This document shows, one piece after another, positions 1 through 51,412 of a DNA stretch of 51,412 nt. This stretch comes from a virus (Duplodnaviria; Caudoviricetes), in the IMG/VR virus record IMGVR_UViG_3300023073_000001, positions 1 to 51,412 of that record. The stretch is one strand, 5' to 3'. The notes under the pieces are model-generated. The model made no database searches. It worked only from the letters and a program-made list of their open reading frames with translations, and was not told the DNA's origin. Position 1 is the first letter of the stretch. Each line of letters opens with the position of its first letter. Made by a program: the position numbers and the translations under genes.

Positions 1-127
1 AGATGCGGAGCTGAATGCCTTCGGCATCTACGCCCACTAATAGACGGCCTTTGGGAGCCATCCACAAAGATCTTAGTTCTTTACCGTATAGCTTCTTCTT
101 GCCAGCGGTGTCGAACTCATTGGGAAT
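1..127. repeat. 127-bp exact terminal duplication, copy 1 (assembly circularisation overlap)
   Basis: Identical to 51286-51412; lies inside the polA reading frame; 127 is a common assembler k-mer size. Confidence 0.95.
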
Positions 128-1297
128 ATTAGCGGTGTTGGGATTTTGGTGCGCCATCCTGTGGGTCCAGGCGCCGATGCCGTAAAACTTACCGTGAATA
201 CGAGACTCACAGTTACGGGAACTCGGTTGGCATAAACCGATCCACTCTGTTAGTGTCCGGCGCCTAGACTCAAGCAGGATACGCTTAGCCAGCAAGCGGG
301 AGGGAGGAGGAGCACTTGCTGGCAAGGTGTCAAGGTTTTCTTCGTCAACCTTCCAACCTGTTATTCTTAATTCTTGAAGTTTATTATCTAATTCTTTTAG
401 TCTTATGTCAAGCTCAGTTGTACGGTATTTATTATATTTCAGTCTACCGAGGTCTCTCTCGGTTTCTATATGCGTCTTCGTCTTGTTTACTGGTCTCCAG
501 CCAGCTTCGTTAAGCACCCCAATAATCTGCTTATGACTACTAGGGTTAAACTCAGTCCAAGCGCAATAGGAAAAAGAAGCGCCAACGGTAAGATCAGCAA
601 TATGTTCCCGCATTCCCTTAGGGATTGAGGTAAGACTGATCGTGCCATACTTAGTTTCCTTCGGAGTTATCTCTCGGATTAACTTCAGTCTAGGAGGGAA
701 GGCTTCAAGGATTTGATCGTCTAGAAGCTTAAGCTCTCCTGTAACTTTTTCAAGTAATCCTTCCGCTTTCTTAACGTTGAAAGCAAAGCCGTTTGTATGG
801 AGCTGATTAACAACCAACTGAAAGCTATGCTCCAGATCAAGGCTGTCTCTATGGTCTGGGTGATCAATATACTTACGGTACTTATTGTAAATACGATGGC
901 AGATATCCACGTCCCTAATACAATAGTCTTCCATAAGTTTTGAATACTTACTAAAGTCAAAGAACTTACCCTTCTCCAGATTAAACTCTATACCATAGTC
1001 TTCTATTGAATGTCCCTTACGGGGATAGTCTACTAACTTAGATACTATAAGTGTATCTAATACTTTACCGATGTCAATAGTAATACCTAATATAGTATGT
1101 AGTGTAGGTATATCATACCCTAATATGTTATGTCCAATTAATAACGTACAAGTATCTAAGTATTCCTTAAGCTTATGGAGATTCTCTTTCTCCCTGAAGA
1201 TATGATATTCGTTAGTGTCAATGTCCTTGCAGACCACTACCCATATCTGAGTAGGGTCTACAAGAGCATTGGCTTCTACGTCTAGAACTATTCTCAA
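1..1297 (-). CDS. polA: Family A DNA polymerase, N-terminal part (3'-5' exonuclease and thumb); continues across the junction to 50627 (about 651 aa in total)
   Basis: Manual translation from TTG at 1297 gives MRIVLDVEANAL (ExoI), LIGHNILGYD (ExoII), YCIRDV (ExoIII), FNPSS and GAWTHRMAHQNPNTANIP; frame is open to position 1 and in frame with the 50627-51352 ORF; missing from the ORF track because it wraps. Confidence 0.93.
   Translation of the reverse strand, partial: MRIVLDVEANALVDPTQIWVVVCKDIDTNEYHIFREKENLHKLKEYLDTCTLLIGHNILGYDIPTLHTILGITIDIGKVLDTLIVSKLVDYPRKGHSIEDYGIEFNLEKGKFFDFSKYSKLMEDYCIRDVDICHRIYNKYRKYIDHPDHRDSLDLEHSFQLVVNQLHTNGFAFNVKKAEGLLEKVTGELKLLDDQILEAFPPRLKLIREITPKETKYGTISLTSIPKGMREHIADLTVGASFSYCAWTEFNPSSHKQIIGVLNEAGWRPVNKTKTHIETERDLGRLKYNKYRTTELDIRLKELDNKLQELRITGWKVDEENLDTLPASAPPPSRLLAKRILLESRRRTLTEWIGLCQPSSRNCESRIHGKFYGIGAWTHRMAHQNPNTANIPNEFDTAGKKKLYGKELRSLWMAPKGRLLVGVDAEGIQLRI
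383..411 (-). promoter_or_regulatory. sigma70-type promoter inside polA
   Basis: TTGACA (411-406), 17-nt spacer, GATAAT (388-383), in an AT-rich stretch; points toward the SSB gene and the 47.8-49.7 kb island across the junction. Confidence 0.6.
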
Positions 1298-1326
1298 GTC
1301 GGCATCATCCTCATTCTCCTTCTCCT

Positions 1327-2271
1327 TTAGAAGTCGTCGACGAACTTAATCTCGCCGGGGTCCTTGACTTTCTTCTTCTTCATGTCCTTGAAAGGCGGGC
1401 ACTTCTGGTCGATGAGATTATTTATAAGATAATCCAGACCTTCTTTGCAAGCCCTTTCTTCGGTGTTGAAGACACTCGTTCCTTCGGGACCGGGGAGGTA
1501 GTAGGCATTCTTGCCTTCAAGTTCTCCGTTCCCGAGATTGTAGGTACTCCCCAAGCACGAGCTTAGGAAGGATGCGTCCTTGTCGCAAGTCCAGGAAGCG
1601 AAGATAAGCTTCCTGAACATACTGACATGGCCGACACCATACGCAAGCCGTCCGATATCTACGGGCTGACCCGCAGACTTTACACGGACGGCAGTACAAG
1701 CAGAGTTGAGTTTGTCTCCACTGCCAAAGGACTTAGCCGTAGCGATGGCGATGACTTCGACTGCGAAGCCTCGAGCTTCGACCTGATCAACGATGGCAGC
1801 AACGACTGCAGCGCGATTGGTAATCGCATCTCCAGACGTCCCGCAGTTTGCTCCCATTGACGAGAGCAACGTTATGACAGGTTTTCGCTTCGAGAAAGCA
1901 CTATCCATCTGCTTCATATTCAAGATGTTACCACTGATTGCTCGAGGTACATCAGGAATAGCGCCGCAGATGCCGTACTTTACGGCCTTAGGAGCGACAG
2001 GATTGAGGGCATTGATGGTGTCCCTGATCTTCACGACCTTCGGAACACCTTCCTTCCAGCCCGTCTGAGCCAGATCAATAGCCTCGGCGAGCGTGCGACA
2101 GCCAGCCCAATCAGGACGATCATCTTCGAACCCCGCGTCAGCCCATGGTTTACCCTTGAAATCCTTCAAGAAGTCTCCAAGGCTCTCGGGAGATTTCCAG
2201 AAACTACCGAACCTCATCGGGGGCAGGTAGTCGGCTAGGGATTTTTCGTTCCCAACGATTACCCGTTCCAT
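1327..2271 (-). CDS. vWA/CobT-like partner of the MoxR-type AAA+ ATPase
   Basis: 314 aa, coupled to the ATPase stop; alpha/beta pattern PVITLLSSMGANCGTS...RAAVVAAIVDQVEARGFAVEVIA...VKSAGQP resembles phage vWA proteins. Confidence 0.6.
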   Translation of the reverse strand: MERVIVGNEKSLADYLPPMRFGSFWKSPESLGDFLKDFKGKPWADAGFEDDRPDWAGCRTLAEAIDLAQTGWKEGVPKVVKIRDTINALNPVAPKAVKYGICGAIPDVPRAISGNILNMKQMDSAFSKRKPVITLLSSMGANCGTSGDAITNRAAVVAAIVDQVEARGFAVEVIAIATAKSFGSGDKLNSACTAVRVKSAGQPVDIGRLAYGVGHVSMFRKLIFASWTCDKDASFLSSCLGSTYNLGNGELEGKNAYYLPGPEGTSVFNTEERACKEGLDYLINNLIDQKCPPFKDMKKKKVKDPGEIKFVDDF

Positions 2272-3278
2272 TACTTCACCTTCTTCTTGGCAGCACCGGT
2301 GAACATACCAGAAGCATTCTTCTCCAGCTTTTCGATGTTCATGGCGGCATACACACGATTGCGCAGCTCCATGTCAGTGCCCTTCCAGATCGTACGGTTC
2401 TCCACGACCTCCCAAGGCCAGCCGGCCTTCAGAAGCTTGGCACCGTAGATCGAGGCACGAGGACTGATGACGATACGGACGTTCTCCGCCATAGCCGCCT
2501 TGCGAACCTTCTGGACATACTCAGTCCACTTGACGTCGCCGGCAACCAGGAGTTCCAGCTTGGTATCGTACTGGAAGTCGATGAAGACGAACCGATCCAG
2601 CGTACTGGCGTCGAGCTGGTTAGCACCGACATACATCCGGTCAGCACCCTGACCAGTCGTATTGGCGGCAGCAATCACCCGGAAGTCCTTGTGCTTATAG
2701 AGAACATCAGGATGGTCCGGGAACATCGCGTAGCCATTGGCCAGTGCAGTGTTCATCCACTTGAGCGCGCCTGGATCGGACGAATCCATTTCGTCTACCA
2801 GGATCAGGCCGCCCTTCTCGAAGGCATCACGGAAAGAAGTCGGGATATACCGACCCTGTGCATCCATGTAGCCAGTCAGCTCATGGGCACCTGAGACCGC
2901 ATTCTGGAGGTAATACTTCAGCTTCAGGGCATCGGCCACCTGCTTGCAGATAGTCGACTTACCAGAGCCGGCCGGACCAATCAGAGCAACTGGGATGTTC
3001 TGATCCACCGCAGTCAGGACGTCCGGGAAGACGTAGTGACGGGGCTGGTCGGGCAGCAGGACGACATCATCGCCCTTCTTGAGTTCGAACTTGTTGAGGA
3101 CGTTCAGCTCCATGGCCATATCCTTGACCATCTGCTTGACTTCGTCCATCGTGGGGGAATTGATTGCCTTGCGCAGAAAAGCGAGGCTGTCCTTCTCGAG
3201 ATCAGGGACCTTCGGCACGTTCAGTGCATCCATGATCGACGTCGGCAGCGGGGGAGCGACAGCAGCGAAACCACTCAT
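2271..3278 (-). CDS. MoxR/CobS-like AAA+ ATPase
   Basis: Walker A GPAGSGKS, Walker B ILVDEMD, sensor AAANT, LDASTLDRF, ISPRA; strong RBS AAGGAGG. Confidence 0.9.
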   Translation of the reverse strand: MSGFAAVAPPLPTSIMDALNVPKVPDLEKDSLAFLRKAINSPTMDEVKQMVKDMAMELNVLNKFELKKGDDVVLLPDQPRHYVFPDVLTAVDQNIPVALIGPAGSGKSTICKQVADALKLKYYLQNAVSGAHELTGYMDAQGRYIPTSFRDAFEKGGLILVDEMDSSDPGALKWMNTALANGYAMFPDHPDVLYKHKDFRVIAAANTTGQGADRMYVGANQLDASTLDRFVFIDFQYDTKLELLVAGDVKWTEYVQKVRKAAMAENVRIVISPRASIYGAKLLKAGWPWEVVENRTIWKGTDMELRNRVYAAMNIEKLEKNASGMFTGAAKKKVK

Positions 3279-3304
3279 TGTAGCCTCCTTGAGGAGATCT
3301 TATA

Positions 3305-3460
3305 GTTAGCAGTAGTACTAACAAAGTAGTGCCCCGCTACCGTGGTGGTGCAAGCACCCAGTAGCCTCGGGGGACTTCGCAGGTCGTACCCTTTACAGGA
3401 CTAGCCACGAGTAGCGGAGCAAAGTAACCCGACGGGGAAGAGAGGCAGGCCCCGCCGGGT
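3305..3460 (-). ncRNA. Putative structured leader RNA upstream of the AAA+/vWA operon
   Basis: About 16-bp stem 3330-3345/3405-3421 enclosing short hairpins; 11-bp hairpin 3427-3437/3450-3460; hairpin 3305-3322; no convincing ORF. Confidence 0.5.
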
Positions 3461-3466
3461 ATCGTA

Positions 3467-3601
3467 TTACTTCGTGGTGACGACGCACGCACTTCCTTTG
3501 AACGGCCAGAAGTCGTAGCAGTTCGCCGAGAGGTGACTGCCGAGGTATACAGCGCCGACAGTGATACCCACGACAAAAAGTATTCCAATTACCTTGGTCA
3601 T
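3467..3601 (-). CDS. 44-aa membrane peptide
   Basis: GGAG RBS; MTKVIGILFVVGITVGAVYLGSHLSANCYDFWPFKGSACVVTTK; below the ORF-track cutoff. Confidence 0.65.
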   Translation of the reverse strand: MTKVIGILFVVGITVGAVYLGSHLSANCYDFWPFKGSACVVTTK

Positions 3602-3609
3602 CCAATCTC

Positions 3610-3804
3610 CTATGCTGCTTCATCGAGGGCTGGACCTTTGCCCAGAGCCTTTCGGTAGAAAGACCTAAGTAACTTACTGGTTTGATCAATAGCTTCGTCG
3701 TACTTGCCGTCAGTATTAATCTTCGAGTAGAAGGCCAAGCCCTGACGGGCCTGGTTCATCTTCCTCGCCATCAATTGATTTTCAATGTAGATAATATTAG
3801 TCAT
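3610..3804 (-). CDS. Hypothetical protein (64 aa)
   Basis: ATG at 3804 after GAGG, overlapping the upstream stop; ends DEAA. Confidence 0.6.
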   Translation of the reverse strand: MTNIIYIENQLMARKMNQARQGLAFYSKINTDGKYDEAIDQTSKLLRSFYRKALGKGPALDEAA

Positions 3805-4114
3805 CTTCGAGTATTCCTCGTAGTTCGTATACTTTACAGAACTCCAACGGATCACACCAAAACCAGTTATTAGGCTGGTCGTACATCCGATTGGGTATCA
3901 GCAGGGTATTCTCCCCTGCATGGGTTCCTCCATGACCGAATTCATAGATGATCCAAGTGTTGGGTCCAGTCTTAGGCCGAGCAAGGAACACAGTCCCTGC
4001 TGGCATATCCCTAAGCCAGTCCCAACTCTTCGGTGGACCCTTGCCTCCGGTCCTTAAAAGGGGCTGTGCTTCTTGATCCTCAGGTTTATCATTATTTACG
4101 ATCAATTTAAGCAT
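3797..4114 (-). CDS. Hypothetical protein
   Basis: 105 aa, RBS GAGGTGGAG, packed within the operon. Confidence 0.7.
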   Translation of the reverse strand: MLKLIVNNDKPEDQEAQPLLRTGGKGPPKSWDWLRDMPAGTVFLARPKTGPNTWIIYEFGHGGTHAGENTLLIPNRMYDQPNNWFWCDPLEFCKVYELRGILEDD

Positions 4115-4148
4115 GCTCCACCTCTTATAGATAGGCCCTAGAACGGCT

Positions 4149-4382
4149 TTAGAAGGCCGCTGGTGCGTTATTTTCGTTCGCCGGTGTCACCCTACCGGCG
4201 ACAGTGCTAAAGGTAAGATTTACCTTCTCCAGAGCATACAAATCTTGCTCGAGAAGGAAGCCCTCTGGCGTGCAGATGAGAACCTTAACCGACTGGGGTT
4301 GCGTCGACAAAGCAACGATGTGCCCCATCACCGGTAGATCCTCAAGAAGAGTTACTACCAGATCCTTTTCCCTGAATATCAT
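4149..4382 (-). CDS. Hypothetical protein
   Basis: 77 aa with GGAG RBS, fills the gap after ung. Confidence 0.55.
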   Translation of the reverse strand: MIFREKDLVVTLLEDLPVMGHIVALSTQPQSVKVLICTPEGFLLEQDLYALEKVNLTFSTVAGRVTPANENNAPAAF

Positions 4383-5043
4383 CGAGACTCCAGTCTATCG
4401 GCTCATGGCCGATCTCTACTAGCTTTGCGTTGATAGTCGAGAACAGCCGGCTACCTACGAAAGGATTACGACTGTTCAGTGATCCTCGCGGGGAGGGGTG
4501 CGATGAAAGAATGACCGGAGAGGTTCGGACCTCGGCGAGATGTCGCTTCGCGACACTTCCAAGAAAGGCGAAGACGACACCTTGTTCGTCGCATCGTTGG
4601 ATGATTTCTCGGGTGAGGTAGTCCCAGCAGCCGTCAGGCCAGTCGTGAGATAAAGACTTACCAGCTCGGCAACTAGGAATGGTGTTCCAGAGAAGGACTC
4701 CTCGCTCCGCCCATGCTGTGAGGTCACCGTGAGGTGGAGCTGGATATCCGAGGTCTCGTTGATACTCGGCGAAGATCGCTCGGAGTGTAGGAGGGAAATC
4801 GACTGGTTCGACGTCCTTCGGAACAGAGAAGGCAAGTCCTGTTCCCCTTCCATCTGGGTAAGGGTCCTGTCCAAGAATAACCGCTTTCGTTTTTCCCAGC
4901 GGTGTAGCCGAAAGAGCTCGGAACATGCTTGCCTTGGACGGCACAACTCCGTGACCATGTCGTATATCGTCATCGATCCGCTCCTTACAGACTTGAAATT
5001 CACCGCTGTTCCAGAAGTTTAGGCTAGACCACGGATAAGTCAT
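4342..5043 (-). CDS. ung: Uracil-DNA glycosylase, family 1-like
   Basis: Motifs ILGQDPYP, GLAFSV, PPTLRAIF, GVLLWN, SHPSPRG. Confidence 0.9.
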   Translation of the reverse strand: MTYPWSSLNFWNSGEFQVCKERIDDDIRHGHGVVPSKASMFRALSATPLGKTKAVILGQDPYPDGRGTGLAFSVPKDVEPVDFPPTLRAIFAEYQRDLGYPAPPHGDLTAWAERGVLLWNTIPSCRAGKSLSHDWPDGCWDYLTREIIQRCDEQGVVFAFLGSVAKRHLAEVRTSPVILSSHPSPRGSLNSRNPFVGSRLFSTINAKLVEIGHEPIDWSLDDIQGKGSGSNSS

Positions 5044-5296
5044 AATGATTTTTCTTTCTAAGTAAGAAGAGCTTCTTGGTCGGAGACTCAGCGACGTAGT
5101 GTTCTTCGCCCCAGCGCTCTGATCGAGGATAGAGCGTCAATGAGACGTTAAGAACGGTGTACATCTGGCCTTCGGGGAAGTCTTCGTTGTTGCTGTTAAG
5201 GACGAAGCCTTGGAGATGGTTGGTCTGAGGGATAATCCTCCACAGACGAAACTCACACTCAAAGACCATGGCGTCACGCTGCTTTAGCTTGGACAT
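5024..5296 (-). CDS. Hypothetical protein
   Basis: ORF bridging primase-helicase and ung; start uncertain. Confidence 0.55.
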   Translation of the reverse strand: MSKLKQRDAMVFECEFRLWRIIPQTNHLQGFVLNSNNEDFPEGQMYTVLNVSLTLYPRSERWGEEHYVAESPTKKLFLLRKKNHYDLSVV

Positions 5297-6830
5297 GAGG
5301 GTTCCAGTTGTCGTTGTCGGGTTCAATGAATTCAGACAAAGTATAAGTAACTGGATCGAAAAGTAATTCACCTGCTGGTCCTGTTCTTCCACAGAACCTA
5401 TTCTTTGAGATCATTAGATGCGTCGTTCGACGGACGACTGGATCGGGAGACTCGACATCACGAGACAGATCAATACGGATATCTGCTATCTTACTGATGT
5501 TACGGCTACCTCGGGTCAGACCGTCGTCGTTAACATGGCTAACAACGATCAACGCGAAGTCGAGCTCCTTCACCATCATCTCTAGTCGCGTCGAAAGATA
5601 GTCGAGCGAAGTCCGCTCATCCGATCCTCGAGCTCCAGAGACAACCATGGTAAGGTGGTCGAGCAGAATGTAACGACAACCGCGCGCGGATACCAGAAAT
5701 CGAATGGTATCGAGAATGACGTCAGGATCATCTGATCCAAAATGGCTATAGATGTGAAGACGCTCGTCCACCCTAACAACTTCTTGAACGGCCTTGAGTG
5801 TTTGTTCATGATCGACACCGCTGTCTGGCAGATGGACGGGAAGCTGGAGATGAATTCCCGCGATCGCTTGAAGATGACGACGCTTCGGCTCCTCAAGAAA
5901 GATAGCGCCGATAGGATCATCGGTTTCTTTAAGTAGCTGGTGTTCAATAGCATGCATCACCTCCGTCTTACCAATGCCCTCTTGGGCGGTTATAAGTACA
6001 CTCTCTCCGGTACGAATACCGTAGGTCATATAATTTAAGGTAGGAAAGGGGTAGGGGACGCCCTGACGAGGCGTCTCCCTGATGATCTTGTCGAACTCAC
6101 TGAACGAAGAGACTATGCTCTGCGGGAGGTATCTTCGCGCATTGGTCCAAATCGCTGCCAGTTCTCCATCCTCGCCGGCGGCGACGTAATCGTTGGCGTC
6201 TTTTCTGGCACCACCAGGGAAGGACACCATGTAAACCTTGTTGTAATCAAACAACTTTGCCACTTTAGATGCTGCTTGACGTCCTGCTTCATCCCCATCA
6301 AACGCAAGTATAATCTTTTCGAATGAGTTAAGCCAGGATCGGTCCAAGCCAGCGTCAGTCCCAGCACTAGAAGCACTGTGAACGCTGACGACAGGCGTGC
6401 GTACAGTCTGCCAAAGCGATAGAGCATCGAGTTCTCCCTCTGTGATAGTCACGGTTTTGTGACTGCTAGCCGCGAACTTATTACGACCAAATAAACCAGC
6501 TTTGGCTATATCACCCTGAGTATAGAAACCCTTTTTATCGAGAGTCCTGATCTTATAACTCCCATTAGGATACGGGAAGCCCATATCTTTAGGCTTACCA
6601 TCTGCCGCTATCCTAGTCTTTACGTCGTACTTCTGCATCGCTTCGCGTATAATTCCGCGTGATGACAGGTATTCGAAGGAATAATTCTCTAAGTCAGACA
6701 AAGTATTTCTCTCAGGAGGAGTGTATGTGAGACACGAAAAGCAATAACTGTGGCCGTCTTCGTAGACGCACTTGGCGTCAGACGAACCACAGTCATCACA
6801 AGCGATATGTTGTTCTACTATCTTACTCAT
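5274..6830 (-). CDS. T7 gp4-like DNA primase-helicase
   Basis: Zn finger CDDC...CFSC; TOPRIM TEGELDA and FDGDEAG; SF4 helicase motifs AQEGIGKT, LLDHL, VSHV, SKNRFCGRTG. Confidence 0.95.
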   Translation of the reverse strand: MSKIVEQHIACDDCGSSDAKCVYEDGHSYCFSCLTYTPPERNTLSDLENYSFEYLSSRGIIREAMQKYDVKTRIAADGKPKDMGFPYPNGSYKIRTLDKKGFYTQGDIAKAGLFGRNKFAASSHKTVTITEGELDALSLWQTVRTPVVSVHSASSAGTDAGLDRSWLNSFEKIILAFDGDEAGRQAASKVAKLFDYNKVYMVSFPGGARKDANDYVAAGEDGELAAIWTNARRYLPQSIVSSFSEFDKIIRETPRQGVPYPFPTLNYMTYGIRTGESVLITAQEGIGKTEVMHAIEHQLLKETDDPIGAIFLEEPKRRHLQAIAGIHLQLPVHLPDSGVDHEQTLKAVQEVVRVDERLHIYSHFGSDDPDVILDTIRFLVSARGCRYILLDHLTMVVSGARGSDERTSLDYLSTRLEMMVKELDFALIVVSHVNDDGLTRGSRNISKIADIRIDLSRDVESPDPVVRRTTHLMISKNRFCGRTGPAGELLFDPVTYTLSEFIEPDNDNWNPHVQAKAA

Positions 6831-7455
6831 TCCGTCTCTTGTTGAATTGGTAATGGCGGTTAAGCCACGGACGGGGGCTATCTTGGATCTCGAGATGATC
6901 GAAGTTAAGTCCGTCGATGATGGGGTTCCAGTAGTCGCGCATTGCGACGTACATAAAGGCCCGCAGGATTACAGTACGTTCCTCAGTGAGGATGTGTTTG
7001 TAAAGCGGAGCACCGGTGACGTGCTTGTGCCAGAAGTTCTCTTCGAGCTGATGATCACGCTCAGAAGCGAGGAGGAGCACCCGAGTACGTCTGAATTGTA
7101 CTCCGTTCCGCATAGCCGTGTCAAGCTTGGGGATTTGTTTTGTTGGGACTTTGTGGACTTCACCCTTAATACGGGCGAAGTGCAGCTTATCAACCAACTG
7201 GGGGGAACGATATCCATGGAAGGGGATGACCTTGTCGGTCAAAGTTTCCCTGAATACTTCGAAACCGCAGTGGGTGTAGGCACGACAAGCGTACCTTTCA
7301 CCGAGAGCGTTTCGGCATCCAGTCTGAAGGTCGTCGACGACGAAAAACAACCACGCCGGAGACTCCAACAAAACTGGGTAGTCAGGTGTATGCCGCACCT
7401 GCATCCGGATCATCAGGTTCATAGCCCTGATTTCTTTTGGATCAGAAATATCCAT
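6823..7455 (-). CDS. Gamma-glutamyl cyclotransferase (GGCT/AIG2)-like protein, degenerate
   Basis: FFVVDDLQTG resembles FVYGTL; IKGEVHKV...IPKLD...FRRTRV follows the GGCT fold pattern. Confidence 0.5.
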   Translation of the reverse strand: MDISDPKEIRAMNLMIRMQVRHTPDYPVLLESPAWLFFVVDDLQTGCRNALGERYACRAYTHCGFEVFRETLTDKVIPFHGYRSPQLVDKLHFARIKGEVHKVPTKQIPKLDTAMRNGVQFRRTRVLLLASERDHQLEENFWHKHVTGAPLYKHILTEERTVILRAFMYVAMRDYWNPIIDGLNFDHLEIQDSPRPWLNRHYQFNKRRNE

Positions 7456-7566
7456 AACACCCTCCAGTAAGGAGGGAGAGGACTGGCGTAGCTAACTACG
7501 CTGCTTGCCTCTCCCCGTTCCGGTTTCTTCTAACCGGTAGTTACCACAGTCTCTTCTGACTGTGCC

Positions 7567-9093
7567 TTAGCTGAAGAAGCGACGCTTACCTCCACCGGAG
7601 GCAGCAACCTTCTGCGGCTCAGGCGCCAGCTCTTCCTTGGCCTTCTCGTGGACGACCTTGGCAGCAGCCTGCCGAGCTTCGGCTTCCTTGGCGACCATCG
7701 ACTTGAACTCGTCGGTACCGCGGAAGCTTGTCTTGAACTCGTTGAGAAGCTGAACCAGCATCTTCTTGTCGAGCTGCATCAGCTGATCAGGCGTCCAGTA
7801 CATCGTGTCAGCCAGCGGGATGCCGACCTTGGCGGAGAACTTCGGCCAGCCTTCTTCGATCCTTTGGAGATCGAGGAGTGTCGGCCTTTTCAAGGCGTCG
7901 CCCATGAAGGACACCGCCAGTTCCATTGCCTTGCTGGTCTCGGCCGTGTCCATGTCCGGGATGTAGTCCGAGACATTCTGCGGCACGACCTTGAGATCAG
8001 GCTTCGCCTTCTCGAGCTCGACGTGAGCGTGCTTGAAGTCCTTCGGAGCGATGATCTTCGAGCCGGTCTTCATGTCGTTGACGAGGATCTTGAGTTCGTT
8101 CGCCGTCTTGATCGGACGCTTGGCGAACTCGACGTGGTGAGGTGCCACGAGGATCTTCGGACGCTTGTCGTGCTCCTTCGGAAGCTGGTTCGGATGGCTC
8201 GCATTGAACGTCCGATACCACATATTACGGACGCCGCGTTCCGCGCCTTCCGGCGGGGACATCCAGACAGAGCCGGCGTGAATCGCCGTGTCGGTCTTGG
8301 GTGCTTCCGGGACCGGGGACTGGGGGACGGAATGCTTGGTGTCCGGGGCCGTCGGGACGGCCGGCGGTGTAGCCTCGGGCGCAGGGGAGGCTGAACTGTC
8401 GGAGAAAAAACGACGCTTCGCTGACTTCGCAACCTCCGCAACAGCGGATGCAGCAGCAGAGACGACGTGCTTCTCCTTGGTTTCGCCGAAGGCCATGTTG
8501 TCGGAGACGTTGCCCCATTCGTAGGACTTGCCGAGCTCGTTGTTGCCGAAGGAGATCGGCTCACCGGTCAGCGGCAGGAACGCGAAGACGCAACGATGGT
8601 TGCTGGCATTGATCAGAGTGTCCTGGAAGGTCTTCCTGCGCAGCTTGGCGTAGAAATCGTCGAGCGACTTGCTGTCGCCGGCGGTCTCGATCAACAGCGG
8701 CTCGAGGAACTGCTCCCAGAAGTTGCCCTCGTCGGAACGAGTCCCGGCGGGGTTGGTGTACTTCGAAAAGTCACCTTCGACAAAGACAGCCAGCATGGCG
8801 TCGTCGCCGTCGGTCAGAATGAAGGGTTGAATGTCCTTCTTGGTGTCGAACGTCCCCTTCTTGTCAGCGAAGAACAAGAGGATCGAGTTGTCCTTGCCGG
8901 CGTCCATCAGCTTCTCGAACTGAGCTGCTGTTTGTGCCGTTTCGGCGAACTCGTAGTCGATCTCCGGCTTGCCACTGTCGGCATGACGGATTGCGAAGCC
9001 AGACACCGAGCCGCGAAGCTTGATGATATGATCGATCATCGCCGTCGGAACGACATGACCGGGCTTCTTCTCAACGATTGCTGATAAATTCAT
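7567..9093 (-). CDS. Protein with a degenerate class II glutamine amidotransferase (Ntn)-like N-terminal domain, Pro/Ala linker and unknown C-terminal region
   Basis: MNLSAIVEKKPG...SGFA...ILLFFA...IQPF...LAVFVEG...RSDE aligns by eye to MC...GFG...HxR...HPF...HNG...SDT. Confidence 0.55.
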   Translation of the reverse strand: MNLSAIVEKKPGHVVPTAMIDHIIKLRGSVSGFAIRHADSGKPEIDYEFAETAQTAAQFEKLMDAGKDNSILLFFADKKGTFDTKKDIQPFILTDGDDAMLAVFVEGDFSKYTNPAGTRSDEGNFWEQFLEPLLIETAGDSKSLDDFYAKLRRKTFQDTLINASNHRCVFAFLPLTGEPISFGNNELGKSYEWGNVSDNMAFGETKEKHVVSAAASAVAEVAKSAKRRFFSDSSASPAPEATPPAVPTAPDTKHSVPQSPVPEAPKTDTAIHAGSVWMSPPEGAERGVRNMWYRTFNASHPNQLPKEHDKRPKILVAPHHVEFAKRPIKTANELKILVNDMKTGSKIIAPKDFKHAHVELEKAKPDLKVVPQNVSDYIPDMDTAETSKAMELAVSFMGDALKRPTLLDLQRIEEGWPKFSAKVGIPLADTMYWTPDQLMQLDKKMLVQLLNEFKTSFRGTDEFKSMVAKEAEARQAAAKVVHEKAKEELAPEPQKVAASGGGKRRFFS

Positions 9094-9171
9094 GGTCTCT
9101 CTCTTCTGTTAGTGGGCGAATGCCCTGTGAAACAGCCTGCAAATGGCGCGTACGCCACCTGATGACAGGTT

Positions 9172-9807
9172 TTACGCTGTCTTTTTGTGCTTCCTGAGGA
9201 AGCGATCGCCGATGCCGACGAACTGAGGGATGACATTCTCACCGGGCTTACCACCCGGTATCTTGCCCTTCGGGCTGGCTTCATGCGTCTTGTTGGTCTT
9301 GACGCGATGAGCGATGGCCAGCTTGTTGTTCTTCCGACGCACTAGATCAGGCATGTCGAATAACTTGCCGACTCGTTCCAAGTATTCCCTGTATTCTTGA
9401 TCGGAAATAATCCCGAGAACACAGGCATCAAGGAAAGCATCACCAAGTATGTCCGCAAGAGCCCCTTGCTTCCATTTGGCCATCTTCTTCTCCATGTTCC
9501 TTACGGACCACCGACGATGAAGACGACGAACAGGAGCAAGAACACGATGCATCGGTCGCTGGATTAGCTTCCAATACAAAGGCCTGACCTTGTCACGCAG
9601 CCAACGCTGCCATACAGCCCGTAGCATCAAAGCCACCAAGCCGCACGCAATGATGGCTGCCCCGAAACCGTAGACGATCTCGGAATTCTCATACGCCCAC
9701 AGGCGGATGGCCTCATACGTAATGGACAGCCAGTGTCCAAGGATATACAGGATGCCAAGCACGAAGCCTGCGACATCCTGAAAGAACTCCCACATCTTAG
9801 CCGACAT
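9172..9807 (-). CDS. Membrane protein with two N-terminal hydrophobic helices
   Basis: 211 aa, hydrophobic segments near residues 12-30 and 44-64, coupled to upstream stop. Confidence 0.7.
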   Translation of the reverse strand: MSAKMWEFFQDVAGFVLGILYILGHWLSITYEAIRLWAYENSEIVYGFGAAIIACGLVALMLRAVWQRWLRDKVRPLYWKLIQRPMHRVLAPVRRLHRRWSVRNMEKKMAKWKQGALADILGDAFLDACVLGIISDQEYREYLERVGKLFDMPDLVRRKNNKLAIAHRVKTNKTHEASPKGKIPGGKPGENVIPQFVGIGDRFLRKHKKTA

Positions 9808-10112
9808 TAAAGCTCCTTGCTGATTGCCTCAATGATATTGACGGCACTGTCGTAGTCTATCTCCACCTCCTCGTCTTTGCTCTCTTCGAACAAGTAGACT
9901 TCACCTTCCGCGTAATCGACGGCGATGTCGCCGATCGGAAAGATTCCCTTCGGAGCCCGCGGATAGAAGTTATAGTAGAGAACTTCCTGCTGGTCATCCG
10001 TCATGCACCAACTCGTATACGTACCAACGAGTTGACCGAGCATGTAAAGATCGTGGCGTTCAGGCGATGCGACAGCCTGTTTGAATTGCGCAATGGCTTC
10101 CTTGATGCTCAT
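9807..10112 (-). CDS. Hypothetical protein
   Basis: 101 aa, overlapping start and stop with neighbours. Confidence 0.7.
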   Translation of the reverse strand: MSIKEAIAQFKQAVASPERHDLYMLGQLVGTYTSWCMTDDQQEVLYYNFYPRAPKGIFPIGDIAVDYAEGEVYLFEESKDEEVEIDYDSAVNIIEAISKEL

Positions 10113-10273
10113 TTCTTCTTCCCCTTCGTAGCGACATGAAAGAAACCACAGTGTTTACACTTATAAACCTTCAGCTTTATCTTGGAATTACACAGCAGCT
10201 GAGCTGAACGTTGTGTAAAGTGCACGACCTTACCGCTGTAGGAGCAGAGCATGCGACGTGTATTAGCACGCAT
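10109..10273 (-). CDS. 54-aa putative Zn-binding protein
   Basis: MRANTRRMLCSYSGK...VYKCKHCGFFHVATKGKKK; translationally coupled on both sides. Confidence 0.7.
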   Translation of the reverse strand: MRANTRRMLCSYSGKVVHFTQRSAQLLCNSKIKLKVYKCKHCGFFHVATKGKKK

Positions 10274-10596
10274 CAGTGCACCGTTACCCTTTCCCGTTTG
10301 TAGGCCTTAGCCTTCTTAAACGCAGCCTGCTTATCGCCAAGCTTGACGTTAGCAGGATTGATTTCATATCGGTAGGTATCAAATCCAAACTGTTTGAACA
10401 ACGAGAACTCAGAGCTACGGAACCACTTCGTCAGATCCTCAGGCTTAGCAAAGCAAGAGAAATCATCAGGCTCCATCTGAATACCGCTATCAGCGGGAGA
10501 AGGGTGGTCGTCGTCATAGAGACGAGGACTGCACGCCATTCCCATCTGGTATGGGCCTACACCTACTTCTTTGTGTTCCACACGATAGACGTACAT
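10273..10596 (-). CDS. Hypothetical phage protein, possible ADP-ribosyltransferase-like fold
   Basis: GGAG RBS; YRVE...GPY...HPSP...FSCF...KWF...QAAF pattern; fold call is speculative. Confidence 0.6.
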   Translation of the reverse strand: MYVYRVEHKEVGVGPYQMGMACSPRLYDDDHPSPADSGIQMEPDDFSCFAKPEDLTKWFRSSEFSLFKQFGFDTYRYEINPANVKLGDKQAAFKKAKAYKRERVTVH

Positions 10597-10633
10597 GGAT
10601 TAACTCCATTGTTGCTTCTTCATTAAACAAAGT

Positions 10634-10661
10634 AAAACCCCCGGAGATTTCTCTCCGAGGG
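10634..10661 (-). terminator. Rho-independent terminator
   Basis: CCCTCGGAGA-GAAA-TCTCCGGGGG followed by TTTT on the minus strand. Confidence 0.8.
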
Positions 10662-10683
10662 CTACTGGCTCGGTGCGGCCGAG

Positions 10684-11238
10684 CTACACTCCGGGAGGGG
10701 CAACCGAAGTGGTTCTGTCTACCCAACGTATGCGCTGAAGCTCCCAGCAACGGAGGGCATAACTCTTATCGGGGTAGGGGAGGCTGATTTGAATTACCAG
10801 TCTTCGTTTGTCATCCCGAACGAGGATGAACTTCGTCCTATCGGCCCGATAATACAGGCGGACACGCTCATAAGCGTTGTCCCTTATCTGAAAGAAATGA
10901 TTTACCACCTTCTCCTTGCGGAGACGCATGATGGTGTCCCGCACCTCAGCCTTACCGGCTGGAGTACCGATGAACAATCTCCCGTAGATACGGAGGATCA
11001 TTTCATCTACTTCACCCATACTGACGCCTAAAGATTTGGCACCAGCCTTGAGAGTGAGCATTACCTCCCGGTTCATACCTCCGGGTGCACTAACCCGCTC
11101 GGCCTTAAGCCGCTCAGGCATCTTGCTGCCTTCCCACTTCGTAAACTCTCCGGGCGTATCAAAAGATATGACACGGGGAAGTGCGGAGATATGTTTCTGT
11201 AACTTCCTTCGCTTCGCAGCGATGCTTCTGTTTCCCAT
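10684..11238 (-). CDS. Basic hypothetical protein
   Basis: 184 aa, RBS GGAGAAGGA, directly downstream of a sigma70 promoter. Confidence 0.7.
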   Translation of the reverse strand: MGNRSIAAKRRKLQKHISALPRVISFDTPGEFTKWEGSKMPERLKAERVSAPGGMNREVMLTLKAGAKSLGVSMGEVDEMILRIYGRLFIGTPAGKAEVRDTIMRLRKEKVVNHFFQIRDNAYERVRLYYRADRTKFILVRDDKRRLVIQISLPYPDKSYALRCWELQRIRWVDRTTSVAPPGV

Positions 11239-11261
11239 TTCCTTCTCCCCATTGTCTATAC

Positions 11262-11290
11262 AGTATAGCTCCTGAGGGTTCTTACGTCAA
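11262..11290 (-). promoter_or_regulatory. sigma70-type promoter
   Basis: TTGACG, 17-nt spacer, TATACT. Confidence 0.75.
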
Positions 11291-11346
11291 CCACACTTAA
11301 CCCTGAAAACAAATCTCAGGATTACCAACCCATTTGGAGGGGTGTT

Positions 11347-11469
11347 TCACCCACCCTTGAGTTTGTACAGAATGTACACGCCAACCACTGTGCCTATGAC
11401 ATACACACAGCACACAGTAGCGTGGAATAACTCAGTCGTAAGCCAGTCAGGCTTGTTGTCATCACCCAT
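11347..11469 (-). CDS. 40-aa membrane peptide
   Basis: GGAGG RBS; MGDDNKPDWLTTELFHATVCCVYVIGTVVGVYILYKLKGG. Confidence 0.6.
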   Translation of the reverse strand: MGDDNKPDWLTTELFHATVCCVYVIGTVVGVYILYKLKGG

Positions 11470-11508
11470 ATCACCCTCCGAAAACCTGTCATCAATGCAT
11501 ATTAACGC

Positions 11509-11537
11509 TTGACAGCGGGCAAACTAGCCTGTATAAG
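11509..11537 (+). promoter_or_regulatory. sigma70-type promoter antisense to the NYN gene
   Basis: TTGACA, 17-nt spacer, TATAAG; faces the 3' end of 11567-12109. Confidence 0.5.
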
Positions 11538-11566
11538 CGAGCTTATCCGCCGCCGGTTTGATATTC

Positions 11567-12109
11567 CTAAGACCTCAGAGTGTAGCGCTTGACCTGCACA
11601 TTCTTGATGTGCTCTATGTCAGCGCGTAATCCATCAAGCTCAATGAACGTATCAGCCTGACGTCGCAGCGCATCAGCCACCATACTACCAACGAGAGTAG
11701 ACAGTACAGTAACCCGTGTACCTAGTTCTTGCACACGTTCAACAACACAACGGAAGTCACCGTCACCAGAGAACAGCACCATCTCGTCGACGACCTCGGC
11801 GTACTTGGTAGCATAGACTGCTATCTCACAGTCCATATTACCCTTCCGCTTCTTCTCGCCGGCATGGGTGATGTAATCCTTAGTCTCCTTGGAGATAACA
11901 GTATACCCGTTATGTTCCAAGAAGTGCGTCATTGGACGCAGCGGTGATACCATATCCTTCGGTGGCAGCGCTGTGAAGTACAGTGCACGGTTGATATCAT
12001 ACTGCTTACTAAAGTAACGGAGGAACTTGACGTAATCAATCTGGAAGCCGAGTGCCATAGCCGAAGCATAGGCATTACTCCCATCAATCAGTATCGCTGC
12101 TCGTTTCAT
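11567..12109 (-). CDS. NYN domain (LabA/DUF88, PIN-like) ribonuclease
   Basis: IDGSN, KGNMDCEIA, LFSGDGDF, LRRQADTFIEL; acidic catalytic residues retained. Confidence 0.9.
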   Translation of the reverse strand: MKRAAILIDGSNAYASAMALGFQIDYVKFLRYFSKQYDINRALYFTALPPKDMVSPLRPMTHFLEHNGYTVISKETKDYITHAGEKKRKGNMDCEIAVYATKYAEVVDEMVLFSGDGDFRCVVERVQELGTRVTVLSTLVGSMVADALRRQADTFIELDGLRADIEHIKNVQVKRYTLRS

Positions 12110-12311
12110 CGTATGCTCCCTGCACTACGTGCATCAGTACAGGCTGAGAGTCAGAGAGACTCCAACCGAATTCATAGTGCTGCCGAATAGCAGGCAGCTT
12201 GAAGTGAGGACGGGTATATCCATTGAAGTATAGATGCCAGTCCTGTTCACGACGGAGACACTCACAACGTGTATCCTTCGTTGCCTTCATACGTATCTGA
12301 ACACGTTTCAT
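12084..12311 (-). CDS. Hypothetical protein
   Basis: 75 aa, RBS GAGGAGG. Confidence 0.6.
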   Translation of the reverse strand: MKRVQIRMKATKDTRCECLRREQDWHLYFNGYTRPHFKLPAIRQHYEFGWSLSDSQPVLMHVVQGAYDETSSDTD

Positions 12312-12543
12312 GCCCGCCTCCTCAATAGATGTAAGAGTTCAGCTAACCAAGCACGATATGCATGGACGTGATGATCCTGTTGCATACTAACCTCCTATGG
12401 TGAGCAGAAGTTGCGGAGATGCTCAGCTCCGGGTTTATACTCCGCAGGTAAACTACCTTCTGGAGTGGCGCCTTCTCGGCAGGCGTAGCCACGAATGATG
12501 CAGGCTAGGCGTACCTAACCTGAGGCTGACATCGCAAGACAAG

Positions 12544-12627
12544 TCAGCTAAGTATAACCATCAATATCATAGCAGTCATTAAGGCTGCTAGTATGATGTA
12601 CACAGGACCCATGCGGGGATCACGCAT
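12544..12627 (-). CDS. 27-aa hydrophobic peptide
   Basis: GGAGG RBS; MRDPRMGPVYIILAALMTAMILMVILS. Confidence 0.5.
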   Translation of the reverse strand: MRDPRMGPVYIILAALMTAMILMVILS

Positions 12628-12895
12628 CGTCATCCTCCGTATAGATTGGATAGCAGTAAAAATGAGGGTAGAGTTCTAGCTCTACCTCATCTTCCTTCGT
12701 CTTGATATCCTGCCAACGCAATGGCTTCCAAGCCAGTGTGATCTTGACCTGCCTCTGACGCACTGAGGCGTGTTGTATAGCAGAGATGCTATGCATTCCA
12801 TGCGTAGTGGGACGCCCTAAGGCGAGCCCACGTCCATAGTTTGCATGCTTGGGGCCTAGTTGGTCCAAGCCTGATGATTTGTGTGACTTACCCAT
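12620..12895 (-). CDS. Hypothetical protein
   Basis: ATG at 12895 after GGGAGG, coupled to upstream stop; 91 aa. Confidence 0.55.
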   Translation of the reverse strand: MGKSHKSSGLDQLGPKHANYGRGLALGRPTTHGMHSISAIQHASVRQRQVKITLAWKPLRWQDIKTKEDEVELELYPHFYCYPIYTEDDDA

Positions 12896-13149
12896 CACAG
12901 CCTCCCATGCATAACATACGCGGGATGTCGATAGTTCATAGGACAATCCCGAAGATCGCCTTGAACGATGGGTCTGCCAAGCCTGCGCTCCATGCAGGGT
13001 TGACAGAGAAAGTATCGGCAGTGGTTGCCCAGAGGAACGATCTTGTTCCATACCTCTGTGCATAACATCGGACCCCACCCGTCGTTGGGACAGTCTTGAC
13101 AGGTGAAGTCAATCGAGATCTCCCGATTGGGTTGTTTGACAGACATCAC
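12895..13149 (-). CDS. Cys-rich putative Zn-binding protein
   Basis: CQDC...LCQPCMERRLGR; RBS GGGGAG. Confidence 0.65.
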   Translation of the reverse strand: MMSVKQPNREISIDFTCQDCPNDGWGPMLCTEVWNKIVPLGNHCRYFLCQPCMERRLGRPIVQGDLRDCPMNYRHPAYVMHGRL

Positions 13150-13385
13150 AGCTTCTCCCCGAATGCTCCGAAGATAGGCTCGGCGAAGGAATCACCACGG
13201 AAGGACATTCCGTACTGGTCGGTGTCGAGTGCAGCGGCAAAGCGTGCCGCACGTGCTGCCAACAGAGGCCTCACGGTCTTGAGATCAGCAGGGCGGAATA
13301 CGCCTTGAAGATCGTTGCTGTTAGGACACGGCTTGTTAAGCGCGTGGAATGGTAGCCAACCTCTGTCCGTCTTAATCATATACAT
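13146..13385 (-). CDS. Hypothetical protein
   Basis: 79 aa, RBS GAGGGAG, first gene after the 13432-13460 promoter. Confidence 0.65.
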   Translation of the reverse strand: MYMIKTDRGWLPFHALNKPCPNSNDLQGVFRPADLKTVRPLLAARAARFAAALDTDQYGMSFRGDSFAEPIFGAFGEKL

Positions 13386-13431
13386 CGTAAGCTCCCTCTA
13401 CCAGTCAGAGCCGCTCTCCAACTGTACATAC

Positions 13432-13460
13432 ATTATCTCATTTACGACTTCTTAGGTCAA
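13432..13460 (-). promoter_or_regulatory. sigma70-type promoter with extended -10
   Basis: TTGACC, 17-nt spacer ending TGA, GATAAT. Confidence 0.7.
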
Positions 13461-13655
13461 CCTCACTTAGCCCGTAATACAAATGTCAGTAAGAATCAGA
13501 GTTATACCATATGAAATCATGGTCGCCACCATAAGACCTTAAACACATACATACACGCCTAGAAAAACCTGTCATCATGGGTATGTGTTGCATTTAGGAC
13601 ACACCTGTGGTATATCCAATACACACATACCGCACCGCAAAACCTGTCATCAGAC

Positions 13656-13708
13656 AAAAAAATACCCTGTGACATAAATGCAACACTGTTGCAAATACAT
13701 CACAGGGT
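13656..13708 (-). terminator. Long-stem terminator or RNA processing hairpin
   Basis: Outer stem ACCCTGTGA/TCACAGGGT, inner TGCAAC/GTTGCA, then a T7 run on the minus strand. Confidence 0.65.
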
Positions 13709-13720
13709 GTGGTAATTATG

Positions 13721-14005
13721 TTACGCTGCGTCGGCGCTGGTCAAAGCCGGGCCGATGGAGCGGGCGACGCGGGCGATATCCCGAACATCGTCATAGGACA
13801 GGATGACCTTGACACCGCCTTGCGTGTAGAGTTCCACGCCAGCCCATGCTTTGCGGTCTCCGCCGTTCATGCCGTTGGCGATCACCTGCGCTTCGTTGGC
13901 GTCGACGCAAGGGATGGTAACCTTGCCGGTCATGATAACCGTGGTTGTGTCGTCGTGCTTGTTATGACGCAGGGTTTCGTAAGCAGTCTGGACAATGTGT
14001 CGCAT
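13721..14005 (-). CDS. Early hypothetical protein (94 aa)
   Basis: ATG at 14005 after GAGGGA; ends ADAA. Confidence 0.65.
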   Translation of the reverse strand: MRHIVQTAYETLRHNKHDDTTTVIMTGKVTIPCVDANEAQVIANGMNGGDRKAWAGVELYTQGGVKVILSYDDVRDIARVARSIGPALTSADAA

Positions 14006-14098
14006 GTTAGTTCCCTCACCGTGCGGCCTGCCATTATGACAGGTTATCACACGCTAGAACCGGGCACGTATGCCCGGCTCAGGCTTGTGATAGAGGGA

Positions 14099-15130
14099 TT
14101 AAGCAGCGTCGGCAATGCGTTGGGCGATAGCCTGCCTGCGTTCACCGGGCTTGCTGGTCTTGTCGATCATGCCGTTGATGATATCACGGATATCACACAG
14201 CGTCATGAACGTATCGTCACCGGCCTTAGTGTTCAGGAACTTGACCCACTGGCCGTACATTTCCTGCTTGCTGTCGGTCACGATGGTATCGAGATAGTCG
14301 TGCAGTAAGAGGAACGTATTCCGTGCCTCTTCTGCCGTCGTGATGCGCTTGCCTTCTGCTTCCTCTTGCTGCCGCTTGCGCGTAGCAATCAGAGCATGGA
14401 AGGTTGCGCCGTTCTTGAAGGCGGCCATAGCATCCAGTTTCATGAATGCCTTAATGGTCATGCCTTCGTTATCCTCCAACTCGCGGCCTACCATCGTTGA
14501 CCGGACACGGACACGGTTCTCGTATCCCTTACCGTCTGCCGATGGCACAACCTCAGCATGAACGCCGCTGAGTTCGTTGACCTTTTCGAGTTGGAAGCGG
14601 AGGCCGAAGCCTGCTTTGATCGTAGCCCGGTAATAGTTGATCCGGTTCTTGACCTTAGCAAGCCTTGCATCCCGCGCTACCAGTTTGGAATGGCTGGCAC
14701 CGCCGTACTCGGCGATGAACTCGGCGGGGATACCGTCCGTTTTCATCTTGTCGTTGCCGAGACGTTCCAGCCAATCCTTTTCCTGATACAGCGTCACCGC
14801 CGGAGGCAGGTTGTCGGCGAAGATGTTATAGTAATCCTTTTCTTTGGGCTTGAACTTGCCATCCTTGCCGGATGGTTCCATTACCGTGAACTTGCACGGA
14901 TTGTTCTCGCCTTCGCCTTCCTTCGACTGCGGATCAGGGAAGGCGTCAAATGCTTCGCCAGTGTAGAACTTGACAGTAGCCTGCCAGATTGTGACCGGGC
15001 CGCCTTCCCAATCCTCCTTAGCCTTCACGACCGTTGACACGGACGAAAGGAACTCGGCGGGAACATGTGAAGCGGCGAACCGGGCTGCTTCGATCTGCTT
15101 TTGGCCTAGCGTCTTGTTGAGTTCAGTCAT
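14099..15130 (-). CDS. Early hypothetical protein (about 343 aa)
   Basis: Likely start MTELNK at 15130 after AGAGG; GC-rich third positions; ends ADAA. Confidence 0.8.
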   Translation of the reverse strand: MTELNKTLGQKQIEAARFAASHVPAEFLSSVSTVVKAKEDWEGGPVTIWQATVKFYTGEAFDAFPDPQSKEGEGENNPCKFTVMEPSGKDGKFKPKEKDYYNIFADNLPPAVTLYQEKDWLERLGNDKMKTDGIPAEFIAEYGGASHSKLVARDARLAKVKNRINYYRATIKAGFGLRFQLEKVNELSGVHAEVVPSADGKGYENRVRVRSTMVGRELEDNEGMTIKAFMKLDAMAAFKNGATFHALIATRKRQQEEAEGKRITTAEEARNTFLLLHDYLDTIVTDSKQEMYGQWVKFLNTKAGDDTFMTLCDIRDIINGMIDKTSKPGERRQAIAQRIADAA

Positions 15131-15354
15131 TGTCGTTGCCTCTCTTGATGTTAGGTTTTGTTGGTGATTAGCCAACGCTTCGCACTTTGCCCGGTATGGG
15201 CAAGCTATGCGAGCACACGGATGTCCCGTGCCCATATACGCACAAACGGGTGTTACCGCCTACGTATTCAGATGGGCCGTGGGCCGTGCTAGGCCAGATG
15301 AGCAGGGGAACCGCAAACCCGTAGGGCGGCTAACCATCTCTTGACCGTGCTTAT

Positions 15355-15383
15355 ATCCTAAAGCCTACCAATCCTTATGTAAA
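15355..15383 (-). promoter_or_regulatory. Putative sigma70 early promoter
   Basis: TTTACA, 17-nt spacer, TAGGAT, upstream of a hairpin-rich leader. Confidence 0.45.
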
Positions 15384-15414
15384 GCCATGTTATTCTAAAT
15401 ATTGTATCTTTCGG

Positions 15415-15503
15415 AGAATCGTATTCTTTTGTTGCCCTTAAAGGCTGAATGAAGAGAATAATATTCTTAGGGTATGACAACCTTAGGGTTAGAATAATAT
15501 TCT
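15415..15503. repeat. Three palindromic AGAAT-N3-ATTCT boxes in an AT-rich non-coding region
   Basis: AGAATCGTATTCT at 15415-15427; AGAATAATATTCT at 15455-15467 and 15491-15503. Confidence 0.7.
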
Positions 15504-15830
15504 ATTGATATATCTTATCCTCTCTTAGAGTATATACCTTATGATATTACCTATGATATGACGTATGTAATTGCATGGTATCAGAGGCTATCAGCTAAGG
15601 ATATTCCCTCTCTATTGGTATGCAGTATCTTGTATGCCACACCGACGCGGCCAGAGTCTTAGAACGGTTCTAAAGTCGGAAACGATTAGATCGCGTCCGA
15701 TTAAATCGGGTGTAGGGGGTGCCCCCCGGCTTAGCGCGCATTGAATTACCCCTCATAAATATCGAACAAAATTTATAGATAATACTTCCACAATTTTTCA
15801 CAGTCAGGGAAGTTCTTCCTTAACCAAATC

Positions 15831-15947
15831 TCAAGTGTCATTACCACACAACCATCTGACAAACATCTCTACTCCAGTAACGATACAAGCCAAGACAATC
15901 ACTATCGCTGCTATCCCGAATAGCCACAACACCCATTCATAAGCCAT
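15831..15947 (-). CDS. 38-aa membrane peptide
   Basis: MAYEWVLWLFGIAAIVIVLACIVTGVEMFVRWLCGNDT; GGAG RBS, abuts upstream stop. Confidence 0.55.
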   Translation of the reverse strand: MAYEWVLWLFGIAAIVIVLACIVTGVEMFVRWLCGNDT

Positions 15948-16307
15948 TTACCACTCCCATCCCTTGAGATGGTAGACTAGTCTCATCACTGCTACAACTA
16001 CAAGACTGCCAACGAACAGCCATCCTGCCGTTGTCCAAGGATTCCTTTCGGCTATCTGGAGAGCTTCTGCTCCATAGCCAGAGTACGTACTAAAGTTCAT
16101 ATAATCTCCTATTTTGGCCAATAGGCCTTTAAATGCGTTATAAGCCTCACTGATGCGATTTACACCCTCTGGGCCTGTGGGGTAGCTCCATATATCAAAT
16201 AACTCACCAGCGGGCTTCCTAGAGGCTTCTAGGGCTATCTGGTGATTGATCTCCGCTGTAGGTCTGTCAACCGGGAGCGGAATCGTTTTTATGAAGAAAT
16301 CAGTCAT
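15948..16307 (-). CDS. Hypothetical protein with C-terminal TM helix
   Basis: 119 aa; WLFVGSLVVVAVMRLVY. Confidence 0.6.
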   Translation of the reverse strand: MTDFFIKTIPLPVDRPTAEINHQIALEASRKPAGELFDIWSYPTGPEGVNRISEAYNAFKGLLAKIGDYMNFSTYSGYGAEALQIAERNPWTTAGWLFVGSLVVVAVMRLVYHLKGWEW

Positions 16308-16322
16308 TTCTTATGCTTTCTT

Positions 16323-16514
16323 TCATAAGTCCTCATGAAGTCTCTCGCCCACTCTAGGGAGTCTAGTTGACTCAAGCTTATCCCGTTCTTCGTTGGCGAT
16401 GTTTTGGATAAATTTACTATATTCACCTCTTCGTTTAAAGAAGTTCTCAAACGCTTCTATCTCCTTTAGCTTTATATCCGACGGAAGCGGCGTAACCTGT
16501 TTCTGGACTTCCAT
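16323..16514 (-). CDS. Hypothetical protein
   Basis: 63 aa, GGAGG RBS. Confidence 0.55.
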   Translation of the reverse strand: MEVQKQVTPLPSDIKLKEIEAFENFFKRRGEYSKFIQNIANEERDKLESTRLPRVGERLHEDL

Positions 16515-16686
16515 AGTATCTTACCTCCATATCTTCTTCTCTGACTAGGAGATCGAAGAGTTGTGTATCTGTATTAAACTCTATGTCTACAATAGTATCC
16601 CCTTTCTTGAGGAGTCTATCAAAGGAGAACTCTCTTCCTCCTTCTTTGTAGAACATAACACTTACTATCTTTTCGTTTTCTTTCAT
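16447..16686 (-). CDS. Hypothetical protein
   Basis: 79 aa, AGGAG RBS right after the leftward promoter. Confidence 0.6.
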   Translation of the reverse strand: MKENEKIVSVMFYKEGGREFSFDRLLKKGDTIVDIEFNTDTQLFDLLVREEDMEVRYYGSPETGYAASVGYKAKGDRSV

Positions 16687-16700
16687 AGAATTCTCCTATG

Positions 16701-16738
16701 TTGACAAACATACTACATCTCGTGTATACTTATGTCAA
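16701..16738. promoter_or_regulatory. Overlapping divergent sigma70 promoters at the arm boundary
   Basis: Plus strand TTGACA (16701), 18 nt, TATACT (16725); minus strand TTGACA (16738), 17 nt, TAGTAT (16715-16710); RBS and ATG follow on each side. Confidence 0.75.
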
Positions 16739-16747
16739 GGAGTAATA

Positions 16748-16906
16748 ATGTTAGAATCACTAATAAATGCCCTCGATCAACGAGGGATGCTCGTAATGCA
16801 AGCGATGCTCGGTAAACGTGCCATCGAATTACTTGAAGACGAGAACGAAAAGAAACCTAAGAAGACCAAACTAGTCACTCCGAACAAAGGGTTGATAACG
16901 ACCTAA
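16748..16906 (+). CDS. 52-aa hypothetical protein
   Basis: AAGGAG RBS; MLESLINALDQRGMLVMQAMLGKRAIELLEDENEKKPKKTKLVTPNKGLITT. Confidence 0.65.
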   Translation: MLESLINALDQRGMLVMQAMLGKRAIELLEDENEKKPKKTKLVTPNKGLITT

Positions 16907-16957
16907 TGCCCTCGATGCGCGATAAGGCAACCCGTGTCAAACCTAAGGATTTAATAT

Positions 16958-17353
16958 ATGGCAATTTATAAGAACCGCGAAGTGTATCTCGTATCGACCT
17001 TCGTGCCCAGCAATACCAATGTCGACCTCGTAGCCGTCTCCTATACGAACGGTATGCGAGACAATGTTCCTCTCGGTCAGGTGCAGTTCACCGAAGACGA
17101 GAAGAAAGCCCTCGTGAAGGACAATCCCTCCCGTTTTGAAGACGTCAAGATCGCTACTAAGGAAGACCTCGAAGCAGTTCGCGTCGGTGTAACTCCTCCG
17201 TCCGATCCTTCCTTCAAGGAAGCAGCTGAAGCCCGCGTCCAGCGCGAAGAGCAGCAGAAGAAGCTAGACGAAATGAATAAGGCCGCAGACGCCGAAGCTA
17301 AGAAGCAATTCGATGCCAAGGTCAAGGCAGATAAGTCTGAAAAGGCTAAGTAA
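16958..17353 (+). CDS. Hypothetical protein
   Basis: 131 aa, AAGGA RBS, charged C-terminus. Confidence 0.75.
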   Translation: MAIYKNREVYLVSTFVPSNTNVDLVAVSYTNGMRDNVPLGQVQFTEDEKKALVKDNPSRFEDVKIATKEDLEAVRVGVTPPSDPSFKEAAEARVQREEQQKKLDEMNKAADAEAKKQFDAKVKADKSEKAK

Positions 17354-17493
17354 TGTCCCAAGCATTTCATATCGTTAAGATTGTATTCGCCGTCGGATTT
17401 ATCGTCGCCGGTACAGTCGCACTCTGGCTTGCCCCTGCTATGTCCCAACCCCTCTTCGTTGGTGGCATTGCTTGGTGCATGATCCCCGAGTAA
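17353..17493 (+). CDS. 46-aa membrane peptide
   Basis: TAATG coupling; two hydrophobic segments. Confidence 0.55.
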   Translation: MSQAFHIVKIVFAVGFIVAGTVALWLAPAMSQPLFVGGIAWCMIPE

Positions 17494-17497
17494 TACC

Positions 17498-17764
17498 GTG
17501 ATTGATTGGACTGTCTCCCTAGGTAATATCATTACGATACTTACCGTAATCGCTAGCGTCATAGGCTTAGTCTATAACATGAAATCAGATATCGTTCTAC
17601 TTCAGAATGACGTCACACATCTAGAGAAGGCTCAGCAAACTATGACGGAGGCATTTTCTAATATGGGAAAGGTCTTAACTACCGTGGCAGTACAGGACAA
17701 TCGCCTCACAATGATCGAAAAAAAATTAGATGAACTCTCACACGGTAAAGGTTACGTAAAGTGA
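17498..17764 (+). CDS. Membrane protein with coiled coil (holin/XhlA-like)
   Basis: N-terminal TM IDWTVSLGNIITILTVIASVIGLVY followed by a heptad pattern. Confidence 0.6.
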   Translation: MIDWTVSLGNIITILTVIASVIGLVYNMKSDIVLLQNDVTHLEKAQQTMTEAFSNMGKVLTTVAVQDNRLTMIEKKLDELSHGKGYVK

Positions 17765-18042
17765 CTTACGCCGCTGATGGTTCATTGAATGTATCTGTCG
17801 TCGACGGCCTGACCTATACGGGTCTATATGCCGCCGACGGCAGCTATAACGTCGTCGTAGTTGACGGACTGACGTACGTCGGAAAGTATGCCCCTTGTGG
17901 TGCATGGAACGTCCGAACAGCTCCCGTTCCTGTGACAGGCGCTAATCCTATTTCTTCCCCTGAAGGTGGACTTTACGTCTCTCAGACTCCGTACACCAAT
18001 GGAGCTCAACGAGTTACTGTTGTAGCTGGAGTAATCCCGTAA
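17761..18042 (+). CDS. Putative virion protein with an internal repeat
   Basis: YAADGSxNVxVVDGLTY occurs twice. Confidence 0.65.
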   Translation: MTYAADGSLNVSVVDGLTYTGLYAADGSYNVVVVDGLTYVGKYAPCGAWNVRTAPVPVTGANPISSPEGGLYVSQTPYTNGAQRVTVVAGVIP

Positions 18043-19431
18043 GTGGCTCTTTCTGCTAATACAGTCTTCGAAGTACGTCTGACTGGCAATGACACCAACG
18101 GTGGTGGCTTTGTCACAGGTGCGTCGGGAACTGACTGGTCTCAGCAAACTTCTCCTCAGTACTCCGTCACCGACGGTGTGACTGCAGGTACTACTACTAT
18201 TACCAGCGCATCTGCTGCCTTCGGCACAGACGTCATCGGTAACATCATCTCCGTCTCTGGAGGTACGGGTGCTGTCGTTCAAAGCTGGTATCAGATTACT
18301 GCCCGTCCTAGCGCTACACAGATTACAGTCGACCGTGCTACAGGACTTACGTCCGGCACTGGTGTGACTCTCAAGATTGGTGGGGCTCTATTCTCCCCCG
18401 GTGCTGCAGGTGCGGCTATCGTCGCAGGAGGCAGTGTTTCCGGTAATACGGTTTTCATTCAATACAACGCCTCTCCATACGTAGTAACCTCGGCTTCGAC
18501 TAACATAGCTGAAGGCTGTGTCTTAGGAACAGCCGGTTCTTATTGGATAGGGTATGATGCAAGTCGTACTAGATATCCTGCTGTCGGCGGTAACAGACCG
18601 ACTGTCCAGCTAAATACCGGTGTATCTAACGCTGTTATCTTTACTGGCACTAATAACGCTTACTTCCTTCAGAACCTAATCTTAGATTGTAATAACCAAA
18701 CTACCAGTCGTGCAGGGTTGATGTCTGGGGAATACTTCTACGTCAAAGCTATGAACGGTACTTGGAACACTACAGGAGGCGTCTTACAGGACAACTCTGT
18801 AGGCCGTGCCATATACTGTGAGGTTTCAAACTGTACCTTAACCAGCGCTGCTAATGGCATTCGTTTGGTTGGAAACGCATTCTTCTGTTGGGTTCATGAT
18901 AACGCAATAGCTAGCGGATCGCATGGACTGACAGCGGTTAATGCCGTTGGATGTATTAGTAATAATAACACAGGCGGTGGAGGTTTCAGCGCTTTTAATA
19001 CTGCAGTTGGTTGTATCGCATATGGTAATGGTCAGCATGGTTTCTTTCCCCAGAATACAGGGGGTACTTATATAAACTGTATCGCAGAGAATAATGGAAC
19101 ACTCGGTTGGGTTGGCGGTACATCTAGGTATTGTCTTATGAGGTGTGCTTCTTACAACAATACTACAGCTAGGAGTAGCGCAGCTACAGGTCAAGTATTT
19201 GACATCGATCCAATCCTAGGGAGCGGTTCATTCTTCACTAACGCAGCTGGCGCGGACTTCACTACTAATACTACGGCGGGTGCAGGTGCGCTACTGCGGG
19301 AGACAGCCTTCCCAGACGTATTCCTGCCAGGCCAGACTGACTACAGAGATGTAGGTGCGTTTCAACACCAAGACACCGGCGGTGGCGGGTCTACAGGCAT
19401 ATCACGCGCTAGAGGCGCATCAGGGTTCTAA
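18043..19431 (+). CDS. Putative fibre/spike with right-handed beta-helix
   Basis: Gly/Ser/Thr/Asn-rich; repeats GCISNNNTGGG, GCIAYGNGQHG, NCIAENNGTLG; C-terminal DVGAFQ. Confidence 0.65.
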   Translation: MALSANTVFEVRLTGNDTNGGGFVTGASGTDWSQQTSPQYSVTDGVTAGTTTITSASAAFGTDVIGNIISVSGGTGAVVQSWYQITARPSATQITVDRATGLTSGTGVTLKIGGALFSPGAAGAAIVAGGSVSGNTVFIQYNASPYVVTSASTNIAEGCVLGTAGSYWIGYDASRTRYPAVGGNRPTVQLNTGVSNAVIFTGTNNAYFLQNLILDCNNQTTSRAGLMSGEYFYVKAMNGTWNTTGGVLQDNSVGRAIYCEVSNCTLTSAANGIRLVGNAFFCWVHDNAIASGSHGLTAVNAVGCISNNNTGGGGFSAFNTAVGCIAYGNGQHGFFPQNTGGTYINCIAENNGTLGWVGGTSRYCLMRCASYNNTTARSSAATGQVFDIDPILGSGSFFTNAAGADFTTNTTAGAGALLRETAFPDVFLPGQTDYRDVGAFQHQDTGGGGSTGISRARGASGF

Positions 19432-20156
19432 TGTTAGCTATACCTCAATCCACTACCAAGCTAGTTATGTTCAAGGCATACCTGTCATCAGACCATGTCA
19501 CAGAAGCAACTGGCAAGACTATCGCTATCACAATCAGTAAAAATGGAGGTGCATTCGGCAACCCCAGCGCTGGCGCGACTAACGCGACAGGCATATCCTC
19601 TGGTTGGTACTCAGTCTCGTTGAGTACAACAGACACAAATACACTAGGTCCTCTCGCTATCCGAGGGACAGAAGGAACCATCGATGATGTCGGAGTGCTT
19701 TTCGAAGTTGTCTCTGCAAGTACTGGCGGACTTACTAATCTTGACGCCACTGTTTCTTCTCGCATGGCTACTTATACTCAGCCTACAGGCTTTCTCGCGG
19801 CGACGTTCCCAGGCGGAACAATCGCAAACACAACTAACCAAACAGCGGGAACTGTCACTACAGTCTCCGGTAACGTCAACGGATCAGTAGGCAGTGTCAC
19901 TGGCGCAGTCGGTAGCGTAACAGGTTCGGTAGGTTCAGTCACAGGACTGACAGCCAGCAATCTCGACGCCACCGTATCTAGCCGGCTAGCTTCTGCAAGC
20001 TATACAGCTCCTGATAATGCAGGCATAACTGGCATCAAAGCCAAGACAGACAGCCTAAGCTTCACTGTAGCCAACAGAGTTGATTCTAATATCCGTGTTG
20101 TCAACGGTGTTACCGTAACCGGTACAGGTACTCTCGTAGATCCCTGGGGGCCGTAA
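19431..20156 (+). CDS. Putative virion fibre protein with GSV repeats
   Basis: VSGNVNGSVGSVTGAVGSVTGSVGSV; NLDATVSSR twice. Confidence 0.65.
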   Translation: MLAIPQSTTKLVMFKAYLSSDHVTEATGKTIAITISKNGGAFGNPSAGATNATGISSGWYSVSLSTTDTNTLGPLAIRGTEGTIDDVGVLFEVVSASTGGLTNLDATVSSRMATYTQPTGFLAATFPGGTIANTTNQTAGTVTTVSGNVNGSVGSVTGAVGSVTGSVGSVTGLTASNLDATVSSRLASASYTAPDNAGITGIKAKTDSLSFTVANRVDSNIRVVNGVTVTGTGTLVDPWGP

Positions 20157-20443
20157 TGGCTTCTACATGGGGTGACTCCTGGGGCGTAAGCTGGAGTTTC
20201 AGCTGGGACATCGTAGCCCCTGCTCCCGTCACTGTTTCAAGTGGACGTCTCAAGGGAGAGCTGTTTAAACCGAAGCATACTTCGGAAACTTACCATAATA
20301 GGTACCCTCCTTCTCACCATAAAGAGCTGGCTAAGTCTGCGAAGATTCTAGCTACGGCAGGTGGACACGCCAGGGCAGCAAGCCTATCTCCTCAACAACG
20401 TACTCAAATTGCTATGAAAGCCGCTAATGCCCGGTGGAAATAA
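20156..20443 (+). CDS. Small protein with WGxSW N-terminus and basic GGxARA...AAxARW C-terminal motif
   Basis: MASTWGDSWGVSWSFSW...AGGHARAASLSPQQRTQIAMKAANARWK. Confidence 0.7.
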   Translation: MASTWGDSWGVSWSFSWDIVAPAPVTVSSGRLKGELFKPKHTSETYHNRYPPSHHKELAKSAKILATAGGHARAASLSPQQRTQIAMKAANARWK

Positions 20444-20534
20444 GAAATATAAGAAACCAGCAAGCATAACAAAGCACGCACGCATTGTTGGGCAGCTCGG
20501 TGGGCGTCCGCGGAATAAACCTGCAAGCATATGA
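20427..20534 (+). CDS. 35-aa basic peptide with GGRPR (AT-hook-like)
   Basis: MPGGNKKYKKPASITKHARIVGQLGGRPRNKPASI; its stop overlaps the terminase ATG (ATGA). Confidence 0.45.
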   Translation: MPGGNKKYKKPASITKHARIVGQLGGRPRNKPASI

Positions 20535-22120
20535 AAATTACCACTGGTAAAGTCGGAAGGCCCAAGACATCCGAAGTAGAACAACTACGCGCGCAACGAA
20601 GAGAACTAGCCGAGTCTTCTCTCGAAGAGTTCATCAATCTCGTTCACCCGAAACGATTGTTGGGGAACATCCACAGGGAAGTAATATCGTGGTGGACCAG
20701 CGACGGCGCGAAGTCACACCAACTCCTTCTTCTGCCGCGAGACCACATGAAGTCAGCGTTGATCGCTTACCGTGTGGCATGGGAACTAACTAAGGATCCT
20801 ACGCTCAGGGTTCTCTACATATCTTCTACCAGCAATCTCGCTACTAAGCAACTCAAGTTTATTAAGGATATCTTCACAGACGACACCTATCGTCTGTATT
20901 GGCCAGAGATGGTTAACAAGGAAGAAGCTAAGCGTGAGAAGTGGACAGAACGAGAAATATCATTAGATGACCCCCGTAGACGCGCTGAGTCAATTAGAGA
21001 CCCAAGTATTTTTACAGCTGGTCTCACTAGTAATATCATTGGCATGCACTGTGATATTGCTGTCCTCGATGACGTGGTGGTTACTGGAAACGCTTACACC
21101 GAAGACGGCAGACAACGAGTAAGAGATCAATATGGTTATCTTTCTTCCATTGAGTCTGTCAACGCTCGTGAGTGGGTTGTTGGAACCCGGTATCATCCCC
21201 TCGATCTGTACGCTGATCTTCTTAGCATGGATATACCTTTTTATGACGAGTTAGGTAATGTCAACAAAACCGTCCCCTTATTCGACATTAAGGAATATCC
21301 TGTTGAGTCGGCTGGCGATGGATCCGGACAATTTCTCTGGCCCCGTCAACAACGTTCAGATGGGAAGTGGTTTGGTTTTGATCACTCTATTCTCCGAACC
21401 AAGAAGTCCCAGTACTTAAACCAAGTTCACTTCAGAGCCCAGTATTACAATGACCCACATGATACAGACTCTTCCCCGATCGACCGAACTCTATTCCAAT
21501 ACTACGACACCGCTCATCTTACCAAGCGTGACTTTCGATGGTATTTCAAAGGAGAGCCTCTTAATATTTGTGCTGCAGTCGACTTCGCTTACAGTACAAC
21601 CAAAAGTGCCGACAGCACAAGCATCGTGGTCATAGGCACAGATAGCCAAAACAACTACTACATCCTAGAGATCGATCGGTTCAAGACTGATAAGATCTCG
21701 GAGTATTTCAATCACATCCTTAAGCTCCACAACTATTGGGGGTTCAGACGAATCAGATGCGAAGTCTCGGTGGCACAGAAAGTTATCGTAAAGGACTTAA
21801 AGGACAATTACATTCGCCCTTACGGGCTCAGTCTTTCAGTAGACGAGTTCCGTCCCACAGTAAGGGAAGGCACTAAAGAGGAACGTATCCTCGCAGTCCT
21901 AGAGCCTAGATACGCTAACGGCCAGATCTGGCACTACCCTTCAGGTAATACCCAGATCCTCGAAGAAGAACTTATCTTCACTAATCCTCCTCACGACGAC
22001 GTCAAGGACGCTCTAGCTTCTGCTATCGACTTCGCTGTCCCTCCTATGAACTACCTCAGAATGAGAAAACAAGCATTGCCTGCCTTTACATATAACTCCC
22101 GTTGGGGAGGCGTCGCATGA
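20531..22120 (+). CDS. terL: Terminase large subunit
   Basis: Walker A-like LPRDHMKS, GMHCDIAVLDD, VGTRYHPLD, nuclease AVDFA and HDDVKDALASA. Confidence 0.93.
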   Translation: MKITTGKVGRPKTSEVEQLRAQRRELAESSLEEFINLVHPKRLLGNIHREVISWWTSDGAKSHQLLLLPRDHMKSALIAYRVAWELTKDPTLRVLYISSTSNLATKQLKFIKDIFTDDTYRLYWPEMVNKEEAKREKWTEREISLDDPRRRAESIRDPSIFTAGLTSNIIGMHCDIAVLDDVVVTGNAYTEDGRQRVRDQYGYLSSIESVNAREWVVGTRYHPLDLYADLLSMDIPFYDELGNVNKTVPLFDIKEYPVESAGDGSGQFLWPRQQRSDGKWFGFDHSILRTKKSQYLNQVHFRAQYYNDPHDTDSSPIDRTLFQYYDTAHLTKRDFRWYFKGEPLNICAAVDFAYSTTKSADSTSIVVIGTDSQNNYYILEIDRFKTDKISEYFNHILKLHNYWGFRRIRCEVSVAQKVIVKDLKDNYIRPYGLSLSVDEFRPTVREGTKEERILAVLEPRYANGQIWHYPSGNTQILEEELIFTNPPHDDVKDALASAIDFAVPPMNYLRMRKQALPAFTYNSRWGGVA

Positions 22121-23949
22121 CCGGTAAGGTACTTGCGTTAGAGAACGTAATCACTCCTGACCTCTTAGCCACTCGTATCACCGAGAAGTTCATTACTTGG
22201 GATGGTATGCGTCAAGTCAAGAAGAATGATTGGGAGGAAGTTCGTCGCTATGTCTACGCTACTGATACTACTCAAACGAGTAACTCAACGCTGCCTTGGA
22301 AGAATAAAACTACTATTCCAAAGCTCTGTCAAATCCGAGACAACCTCTTCGCGAACTACATCGCGACTCTCTTTCCTAAGCGTAAATGGCTTGTCTGGGA
22401 AGCTAACAACCAAGACAGTAACGATGTCGCCAAGCGTGACGCTATCGTCAATTATATGTCGTGGAGCATTGAACAACCCGAATTTAAGTCCGAGATGGAA
22501 AAGATCGTCCAGGACTACATCGACTTCGGAAATTGCTTCGCCACTGTCGAATGGACAGATCAACGTGTAGAGCAGAAAGGCAGAACCCAAGTCGGTTATG
22601 TCGGTCCGTCTATCCGTCGTATCTCTCCTCTCGATATCGTCTTCAATCCTACAGCTGAGAACTTCACTTCCTCCCCTAAGATCGTCCGTTCGGTGATCTC
22701 ACTGGGTGAGTTGAAGGAACTACTCGCTAGATTGTCTAATGACGAAAACCGTGAAGCCTACGAAACACTATACAATTACTTAAAAGAGATTCGCTTCCAT
22801 GCTCGTGAGTCCTCAGCGGATTGGCAGCAGAAGGACAATCTCTATGCCATGGATGGCTTTACTAGCTATCGTGCCTACCTTCAATCTGATTACTGTGAAG
22901 TCCTAACCTTCTACGGTGATTGGTATGATCCCTATACGGACACGTTTGAAAAGAATCGTGTCATCACAGTTGTGGACAGACATAAGCTTATTAGCAACGA
23001 GCCTAATCCTTCTTTCTTTGGATTTCCTCCTATTGTCCACTCTCCTTGGCGTCGTAAACAAGACAATCTTTGGGGCATGGGCCCGCTAGATAACCTTGTC
23101 GGTATGCAATACCGTGTCGACCACATCGAGAATATGAAAGCCGACATCTGGGATCTCGTTACTTACCCCGTCCAAAAGGTTAAGGGATTCGTTGAAGAGT
23201 TCACCTGGCAGCCCGGTGAGAAAATCTTTGTCTCCGAAGAAGGTGACGTAGAACTCGTACAACCCGATGTCAATATCTTCCAGTCTAACATGGAGATTGA
23301 AAAGCTCCAGATGCAGATGGAGGAAATGGCTGGCGCTCCGCGTGAAGCTATGGGTATTCGTTCTCCTGGTGAAAAGACCAAGTACGAAGTCCAGCAGCTG
23401 CAGAACGCTTCCTCACGTCTCTTCCAGAATAAGATCTTTCAGTTCTCTGAGCTGCTTGAACAGCTCCTGAACTTCATGCTCGAACTAGCCCGCCGCAATA
23501 TGAGTGGCTCAACCTCCATTAAAGTATTTGATGACGAATTCAAGACCGTTACGTTTCAGAATCTCACTGTCGACGACATCACAGGTATGGGAAGAATTAG
23601 ACCAGTTGGAGCGCGACATTTTGCAGAACAAGCTGAGTTGGTCCAGAACCTTACAGCTCTCGCAGGCTCTGGCCTCTGGCCCGTCGTGCAGCCTCACTTC
23701 TCGGGTATTATTCTTGCTAAGGTTCTGGAGAATACTTTCGACCTTAAAGACTTTGGTATGGTTACTCCATACATCAACCTCGCTGAACAAGCAGACGCCC
23801 AGCGATACGTCCAAGCTATGCAAGAACAACTCCATCAAGAGATGGGCACAGCGACAGGTATGGGAGCAGACTATGATGTTGACGGTGCTGGCAATTTCGC
23901 ACCACCGGCGCAATCTTCCGCGAATCCATTAGAAGGTAGCCCGCAATGA
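22117..23949 (+). CDS. Portal protein
   Basis: 610 aa after terL, GGAGG RBS; DYIDFGNCF, LWGMGPL, GIRSPGEKTKYEV. Confidence 0.88.
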   Translation: MTGKVLALENVITPDLLATRITEKFITWDGMRQVKKNDWEEVRRYVYATDTTQTSNSTLPWKNKTTIPKLCQIRDNLFANYIATLFPKRKWLVWEANNQDSNDVAKRDAIVNYMSWSIEQPEFKSEMEKIVQDYIDFGNCFATVEWTDQRVEQKGRTQVGYVGPSIRRISPLDIVFNPTAENFTSSPKIVRSVISLGELKELLARLSNDENREAYETLYNYLKEIRFHARESSADWQQKDNLYAMDGFTSYRAYLQSDYCEVLTFYGDWYDPYTDTFEKNRVITVVDRHKLISNEPNPSFFGFPPIVHSPWRRKQDNLWGMGPLDNLVGMQYRVDHIENMKADIWDLVTYPVQKVKGFVEEFTWQPGEKIFVSEEGDVELVQPDVNIFQSNMEIEKLQMQMEEMAGAPREAMGIRSPGEKTKYEVQQLQNASSRLFQNKIFQFSELLEQLLNFMLELARRNMSGSTSIKVFDDEFKTVTFQNLTVDDITGMGRIRPVGARHFAEQAELVQNLTALAGSGLWPVVQPHFSGIILAKVLENTFDLKDFGMVTPYINLAEQADAQRYVQAMQEQLHQEMGTATGMGADYDVDGAGNFAPPAQSSANPLEGSPQ

Positions 23950-24230
23950 TCTCAGCATGGACCAAAAACCTGTCATCGCAGGAAGATGCAGACAGATTCA
24001 AAAGACACTTGTTGTCTTCAAGAGCAATATTAGAGCGTCTACAGGAGCTTCTAGATGAAGAAAAGAATGCCCTGGACGCCGTAGAGATTAGTTCCAAGAC
24101 TTATGACTCGCCTAATTGGGGCTACCGCCAAGCACACAGCAATGGGTTCAAGGCCGGAATTAAGATGGTGAGCAACCTTATATACATTGACCCCAAGGAA
24201 TACGATGGCCGACAGCCTATTCAACAATGA
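23946..24230 (+). CDS. Hypothetical head-module protein
   Basis: 94 aa between portal and scaffold; YDSPNWGYRQAHSNG. Confidence 0.7.
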   Translation: MISAWTKNLSSQEDADRFKRHLLSSRAILERLQELLDEEKNALDAVEISSKTYDSPNWGYRQAHSNGFKAGIKMVSNLIYIDPKEYDGRQPIQQ

Positions 24231-24942
24231 CCCAGACGACAACGCAGACCGCAACGCTCTCCTCGAAAAGTGGAAAGCCAAAACCCCCGAAGAAGTACTC
24301 GCCGCTAAGGTCGAGTCCGATCTTTACATTAAGACCCTCACAGGTCGTATGGATGACCTAACCAAAGATCACCTACAGCTTATGGAGGAATCTAAAGCGA
24401 AGGCCCAACTCCAAGATCTCATTGACCGTTTAGAGAAACGTGGAGAAGGACAGGAACAGAACCAGCAAAACCAATCAGGGACTGATACCCAACAGCCGTC
24501 GTTTAAGCCTGAAGATATCGAAGCGATAGTCCAGAAGAAGCTTACCGAAAATGACCTTCGGAAGAAGCAGGATAATAACTTCAATACAATCAAGGCCACA
24601 CTCAGGGAAACTCTTGGCGATAACGCACAAGAGATCCTTAAACAACGCCGAGAAGAACTCGGATTAACGCAGGAATTTGCAGACGAACTTGCCCGCAACC
24701 ATCCCACTGTCTTTCTTAAGACCTTCGGTTTGGAACAGCAGCATCAGGATCCCTTCCGGGCTCCTCCTCGTAACAACATCCGGCCATCTTCATTCGCCCC
24801 TAAGACTCCAGTCCGTGACTGGAACTACTACCAGGAGATGAAGAGGAAAGATCCTAAGGTCTATCTCGATCCCAAAATCGCTGTCCAAATGCATGAAGAC
24901 GCTATCGCCCTTGGCGATAAGTTCGGAATGCCTGAGGACTAA
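24205..24942 (+). CDS. Capsid scaffolding protein
   Basis: Charged, Gln-rich helical protein immediately upstream of the capsid gene; start MADSLF after AAGGA. Confidence 0.75.
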   Translation: MADSLFNNDPDDNADRNALLEKWKAKTPEEVLAAKVESDLYIKTLTGRMDDLTKDHLQLMEESKAKAQLQDLIDRLEKRGEGQEQNQQNQSGTDTQQPSFKPEDIEAIVQKKLTENDLRKKQDNNFNTIKATLRETLGDNAQEILKQRREELGLTQEFADELARNHPTVFLKTFGLEQQHQDPFRAPPRNNIRPSSFAPKTPVRDWNYYQEMKRKDPKVYLDPKIAVQMHEDAIALGDKFGMPED

Positions 24943-24960
24943 CAACAGGACTACAAACTA

Positions 24961-25920
24961 ATGGCTGGCTTTACATCTGCCAACAACCAGCATCTGGTTC
25001 GCACCCAGCTCTGGTCACGCCAACTGAAAGAGCTTCTGCTCGATGAGTTGGTTGCTATGAAGTTTGTCCGTATCATCCAGGACTTCCCGGATGGCTACAC
25101 GGTTAATATCCCGTCGATTGGTGAAGCTGAAGTTGCCGACTTCAATGAGAATATGGCAATCAAGTACAATCAAATGGACACTGGTAACTTCCAGTTCTCG
25201 TTTGATAACTACAAGTACTCAGCTAACGCAATCTCCGAGAAATTCAAGCGTGACAGCTATTACAGCTCTGATGTTATCGCGGCATTCTTGCCTCGTGAAC
25301 ATCGTGCGCTTATGGAAGCGGTTGAGACTAACATCTTCGCTAAGGCGAATGCTGGACAAACTGCATCTAACCCCAACACAATCAACACGGCATCCCACAG
25401 ATGGGTAGCAGGCGGCGCAGGCCAATCGCTCACCATTCAGGACTTCGCTAAGGCTCAGTTCGCCCTTCAAAAGGCTAACGTTCCTCAGACGAACCTGGTT
25501 GCGGTTGTTGACCCCTCGGTTGCCTACACGCTGGCTACTCAGGCTAACATGGTAAACCTCCTCTCTCCGCAGCAAATGTGGGGCGACGTTTCCCGTGATG
25601 GTCTCGTTACTGGCTTTAAGTTCCGTTTCAACATCTTTGGCTTTGACGTCTACGTGTCGAACTACCTTCCCGGTGGTATCTCCGAAACCGTCTCTGGCAC
25701 TGCTGTTACCAACGGTGTGGCCAACTACTTCTTCTCTGCTACTCCGGGCGACACATGTCCTTGGGTTGGCGGTTTCCGACAGATGCCTACTGTCTACAGC
25801 GAGTTCAACAAGGACCTGCAGCAGACCGAGTATCTGACGATTGCTGAATGGGGCTTCAAGCTCTATCGGCCGGAGAATATGGTCGTCATCCTCACCAGCA
25901 CCTCTGTTGTGCCTGCCTAA
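24961..25920 (+). CDS. Major capsid protein (VpV262/SIO1-like)
   Basis: 319 aa; DFPDG, IPSIG, DTG, NAISEKFKRDS, VDPSVA, FGFDVYVSNYL resemble the VpV262-type capsid as recalled; gene position fits. Confidence 0.88.
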   Translation: MAGFTSANNQHLVRTQLWSRQLKELLLDELVAMKFVRIIQDFPDGYTVNIPSIGEAEVADFNENMAIKYNQMDTGNFQFSFDNYKYSANAISEKFKRDSYYSSDVIAAFLPREHRALMEAVETNIFAKANAGQTASNPNTINTASHRWVAGGAGQSLTIQDFAKAQFALQKANVPQTNLVAVVDPSVAYTLATQANMVNLLSPQQMWGDVSRDGLVTGFKFRFNIFGFDVYVSNYLPGGISETVSGTAVTNGVANYFFSATPGDTCPWVGGFRQMPTVYSEFNKDLQQTEYLTIAEWGFKLYRPENMVVILTSTSVVPA

Positions 25921-25934
25921 GAAAGGAATAACAA

Positions 25935-26450
25935 ATGGTTGGTGGAAATTGGACTAACAACGACGGTCTCTTCATCCAGTACGGAACTTCGAAAGCGGTT
26001 CCTACTACGATGGGTGACTATCTCTCCCTCGGCGAGTGGCGCGATATTGAGTTCACACTCACTATGGCTTCGCTCACTGCTACCCCTGCAATTCAGGGTA
26101 ACACTACTTTCCTTCCCACCGGTGTGTTCATCGAGTCTGTAAAGACTAACGTTGAAGTCGCTGGCGCGGGTGGCACCTCGATCTCTGTCGGCACCATGCG
26201 TGCAGACCGGACCACGGTGATCTCTAACACTGGTCTTCTGAATGCGCAGGTTCTTACCTCGCATGACACAGCTGGTGAAACGAATGAGTACACTGTTGCT
26301 GCTGCAGGTGGTGGCGGCGGTCTCGTCGGTACGACTACATCCTTCCCCGATGGCTTTGCTTACATCACTGCACTCGCTGCAGGTACGTACAGCAATGGCG
26401 TCATGAAGGTTCGTATTCGCTATCGCGGTATCGGTACGATCACTCAGTAA
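25935..26450 (+). CDS. Putative capsid decoration/minor virion protein
   Basis: 171 aa beta-rich, WTNNDGL N-terminus, lies between capsid gene and terminator. Confidence 0.65.
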   Translation: MVGGNWTNNDGLFIQYGTSKAVPTTMGDYLSLGEWRDIEFTLTMASLTATPAIQGNTTFLPTGVFIESVKTNVEVAGAGGTSISVGTMRADRTTVISNTGLLNAQVLTSHDTAGETNEYTVAAAGGGGGLVGTTTSFPDGFAYITALAAGTYSNGVMKVRIRYRGIGTITQ

Positions 26451-26457
26451 TGAATTT

Positions 26458-26483
26458 AGGGGAGGCTAACCCCTCCCCTTTTT
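26458..26483 (+). terminator. Rho-independent terminator after the capsid genes
   Basis: AGGGGAGG-CTAACC-CCTCCCCT followed by TTTT. Confidence 0.85.
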
Positions 26484-26497
26484 CATAAGGAAAACAA

Positions 26498-26755
26498 ATG
26501 ACTGTTCCTACACTCCTCTACGATCAGACAGGCAATACGCAGCTCCAAGATGGGCTTCGAATTACCTACAATTCTCAGACTAACGCTCCAATTGCATCGG
26601 CATCTCAGCCGTACATTCTAGCCGGGACTGGCGCTCCTACATTCACAGCCCCTCAGGGTTCCATGTACATCCGTATTGACGGTGGTGCAGGTGCTCGGCT
26701 GTATATGAATAGCACTGGCTCTACGACTTGGATTGTCGCAGGAAGCGCAGCTTAA
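26498..26755 (+). CDS. Small fibre-associated virion protein
   Basis: GTGAPTFTAPQGSMYIRIDGGAGARLYM motif typical of fibre domains. Confidence 0.6.
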   Translation: MTVPTLLYDQTGNTQLQDGLRITYNSQTNAPIASASQPYILAGTGAPTFTAPQGSMYIRIDGGAGARLYMNSTGSTTWIVAGSAA

Positions 26756-26756
26756 C

Positions 26757-27998
26757 ATGACAAAAGTAACTTTGGATAACGTAGGGAGTCTTTTAGACGC
26801 TACTACGGCAGCGACTATTATTAACGACAACTCTGCGGCCATAGTTACGGCTGTTGAAAAGACTTTGTCGAGAGATGGGACTTCTCCTAATCAGATGGAG
26901 TCTCCTCTTGACATGAACGGACAGCAGGTCCTCAACCTGCCTGCCCCTGCTACTCTTCAGTCGCCTCTTCGGCTGACTGACCTTAACAGTTTCATCGGAG
27001 GCGGTACTGTCAGTACTGTCCCGACAGGTGGTACTACTGGACAAGCTCTGTCCAAGGCTAGTAACGCCAATTACGATATGCTCTGGGATGATGTCGTCCA
27101 ATCAGTTGGACTCTCCGCCCCTGCAGATCTCACAGTATCAGGCTCCCCTGTAACTGGATCGGGAACGCTCGGGCTCGCTTGGGCTACGGCACCGACGGGT
27201 ACAGGCGCAGTCGTACGTGCAACCTCTCCTACTCTCGTAACTCCTAACCTCGGTACTCCGTCTGCTATCAATCTAGCTAACGCTACGAACATGAATATCA
27301 GCAATGTCAGTGGTCTTGGTACTAACGTAGCAGCCTTCCTCGGTACTCCTAGTTCAGCTAACCTCAGAGCTGCTGTAACTGACGAGTCAGGAACTGGCGC
27401 TCTACTCTTCGCAGGCGGTGCTCTCGGCACTCCTGCCTCAGGCGTTGCAACCAACCTGACTGGAACAGCTGCAGGACTGACTGCAGGATCGTTCACAGCC
27501 GGTAGTGCTTCTGGCTTGACATCTGGTACTTTACCTGCTGCTCGTACTAACGGCCATCTGAATGGCGAGCCTTCAAACGGCAACGCTGCTGCTGGTGAAA
27601 TTGGTGAATACATTGAAAGCGTTATTACCAACGGTTCTCCCGTTGCGGCGGGCGCGACAAACGTTGCAAAGACACTGACAAGCATATCACTCACTGCCGG
27701 AGACTGGGATGTCTCAGGTGTAATTCAGTGGATACCTCTGGCAACTACAGTTCTGTCCTCCTACTCCGGGAGCATTTCTTTAACGACAAATGCTGTCGAT
27801 ATTACCAACGGCAGGTTCTCAGTCATAACGTTGCAGACTGGCATAACGGGTGCGGGCAATACTGATGGGAGTTCTGTTCTGACCCCATGCAGATTTTCTC
27901 TCTCCGGCACGACAACTATCTTCTTAGTAGGAAGAGCTGCCTACACCACAGCCGGACTAAACATGTACGGCATACTCAGAGCCAGAAGGGTTCGATAA
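26757..27998 (+). CDS. Tail fibre protein 1
   Basis: N-terminal anchor TLSRDGTSPNQMESPLDMN; G/T/S-rich shaft SPTLVTPNLGTPS. Confidence 0.8.
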   Translation: MTKVTLDNVGSLLDATTAATIINDNSAAIVTAVEKTLSRDGTSPNQMESPLDMNGQQVLNLPAPATLQSPLRLTDLNSFIGGGTVSTVPTGGTTGQALSKASNANYDMLWDDVVQSVGLSAPADLTVSGSPVTGSGTLGLAWATAPTGTGAVVRATSPTLVTPNLGTPSAINLANATNMNISNVSGLGTNVAAFLGTPSSANLRAAVTDESGTGALLFAGGALGTPASGVATNLTGTAAGLTAGSFTAGSASGLTSGTLPAARTNGHLNGEPSNGNAAAGEIGEYIESVITNGSPVAAGATNVAKTLTSISLTAGDWDVSGVIQWIPLATTVLSSYSGSISLTTNAVDITNGRFSVITLQTGITGAGNTDGSSVLTPCRFSLSGTTTIFLVGRAAYTTAGLNMYGILRARRVR

Positions 27999-30502
27999 TG
28001 GCTAAGCTAACCTTAGACCACCTCAATAATCTACAGAACGAAAACACAGCTGTCGCTCTCATAAATGACAACAGCGATCTCATAGAGACTGCGCTCGAGA
28101 ATACTCTGTCCAGAGATGGTACGACTCCCAATCAAATGGAGTCCAATCTGGATATGAACTACTGGCACATTCTTAATCTGCCAGAACCTGCTTCCGATAC
28201 AGACCCTGTACGTCTCATCGATCTGACTAACGTCTCTCAAGTAACTAACGTCCTTCATACGGCATCGACTACAAGCAATACGATTGGACTGGGTACCAAG
28301 ACCTTCACTGTACCTTCAGGCTTAGGTTTCTTTCCGGGTCAGTACCTCCTAATACAGGATGCTGCTAACTCTGGCAACTACATGCTTGGTAGGGTGACTA
28401 GCTACTCTGGTACAAGTCTTGTGTTCAATGCTTCCAACTTCGCAGGCTCAGGGACTAAGACCAACTGGGTTATCGATCTCTCAGGTGCTCCTGGTGTTCC
28501 CAGTGTTGTTTACGATACTGTCACAAACGCTATCGCAGCTACTATTGATCCTTCTGTATCCTTCCTTGCCCTCCAAGGGTATTACACCATCGGTGACGGT
28601 GGTAACGGAGTTTATCAACGTGTCGTAGGCATGCCCGCTGATATGGGCAGGTTCCAGTCTGCTGGTGGGGTGTGGTGGCATCTAGTCAGTCCAGAAGTAT
28701 CCCCTGAGATGTTTGGCTGTCGTGGTGATGGTACTACAGACGACAGAGCTAACATGCAGAACGCGATTGACTTCGTCTCCGGACGTGGTGGTGGTGTCCT
28801 TTCGTTTACTCCTAACAAAGACTATCGGATTGTAATCAATCTGAGTACCCCTAACTTCTGCCTTACTGTTGAAGAGTATGTCGAAATCCGCTTCAACGGA
28901 AGCAACCTCAATCTAGAAATAGACTTCTATTTATATGGTGTCCGGCCGAAGAGCTATACCAAGCTGATTGGTCCTGGCAGAATTGCTGTTACTGTTGCTA
29001 CTGGTATTCCTACTGGCTATTACCAGAACGTCTTCCAGACGCCTCTGACCTTTGGATCTGCTCTTGGAGATCTAGGTACTGTCGCTGCTAAGAGTCCCTA
29101 CGCTGAAGTCCATGATTGGATTGTAGACGGACTTACCTTTGCGACTGTAACTCAGAATAAGAACGCTGAATACATCTGTGGTAACGGCGGTCCCTACAAT
29201 GGAGTAATCCGTAACTGTATTCTCGAGAGTACTGCAGCTATAGCTATTGGTATTGGGTTTGACTGGGGCTTCTATGGAAGTATGTTCAGTAATGATATCG
29301 ATACGACCCGTGCAAATTATGACGCTGGCTTAGCCTATAGTATTCATCCCCATCACATCTCAATTGAGAATAATCATATTAAGAGTATGTCCCAGGCATT
29401 CGATGTTCCTCAGAACTTCGGAAGTCATGGTATTCGGCTGAGTGGTATCTATGACTTCGATGTCAGAAATAACACCGTTGATTACTGCACCTACGCAGGC
29501 ATTTTCGTAACTGGCGGAGATCTCTCCTTCGAGTTCGCTCCTACGGCTGTTCGTTTGCAAGCTATGATGGACTTGAAATTCACAGGCAATAACTGTCTTC
29601 TTTGCGATCGGTATGGTTTCTATTACGAAGCCTTCCCAGACAACGTCTGGCAGGCGGTTAACAACCCTCTCGATCCCTCTTATCCTTACGCTGCATACGG
29701 TGCTGTCGACGGCTATCTCACAAACACTATCGTGAGAGGCAATCACTTCCACGGGAATAATGCTCTTCAGCCGGGAATATGGTCTACTTATAACAAAGGC
29801 ATAACCTTCGAAGATAACAAGATAACCCAATTCGATATTGGTATTAATATCGAAGTGGCTTCTAAGTATACTCGTGTTATTAACAACGATGTCTCGTTGA
29901 GTAACAAAGCTGGTATTCATGTCACCGGAACTACCCGTCCCACAAACACTGAAGTAAGACATAACAAGGTTTACAGGAATGTCCAAGGTGGTGGGTCTGT
30001 CTTTGGTAACATCTACGTAGACGTTGCTGACGGTACAATCATCGATGACAATACCATTGGTGAGGGGGAAGACTTCGCACTCAATGGTGTAGTCATTACA
30101 CCCAACGCTCTTCGAACTACTATCGTTAACAACCAAGTCCTTGCTGTCAACACAGGTGGTACAGCCTACAAGCTAGCTACTGCAGACCAGAATGGATTGA
30201 ATGCCATCTGGGTCTTCCGAGATAACTACTTCTCAGGTGTAGGTGCAGGCTTTTACGCGACTGGACTTAACATCATACCAGTCCGTAGAGAGTATTCCCC
30301 AGCTCTTCCAGGGCTTACAATCACTCATTGTGAAGCAGATCGTTCTGTTTCGACTGGAGACACTACTCCGACGTATGGCGCATGGGTAACTGGAAGTACA
30401 ATCTATAACGTAAATGCGAATGGCACCGGCGAAGGTGTTCTCAATAAATGCACAGTCTCAGGTACTCCCGGTACTTGGAGACGACTGATAACTTCCCCAT
30501 AA
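27998..30502 (+). CDS. Tail spike/depolymerase with pectate-lyase-like beta-helix
   Basis: Same anchor TLSRDGTTPNQMESNLDMN; SPEMFGCRGDGTTDDRANMQNAID; Asn-ladder repeats. Confidence 0.85.
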   Translation: MAKLTLDHLNNLQNENTAVALINDNSDLIETALENTLSRDGTTPNQMESNLDMNYWHILNLPEPASDTDPVRLIDLTNVSQVTNVLHTASTTSNTIGLGTKTFTVPSGLGFFPGQYLLIQDAANSGNYMLGRVTSYSGTSLVFNASNFAGSGTKTNWVIDLSGAPGVPSVVYDTVTNAIAATIDPSVSFLALQGYYTIGDGGNGVYQRVVGMPADMGRFQSAGGVWWHLVSPEVSPEMFGCRGDGTTDDRANMQNAIDFVSGRGGGVLSFTPNKDYRIVINLSTPNFCLTVEEYVEIRFNGSNLNLEIDFYLYGVRPKSYTKLIGPGRIAVTVATGIPTGYYQNVFQTPLTFGSALGDLGTVAAKSPYAEVHDWIVDGLTFATVTQNKNAEYICGNGGPYNGVIRNCILESTAAIAIGIGFDWGFYGSMFSNDIDTTRANYDAGLAYSIHPHHISIENNHIKSMSQAFDVPQNFGSHGIRLSGIYDFDVRNNTVDYCTYAGIFVTGGDLSFEFAPTAVRLQAMMDLKFTGNNCLLCDRYGFYYEAFPDNVWQAVNNPLDPSYPYAAYGAVDGYLTNTIVRGNHFHGNNALQPGIWSTYNKGITFEDNKITQFDIGINIEVASKYTRVINNDVSLSNKAGIHVTGTTRPTNTEVRHNKVYRNVQGGGSVFGNIYVDVADGTIIDDNTIGEGEDFALNGVVITPNALRTTIVNNQVLAVNTGGTAYKLATADQNGLNAIWVFRDNYFSGVGAGFYATGLNIIPVRREYSPALPGLTITHCEADRSVSTGDTTPTYGAWVTGSTIYNVNANGTGEGVLNKCTVSGTPGTWRRLITSP

Positions 30503-30510
30503 GGACTAAC

Positions 30511-31236
30511 ATGTCACTATTAGAACAAAATAAAATTCGTTGGCAGAACTGTAAGGTTCCTGCTGACAAGGGTCCTGCCTTCGCTCTCGTAGCGAATAGG
30601 ATCAAGGCCAATAAAGCCGTCTACGATGAAATCCAGAAAGAGACTGGTGTGCCATGGTGGTTCATTGGTATGGTGCATTATCGTGAGAGCAATCTCGATA
30701 TGAACACTAACATTGCTAATGGTCAACCCTTCAACAAGAAGACAACCATCGTCCCTAAGGGTCGTGGTCCTTTCGGTTCGTTTAAGGAAGCTGCCATCGA
30801 CGCTCTCGTCAACTGCGCCCCTAAGGCTGCAGAGAACAAAGACTGGTCTGCTGCAGGCGCACTGACTAAGTTCGAAGAATATAATGGACTAGGCTATGCC
30901 GCTAAAGGACTCCCGTCACCGTATGTCTGGGCTGGTACTGATCAGTACATCAAAGGTAAGTATGTTGCTGATGGTGTCTTTAATCCTGATCATGTTGACA
31001 CTCAGCTTGGTGGCGCAGGCATTCTGAAGTTCCTAGGTATCTTCAATAAGGGTTCAAGTGGCGCTGTAGCTGCTGGTACTGTCGTAGCTGCTGGTGCAGG
31101 TGCTGCTGTAACCGCTCCTACTAACTACCTGCCTTACATTGTCGGCTGTACCTTCGGACTGGCACTCCTTGCCTTCCTGGCATTCGATGTCTATTCATAC
31201 ATGAAGGCTAAGAAGCTCAATGCTGTTAACACTTAA
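30511..31236 (+). CDS. Lysozyme-family (COG5526-like) endolysin with C-terminal TM helix
   Basis: HYRES, EEYNGLGY, PSPYVWAGT, GKYVADG; hydrophobic tail. Confidence 0.8.
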   Translation: MSLLEQNKIRWQNCKVPADKGPAFALVANRIKANKAVYDEIQKETGVPWWFIGMVHYRESNLDMNTNIANGQPFNKKTTIVPKGRGPFGSFKEAAIDALVNCAPKAAENKDWSAAGALTKFEEYNGLGYAAKGLPSPYVWAGTDQYIKGKYVADGVFNPDHVDTQLGGAGILKFLGIFNKGSSGAVAAGTVVAAGAGAAVTAPTNYLPYIVGCTFGLALLAFLAFDVYSYMKAKKLNAVNT

Positions 31237-31477
31237 ATCTTGGTACGAAGAAGTCAAGGCCTTCTTCAAATACTCCGAGACGATCTTCATTGCTCGCGTA
31301 CAGTCCCTGATCGGTTTGGTCATGGCTGTAGTCGGCACCGTAGATTGGTCCCCTGTATTCAATCTCTTAGGAGTTGATACAGGCTTCTCTTATAAACAAA
31401 CGGCATGGTTAGGCGTCGGTCTCTTCTTCAAGGGCATCGTTGACGAACTAGCTCGCCGTCGTAATGCAACTCTGTAA
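31220..31477 (+). CDS. Putative holin/membrane lysis protein
   Basis: 85 aa, two hydrophobic segments, basic tail, next to endolysin. Confidence 0.55.
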   Translation: MLLTLKSWYEEVKAFFKYSETIFIARVQSLIGLVMAVVGTVDWSPVFNLLGVDTGFSYKQTAWLGVGLFFKGIVDELARRRNATL

Positions 31478-31878
31478 TGCTTAGCATCCTCAGCGTAATA
31501 CCTGTCATCGGTCCGATAATCCAATCGGTAGTAGATTTATTCGCCAAGAAGGCGGACGTAGATCTGCAGAAAACTCTTGATGCTAACCGTACTACGCTGG
31601 GCAAGCAAGTCGATCTGAACAAGACAGACGTCGCCATCATCCAGGCTCGTATGCAGCTAGCAATGGCTACACACGAAGACCTAGGCACCCGTATCATAAA
31701 AGATATGGTTATGTATGGCGTCTCCGTCTGGATGCTTGTTTACTTCTTCTGGTTGTCATTTAAGGGACTCCTCCCTGATTACTACTGGGAAGTAGGAACT
31801 CCTCCGGAGACTATGCAGTACATCCCGTACGCAATGATCGCCTATCTATTCGTTACAGCCTATCGAGGCAAAGCATGA
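31477..31878 (+). CDS. Putative three-TM holin-like protein
   Basis: Hydrophobic N-terminus plus two C-terminal TM helices, in the lysis cassette. Confidence 0.55.
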   Translation: MLSILSVIPVIGPIIQSVVDLFAKKADVDLQKTLDANRTTLGKQVDLNKTDVAIIQARMQLAMATHEDLGTRIIKDMVMYGVSVWMLVYFFWLSFKGLLPDYYWEVGTPPETMQYIPYAMIAYLFVTAYRGKA

Positions 31879-32747
31879 AGTTAACTAACCTACAGCTGAC
31901 CCAGAGTATCCTTTCCTCCCTTGGTGGAGACGAAGTCAACTCTGTTTCAGACTCTCCTGAAAGCCTTCAGGTCTTAGAGATCATCCGTCAGTCATACTTC
32001 AATATGATTGATAAGCTTGATCTTCCTGAGACTTGGCAGCTCGTTCAACTCCAACCCAGTCTAGATATCAACGCTCCGGTATTGATGTACGTCCCTGCTG
32101 AAGTAGCTAAGGTCGAATGGATTAAGTACTTTAATACCAACATCCTAGATGATGCCAACGGCTACAACCACGACATCAACGTCGACATCGTACCTTCTCC
32201 GGACGTCTACTCAGCCGTACCCGGTTATGAATACGTCACCATTCTTCCTATCCGTCAGTTCATTGATATGACGAACGGGTTTAATCCCAGTGAGACTGAT
32301 GTCTTCTCCTTTACGCTCAACAACAAATATACCTTCTACTACAAGAACGGTAAGCAGCCTCAGTACTGTACCATCCTCAGCAATAACTATGTTATCTTTG
32401 ATGGCTACGACGCTACCCAAGACAGTACACTCCAAGCCTCCAAGACAATGGCATATGGACAGATCAAGCCTACTTGGTCTAACGAAGACGACTTCATCTG
32501 CGATCTAAACGATGAGCAGTTTCCTCTTCTTCTTAATGAAGCTAAGTCTTTAGCTTTCCTCGAACTCAAACAAGTCGCTCATCCTCTCGCCGAAAGAGAA
32601 ATCAAACGTGGAAGATCTGCAATACAGCGTGACAAAGCTGTTCACGAATCTCCTAGCTATTTCGATGCCCTACCTGATTTTGGTAGGCGCGGCATTGGTC
32701 ATAGAGCACCTATTAGTCTTTTCAAATCTAGAGGTTGGGATACATGA
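31875..32747 (+). CDS. Tail tubular protein A (adaptor)
   Basis: ILSSLGGDEVNSVSDSPESLQV; LLLNEAKS; position before the nozzle gene. Confidence 0.75.
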   Translation: MKLTNLQLTQSILSSLGGDEVNSVSDSPESLQVLEIIRQSYFNMIDKLDLPETWQLVQLQPSLDINAPVLMYVPAEVAKVEWIKYFNTNILDDANGYNHDINVDIVPSPDVYSAVPGYEYVTILPIRQFIDMTNGFNPSETDVFSFTLNNKYTFYYKNGKQPQYCTILSNNYVIFDGYDATQDSTLQASKTMAYGQIKPTWSNEDDFICDLNDEQFPLLLNEAKSLAFLELKQVAHPLAEREIKRGRSAIQRDKAVHESPSYFDALPDFGRRGIGHRAPISLFKSRGWDT

Positions 32748-33034
32748 ACGATAGCGTAGTAAGAAGCACTGACCGTATTCTTAGTTTGGCAGTCATTGAC
32801 GGAGAGAAGCCTAAGTCCTCTACAGGTCTGGTTGATACCAGACTTTTTACTGGCGACCAACAGCTTCACCTCAAGATGGATTCCCAGAGTAGTTTATGGT
32901 ACTTCCAGTACTCCAACAATGGTGCACTGCCCCTCGCTTTGCAAGGACGATACACCGGCTTCAAAGCTGGCATTAAGTTTGCAGAGGAATACTTCCGCAA
33001 GCGAAACATTAAGATAACTGAAGTAAAAGACTAA
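32744..33034 (+). CDS. Hypothetical tail-module protein
   Basis: 96 aa; GALPLALQGRYT; coupled on both sides. Confidence 0.7.
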   Translation: MNDSVVRSTDRILSLAVIDGEKPKSSTGLVDTRLFTGDQQLHLKMDSQSSLWYFQYSNNGALPLALQGRYTGFKAGIKFAEEYFRKRNIKITEVKD

Positions 33035-35373
33035 TGGCTCAACAGACCGCCTCTACGGTTGAGAACAATTTCAGTAAGGGTTTAATTACTGAAAACACTG
33101 GACTCAACTTCCCAGAGAACGCAGCTACCGATACCGACAACTGTGAATACACTCTTATAGGCAACGTCCTACGTCGTCTCGGTATTGACTTCGAAGAAAA
33201 CTTTGAAGAGCAAGACCTTGGCAGTCGAATTAACTCTGCAGTCTCTATGTATAAGTGGAAGAATGCTGGAGGCGATGGCAATACTCAAGTAGTTGTCGTC
33301 CAAGTCGGTGCGACTCTATATTTCTACTCTCTCTCTGAAGCCACTCAAACCGCTCCTTTATCAACACAACGTCTCGTAGCTACCGTCAATCAAGCAGACT
33401 TCGTAGCTAGTGGTGGTACGATGGATACGACTGTCGAGAATACATACTCAGACGGTAATGGATATCTCTTCGTATTCAACAGCTGCTGTGAGCCTATCTA
33501 CTGTTCTTACAACGGTGGTGCGGTGACTGCCTCTGCCATCAACATTCAGATCCGAGATTTTGTAGGCATACCGGAGGCTACTCCTGTAAGCGCTCGACCT
33601 ACATCTCTTTCAGCTGTCCATAAGTATAATCTAGGCAACCAAGGCTGGACTACCAAGAGCGCATGGGGTGTCGACTCTCCAGATACGACTTCCATTAATT
33701 CTCTCGGCCCGAAAACTATTAACGTAGGCACTGTCGCAGGTATAACTCTAGGCGATACGGTTTACGGATACTCTAACGCAATCTACTGGTACCCCGGTGG
33801 TCCCGTCCAGTATGGAAGCGGAACCGTAGTCTTCGGCGGAACAGTTACCGCTTACTCCGATCCTTTTCTGACAATTAACATCACGAGTTGTAGTGGTTTC
33901 GGTTATCCTACGTTATTCACCTTCATCATCTACCAAACCAACGAAGGCTTCATCGACGCATGGCTTGCTTCACAGGGTAACTACCCTAGTAACGCAGACG
34001 TCTGGTGGTACTTCAAGAATGCTTCAGGAGTATTCGATCCTGCTACTACGCAGCCTAACGTATCTTTATCCGCAGGTAACGCCCCTCAAGGCCACTACAT
34101 TATATCTGCCTTCAATCAAGACAGAGGATCAGTATCTGGTATAGCTGGGCTAAGCCCCGTCAAGACAAGTATTCGACCTAGTAACGGAGCTTGGTTTCAA
34201 GGACGTATATGGTATACAGGTGTCAACACAAGTAGTCCACCTGATACTATGAACCCATTCTACTCTTGGTCTGAGAATATATACTTCTCCCAAGTCAACG
34301 TAGGCACAGCAGTTAACTTCGGTAACTGTCACCAAGTCAACGATCCTACGTCAGAGAACCTATTCGATCTCTTACCTACAGATGGTGGAGTAATACAAAT
34401 CCAAGGCTGTGGAAGGATAGATAAACTCTTCCCTGTCCAGAACGGTATGCTCGTATTCGCTGCCAATGGCGTCTGGTTCATTACTGGTAGTCAAGGTATC
34501 GGCTTTACTGCCAGCGACTATACGATTACTAAGCTGAGCTCTATTGAGTCTTTGTCTCCGTACTCTTACGTAGATGTCGTAGGTATGCCTTACTTCTGGA
34601 ATGAAGAAGGGATCTATACTGTCCAACCTCAGCAAGGCGGCTCACTGTCTGTTGAGAGTATTACAGTAACTACAATAGATAGTTTCTACGCAGAGATACC
34701 TAAGCAAAGTAAGAAGTACGCTAAGGGTGCTTATGATCCCATCGAGTACAGAATACAATGGCTCTATAAGTCTGAGGAAGAAGATGACGTCTTAGATCGT
34801 TACTCTTACGACCGTATAATGAATTACAGCACAGTCAACAAAGCTTTCTATCCTTACTCGATAGATAACTCTGGGACTAGTATTAATTCTATCTTGTATG
34901 TTCAAGGCCCTGGAGGTTCGACTTCGCCTGAACCAGGCATGAAATACCTGTCATCACACCCTTCGGTGACTTCATACGCCTATTCCTTCGCTGAAGAATT
35001 TGATGAAGATTACGTCGACTGGGCTTCGGTAGATCCGGTTAATTACGACAGCTACTTCGTTACAGGCTATAAGATCAGAGGCCAAGGTATTCGGAAGTTC
35101 CAACCCCAGTACGTTCAAGTGTATTCCAACAGTGATACCTCGACTGGATATAAGATACAAGGATTGTGGAACTACGCTAACTCTGGTAACTCAGGTAAGT
35201 GGACTTCTCCACAAACTGTCATTAACGCATTAGGTCGTTTTAACGTCACCGCTAGACGGCACAAGATCAGAGGTTCTGGTTATGTCCTTCAGTATAAGGT
35301 AACTTCTCTACAGGGAATGCCATTCGATATCATCGGCTGGGCTACCGTCGATACAATTAATCAAGGTACATAA
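33034..35373 (+). CDS. Tail tubular protein B (nozzle)
   Basis: 779 aa beta-rich; NNFSKGLITE, RRLGIDFE, WFQGRIWY, IYFSQ, LLPTDGGVI. Confidence 0.8.
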   Translation: MAQQTASTVENNFSKGLITENTGLNFPENAATDTDNCEYTLIGNVLRRLGIDFEENFEEQDLGSRINSAVSMYKWKNAGGDGNTQVVVVQVGATLYFYSLSEATQTAPLSTQRLVATVNQADFVASGGTMDTTVENTYSDGNGYLFVFNSCCEPIYCSYNGGAVTASAINIQIRDFVGIPEATPVSARPTSLSAVHKYNLGNQGWTTKSAWGVDSPDTTSINSLGPKTINVGTVAGITLGDTVYGYSNAIYWYPGGPVQYGSGTVVFGGTVTAYSDPFLTINITSCSGFGYPTLFTFIIYQTNEGFIDAWLASQGNYPSNADVWWYFKNASGVFDPATTQPNVSLSAGNAPQGHYIISAFNQDRGSVSGIAGLSPVKTSIRPSNGAWFQGRIWYTGVNTSSPPDTMNPFYSWSENIYFSQVNVGTAVNFGNCHQVNDPTSENLFDLLPTDGGVIQIQGCGRIDKLFPVQNGMLVFAANGVWFITGSQGIGFTASDYTITKLSSIESLSPYSYVDVVGMPYFWNEEGIYTVQPQQGGSLSVESITVTTIDSFYAEIPKQSKKYAKGAYDPIEYRIQWLYKSEEEDDVLDRYSYDRIMNYSTVNKAFYPYSIDNSGTSINSILYVQGPGGSTSPEPGMKYLSSHPSVTSYAYSFAEEFDEDYVDWASVDPVNYDSYFVTGYKIRGQGIRKFQPQYVQVYSNSDTSTGYKIQGLWNYANSGNSGKWTSPQTVINALGRFNVTARRHKIRGSGYVLQYKVTSLQGMPFDIIGWATVDTINQGT

Positions 35374-35880
35374 ATGGATCCAATCTCTACTGGATTAAAT
35401 CTCGTCGGCTTCGGTCTTCAACTCTTTGGTATGAGTGAAGGACAGGAAGCGGCTGAAAAGGCTGCTGGTATCAAGAAGGGTATTGCTGCTGACGAAATAC
35501 GTATCAACGAGCAGAAGAAACAACAAATGCTTCTAGAGAGTTCTAGAAAGCAGATGGAAATCTTTAGGAACATGCAACGTCAACGCTCGATGGCTACAGC
35601 TGCTGCTGTCAACCAAGGAGCTTCATCTGGTTCTGGTCTGCAAGGCGGACTGGCTGGCGTGACTAATCAAAGCCTGTTCAATAGCCTAGGCATCAGCCAG
35701 AACGTCGAGCTCGGTCAGAATATCTTCGGTATCAATGACGAGATCTCTCAAAAGAAGATGCAGCTCGCTGATGTCGAGACTGATCAAGCAGAGGCCGCTG
35801 GTTGGGCTTCACTAGGTGGTTCGTTAATGAAGGCTGGTCCTACATTCGAGTCTATCGGAAAGAGCATCTTTAAGTACTGA
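35374..35880 (+). CDS. Internal virion protein (gp14-like)
   Basis: MDP start, hydrophobic N-terminus, Gln/Ala/Gly-rich, first gene after the nozzle. Confidence 0.65.
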   Translation: MDPISTGLNLVGFGLQLFGMSEGQEAAEKAAGIKKGIAADEIRINEQKKQQMLLESSRKQMEIFRNMQRQRSMATAAAVNQGASSGSGLQGGLAGVTNQSLFNSLGISQNVELGQNIFGINDEISQKKMQLADVETDQAEAAGWASLGGSLMKAGPTFESIGKSIFKY

Positions 35881-35881
35881 T

Positions 35882-38800
35882 ATGGAACCAATTACACTAG
35901 CTCCCGAGACTACCCCCCTTCCGACTACAGGGCTTGCTCCCATAACTAATGCTCCCTCTGATCCTCTTCCCCCTGCGCAAGCAGGCAAGCGGGCGGAAAA
36001 GGCTGAGATGGGACTCAGCACCGTCACTGGTGATCCCTATAAGGAAATGTACGCTAAGATCGCTTCCGGTCAGGAGGATGATCTGCGTCGTAATGCTGCA
36101 AGCAAGATTGACTTCGAACGCAGCATGGCTAGAGACCAAGCGCTGACAGACTGGGCTGCCAAGAAAGGTGCGCCTCTTACTATCGACGAAGCCATCCGTG
36201 TCATCGACCCCTTTACTCGTAATGGCACCACAGACCCCAGGGATGTCATCGAGAGAGCATACTCTGAGAAGTATGTCTCTTCAGCTAATACTGCTGCGTC
36301 TTATATGAAGGGTAACAACGTTCTTGAACAAGGTATCCTAGAACTCCCAGAGACTACTGCTAAGGTTCAGGAGAAAGCCAGTGAAGTCAATACTCGCTTC
36401 GAGTTACTCCGCTCTCTTAAGGAGAATGCTGAGAACGACCTATCCAATCAAGGAACTCTTCCTTGGATAGCTGACCAAGCCAAGATGATGATCCAGCCGT
36501 ATAATGAATACATGATGCGGGGTCTCAATCCTGAGGTTGGTAAAATCTCCGGTGGTGTCCTTCTTGGTGAGAACATCAAAGAACAAGCTGACAGGCTGTG
36601 GGATCTTCCGTATTCTAAGATGAAGGAAGGGTTGTTCAATATCAAAGAACAGCTCAAGAGCAATCCCAGTTTGTGGAATCAGTTCCTCGATTACATGACT
36701 GCTCCTAATACGAGACAGCGTGTCCTCGATAACATCTTCACGGCTATCATGCCGGCAGACTACGCCGCTTTAGCTAAGACTCCTTCGCTTCTCCGTAAGG
36801 TTGAGCTTAATAACAGAGTCAACAAAGCCTTTAAGGATGTCGTAGCTTCCAGTGCTAACGTCGGCAAGGAACTTCCTGCTAAGGCTGTGGCTGAAGAAGC
36901 TTCAGGTAATGTCGCTCAAGCTGGTATCACCAGAGCTACTGAGAACATCACTAAGACGCTCGACGGCACTCTCAATCCTGTTCAAGACATTAAAGAAAAG
37001 ATGACGTCTAACTTCAAGTTAGATGGTGACGTCTTTGATACTAACGCCGGCAGTGGTTATCTCTCCCGAGAGACCCTGACCCGTATGAAGGATGCTTTCT
37101 ACAGCCGTGGCAACAACCTCTACGAAACTATTACTAATGCTCTTCGCGTCAATCGTACTCCGATACCGCTGGCTACGGAGGACGCACTTAAGGCGTACCA
37201 AGTCGCAGCCAGGAATGACTTCCCAGGGCTAGACAATTCAATACTAGATATCTCTTCTCCTATACTAGAACCTGCTACCAATACTCACCATGTTGCATTT
37301 ACATTTGGCAACCGAGATGGTCGGTTATTTAGTTCAGTTGAGAAAGCTAAAGCGTACGCGATGGATAACGGCTTTGCCGAACCTCGCGTCGTTAAGGCAG
37401 AAGGTACAGTAGAAGTCGAAGCCGCTAGGTTCCAAGGCAAGGCTGATGACATCAGGACGAAGGAAAGACTAGAGAAGTCTATCCCTAAGACTGAGCAGTT
37501 AGTCGCCCGTGAACGCGCTAAGGCATACAATAAGACACTGGCTAAGGAAGTCAGAGACGCTGCACGTGAGCAGTTCAAGCTTGCTAAAGAATTCCTTAAG
37601 GAAGAAAAGGCTAAGCTGGCAGACGTCAACACCCGTGTAACTCTTGGCGAACCTGTCATCGAACAGAACGGTGTGGGCTTCAGCTTCAAGGTTGTCCGTC
37701 CCTATAAGGAGACAGACGACGTCGTTCGGAAGTGGCTAATCAATAAAGATGAAGGTGGAAAGTTCTATGGCGAAGGCGCTTCGACTGCATCACAGACAGG
37801 CTTCCCAAGCTGGAAGAATTCAATACTTGGATGGATACGCGGTGCCGACGATACCCTTGCATTTAATGAAAGCCTGCAGAGAAAGACTGCTGTCTACACT
37901 CAAAGCCTCCTCAGAGAGTGGGCCAAGGATGACGCACAGTTAATCGAGAACCTCGCTAATAAGTTTAAGTGGTATAAGCCACAGAGTTGGCTCGGAAAGG
38001 TCTTCACTAATAAGGAAGTCTTCGAGCAATGGAATGACACACTGAAGTTCGCTAAGACCAGGCCTGATCCTGCGACTGGTGAGCTTGGATCATTCTTTAA
38101 AACACCAGGTGATCTCGAAGATCACTATCAACGGTGGTATCAACGTTCACCTTCTGTTCCTGAAGTCGAGGCATACTTTGCCCACGTCAGGTTGATAGAA
38201 GCTGATCGTGTCCTGTCTGAGATCGCTGAGTTCCGTAACCGCAGTAGGTTAGGCACTGAGCAGCATCAGATATACGTACAGCAAGGGAATACCAGAGTAG
38301 CTTCAGGCTTCTTTGATGGAATACACCAGCAAGAGTTCCCCAGAGGTGATGACAATGTCATCGTGATGGGTGGACGACTGGGTGAAGAAAAGATCCATAA
38401 CCTTCAGCATATTCCAACGAAGGAACGTCAGAAGCTCGAGCAGGCTGTTCGAGAAGGGCGTCAAAGAGTTATTCGAATCTACGATCCCGATAGCAATCCT
38501 TTGAAGAGTATGTCAGACATCGCAGGGAGTAAAAGAATCCGCTATGTCATTACCAATACTTCGGAGAGTAAGCCGTTGGACTTCAACCACGTCAACAGAC
38601 GGGGTGGTGGTCACTTCGACGTCGACGCAGACTTCTTCATTAAACAAGCAAATATGGTTGATGAGTCTACCGGCTTGTATCCTGATCTTGCTAGCAAGTT
38701 TCGCCGTATTTACCGCGGCGATACTACACTGATGCCTATTGCCAATCGAAAGATGGGCACAGACATCATAGCTAGGATGAACAGAGTTAACAAGTACATG

Positions 38801-41173
38801 GCCGCTGGCCAAGAGGATCTTGCTCAAAAAGAAGCAGGACCGTTAGGCATTGACTGGGATGAAATGTCTTCCTGGTATAAGCCTTCCCGTGATAAGAACG
38901 GAAAGGTAGTAGAACCACGGATTAATCCTAATGAACCCTTCTACGTTGTCTCGCGCAACAAAAAGATATTTGATATCGACAAGAGCCTTGAAGAGAGACA
39001 TGGAGGACTCTTCAAAGACGGAACGAAATCGGGAAGCGATGCCCTTCAGTTTAAGGTGGCTTATAATGAAGTTCGTGACTCCGGTAACCTCAAGACTATC
39101 CGAGACGAAGGGACACAAGGCAATCCGTTATATAAGTACGTTCCTGCTGATTATGTCGATCCTATTCCTACTATGAACCGTGCTCTCAACAGAGCAATCA
39201 ATTCTACCTTCATGGATGACTATAAGATCTATGCAGTCGAACACTGGCTGACTGAAGCTATCCCCCACCTCAAGGCGAGTGAGAGTGAGGTAAGGAGTTC
39301 TCCTTTCTACCACTTCAACACAGCTTCGGATAAAGGCGCATTCAAACCTGATACTCCAGAGGCAGTTCGATGGAACCTTCTGTCTAACCGCTATAAGATC
39401 AATCAGTTCGTTGGTACTCCTTCCGCTATGGATACAGCTACCCATGGATTGACACAGCTGCTCGCTGATAAGTTCTATGAGAAGTTTGGTCCTGAAGCTA
39501 CCCGAGGGCTGGCTGCTAAGACGGTTACTCTCGTCCCGCTGTGGATGCTAGACAAGGTTAAGGAGCCTGTGTCTGCTATCCGTAGTTTCGCTTTCAATGC
39601 CAAGCTCGGTGTCTTCGCTCTGCCACAGTTTATTGTGCAGGCTCAGACTTATACGACTATCTTCGCACTTAATCCCAAGCAAGCTATGGCTGGGACTTAT
39701 GCTTACATGCTGCACAGCTGGGGTCGTATCAACGGTCACCCCGAAGTCATCGCAGCTATGGATCGTTACGCCAGTAAGATGAAACTCTTCGGCAGTAACT
39801 GGAAGCCTGGTGAATGGGCTGAAGCTCGTCGTGAGCTAGCTAGAACTGGGTTCGAGAATGTCGGAGGCGAACATGCTATCGCTGACGACGCAATGCAATA
39901 TAAAACAATTAAGAACGAGTGGAATAATTTCCTCTCCGCAGGACAAGTATTCTTTAGAGAGGGTGAGAAAGCTTCGCGTATTGGAGCCTACTATACCGCC
40001 TTCAAAGAGTTCAGGGATGCTAATCCAGTAAAGGTAATTACTGATGCAGACCGACAAAGAATACTCCAAAAAGCTGACCTCCTTACTGTCAATATGTCTC
40101 GCGCTAGTAGTAGTGCTCTTCACGGCGGCGTTCTATCTCTTACTACTCAGTTTCTATCTTACCAGCTTCGAATGGCCGAGCTATTCTTCGGTAAGCGAAT
40201 TGGTGAAACGACTACTGAGCGAACCCTAGCTAGGGCTAGGTTGATGACGATGTATGCTGCTATGTACGGCGCACCGTCTGCTTTGGGCATCACTGGCTAT
40301 CCCTTCGGTGACTCTATTAGAGAACATGCTATTACGAATGGCTACCAAGTAGGTGACAAATACCTGTCATCACTGCTTATGGAAGGCATCCCCGCGATGT
40401 CACTAGCGATGATAACAGGCAAGGGAGACTTCCAGAAGGGGAACTTCTACAACATAGGTGACCGCTATGGTTCGCAAGGATTTACGCAAATTAGAGAGTC
40501 CCTCCGTACTGACAAGACTATGTGGTCTATCTTTGGTGGTGCTGGTGCTAGCTCTATTATTAATACTATCGCTAACCTTGATCCCTTTTGGAAAGCTGCT
40601 AAGCATCTTATGAGTGATGACGAAGAAGGCAATACCTTCAAGCTGAAGGTCAATGACTTCGTCAATCTATTCAATGAAGTGTCTACGGTGGATGCTACCA
40701 CACGTTGGTATCGAGCTTTGAATACAGGACGGTGGATTACTAAGAATGGCCAGTACGTCGATGACGTCTCGGCTAGCAATGCCACCTTTATGGCCATGAT
40801 CACCGGTACTAAGCCACAAGCACAAGACGATATCTTCGCAGTCCGGAATATCAGTAAGGCTGAGAAGGCTATCTGGGATAGAGCCCAGAAGGCTATTACT
40901 CAAGACTACCAACGTGGTATCGAAGCAGCTGACAACAACGATCCAGACTCAGCTAATGATTACTTCAACCGTGTCCGTGCTCGTATGATCATCGACAACG
41001 TCCCACTGGATAAGCGAGCAGAAATCCTGGCTAAAGCCAGTGCTGGCTATGAAAAAGCAATTGATACTTCCCAGCGTTACTGGGCTACTAAGGGTGCACC
41101 TGCTGGTCAGGAAGCTGATCGTCTCGATAGCTACACTAGGTATCTTCAACTTCAAGATAAGAGAATGCAATAA
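35882..41173 (+). CDS. Large internal virion (ejection) protein
   Basis: 1763 aa, helical, in the ejectosome position; no catalytic motif recognised. Confidence 0.7.
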   Translation: MEPITLAPETTPLPTTGLAPITNAPSDPLPPAQAGKRAEKAEMGLSTVTGDPYKEMYAKIASGQEDDLRRNAASKIDFERSMARDQALTDWAAKKGAPLTIDEAIRVIDPFTRNGTTDPRDVIERAYSEKYVSSANTAASYMKGNNVLEQGILELPETTAKVQEKASEVNTRFELLRSLKENAENDLSNQGTLPWIADQAKMMIQPYNEYMMRGLNPEVGKISGGVLLGENIKEQADRLWDLPYSKMKEGLFNIKEQLKSNPSLWNQFLDYMTAPNTRQRVLDNIFTAIMPADYAALAKTPSLLRKVELNNRVNKAFKDVVASSANVGKELPAKAVAEEASGNVAQAGITRATENITKTLDGTLNPVQDIKEKMTSNFKLDGDVFDTNAGSGYLSRETLTRMKDAFYSRGNNLYETITNALRVNRTPIPLATEDALKAYQVAARNDFPGLDNSILDISSPILEPATNTHHVAFTFGNRDGRLFSSVEKAKAYAMDNGFAEPRVVKAEGTVEVEAARFQGKADDIRTKERLEKSIPKTEQLVARERAKAYNKTLAKEVRDAAREQFKLAKEFLKEEKAKLADVNTRVTLGEPVIEQNGVGFSFKVVRPYKETDDVVRKWLINKDEGGKFYGEGASTASQTGFPSWKNSILGWIRGADDTLAFNESLQRKTAVYTQSLLREWAKDDAQLIENLANKFKWYKPQSWLGKVFTNKEVFEQWNDTLKFAKTRPDPATGELGSFFKTPGDLEDHYQRWYQRSPSVPEVEAYFAHVRLIEADRVLSEIAEFRNRSRLGTEQHQIYVQQGNTRVASGFFDGIHQQEFPRGDDNVIVMGGRLGEEKIHNLQHIPTKERQKLEQAVREGRQRVIRIYDPDSNPLKSMSDIAGSKRIRYVITNTSESKPLDFNHVNRRGGGHFDVDADFFIKQANMVDESTGLYPDLASKFRRIYRGDTTLMPIANRKMGTDIIARMNRVNKYMAAGQEDLAQKEAGPLGIDWDEMSSWYKPSRDKNGKVVEPRINPNEPFYVVSRNKKIFDIDKSLEERHGGLFKDGTKSGSDALQFKVAYNEVRDSGNLKTIRDEGTQGNPLYKYVPADYVDPIPTMNRALNRAINSTFMDDYKIYAVEHWLTEAIPHLKASESEVRSSPFYHFNTASDKGAFKPDTPEAVRWNLLSNRYKINQFVGTPSAMDTATHGLTQLLADKFYEKFGPEATRGLAAKTVTLVPLWMLDKVKEPVSAIRSFAFNAKLGVFALPQFIVQAQTYTTIFALNPKQAMAGTYAYMLHSWGRINGHPEVIAAMDRYASKMKLFGSNWKPGEWAEARRELARTGFENVGGEHAIADDAMQYKTIKNEWNNFLSAGQVFFREGEKASRIGAYYTAFKEFRDANPVKVITDADRQRILQKADLLTVNMSRASSSALHGGVLSLTTQFLSYQLRMAELFFGKRIGETTTERTLARARLMTMYAAMYGAPSALGITGYPFGDSIREHAITNGYQVGDKYLSSLLMEGIPAMSLAMITGKGDFQKGNFYNIGDRYGSQGFTQIRESLRTDKTMWSIFGGAGASSIINTIANLDPFWKAAKHLMSDDEEGNTFKLKVNDFVNLFNEVSTVDATTRWYRALNTGRWITKNGQYVDDVSASNATFMAMITGTKPQAQDDIFAVRNISKAEKAIWDRAQKAITQDYQRGIEAADNNDPDSANDYFNRVRARMIIDNVPLDKRAEILAKASAGYEKAIDTSQRYWATKGAPAGQEADRLDSYTRYLQLQDKRMQ

Positions 41174-43356
41174 TGGCCACTTTTGCTCCGCAAGTAGCAC
41201 CGACGAATGACCCTAACTATCTGAACTACTCCCGTCCTATTAGTGACATCTCCGGTGATAAATCACAAGGGATGCTTCTGAAGGGCATCGGAGAGGCGAT
41301 AGAAGGTGCTGCAGCTGTCGGAGATCAGATCTTCAAGAGTATCATCAACGACGAAGTCCGTACTGGTGTCGACAAACAACGTGATGCCTTTACATCCGCT
41401 CTCGTTCAAACTGCAGATGCCCAAGCTGGAGCTGGATTGATTCCAACCCCACAGGGGCAAGCAGTCGCTGGTGTTAGAGCTCCTTCACTAGCTGATGGTG
41501 AAGAGTCCCTTCCTGCTGGTGTCAAGGCTGGTGTCGCTAAGGCCCAGGCTATTGGTACTGCTATGACGCAGAATAGTGGTAAAGCTAATGATACTCTCTA
41601 CACCGGTGCTCTCACCGCTCTGACTAAAGAGCTGCGTAGTAAGTATCCAGGTTATAGAGATTACATCGACAACAAGATCTCTGAGGTCTCAGGTATCAAT
41701 CCTGCTAACGCTTATATGCGTAACCTCCTAGAGGATATCAATCGTAACGCTACGAGTGGTAAGGCAGAGACTGAGAAAGCTATCGCGCTCGGTCGCCAAT
41801 ACCTCGGCTATGATCCTAACATGCCTGCGTACATCGAGGCAGTCCGTCAGGGCTTGCCTGGGAGTATCCAGAACCTCGAGTCCCGTATCAACCGAGTGGC
41901 AAGTGATAAGCCTAAGTTCGATGAACTCGAACGTCAACGTAAGCTACGTGACTGGCGTAAGGAAGACGATACTACTGATCAGTCTGTCCAGTTCGGTAAA
42001 GAAATCCGTAGTAAGGCAACTCTTGCTTGGCAAGGTGTTGTAGAAATTCCTGGTCTTAACAACCCCACTACTATTCAGAAGCTCTTAGATGATCAACGTG
42101 CAGGTCGTATAAACCTCACTGATGAGCAGAATGGTGCTCTTCTACAAGCAGCGACTCTAGCGAAGGATACCTGGCAACGACAGTCTGTAGAGATCATGCG
42201 TAACCGTGGCTATACTCAGAGCATTCCTAAGAAGGAACAGCGGGATCAAATCCTTGCTGACGAGGGACGTTTCTTTGATGATCAGATCGATGCTATTAAG
42301 AATAAAGAATATGGAACAATGTTCGGTAATCAACGTCGAGTAGCTTCCATACAGAATGATACCTCAGTCTCTCTTCTCACTGATAAGAACATGGGAACAT
42401 ATACCAGACTGATGGATGGTGCCCGACGTCACGGTGGAGATGCTTGGGTTAACTTCATGCAGGCTGAGGCGCTAAAGGCTGGTGTCACCGGCAACCTCAA
42501 AGATTTCGCACAGGATGTCAAACTCAAGATTGGTACTCCCGTCGATCCACGTTTCCCTCAGGATACTCGTTCAATCTACGAAGACGTCAAGAAGGCTCAG
42601 GACGCTAATATCCCTCCTCAGAGTAAGATCTACGACGACCTCATCGGTAACGTCAAACTGTTAACTCTTCCTAGTGCTCCCAAGGGAGTTGATGAGAAAC
42701 AGTTCTTTAACGTCAAGAAGAATATCATCGACTATATGTATGATCCTGCCAAGAATGGTAAACTAATGGATCGCTTCAGTCGAGACTTCGTTGATGCCGA
42801 TGGTGTACGCCATCCCGGTAAGTTCGCAGTCTATGACGTTCTGACTAATCGCGGTAACGTCGACAAGATCTGGGAGATGAAGGACAGAGATAGTTGGCAG
42901 AAGTACAGAGACTTCAATGAACTCTCCTTCCGCAAGCTATTCTCAGAAGAACTAGGTGTTCTTAACCAGACAGCTAATGCTCCTGTCAAGGTAATCTGGA
43001 ATTCGGATACTAAACAATTCACAGTCGAGCGTGAGAAGCCTACAGGGATGTCTTCTTCTGAAGCTGCCCTTCTGGCTAGGAATCCTGCAAGTGATAAAGC
43101 CTTCAAGCAGATGCAAGAAGGTGTGATGCGGTTGAATAGAGGTCTATCCAATCTGTCTTACATGCATGACAAAGAAGGCATGGATACTAATGCCTACCTG
43201 ATGGATACGATGATGCAGATGGGATACTCACCCAATGATCGTCTCCGTGGTAACAACCTTCCGCAGAAGGTAATCGAAGCCATAGCTAACAGCAAGAAGA
43301 AGGAACTCCAGAACGATCTCGAGGCAGCCTTTGAAGCAACTAAGGGCAAGAAGTAA
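41173..43356 (+). CDS. Internal virion protein
   Basis: 727 aa, coupled to the preceding gene. Confidence 0.65.
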   Translation: MATFAPQVAPTNDPNYLNYSRPISDISGDKSQGMLLKGIGEAIEGAAAVGDQIFKSIINDEVRTGVDKQRDAFTSALVQTADAQAGAGLIPTPQGQAVAGVRAPSLADGEESLPAGVKAGVAKAQAIGTAMTQNSGKANDTLYTGALTALTKELRSKYPGYRDYIDNKISEVSGINPANAYMRNLLEDINRNATSGKAETEKAIALGRQYLGYDPNMPAYIEAVRQGLPGSIQNLESRINRVASDKPKFDELERQRKLRDWRKEDDTTDQSVQFGKEIRSKATLAWQGVVEIPGLNNPTTIQKLLDDQRAGRINLTDEQNGALLQAATLAKDTWQRQSVEIMRNRGYTQSIPKKEQRDQILADEGRFFDDQIDAIKNKEYGTMFGNQRRVASIQNDTSVSLLTDKNMGTYTRLMDGARRHGGDAWVNFMQAEALKAGVTGNLKDFAQDVKLKIGTPVDPRFPQDTRSIYEDVKKAQDANIPPQSKIYDDLIGNVKLLTLPSAPKGVDEKQFFNVKKNIIDYMYDPAKNGKLMDRFSRDFVDADGVRHPGKFAVYDVLTNRGNVDKIWEMKDRDSWQKYRDFNELSFRKLFSEELGVLNQTANAPVKVIWNSDTKQFTVEREKPTGMSSSEAALLARNPASDKAFKQMQEGVMRLNRGLSNLSYMHDKEGMDTNAYLMDTMMQMGYSPNDRLRGNNLPQKVIEAIANSKKKELQNDLEAAFEATKGKK

Positions 43357-44729
43357 TGCCTATCGGCACCTCTGACGGCGAATTCTTTGAAGACAGGTGG
43401 GACTACACAGTCCGGGCAGCCTTTCCGGTTGGTCTGACTCGTGTGCCTATTACCAAGGATGATCCTATGGTAGTCCCGCCTCCTGAGGATGGTGACTACG
43501 GAATGGTCGTCGATCCTTTCGTCATGCAGCAGAATAAGAAGCTCGATGATGTCGAAGTCGATCCTGAGGTTGGACTAGGACTAGAGATCAGTGCTGAAGG
43601 GCCTCCACAAGCCCCTACAAAGCCCACTGGTGCGTTAAAACAAGACGAAGGTGGGAAAGGCTTCTTCGACCGTCTAAGCATAGTCAATCCTATCTCAGCG
43701 ATGCTGAAAGGGCCTAACTTTGAAGAAGACATCGCTATCGCTAAAGGACTGTGGGGCAGTGTAAAATCTGCCTTTACTCTACCAGGCCAAGTAGCTCGAG
43801 GAGAAGTCGATCCTTCCAGCGTAGAGGCTGTCAGACGTAGTATAGACTTGGCTGGCATTGCCGTCCTAGGTCCTGCCCCTGTCGCCTCTAAACTAGCCGA
43901 CGGAACACTCGGTTCTTTCATCGGAGTTAAGGCTAAGACTTTCGACAAAGAAAGACTCGCAGAAGCTCAGAGGATGGCTAATAAAAATGCCACTGGAGAT
44001 GAGATCTGGGAGAAGACACAGACATTCAAGGGAGCCGACGGACGATGGCGTCAAGAAGTGCCAGACAATACCGCTATAGTCAAAGGAGCTGCAGAACAAG
44101 GGAAGCTTAAACCTCTATCTGAAGTATACGACCATCCTGAACTATACAAAGCTTACCCAGATTTAAAGGATCTTCCTGTCGCTGCTTTCGAAGACCTCGG
44201 CCCTAATCAATTCGGAAGAGCTGCATACGATCCTAGTAACGATGTCGCCTACGTAGGTAAGAATGCTACCGTCGATGACTTTGTCCATGAGATTCAACAC
44301 GCTATTCAAGTACGAGAGGGATTCGCTAAGGGAGGGACTGTCGCTGCTGAGTTCGCTCTCCGATTCGAAGAAGAAGTCCGAAAGGCTGCCATACAATCTT
44401 TAGACCTTGTGAAGAAGTTTAAAGAACGTGGTCTAAGTGAAGCAGAGATGGCGATTCTGAAAAAGAATGAAAGACTCCTACAGGTGGATCTTCTCCGCAA
44501 GCAACTGGCAGCTGCCGAAGCTGAAAGCCATTACATGAGACTGGCTGGTGAGGTCGAAGCTAGGAATGTAGAGACTCGTGGAGGACTGACTAACAAACAA
44601 CTCCGTGAGTATGCTCCATATTGGACTCAAGATACTCCATCTCAAAGGCAAATAGTCAGTGATAAAAGCATATATGCTACACCGTACGGGGTAACAGACA
44701 ACCCAATGATTGCTCCAGACTACCCCTAA
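43356..44729 (+). CDS. Polyvalent-type protein with LPD23-like domain and zincin metallopeptidase
   Basis: IWEKTQTFKGADGRWRQEVPD; HPELYKAYPDL; HEIQHAIQVREGFAKGG (HExxH); YMRLAGEVEARNV. Confidence 0.75.
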   Translation: MPIGTSDGEFFEDRWDYTVRAAFPVGLTRVPITKDDPMVVPPPEDGDYGMVVDPFVMQQNKKLDDVEVDPEVGLGLEISAEGPPQAPTKPTGALKQDEGGKGFFDRLSIVNPISAMLKGPNFEEDIAIAKGLWGSVKSAFTLPGQVARGEVDPSSVEAVRRSIDLAGIAVLGPAPVASKLADGTLGSFIGVKAKTFDKERLAEAQRMANKNATGDEIWEKTQTFKGADGRWRQEVPDNTAIVKGAAEQGKLKPLSEVYDHPELYKAYPDLKDLPVAAFEDLGPNQFGRAAYDPSNDVAYVGKNATVDDFVHEIQHAIQVREGFAKGGTVAAEFALRFEEEVRKAAIQSLDLVKKFKERGLSEAEMAILKKNERLLQVDLLRKQLAAAEAESHYMRLAGEVEARNVETRGGLTNKQLREYAPYWTQDTPSQRQIVSDKSIYATPYGVTDNPMIAPDYP

Positions 44730-44766
44730 AACCTGTCATCAATCGACTAATTCTTATTTAGACACT

Positions 44767-44807
44767 AAAAAACCCCCAAGCCCGTAAGGACCTGGGGGTT
44801 TCTCTTT
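44767..44807. terminator. Bidirectional terminator between the convergent arms
   Basis: A6 run, stem AAACCCCCA/TGGGGGTTT, then TTTCTCTTT. Confidence 0.8.
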
Positions 44808-44880
44808 GTGTCGTGGAGTTGGGTTTTGTAGGAACTTAATCCTACTTAGGTCAGGCTCCACACTGCCTATTAGTATTAAC

Positions 44881-44968
44881 AAAAGGACGGAGGACTTACT
44901 CCGTCAAGTCTTCCGCAGCTTACTGGGCTGCAGCATCCCGAGGCGGGAGGGGGTAGTGGACCTCGGGA
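44881..44968 (-). ncRNA. Candidate three-hairpin small RNA ending in a terminator
   Basis: Stem TCCCGAGG/CCTCGGGA with C-rich loop; GCAGC/GCTGC; GACGGAG/CTCCGTC plus T run. Confidence 0.45.
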
Positions 44969-44974
44969 ACCTCT

Positions 44975-45127
44975 TTAGGCTGTAGCGGGCTTTGACTCTT
45001 CCGGGATGTCGAACGCCGGGATCTCACGACGGACCTCGTTTCCGTTTTCGTCGATGTCGACGGCGTAGTGCTTGACGTCGGAGATGACAGCCACGCTATC
45101 AGTCTGTTCCACAATTTGATCATTCAT
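44975..45127 (-). CDS. 50-aa acidic hypothetical protein
   Basis: MNDQIVEQTDSVAVISDVKHYAVDIDENGNEVRREIPAFDIPEESKPATA; codon usage matches the phage. Confidence 0.55.
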   Translation of the reverse strand: MNDQIVEQTDSVAVISDVKHYAVDIDENGNEVRREIPAFDIPEESKPATA

Positions 45128-45142
45128 TATATTTCTTTCTAA

Positions 45143-45346
45143 TTAATCGATTACTGGGGTTTTGAGTTTCTTCTCGGAGACGTACTTTACGACGTCTTCC
45201 CAGTCAGTGTAGATATACTTCTCGGACTTATATGTCCAATCGAAGTCTCCGTCCTTGCCATCCCGCATAACACGGTAGGAATATTCTACAAGGAACCCGT
45301 TCTGGACGGGAGAGATCTCGATACGTTCATTACGATCCATTATCAT
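45143..45346 (-). CDS. Hypothetical protein
   Basis: 67 aa, ATGA overlap with the HNH gene. Confidence 0.65.
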   Translation of the reverse strand: MIMDRNERIEISPVQNGFLVEYSYRVMRDGKDGDFDWTYKSEKYIYTDWEDVVKYVSEKKLKTPVID

Positions 45347-45618
45347 TTTCCGTATTTATCACGGGCTTTGCCACGTGCTTTTGTAGGAGGTTGACGCTTA
45401 CGATTTGCTGAACGAGACTTAACAACAGTCCGGACATTATCCAGACTTCCGGTGCGATGGTACCCGACGTGGTCGAGTTCCTTGCCGTCGCCTTTCTTTG
45501 CTCTGCCTTCTCTGATTGCTTTACGTCTGGCTTTGTTACGAGCCGCTCGTCGCTTCTTCTGTTCAGGCCTAGCAGCATACTCGGCCTCCTGTTTGTAGTC
45601 TCTGTCTGTTCTTACCAA
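45343..45618 (-). CDS. Small HNH endonuclease-like protein
   Basis: KRRAARNKARR...KGDGKELDH...DNVRTVV...ANR. Confidence 0.75.
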   Translation of the reverse strand: MVRTDRDYKQEAEYAARPEQKKRRAARNKARRKAIREGRAKKGDGKELDHVGYHRTGSLDNVRTVVKSRSANRKRQPPTKARGKARDKYGK

Positions 45619-45743
45619 TGTGTGTTTAGTCTTTTCTGGTCCTAGACTGTACCTCCTTGTTTGTGTAAAGTTTTAGGTTCAACGCTGTTTCGTCGATGCC
45701 CTTAGAGGCGTCGATGTCAACTGCTACTATCCGTTCTCCGCTG

Positions 45744-45950
45744 TTAAGAACCTTCAGGGTCCTTAGCATGCTCTCGTAACTCTCTAGCAACGAGAGGAGG
45801 GAGACTGTCAATAGCTTCGGTTTCTTCTGCCGATACTTCTTCTGCAGGAATTTGTCTCCGAGCATCTGTAGCTCCTAATCTTTTCAAAGATTTACGGGAG
45901 GCTAACTTTCTACGCTCATATCTGTTCTTGGGGTGATGGAGTTTATTCAT
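45744..45950 (-). CDS. Hypothetical protein (overlapping alternative frame at 45626-45865)
   Basis: Start overlaps the upstream stop; which frame is real in the overlap is uncertain. Confidence 0.45.
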   Translation of the reverse strand: MNKLHHPKNRYERRKLASRKSLKRLGATDARRQIPAEEVSAEETEAIDSLPPLVARELREHAKDPEGS

Positions 45951-46104
45951 CGAACTCTAATGGTGTGATCTTTGGCTTCTCGATGAACTCAGTGTTGACT
46001 AAGTATACCAAAGCATCGGCTTCTGTCAAGTCGTTTAATTCAAGTATTTCTTCTAACGTATACGTATCTAGCAGATGCTCTGCTTCAGCGAGTTTAATTG
46101 ACGT
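45943..46104 (-). CDS. 53-aa acidic protein with apparent ACG start
   Basis: AGGA-ATTT-ACG then SIKLAEAEHLLDTYTLEEILELNDLTEADALVYLVNTEFIEKPKITPLEFDE; in-frame TAG upstream. Confidence 0.5.
   Translation of the reverse strand, partial: TSIKLAEAEHLLDTYTLEEILELNDLTEADALVYLVNTEFIEKPKITPLEFDE
46002..46029 (-). promoter_or_regulatory. Internal sigma70 promoter with extended -10
   Basis: TTGACA, 16-nt spacer ending TGG, TATACT. Confidence 0.6.
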
Positions 46105-46205
46105 AAATTCCTACTAGATAGAGTAGAGCCACAGTCCCGATAAAAGCAGCAATACAACCGGTCCAAAACCCATTGCGATATCCTTGAGCATATCCTTGTC
46201 GACTA

Positions 46206-46535
46206 TCACTTTCGTTTCCTTCTGACACGACGTTTCTTCTTTCTAGTCGGGACTATCCATCCCGGGTATTCTGCAGTCAAGTATTCGTAGGCGGCTCTGA
46301 GGAGGCTTGCTCCGCTTTCGAGGCGATGTCTTCCGACGACTCTACGATTGCAATACGTACAGAGTAGTCCCCGAATTGCCCCGGTACTATGGTCATGGTC
46401 AACGCTGAGTTTAACTTTGAAGTCTCCAGCAGGTCTTCTACAAACTGCACAAGCTCCGCCTTGTCTTTGCAATAAGTCTTCATAGTCATTCTCCGTTATT
46501 CCGTACTTACGTAGTAAGTGATATTTGCGTGACAC
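46206..46535 (-). CDS. Endonuclease VII (Holliday junction resolvase-like)
   Basis: YGIT...QGGACAVC...LSVDHDH...IRGLLCTYCN. Confidence 0.9.
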   Translation of the reverse strand: MSRKYHLLRKYGITENDYEDLLQRQGGACAVCRRPAGDFKVKLSVDHDHSTGAIRGLLCTYCNRRVVGRHRLESGASLLRAAYEYLTAEYPGWIVPTRKKKRRVRRKRK

Positions 46536-47423
46536 TTAATAATTATAGACGAAGTTACCGTGTCTGTCAATCTCTGGTATTGGAGTACGACGATCTACCT
46601 TCATCGGACGCTTTACGACCTTAGTGAGGTATCTTGGACCGTTAGCGTAGAGGAAGGTTCGAAGGTGTGGGAAACATTGATACTTAAACGCATTATAGCT
46701 TGCTGTAACGCCCAGTCTAACATTTCCGGACTCTCCGTCGGGTTCTGTTTCGCAAGTGCATTTCGGAGGTTGATCAAGAGCGATGATACTTCTAAAATGT
46801 CTGATTCGTTGTCTAATACTCTCTTCGCGCGCAATATGCTCATATAAACACAGATGTCCTAATGTTTTGTCGACGGCTAGTATGTAGCCCCGGTCCTTTA
46901 CCTCCACACGAGGGTCCAGAGCGGAGCCAACAACATACCCGTCAAGTTGATCCAGATAACCAAAACTGTCGCTCGTTGCGACAAGCTTTGCTTTGTATTT
47001 CTCGAATTGGCGACTGCTACAAGACTTGACATCCACGATAGCGCCGTCAATGATGCAATCTCTATGGCCTTTAACTCCATCAAGAATGATTTCATCTTGC
47101 TCTCCTGTGACTGTGTGGCCAGAGGCCTTAGCCATAGCGATTATAAGCGCCTCGAGGATATGTCCGTATCCGAATTTAATACGGACCCATCCGGGGAGTC
47201 GTTCCGCAGCCATTGGGGAATGTACTGAGTGCCACAGTTGGCACGGGCAGCGGACTCCCATCTGAGATAGACGGAGATTAGAAACTTCATCTCGGGGTCT
47301 AAAGCTTTCCACGAGACGGGATCCAACTTCTCCGCTAAACTCTTTAGACAAGTCATCGGTGAACCACTGCTCCTTCTCCAGCATCTTGTAGATGTCTGGG
47401 ATTAATTGTTTTATGTCTTTCAC
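46536..47423 (-). CDS. PD-(D/E)XK (Cas4-like) exonuclease
   Basis: LRLSQMG..CPCQLW, GHILE, GHRDCIIDGAIVDVKS, FGYLDQLDGY. Confidence 0.8.
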   Translation of the reverse strand: MKDIKQLIPDIYKMLEKEQWFTDDLSKEFSGEVGSRLVESFRPRDEVSNLRLSQMGVRCPCQLWHSVHSPMAAERLPGWVRIKFGYGHILEALIIAMAKASGHTVTGEQDEIILDGVKGHRDCIIDGAIVDVKSCSSRQFEKYKAKLVATSDSFGYLDQLDGYVVGSALDPRVEVKDRGYILAVDKTLGHLCLYEHIAREESIRQRIRHFRSIIALDQPPKCTCETEPDGESGNVRLGVTASYNAFKYQCFPHLRTFLYANGPRYLTKVVKRPMKVDRRTPIPEIDRHGNFVYNY

Positions 47424-47486
47424 GTAACTTCTTCGCTACCTTCTTTGCGAGAGAGATGTCTCTCTTCATTGCCTCGAGTTCGTCCA

Positions 47487-47807
47487 TTACTTCAACAGCT
47501 TGATCAGAAGCAAGAAGTACATCAGCGACATCACCTGCATCCCGAAGGTTACATAGACTGCCTGCTGGATTGGAGACAGCTTGTCCCAACCTTTCTTCTC
47601 TTCCTTCTTCTCTTCCTTTGCCTGCTGCTTCATCCACTTCTCATACTTCTCCTTGGTGTCTTCGAACTTCCGAAGCTGATCGAAGAATTCATCAGGAGAA
47701 CTCTGCTTCTTCTCCTTCCGGAACAGACGCTTAGGCTGCTTTTCGTTTCGGACCTTATCCATGTACTCCAGCAGTCCGACGATTTCTCCGTAATTGCTCT
47801 TAGACAT
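47487..47807 (-). CDS. Hypothetical protein with C-terminal TM anchor
   Basis: AGGAGG RBS; charged body and hydrophobic tail. Confidence 0.7.
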   Translation of the reverse strand: MSKSNYGEIVGLLEYMDKVRNEKQPKRLFRKEKKQSSPDEFFDQLRKFEDTKEKYEKWMKQQAKEEKKEEKKGWDKLSPIQQAVYVTFGMQVMSLMYFLLLIKLLK

Positions 47808-47819
47808 GACGTCCTCCTG

Positions 47820-49680
47820 TGAACTTGGGAGAGGCTCGAACGCGGCCTCCCCCGTTCATCTTCTTATTCATTAAGGGGGCCTTGGTTTTTGGTCACGGCA
47901 ACGAATTACCATGTCCGTATCTCCTGTGCGTCATACTGAGTTCACTGCTCTTTTCGCTTATCTGGCGAGGGCAACTACGTACAGCACAGCGGGTTAATAT
48001 CACCCCAACGGGGTCTGATGGACGAACTTGACTGGCGATGCATGGAGCCACAACCATGTAACGATCATTACGCTCGACGTCTTATACTTCCAAACAGCAT
48101 ATGCCTATCTTTCCGTTTCGGCGGTATGCCTTGTCAAGAACATCTATTGCCTGATTGGATTATTCCTCAGCGTCTCAAGTCCTAGACCCTAACGACACCT
48201 CAGTAGGTCTCATAACCCTACCCATGCCGGCTATAGGAGATGATTGCGCCTCCGAGACACCTGGCCTCAGAGAGTTACATCCAATCCCGCCTCCTGTGGA
48301 GACGTCTATCGCTAGGCTAGTGAACGACTACCTAGCTACAATCCAATGCTTCCGCTTGTCCTACCTACTGCGCTGTCTCCTACAGGGCGGGAGACGTTGG
48401 CATCGCTCTTACCATCTGGGTATTTGGGAAGAACCTTTCTCTGGTTCTGTTCTAGGTCAGACGCTGCAAGGTTCCACTTACAGACGACGGTAGAGTAGAG
48501 GATTGCAGTACTTCCAATCTCCAGTAGTACAGGTCCTGGGCTGCCTTCAGGGGTGTTCCTCGTAGCGCGGTCCCGGTCTTCCCCGGTGGGAAGGGTCCTT
48601 TGAAGCTAACTACGAACAGCTTGCTGCAGTACTATCAGTGCATCCCGTGGCCTGTGGAGGGGAGAGTATCCGTGGCTTAGGGGAAGTTCGCCTAGATCGG
48701 TCGGTGAGACTGCACCGGCTAACAGCTTACCCGTTTTATATACCGTCCCAAGGCTCTGAGTCCTTTCGGGCAGGATCGGTTGTTCGCACTTTTATCTAGA
48801 GCCTACTGCATTACGGCCTGAAACATAGATCGGGGTCGAACCGACATTAAGAGGATTGCACTCCCCTTGCGTATCCCAGACTTTTCCAAACCAATAGCTG
48901 TCGTGGTTGTTGCCTTTGTCTGACACCAGAGCCACCAGACCTTCTCTCGTTGGTTCTCCATCAATCTACTACGAGGTGTACCCGACAGCACATGCTACCC
49001 AAGCTCAGGAGGCATCGAACCTCCACACAGCTGTCCCTTGTCCCTCGCTGGATGTGATGATGAGGATTGTGGCATCATCCGAGGTGGTGTGTATCTCATC
49101 CAGAGGAGTTGTCTTTATTCCGCCACTACGTTACCGCTTCAGCTCCAAAGCCATTTAAGGCAAGATACGAATACTTTCGGTCAAATCCCATGCCTGGGTC
49201 AGAGCTTACTTTTCTGCCAACTTATCAGTTCAAGCTGGCCGCTACTCGGGTCCACAACCCGGCGCTACCCATTTGACTTACGGCTTTTTCTATCCCGGCT
49301 AATGAGGCCGGTGTCCTTTTCCTACATCTGTCGCTTGCACAACCTCCACCATGCTTGTCCAGTGTCGCACTGGTCTCCTATGGCATAGCTGATACCGAAG
49401 GAGTGTCCCTCGGACGTTGGCTTGACGAAGTCGGAAGTCACCTCCCGGTGGTGTCACCTAACGACAGTTCTTTTCAGTCCGGACAGACACTATGGACGTG
49501 TCTTGATGTTGATACCCGCTTCCTGAAGGCGGCTGGGGGAGGGTGGGGTATCCCCCTGTCCGGGTAGGTTTTACATTATCAACAATAGTAACTGGCAGAG
49601 GGTATACGTGTTATCTGAGGGGGTTGCCGTACCCCTCTGCCAGCCATGCGCTGAGCAGGAGTGCGGCCCTTGCTCAGCCA
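47820..49680 (-). ncRNA. About 1.85-kb structured non-coding island (large ncRNA or ncRNA array)
   Basis: No convincing protein gene; many nested stems and two T-loop hairpins (details in findings); strand inferred from flanking genes and T-loop orientation. Confidence 0.65.
48819..48893 (-). pseudogene. Degenerate tRNA-Cys(GCA)-like element
   Basis: T-arm GTCGG-TTCGACC-CCGAT; anticodon-like arm AAGGGGA-GTGCAA-TCCTCTT (6-nt loop); acceptor and D arms poor. Confidence 0.45.
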
Positions 49681-49686
49681 TTCCTA

Positions 49687-49932
49687 TTAGAAATCAAACC
49701 TCTTCATTAGCTGCTCTTGGGTACGCATCTCGGCGACCATCCCAGTGATCACGACAATCCCGAAGGCTGCCAATGATGCGAAGATTGAGATGCCAACAGC
49801 GGCCATAGTCCAGTCGAAGGAACCCCAGTTGACGGAGTGCCAAGTACCGGCGCAGATGTTGTGAAATTTATCGTAGCCCCAGTGTGCTTCAGTTTTGATG
49901 CACTGGGCGTAGTTGAGTACAATTGGGTTCAT
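49687..49932 (-). CDS. Membrane protein (81 aa)
   Basis: TAATG coupling to the SSB gene; one long TM segment. Confidence 0.6.
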   Translation of the reverse strand: MNPIVLNYAQCIKTEAHWGYDKFHNICAGTWHSVNWGSFDWTMAAVGISIFASLAAFGIVVITGMVAEMRTQEQLMKRFDF

Positions 49933-50450
49933 TAATGCCACAATGGTTCTGGCTGATCAACAGCCTTGTTTACAACAGTATACTCGTCACGGTTGAAGTC
50001 CTTCTGATCGTCAAACGGAACGAGGGTGTGGACGGTAGCACCAACCAGACGACAGGCCTTGGCTTTACCACCGTTAGGAACAGGATGTTCATAGAGTTCA
50101 ATCTCGAGTTCAACATCAGAACCATTTCCGACGTTGCCTTCATAGGGCTCCTTAGCTCCAGTCTCGGGGTTGACAAGTAGGACGTATGGCGGGCGGAAGA
50201 CGAGTACTTTCCCGGTTTTTGTTTCCTTCTTGACGGGACGGGTAAAGCGAGTGAAGTACTCATTGTCATCGTTCTTCTTGATGACATTCTTCACGCCTTC
50301 CGCTTGCCAATCTCGGATCTTGTCTAGATCCTCCCGGACGGGATAGATCTGAGTAGACCACTTATCGTATTTGTCGACTTGACGCAACCGAAACCATTCG
50401 CACTTACCACGAATAAAGTGTGTTTCTCTTTTATAGATATCAGTTGCCAT
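49932..50450 (-). CDS. T7 gp2.5-like single-stranded DNA-binding protein
   Basis: OB-type pattern with VGNGSDVELEIELY; located downstream of polA. Confidence 0.7.
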   Translation of the reverse strand: MATDIYKRETHFIRGKCEWFRLRQVDKYDKWSTQIYPVREDLDKIRDWQAEGVKNVIKKNDDNEYFTRFTRPVKKETKTGKVLVFRPPYVLLVNPETGAKEPYEGNVGNGSDVELEIELYEHPVPNGGKAKACRLVGATVHTLVPFDDQKDFNRDEYTVVNKAVDQPEPLWH

Positions 50451-50617
50451 TAGCGGATGACTTCCTTGATGTCATCGACGACAATCATCGCTGCTTCAGG
50501 GGAGTCTTCCTTAACCATTTCCATGATCTTAAACTCAGCGTCTTCCTTGTCGATAGCGTCGACAGTGTAGAAGCCTCCTTCAGGGATCATATACGAAACT
50601 TCAGCTTCATAAATCAT
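50450..50617 (-). CDS. 55-aa acidic hypothetical protein
   Basis: AAGGA RBS; MIYEAEVSYMIPEGGFYTVDAIDKEDAEFKIMEMVKEDSPEAAMIVVDDIKEVIR. Confidence 0.65.
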   Translation of the reverse strand: MIYEAEVSYMIPEGGFYTVDAIDKEDAEFKIMEMVKEDSPEAAMIVVDDIKEVIR

Positions 50618-50626
50618 AAGTATTCC

Positions 50627-51412
50627 TTAATGTGTTTTTGACCAATTGGTCGCTACAGTATAATCTTTGTCGTCATCATTCCAGTATGAACCAGCGAGAG
50701 GACAAAGCAGTTTAAGTTCCTTGCCGACTTCTTCGAGAGAGTCTGCCTGAAGTTTAGCTACCTGTAATGCTATCTTCAGATCGTTAGGAACTTCAGTCTG
50801 CCATTCGTCGTGAACAAAGTTTACTAGTTTGGCATCATAGTCTTTTAGTTTGTCGTGCCATTTCAATGTGGCACGTTTCATAACAACCGCTTCACCATTC
50901 TGCAAATAGCCAGACATGCAGAGGTGTCGTCTCGAGGCCATCGTGTCTCCAGGTATCCTAACCAGTCGACCATCCAGACCATTGAAATACCCTCGTCTTG
51001 CGTCGGCTGGTATCCTAGTCTCCTTAAGCCGGGCAAAGCCGTCGTATCTGCGAATAAGGCGTTGGTAAGCCTCATCCGCTTCATGAGATGTACATCCGAG
51101 TATTTCGGTAAGTTTTCCAGTGCCTGCGCCGAGAAGCAAGGCATAAATGTACCTCTTAGCAGCCTGTCGTGTTTTGCAAACGTCTCCAAGGATCTTTTGG
51201 TTAAGGCTGTGAGGATCACTTTTATCCTCCTTCTTACCTTCGACTAGAGCTCGGGTGAACTCTTCGTCATTGATGTAATGAGCAAAGATGCGGAGCTGAA
51301 TGCCTTCGGCATCTACGCCCACTAATAGACGGCCTTTGGGAGCCATCCACAAAGATCTTAGTTCTTTACCGTATAGCTTCTTCTTGCCAGCGGTGTCGAA
51401 CTCATTGGGAAT
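50627..51412 (-). CDS. polA: Family A DNA polymerase, C-terminal polymerase domain (continues from 1-1297)
   Basis: Motif A VGVDAEGIQLR, motif B RQAAKRYIYALLLG, YLQNGEA, motif C FVHDEWQ. Confidence 0.95.
   Translation of the reverse strand: MPNEFDTAGKKKLYGKELRSLWMAPKGRLLVGVDAEGIQLRIFAHYINDEEFTRALVEGKKEDKSDPHSLNQKILGDVCKTRQAAKRYIYALLLGAGTGKLTEILGCTSHEADEAYQRLIRRYDGFARLKETRIPADARRGYFNGLDGRLVRIPGDTMASRRHLCMSGYLQNGEAVVMKRATLKWHDKLKDYDAKLVNFVHDEWQTEVPNDLKIALQVAKLQADSLEEVGKELKLLCPLAGSYWNDDDKDYTVATNWSKTH
51286..51412. repeat. 127-bp exact terminal duplication, copy 2
   Basis: Identical to 1-127. Confidence 0.95.

Follow-up and report, generated by a model that had tools for sequence, protein, structure and literature searches.

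The window, a 51,412-nt stretch of DNA recovered from IMG/VR, is the complete genome of a soil podovirus (here G000) that is distant kin of the Zobellviridae. Its head and tail module is Zobellviridae-like, with a portal protein ~45-47% identical to those of ICP2, CVT22 and O4, and among its replication genes are those for a DNA polymerase A and a primase/helicase of the T7 type. Neither an RNA polymerase nor a sigma factor gene turned up when the ~90 ORFs, many of which are unannotated, were scanned against Pfam and PHROGs, and hhalign comparison of 36 proteins with the sigma factors of CVT22 and O4 gave a top probability of 0.7%. The ESM Atlas gave no match for the 508-aa and 378-aa proteins, PDB sequence searches with three large virion proteins were likewise without match, and Rfam and tRNA scans of the genome returned nothing.

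The nonamer ACCTGTCAT occurs 14 times in this genome, with ten plus-strand and four minus-strand copies, and a sequence scan bore out every place and strand that an earlier note on this DNA had given for it (Table 1). Twelve copies extend to the 10-mer ACCTGTCATC, far above the expectation of 0.16 from dinucleotide shuffles (maximum 2 in 100), and for every k from 9 to 14 the most frequent k-mer of the genome is the motif word. The motif spans about -5 to +10, with the consensus S-N-A-A-W-ACCTGTCAT-C-A and roughly 25 bits, and the position table around the copies contains no second motif block. Only seven one-mismatch variants exist, which is at chance level (21 matches with at most one mismatch, 10.85 expected). 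Eleven of the 14 copies are co-oriented with the local genes and the remaining three, all intergenic, oppose them; all nine copies inside ORFs lie on the sense strand, five of them within the first 10% of the ORF. The word is read inside genes in two phases (1 and 2), and at 9162 and at 44731 its A-rich 5′ extension lies directly next to a TAA stop; the earlier note had described the two frames, the two stop-codon copies and the same division of orientations. Among the 40 differences listed of 93 between source-run contigs and the genome, none changes the motif. All 12 source runs are DNA from soil, litter or rhizosphere, with no RNA run among them, and contigs from four of these runs are ~200-800 nt long at a depth of 2-5, with ends so closely spaced that they cannot be related to motif copies.

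Table 1. Copies of the motif and genes discussed in the text, with the state of each copy in relatives
Position	Strand	Feature and context	Relatives or annotation
1874..1882	-	ACCTGTCAT then A; in gene 1327-2271, sense	exact in G001; gene: DUF7192
5274..6830	-	T7-type primase/helicase gene	phrog_239, E 3.9e-132
6661..6670	-	10-mer; ~160 nt into primase/helicase gene, sense	exact in G001
9161..9170	-	10-mer, intergenic; just past TAA of gene 9172-9807, 69 nt ahead of gene 7567-9093	9-mer kept in G001
11484..11493	+	10-mer, intergenic, opposed to flanking genes; within inverted repeat CTGTCA-N18-TGACAG	kept in G001; positional counterparts in G003 and G004
11567..12109		NYN-domain nuclease gene	Pfam E 8e-28
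13567..13576	+	intergenic first member of tandem pair (spacing 75 nt); follows CA-rich alternating purine/pyrimidine tract	ACCTATCAT in G001
13642..13651	+	second of tandem pair; 15 nt ahead of bidirectional terminator hairpin	exact in G001
14036..14044	-	motif then A; between terminator-like hairpin and Shine-Dalgarno + ATG (14008) of small gene	kept in G001 amid diverged flanks
14099..15130		gene for 343-aa early protein	
19480..19489	+	49 nt into gene 19431-20156	accessory block absent from G001
23968..23977	+	22 nt into gene 23946-24230, directly past portal gene	exact in G001
31500..31509	+	23 nt into gene 31477-31878	exact in G001; G003 ortholog has copy 26 nt in, over different codons
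34946..34955	+	in tail gene 33034-35373	segment not alignable to G001
37651..37660	+	in gene for 1763-aa internal virion protein	exact in G001
40362..40371	+	in gene for 1763-aa internal virion protein	TCCTGTCAT in G001
44731..44740	+	directly past stop codon of last late gene; 37 nt ahead of bidirectional terminator	most widely conserved position in family: CCTRTCAY in 8 of 11 genomes (G000-G006, G009)
45343..45618	-	gene for 91-aa basic, HNH-like protein	invariant stretch ELDHxGxHRxGSL...ANRxRQP

The word is real, conserved and selected as DNA. In 1000 synonymous-codon shuffles, the enrichment test that the earlier note had proposed, the coding copies averaged 0.52 and never exceeded 3, against nine in the genome, and in the relative G001 (~80% identical) 10 of the 12 alignable copies are intact, compared with 24% of all aligned 9-mers (P=2.7e-5). 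Both this shuffle and the conservation in relatives support the view that the DNA word as such is under selection. Where the DNA of G001 has otherwise diverged, the copies at 11484, 14036 and 44731 stand out as conserved islands.

The same note had suggested a search for identical or analogous motifs in related phages, and these were found both in the metagenomic family and in cultured phages. Throughout the family the core CCTRTCAY recurs with flanks that are specific to each lineage. G003 has nine copies of ACCTATCA, eight of them on one strand, G004 has five copies of AAACCTRTCA, all on one strand and one of them antisense inside the primase gene, and G002 has eight copies of (T/A)CCTATCAY, four per strand. 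A few intergenic copies are fixed in position, namely the tandem pair and the copy past the last late gene, and G002 and G005-G010, with a nearly identical gene set, have few or no extra copies. The tandem-pair region (13.5-13.7 kb), with its CA-rich tracts, hairpins and TGCAAC/GTTGCA repeats, keeps its position in seven genomes. Among cultured phages, the HMO-2011-like rhizobiophage phiM6 of Sinorhizobium carries ACCTGTCAY nine times on the minus strand and never on the plus strand, with none in the reversed control, and by our reading of its annotation seven of the nine copies lie inside annotated genes and none in the late arm. Its primase/helicase is also the closest found to that of G000 (39% identity, compared with ~26% for others). 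CVT22, a Zobellviridae phage of Citrobacter, has nine copies of the variant GCTATCA, all on the minus strand, which is the sense strand of its early/middle arm, all intragenic and none on the late arm. Phage O4 has no enriched CTRTCAY-type word. Restriction to one strand is thus kept in phiM6 (9/0), CVT22 (9/0) and G004 (5/0), nearly so in G003 (8/1), and broken in G000 (10/4).

What known signal does this word resemble? Ever since T5, phage DNA has been known to carry programmed nicks, and two accounts give these no agreed function (Glukhov et al. 2012, PMC3517423; Dougherty et al. 2025, PMC11780129). Phage tf has 14 nicks at TACT/RTGMC, on one strand only (PMC3517423), and Rembedalsseter has 13 nanopore-verified nicks at WACTRTGAC (PMC11780129); in the tf record, several of the nicks are located at the start of a gene or just within it. 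In LUZ24 and PaP3, TACTATGAC stands in place of tf's TACTGTGAC, and the same G/A toggle separates G000 from G003, G002 and CVT22. As described in those accounts, the tf/LUZ24/Bruynoghevirus-like nick motif is likewise asymmetric, 9-10 nt long and present in 9-14 copies per 45-51-kb genome (PMC3517423, PMC11780129). It shares with the soil phage word a CTRT core and the A two positions on, with the toggle at the same position; it also has hardly any degenerate copies and positions partly kept among relatives, and its copies too are found both within and between genes, with many at gene starts and most in coding-strand orientation. Tf-like and LUZ24-like phages have a T7-type primase/helicase and DNA polymerase A in common with G000, these being the only two protein kinds shared with tf itself. 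However, the words of G000 and tf match at five of nine positions, possibly by chance, and the G000 word lies on both strands (10 and 4) whereas the proven systems, as described, use one. G000 also falls outside the tf/LUZ24-like gene-content cluster, having a Zobellviridae-like structural module and a few intergenic copies fixed in position, and it is known from contigs of low-depth soil metagenomes alone. The tf/LUZ24-like type is defined by a physical nick at the motif in virion DNA, with 3′-OH and 5′-P ends. The localized nicks of phiKMV-like phages and T5 are programmed, sequence-linked and located in packaged DNA, with a function given as unknown, and are dispensable in T5 (PMC3517423). 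They differ from the present motif in having an unrelated consensus and fewer sites (4-5 major), all on one strand (PMC3517423), and the gene sets of these phages are unrelated to that of G000, the general T7-like replication genes of the phiKMV group excepted. According to these accounts, the biological role of the proven nick systems is unknown and no enzyme has been identified in the LUZ24-like group (PMC3517423, PMC11780129). In tf, the genome ends show no resemblance to the nick motif, which leaves a derivation of nick sites from the site of terminus cutting unsupported for that phage.

The earlier note had listed several options for the word: a binding or nicking site, of the kind known in T5 and some Pseudomonas podoviruses, a packaging/ejection or recombination signal, or an operator. 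The nick site has gained most, because the core CTRT..A, the copy number, the G/A toggling and the gene-start and coding-strand biases match tf and Rembedalsseter, and an asymmetric word with 8-9 of its 14 copies inside genes is an unlikely operator. By analogy with tf, we give about an even chance to the copies being programmed nick sites, ACCT/RTCAY, that form the recognition sequence of a phage-encoded, strand-specific nicking system. Packaged DNA would then carry ligatable single-strand interruptions at ACCT/RTCAY in the motif-bearing strand, which amounts to ten predicted plus-strand nicks and four on the minus strand. From the same likeness we infer the occurrence of the nicks and their position within the word, and the T7-type primase/helicase could be an alternative reader of the motif. 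More speculatively, the sense-strand bias would suit nick-primed or nick-tolerant replication that is co-directional with transcription.

The candidate nickase is the 91-aa HNH-like protein. Not only is it conserved in G001-G010 (53-93% identity), it also has homologs in phiM6 (53% identity) and in CVT22 (gp21, annotated 'putative endonuclease', E 2e-13), and it is encoded on 328 IMG/VR stretches. HNH nucleases have a strand-strand-helix core in which a His is catalytic and an Asn or His binds metal; in the 91-aa protein the invariant residues include H50, N72 and D49 (phiM6 has HH), and the AF2 model (pLDDT 67) has strands at 46-50 and 64-68 followed by a helix at 69-75. When 48,161 chains were compared by VIA-align, the top two matches were small HNH nicking endonucleases with low Z scores of 3.3 and 3.2; the HNH assignment is based on these scores, the pLDDT-67 model and a motif. 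The two enzymes, Geobacter Gme HNH (4h9d) and phage GVE2 HNH (5h0o), are of similar size to the 91-aa protein, whose modelled strand-strand-helix core carries conserved His and Asn, but the rmsd is 6-8 Å and the 91-aa gene does not adjoin the terminase gene. Searches of Pfam and PDB sequences gave no match for the protein, and Foldseek no significant one. A homolog was not found in O4, which likewise lacks an enriched motif, and none was detectable in tf. Across 80 IMG/VR loci, CCTRTCAY showed no overall enrichment around the homologs (30 and 66 copies on the two strands, compared with 63 and 55 for reversed controls). The 343-aa early protein was also examined as an initiator or nickase; its AF2 model has a pLDDT of 80, Foldseek found no match at E <0.47, and VIA-align gave only helical-hairpin matches (Z <=6.2). 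A broader proposal, which we regard as doubtful, is that the ~80-90-aa ELDH...ANR protein would be the site-specific nickase behind 'localized nicks', reading CCTRTCAY in a large and mostly uncultured set of ~50-kb podoviruses and in phiM6 and CVT22, with the fixed copies, the tandem pair next to the early control region and the one past the last late gene, serving as sites of nick-primed replication or concatemer processing and the extra copies reflecting lineage-specific spread.

Programmed nicking of these genomes would extend a nick-type signal, with a different word, to a large soil podovirus family and to phiM6 and CVT22, with a small nuclease as the named candidate, and these two cultured phages are where the prediction becomes testable. 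Were the nickase reading true, the 50-year-old question of the purpose of phage nicks would be open to genetics in cultured phages. With nicks at these words, native nanopore reads of one strand would also be cut short and library preparation for such phages would be affected. A limited search of the phage literature, covering main texts, found no mention of ACCTGTCAT among the papers listed, and the text of the phiM6 announcement contains none of 'nick', 'motif' and 'repeat'.

The motif could instead be a phage-specific promoter or transcription signal of middle and late genes, a single block without a -35 that would be used by the host RNA polymerase together with an unrecognised phage factor. 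T4 late promoters offer the comparison for a single-block element read via a phage factor. Besides the 11 copies that point along genes, those ahead of the scaffold/capsid, tail and internal-protein modules of the late arm would be well placed for this role, and two copies, 14036 (terminator hairpin, motif, Shine-Dalgarno, ATG) and 9162 (stop codon, motif, then a gene 69 nt on), look promoter-like, which, like a late arm poor in sigma70-like promoters, tells against nicking. In that arm just two plus-strand sigma70-like matches reach 10/12 (16701 and 21011), and the total is 17 against a shuffle mean of 22.9; the R=A variant TATCAT matches the -10 hexamer at five of six positions. The tandem pair and the copy past the last gene resemble T7 replication promoters. 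The promoters of T7-like phage RNA polymerases are similar in copy number and co-orientation, and also have a tandem pair at an origin-like region and a copy past the last gene, but in G000 neither the Pfam and PHROGs scans nor profile comparison found a phage RNA polymerase gene, and the G000 word is shorter than such promoters, with several copies just inside genes. The copies at 19480, 23968 and 31500 are 22-49 nt inside the gene to be driven, those at 11484, 13567 and 13642 are opposed to the flanking genes, and no copy follows the strong terminator at 26458. The relatives also argue against a promoter, given the intragenic copies and motif-free late arms of CVT22 and phiM6, the antisense copy in G004, and the scarcity of extra copies in G002 and G005-G010 despite near-identical genes, and we consider this role unlikely. 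The reverse complement as the -35 of antisense sigma70 promoters was rejected, the position table containing no -10 at the right spacing.

A replication signal, whether a high-affinity site at which the T7-type primase/helicase starts or is loaded, or part of an origin in the tandem-pair region, is compatible with nicking and does not exclude it. It would fit the finding that primase/helicase and DNA polymerase are the only proteins common to G000, tf, CVT22 and phiM6, that phiM6 has both the closest primase/helicase and the identical word, and that the elaborate tandem-pair region keeps its position; plus copies lie to the right and minus copies to the left of ~12-14 kb, which would place them on the lagging-strand template of diverging forks. 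Yet a T7-type primase needs a GTC-like trinucleotide, within which the variable R sits, relatives with 3-5 copies have too few to prime a whole lagging strand, the copies of CVT22 and phiM6 are confined to a single arm, and cumulative GC skew gives no origin signal; we judge the replication signal decidedly improbable. AT skew merely tracks the gene-strand switches at 16.7 and 44.8 kb. A role at the RNA level, where a protein such as the NYN-domain nuclease would process or bind polycistronic mRNAs at the word, would account for the sense orientation of all ORF-internal copies in G000 and for the many copies close to cistron boundaries, and the nuclease gene is present. It is nevertheless very improbable, since the best-conserved copies (11484, 13567 and 13642) are antisense to flanking genes, G004 has an antisense copy within a gene, the NYN gene was not detected in G007, G008 and G010, and Rfam gave no match. 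An oriented, over-represented word is also reminiscent of a host-directed signal of the Chi-like or uptake type, an explanation to which we attach hardly any weight: phages whose hosts are unrelated (Sinorhizobium, Citrobacter and unknown soil hosts) have this core in common, the flanks differ by phage lineage, and 14-16 nt is long for such signals. The exact 14-mer matched at least 119 stretches in IMG/VR, nearly all through single chance matches, and two matches occurred in G001 only.

What might explain why one short word recurs throughout a podovirus genome? ACCTGTCAT occurs 14 times in the window, on both strands, and is the most frequent k-mer at each k from 9 to 14. The full 10-mer ACCTGTCATC accounts for 12 copies, where 0.16 would be expected. 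An earlier note had listed 14 positions with their strands, twelve 10-mer copies, two reading phases within genes, and eleven copies oriented with the local genes, the other three being intergenic; every position and strand matched exactly, the same counts were obtained, and the observation on the motif is fully confirmed. The informative span runs from -5 to +10 and holds roughly 25 bits; a second block is absent, and one-mismatch variants (n = 7) are not above chance. In the codon-preserving shuffle that the note had proposed (1000 synonymous-codon shuffles), coding copies averaged 0.52 and never exceeded 3, against 9 observed. All nine copies within ORFs lie on the sense strand, five of them within the opening 10% of their reading frame.

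A relative, IMG/VR genome G001 (50,687 bases), shows about 80% nucleotide identity across 79% of the window. Two of the 14 copies fall in DNA absent from G001; among the 12 that can be aligned, ten are identical and two show a single-base change (ACCTATCAT and TCCTGTCAT), against a background of 24% of aligned 9-mers identical (P=2.7e-5). Together with the codon shuffle, this conservation supports selection on the DNA word itself. Copies 11484, 14036 and 44731 form conserved islands amid poorly conserved DNA.

A portal search returned 61 related loci, and ten further genomes (G001-G010) were compared. The exact word is present only in the window and G001 among the genomes compared, with variants of a CCTRTCAY core elsewhere in the family: ACCTATCA nine times in G003, eight on one strand, where AAACCTATCA is found seven times (0.10 expected); AAACCTRTCA five times on a single strand in G004; (T/A)CCTATCAY eight times in G002, split 4/4 by strand; and TTCCTGTCAY in G006. 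A few orthologous copies are common to G007 and G010. Three positions stay fixed even at long distances: one that immediately follows the stop codon ending the last late gene and precedes a bidirectional terminator (8 of 11 genomes), the tandem pair 13567 and 13642 (seven genomes, spacing 44-88 nt, with a CA-rich alternating tract ahead of each copy), and the 11484-type copy. In-gene copies show turnover between lineages, and few positions are common to the window and G003; in one small gene, each has a copy some 25 nt inside, in different codons.

Past the last late gene, a word of TAGACAY or similar type, then an A-run and a terminator hairpin follow in each of the 11 genomes, an arrangement that persists even in genomes lacking a motif copy there. 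Next to the tandem pair, the window and G002, G003, G005 and G009 have TGCAAC/GTTGCA inverted repeats as well as repeats resembling GTGCAGTGCA. A stretch of some 17 nt is also conserved in the tandem-pair regions, with its orientation opposite between genomes.

Outside the family, the motif takes the form rAATGCTATCAY in Citrobacter phage CVT22, where GCTATCA occurs nine times, always on the minus strand and within early/middle-arm genes. Sinorhizobium phage phiM6 has ACCTGTCAY nine times on the minus strand and never on the plus (reversed controls 0), and by our reading of the annotation all nine are co-oriented with leftward-arm genes. The analogous motifs that the note had suggested seeking in related phages exist as core variants in the relatives, as the ACCTGTCAY word in phiM6 and as a variant in CVT22; Pseudomonas phage O4 has no enriched word of CTRTCAY type. 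CVT22 also carries TCATTCTCCA (gene-strand form TGGAGAATGA) 14 times at gene junctions between 28006 and 42897; in this repeat, which has no relation to the nick-type motif, a ribosome-binding site and a stop codon overlap.

The pattern is reminiscent of the programmed single-strand nicks of tf and LUZ24-like Pseudomonas phages. Phage tf has 14 ligatable nicks at TACT/RTGMC, on the top strand only, with sites carrying single substitutions at three other positions escaping nicking, and TACTATGAC predominating in LUZ24 and PaP3 versus TACTGTGAC in tf (PMC3517423). In the tf record, several genes have a nick right at their start or slightly further in. For phage Rembedalsseter, nanopore data revealed 13 one-strand breaks at WACTRTGAC, of no known function (PMC11780129). 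The window motif resembles this class in length and copy number, in its CTRT core followed by A two positions on, in its G/A toggle between lineages, in the absence of degenerate copies, and in its gene-start and sense-strand biases. Unlike tf, it lies on both strands, its word matches at only 5/9 positions, and the structural module is different; DNA polymerase and primase/helicase are all that the two phages detectably have in common. By analogy, there is about an even chance that the word marks nick sites as in tf and LUZ24, being a new sequence variant in new phage lineages. Among the functions put forward in the note this reading is the best supported; its main rivals are a promoter and, next, a replication signal. 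The nicks would then fall as predicted in the table.

Motif copies with nick positions predicted from the tf analogy, and other features of the window
Feature	Position	Strand	Predicted nick or remark
Motif copy	1874	minus	1879/8
Motif copy	6662	minus	6667/6
Motif copy	9162	minus	9167/6
Motif copy	11484	plus	11487/8
Motif copy	13567	plus	13570/1
Motif copy	13642	plus	13645/6
Motif copy	14036	minus	14041/0
Motif copy	19480	plus	19483/4
Motif copy	23968	plus	23971/2
Motif copy	31500	plus	31503/4
Motif copy	34946	plus	34949/50
Motif copy	37651	plus	37654/5
Motif copy	40362	plus	40365/6
Motif copy	44731	plus	44734/5
91-aa basic protein	45343-45618	minus	conserved in 10/10 relatives, 53-93% identity
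In-frame ATG, primase/helicase codon 65	6636-6638	minus	23 nt past motif copy 6662
508-aa protein	7567-9093	minus	
Leftward promoter	11281-11290	minus	
Leftward promoter	13451-13460	minus	
Repeats adjoining tandem pair	13655-13710		
343-aa early protein	14099-15130	minus	
Probable early control region	16690-16745		
Sigma70-like promoter	16701	plus	strong, divergent from 16738
Sigma70-like promoter	16738	minus	strong, divergent from 16701
Three-gene block	18043-20536		
TAGACAY-type word, A-run, hairpin	44741-44805		

A candidate nickase is the 91-aa protein, which has an invariant ELDHxGxHRxGSL...ANRxRQP. It is matched by gp21 of CVT22, which bears the annotation 'putative endonuclease' (E 2e-13), and by an ORF of phiM6 (SmphiM6_46), its sole INPHARED match, in which HH replaces DH (E 3e-30); O4 and tf yielded no homolog. 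In its AlphaFold model (pLDDT 67), two helices precede a strand-strand-helix unit with the conserved His and Asn. Because Foldseek gave no significant match, and the top two of 48,161 chains in an unbiased VIA-align comparison, both small HNH nicking endonucleases, reached Z scores of only 3.3 and 3.2, the putative HNH identity is kept as a lead and not as a result. The protein has 328 relatives in IMG/VR. A simple link between protein and motif is weakened by 80 IMG/VR loci encoding homologs, in which CCTRTCAY shows no overall excess.

Could the motif instead be a promoter? The layout at 14036 and 9162 fits, and sigma70-like promoters are scarce on the late arm, but three copies sit just within the genes they would drive, the terminator at 26458 has no copy after it, and near relatives have few copies. 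Moreover, all CVT22 copies and 7/9 in phiM6 lie within genes, the late arms of both phages hold none, and G004 has an antisense in-gene copy; we regard a promoter as rather improbable. The primase/helicase co-varies with the motif equally to the 91-aa protein, its closest version being that of phiM6 (39% identity). A replication signal, either a primase site or an origin, is slightly less probable than a promoter, and it may coexist with nicking. Action at the RNA level is unlikely, and so is a host-directed signal.

Apart from the nick-site reading, the primase/helicase gene has an internal in-frame ATG, and in T7 translation from an internal start, placed at much the same codon, gives a short helicase-only form. 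A motif copy also lies in this part of the gene in G004, on the opposite strand. An amidoligase, glutamine amidotransferase and ATP-grasp cluster lies upstream of the primase/helicase in CVT22, O4, tf and phiM6 and was not detected in the window genome.

The window is the entire IMG/VR record (51,412 bases, estimated completeness 100%). Its ends share a 127-base repeat, a length that assemblers typically leave as a k-mer when the path is circular, so the window ends need not be the true termini. The genes form two arms, with a point of divergence near 16.7 kb and one of convergence near 44.8 kb, and AT skew reverses at 16,702 and 44,790. Back-to-back divergent near-consensus sigma70-like promoters (11/12 and 10/12 matches) coincide exactly with the first skew and gene-strand switch, which is probably the early control region. 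The leftward arm encodes small early genes, an NYN-domain gene, T7-type primase/helicase, UDG-like gene, AAA ATPase, DNA polymerase A (spanning the window ends), Cas4-like exonuclease and endonuclease VII; the rightward arm encodes terminase, portal, capsid, tail and internal virion proteins. Neither an RNA polymerase nor a sigma factor gene was found in the window with Pfam, PHROGs or profile comparison with the CVT22 and O4 sigma factors. Portal identity is at most about 47% to Lentibacter phage ICBM2, Vibrio phage ICP2, Salinivibrio phage CW02, CVT22 and O4, the records of the last two giving the family as Zobellviridae.

The three-gene block has the appearance of an accessory insertion: it has no counterpart in G001, a metagenome contig (run X3) connects 18042 straight to 20537, and the block brings its own motif copy, 19480. 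An extended -35 context, GGTTGAC(C/G)TAAG, is common to the two leftward promoters, each about 110-200 nt away from an opposed motif copy. The 343-aa early protein, which adjoins the tandem motif region, has a confident AlphaFold model (pLDDT 80) and no convincing fold match in Foldseek or VIA-align. The 508-aa protein is proline-rich in its middle and without a family match; in the family consensus, the same RRFFS ending stands mid-protein and at the C-terminus.
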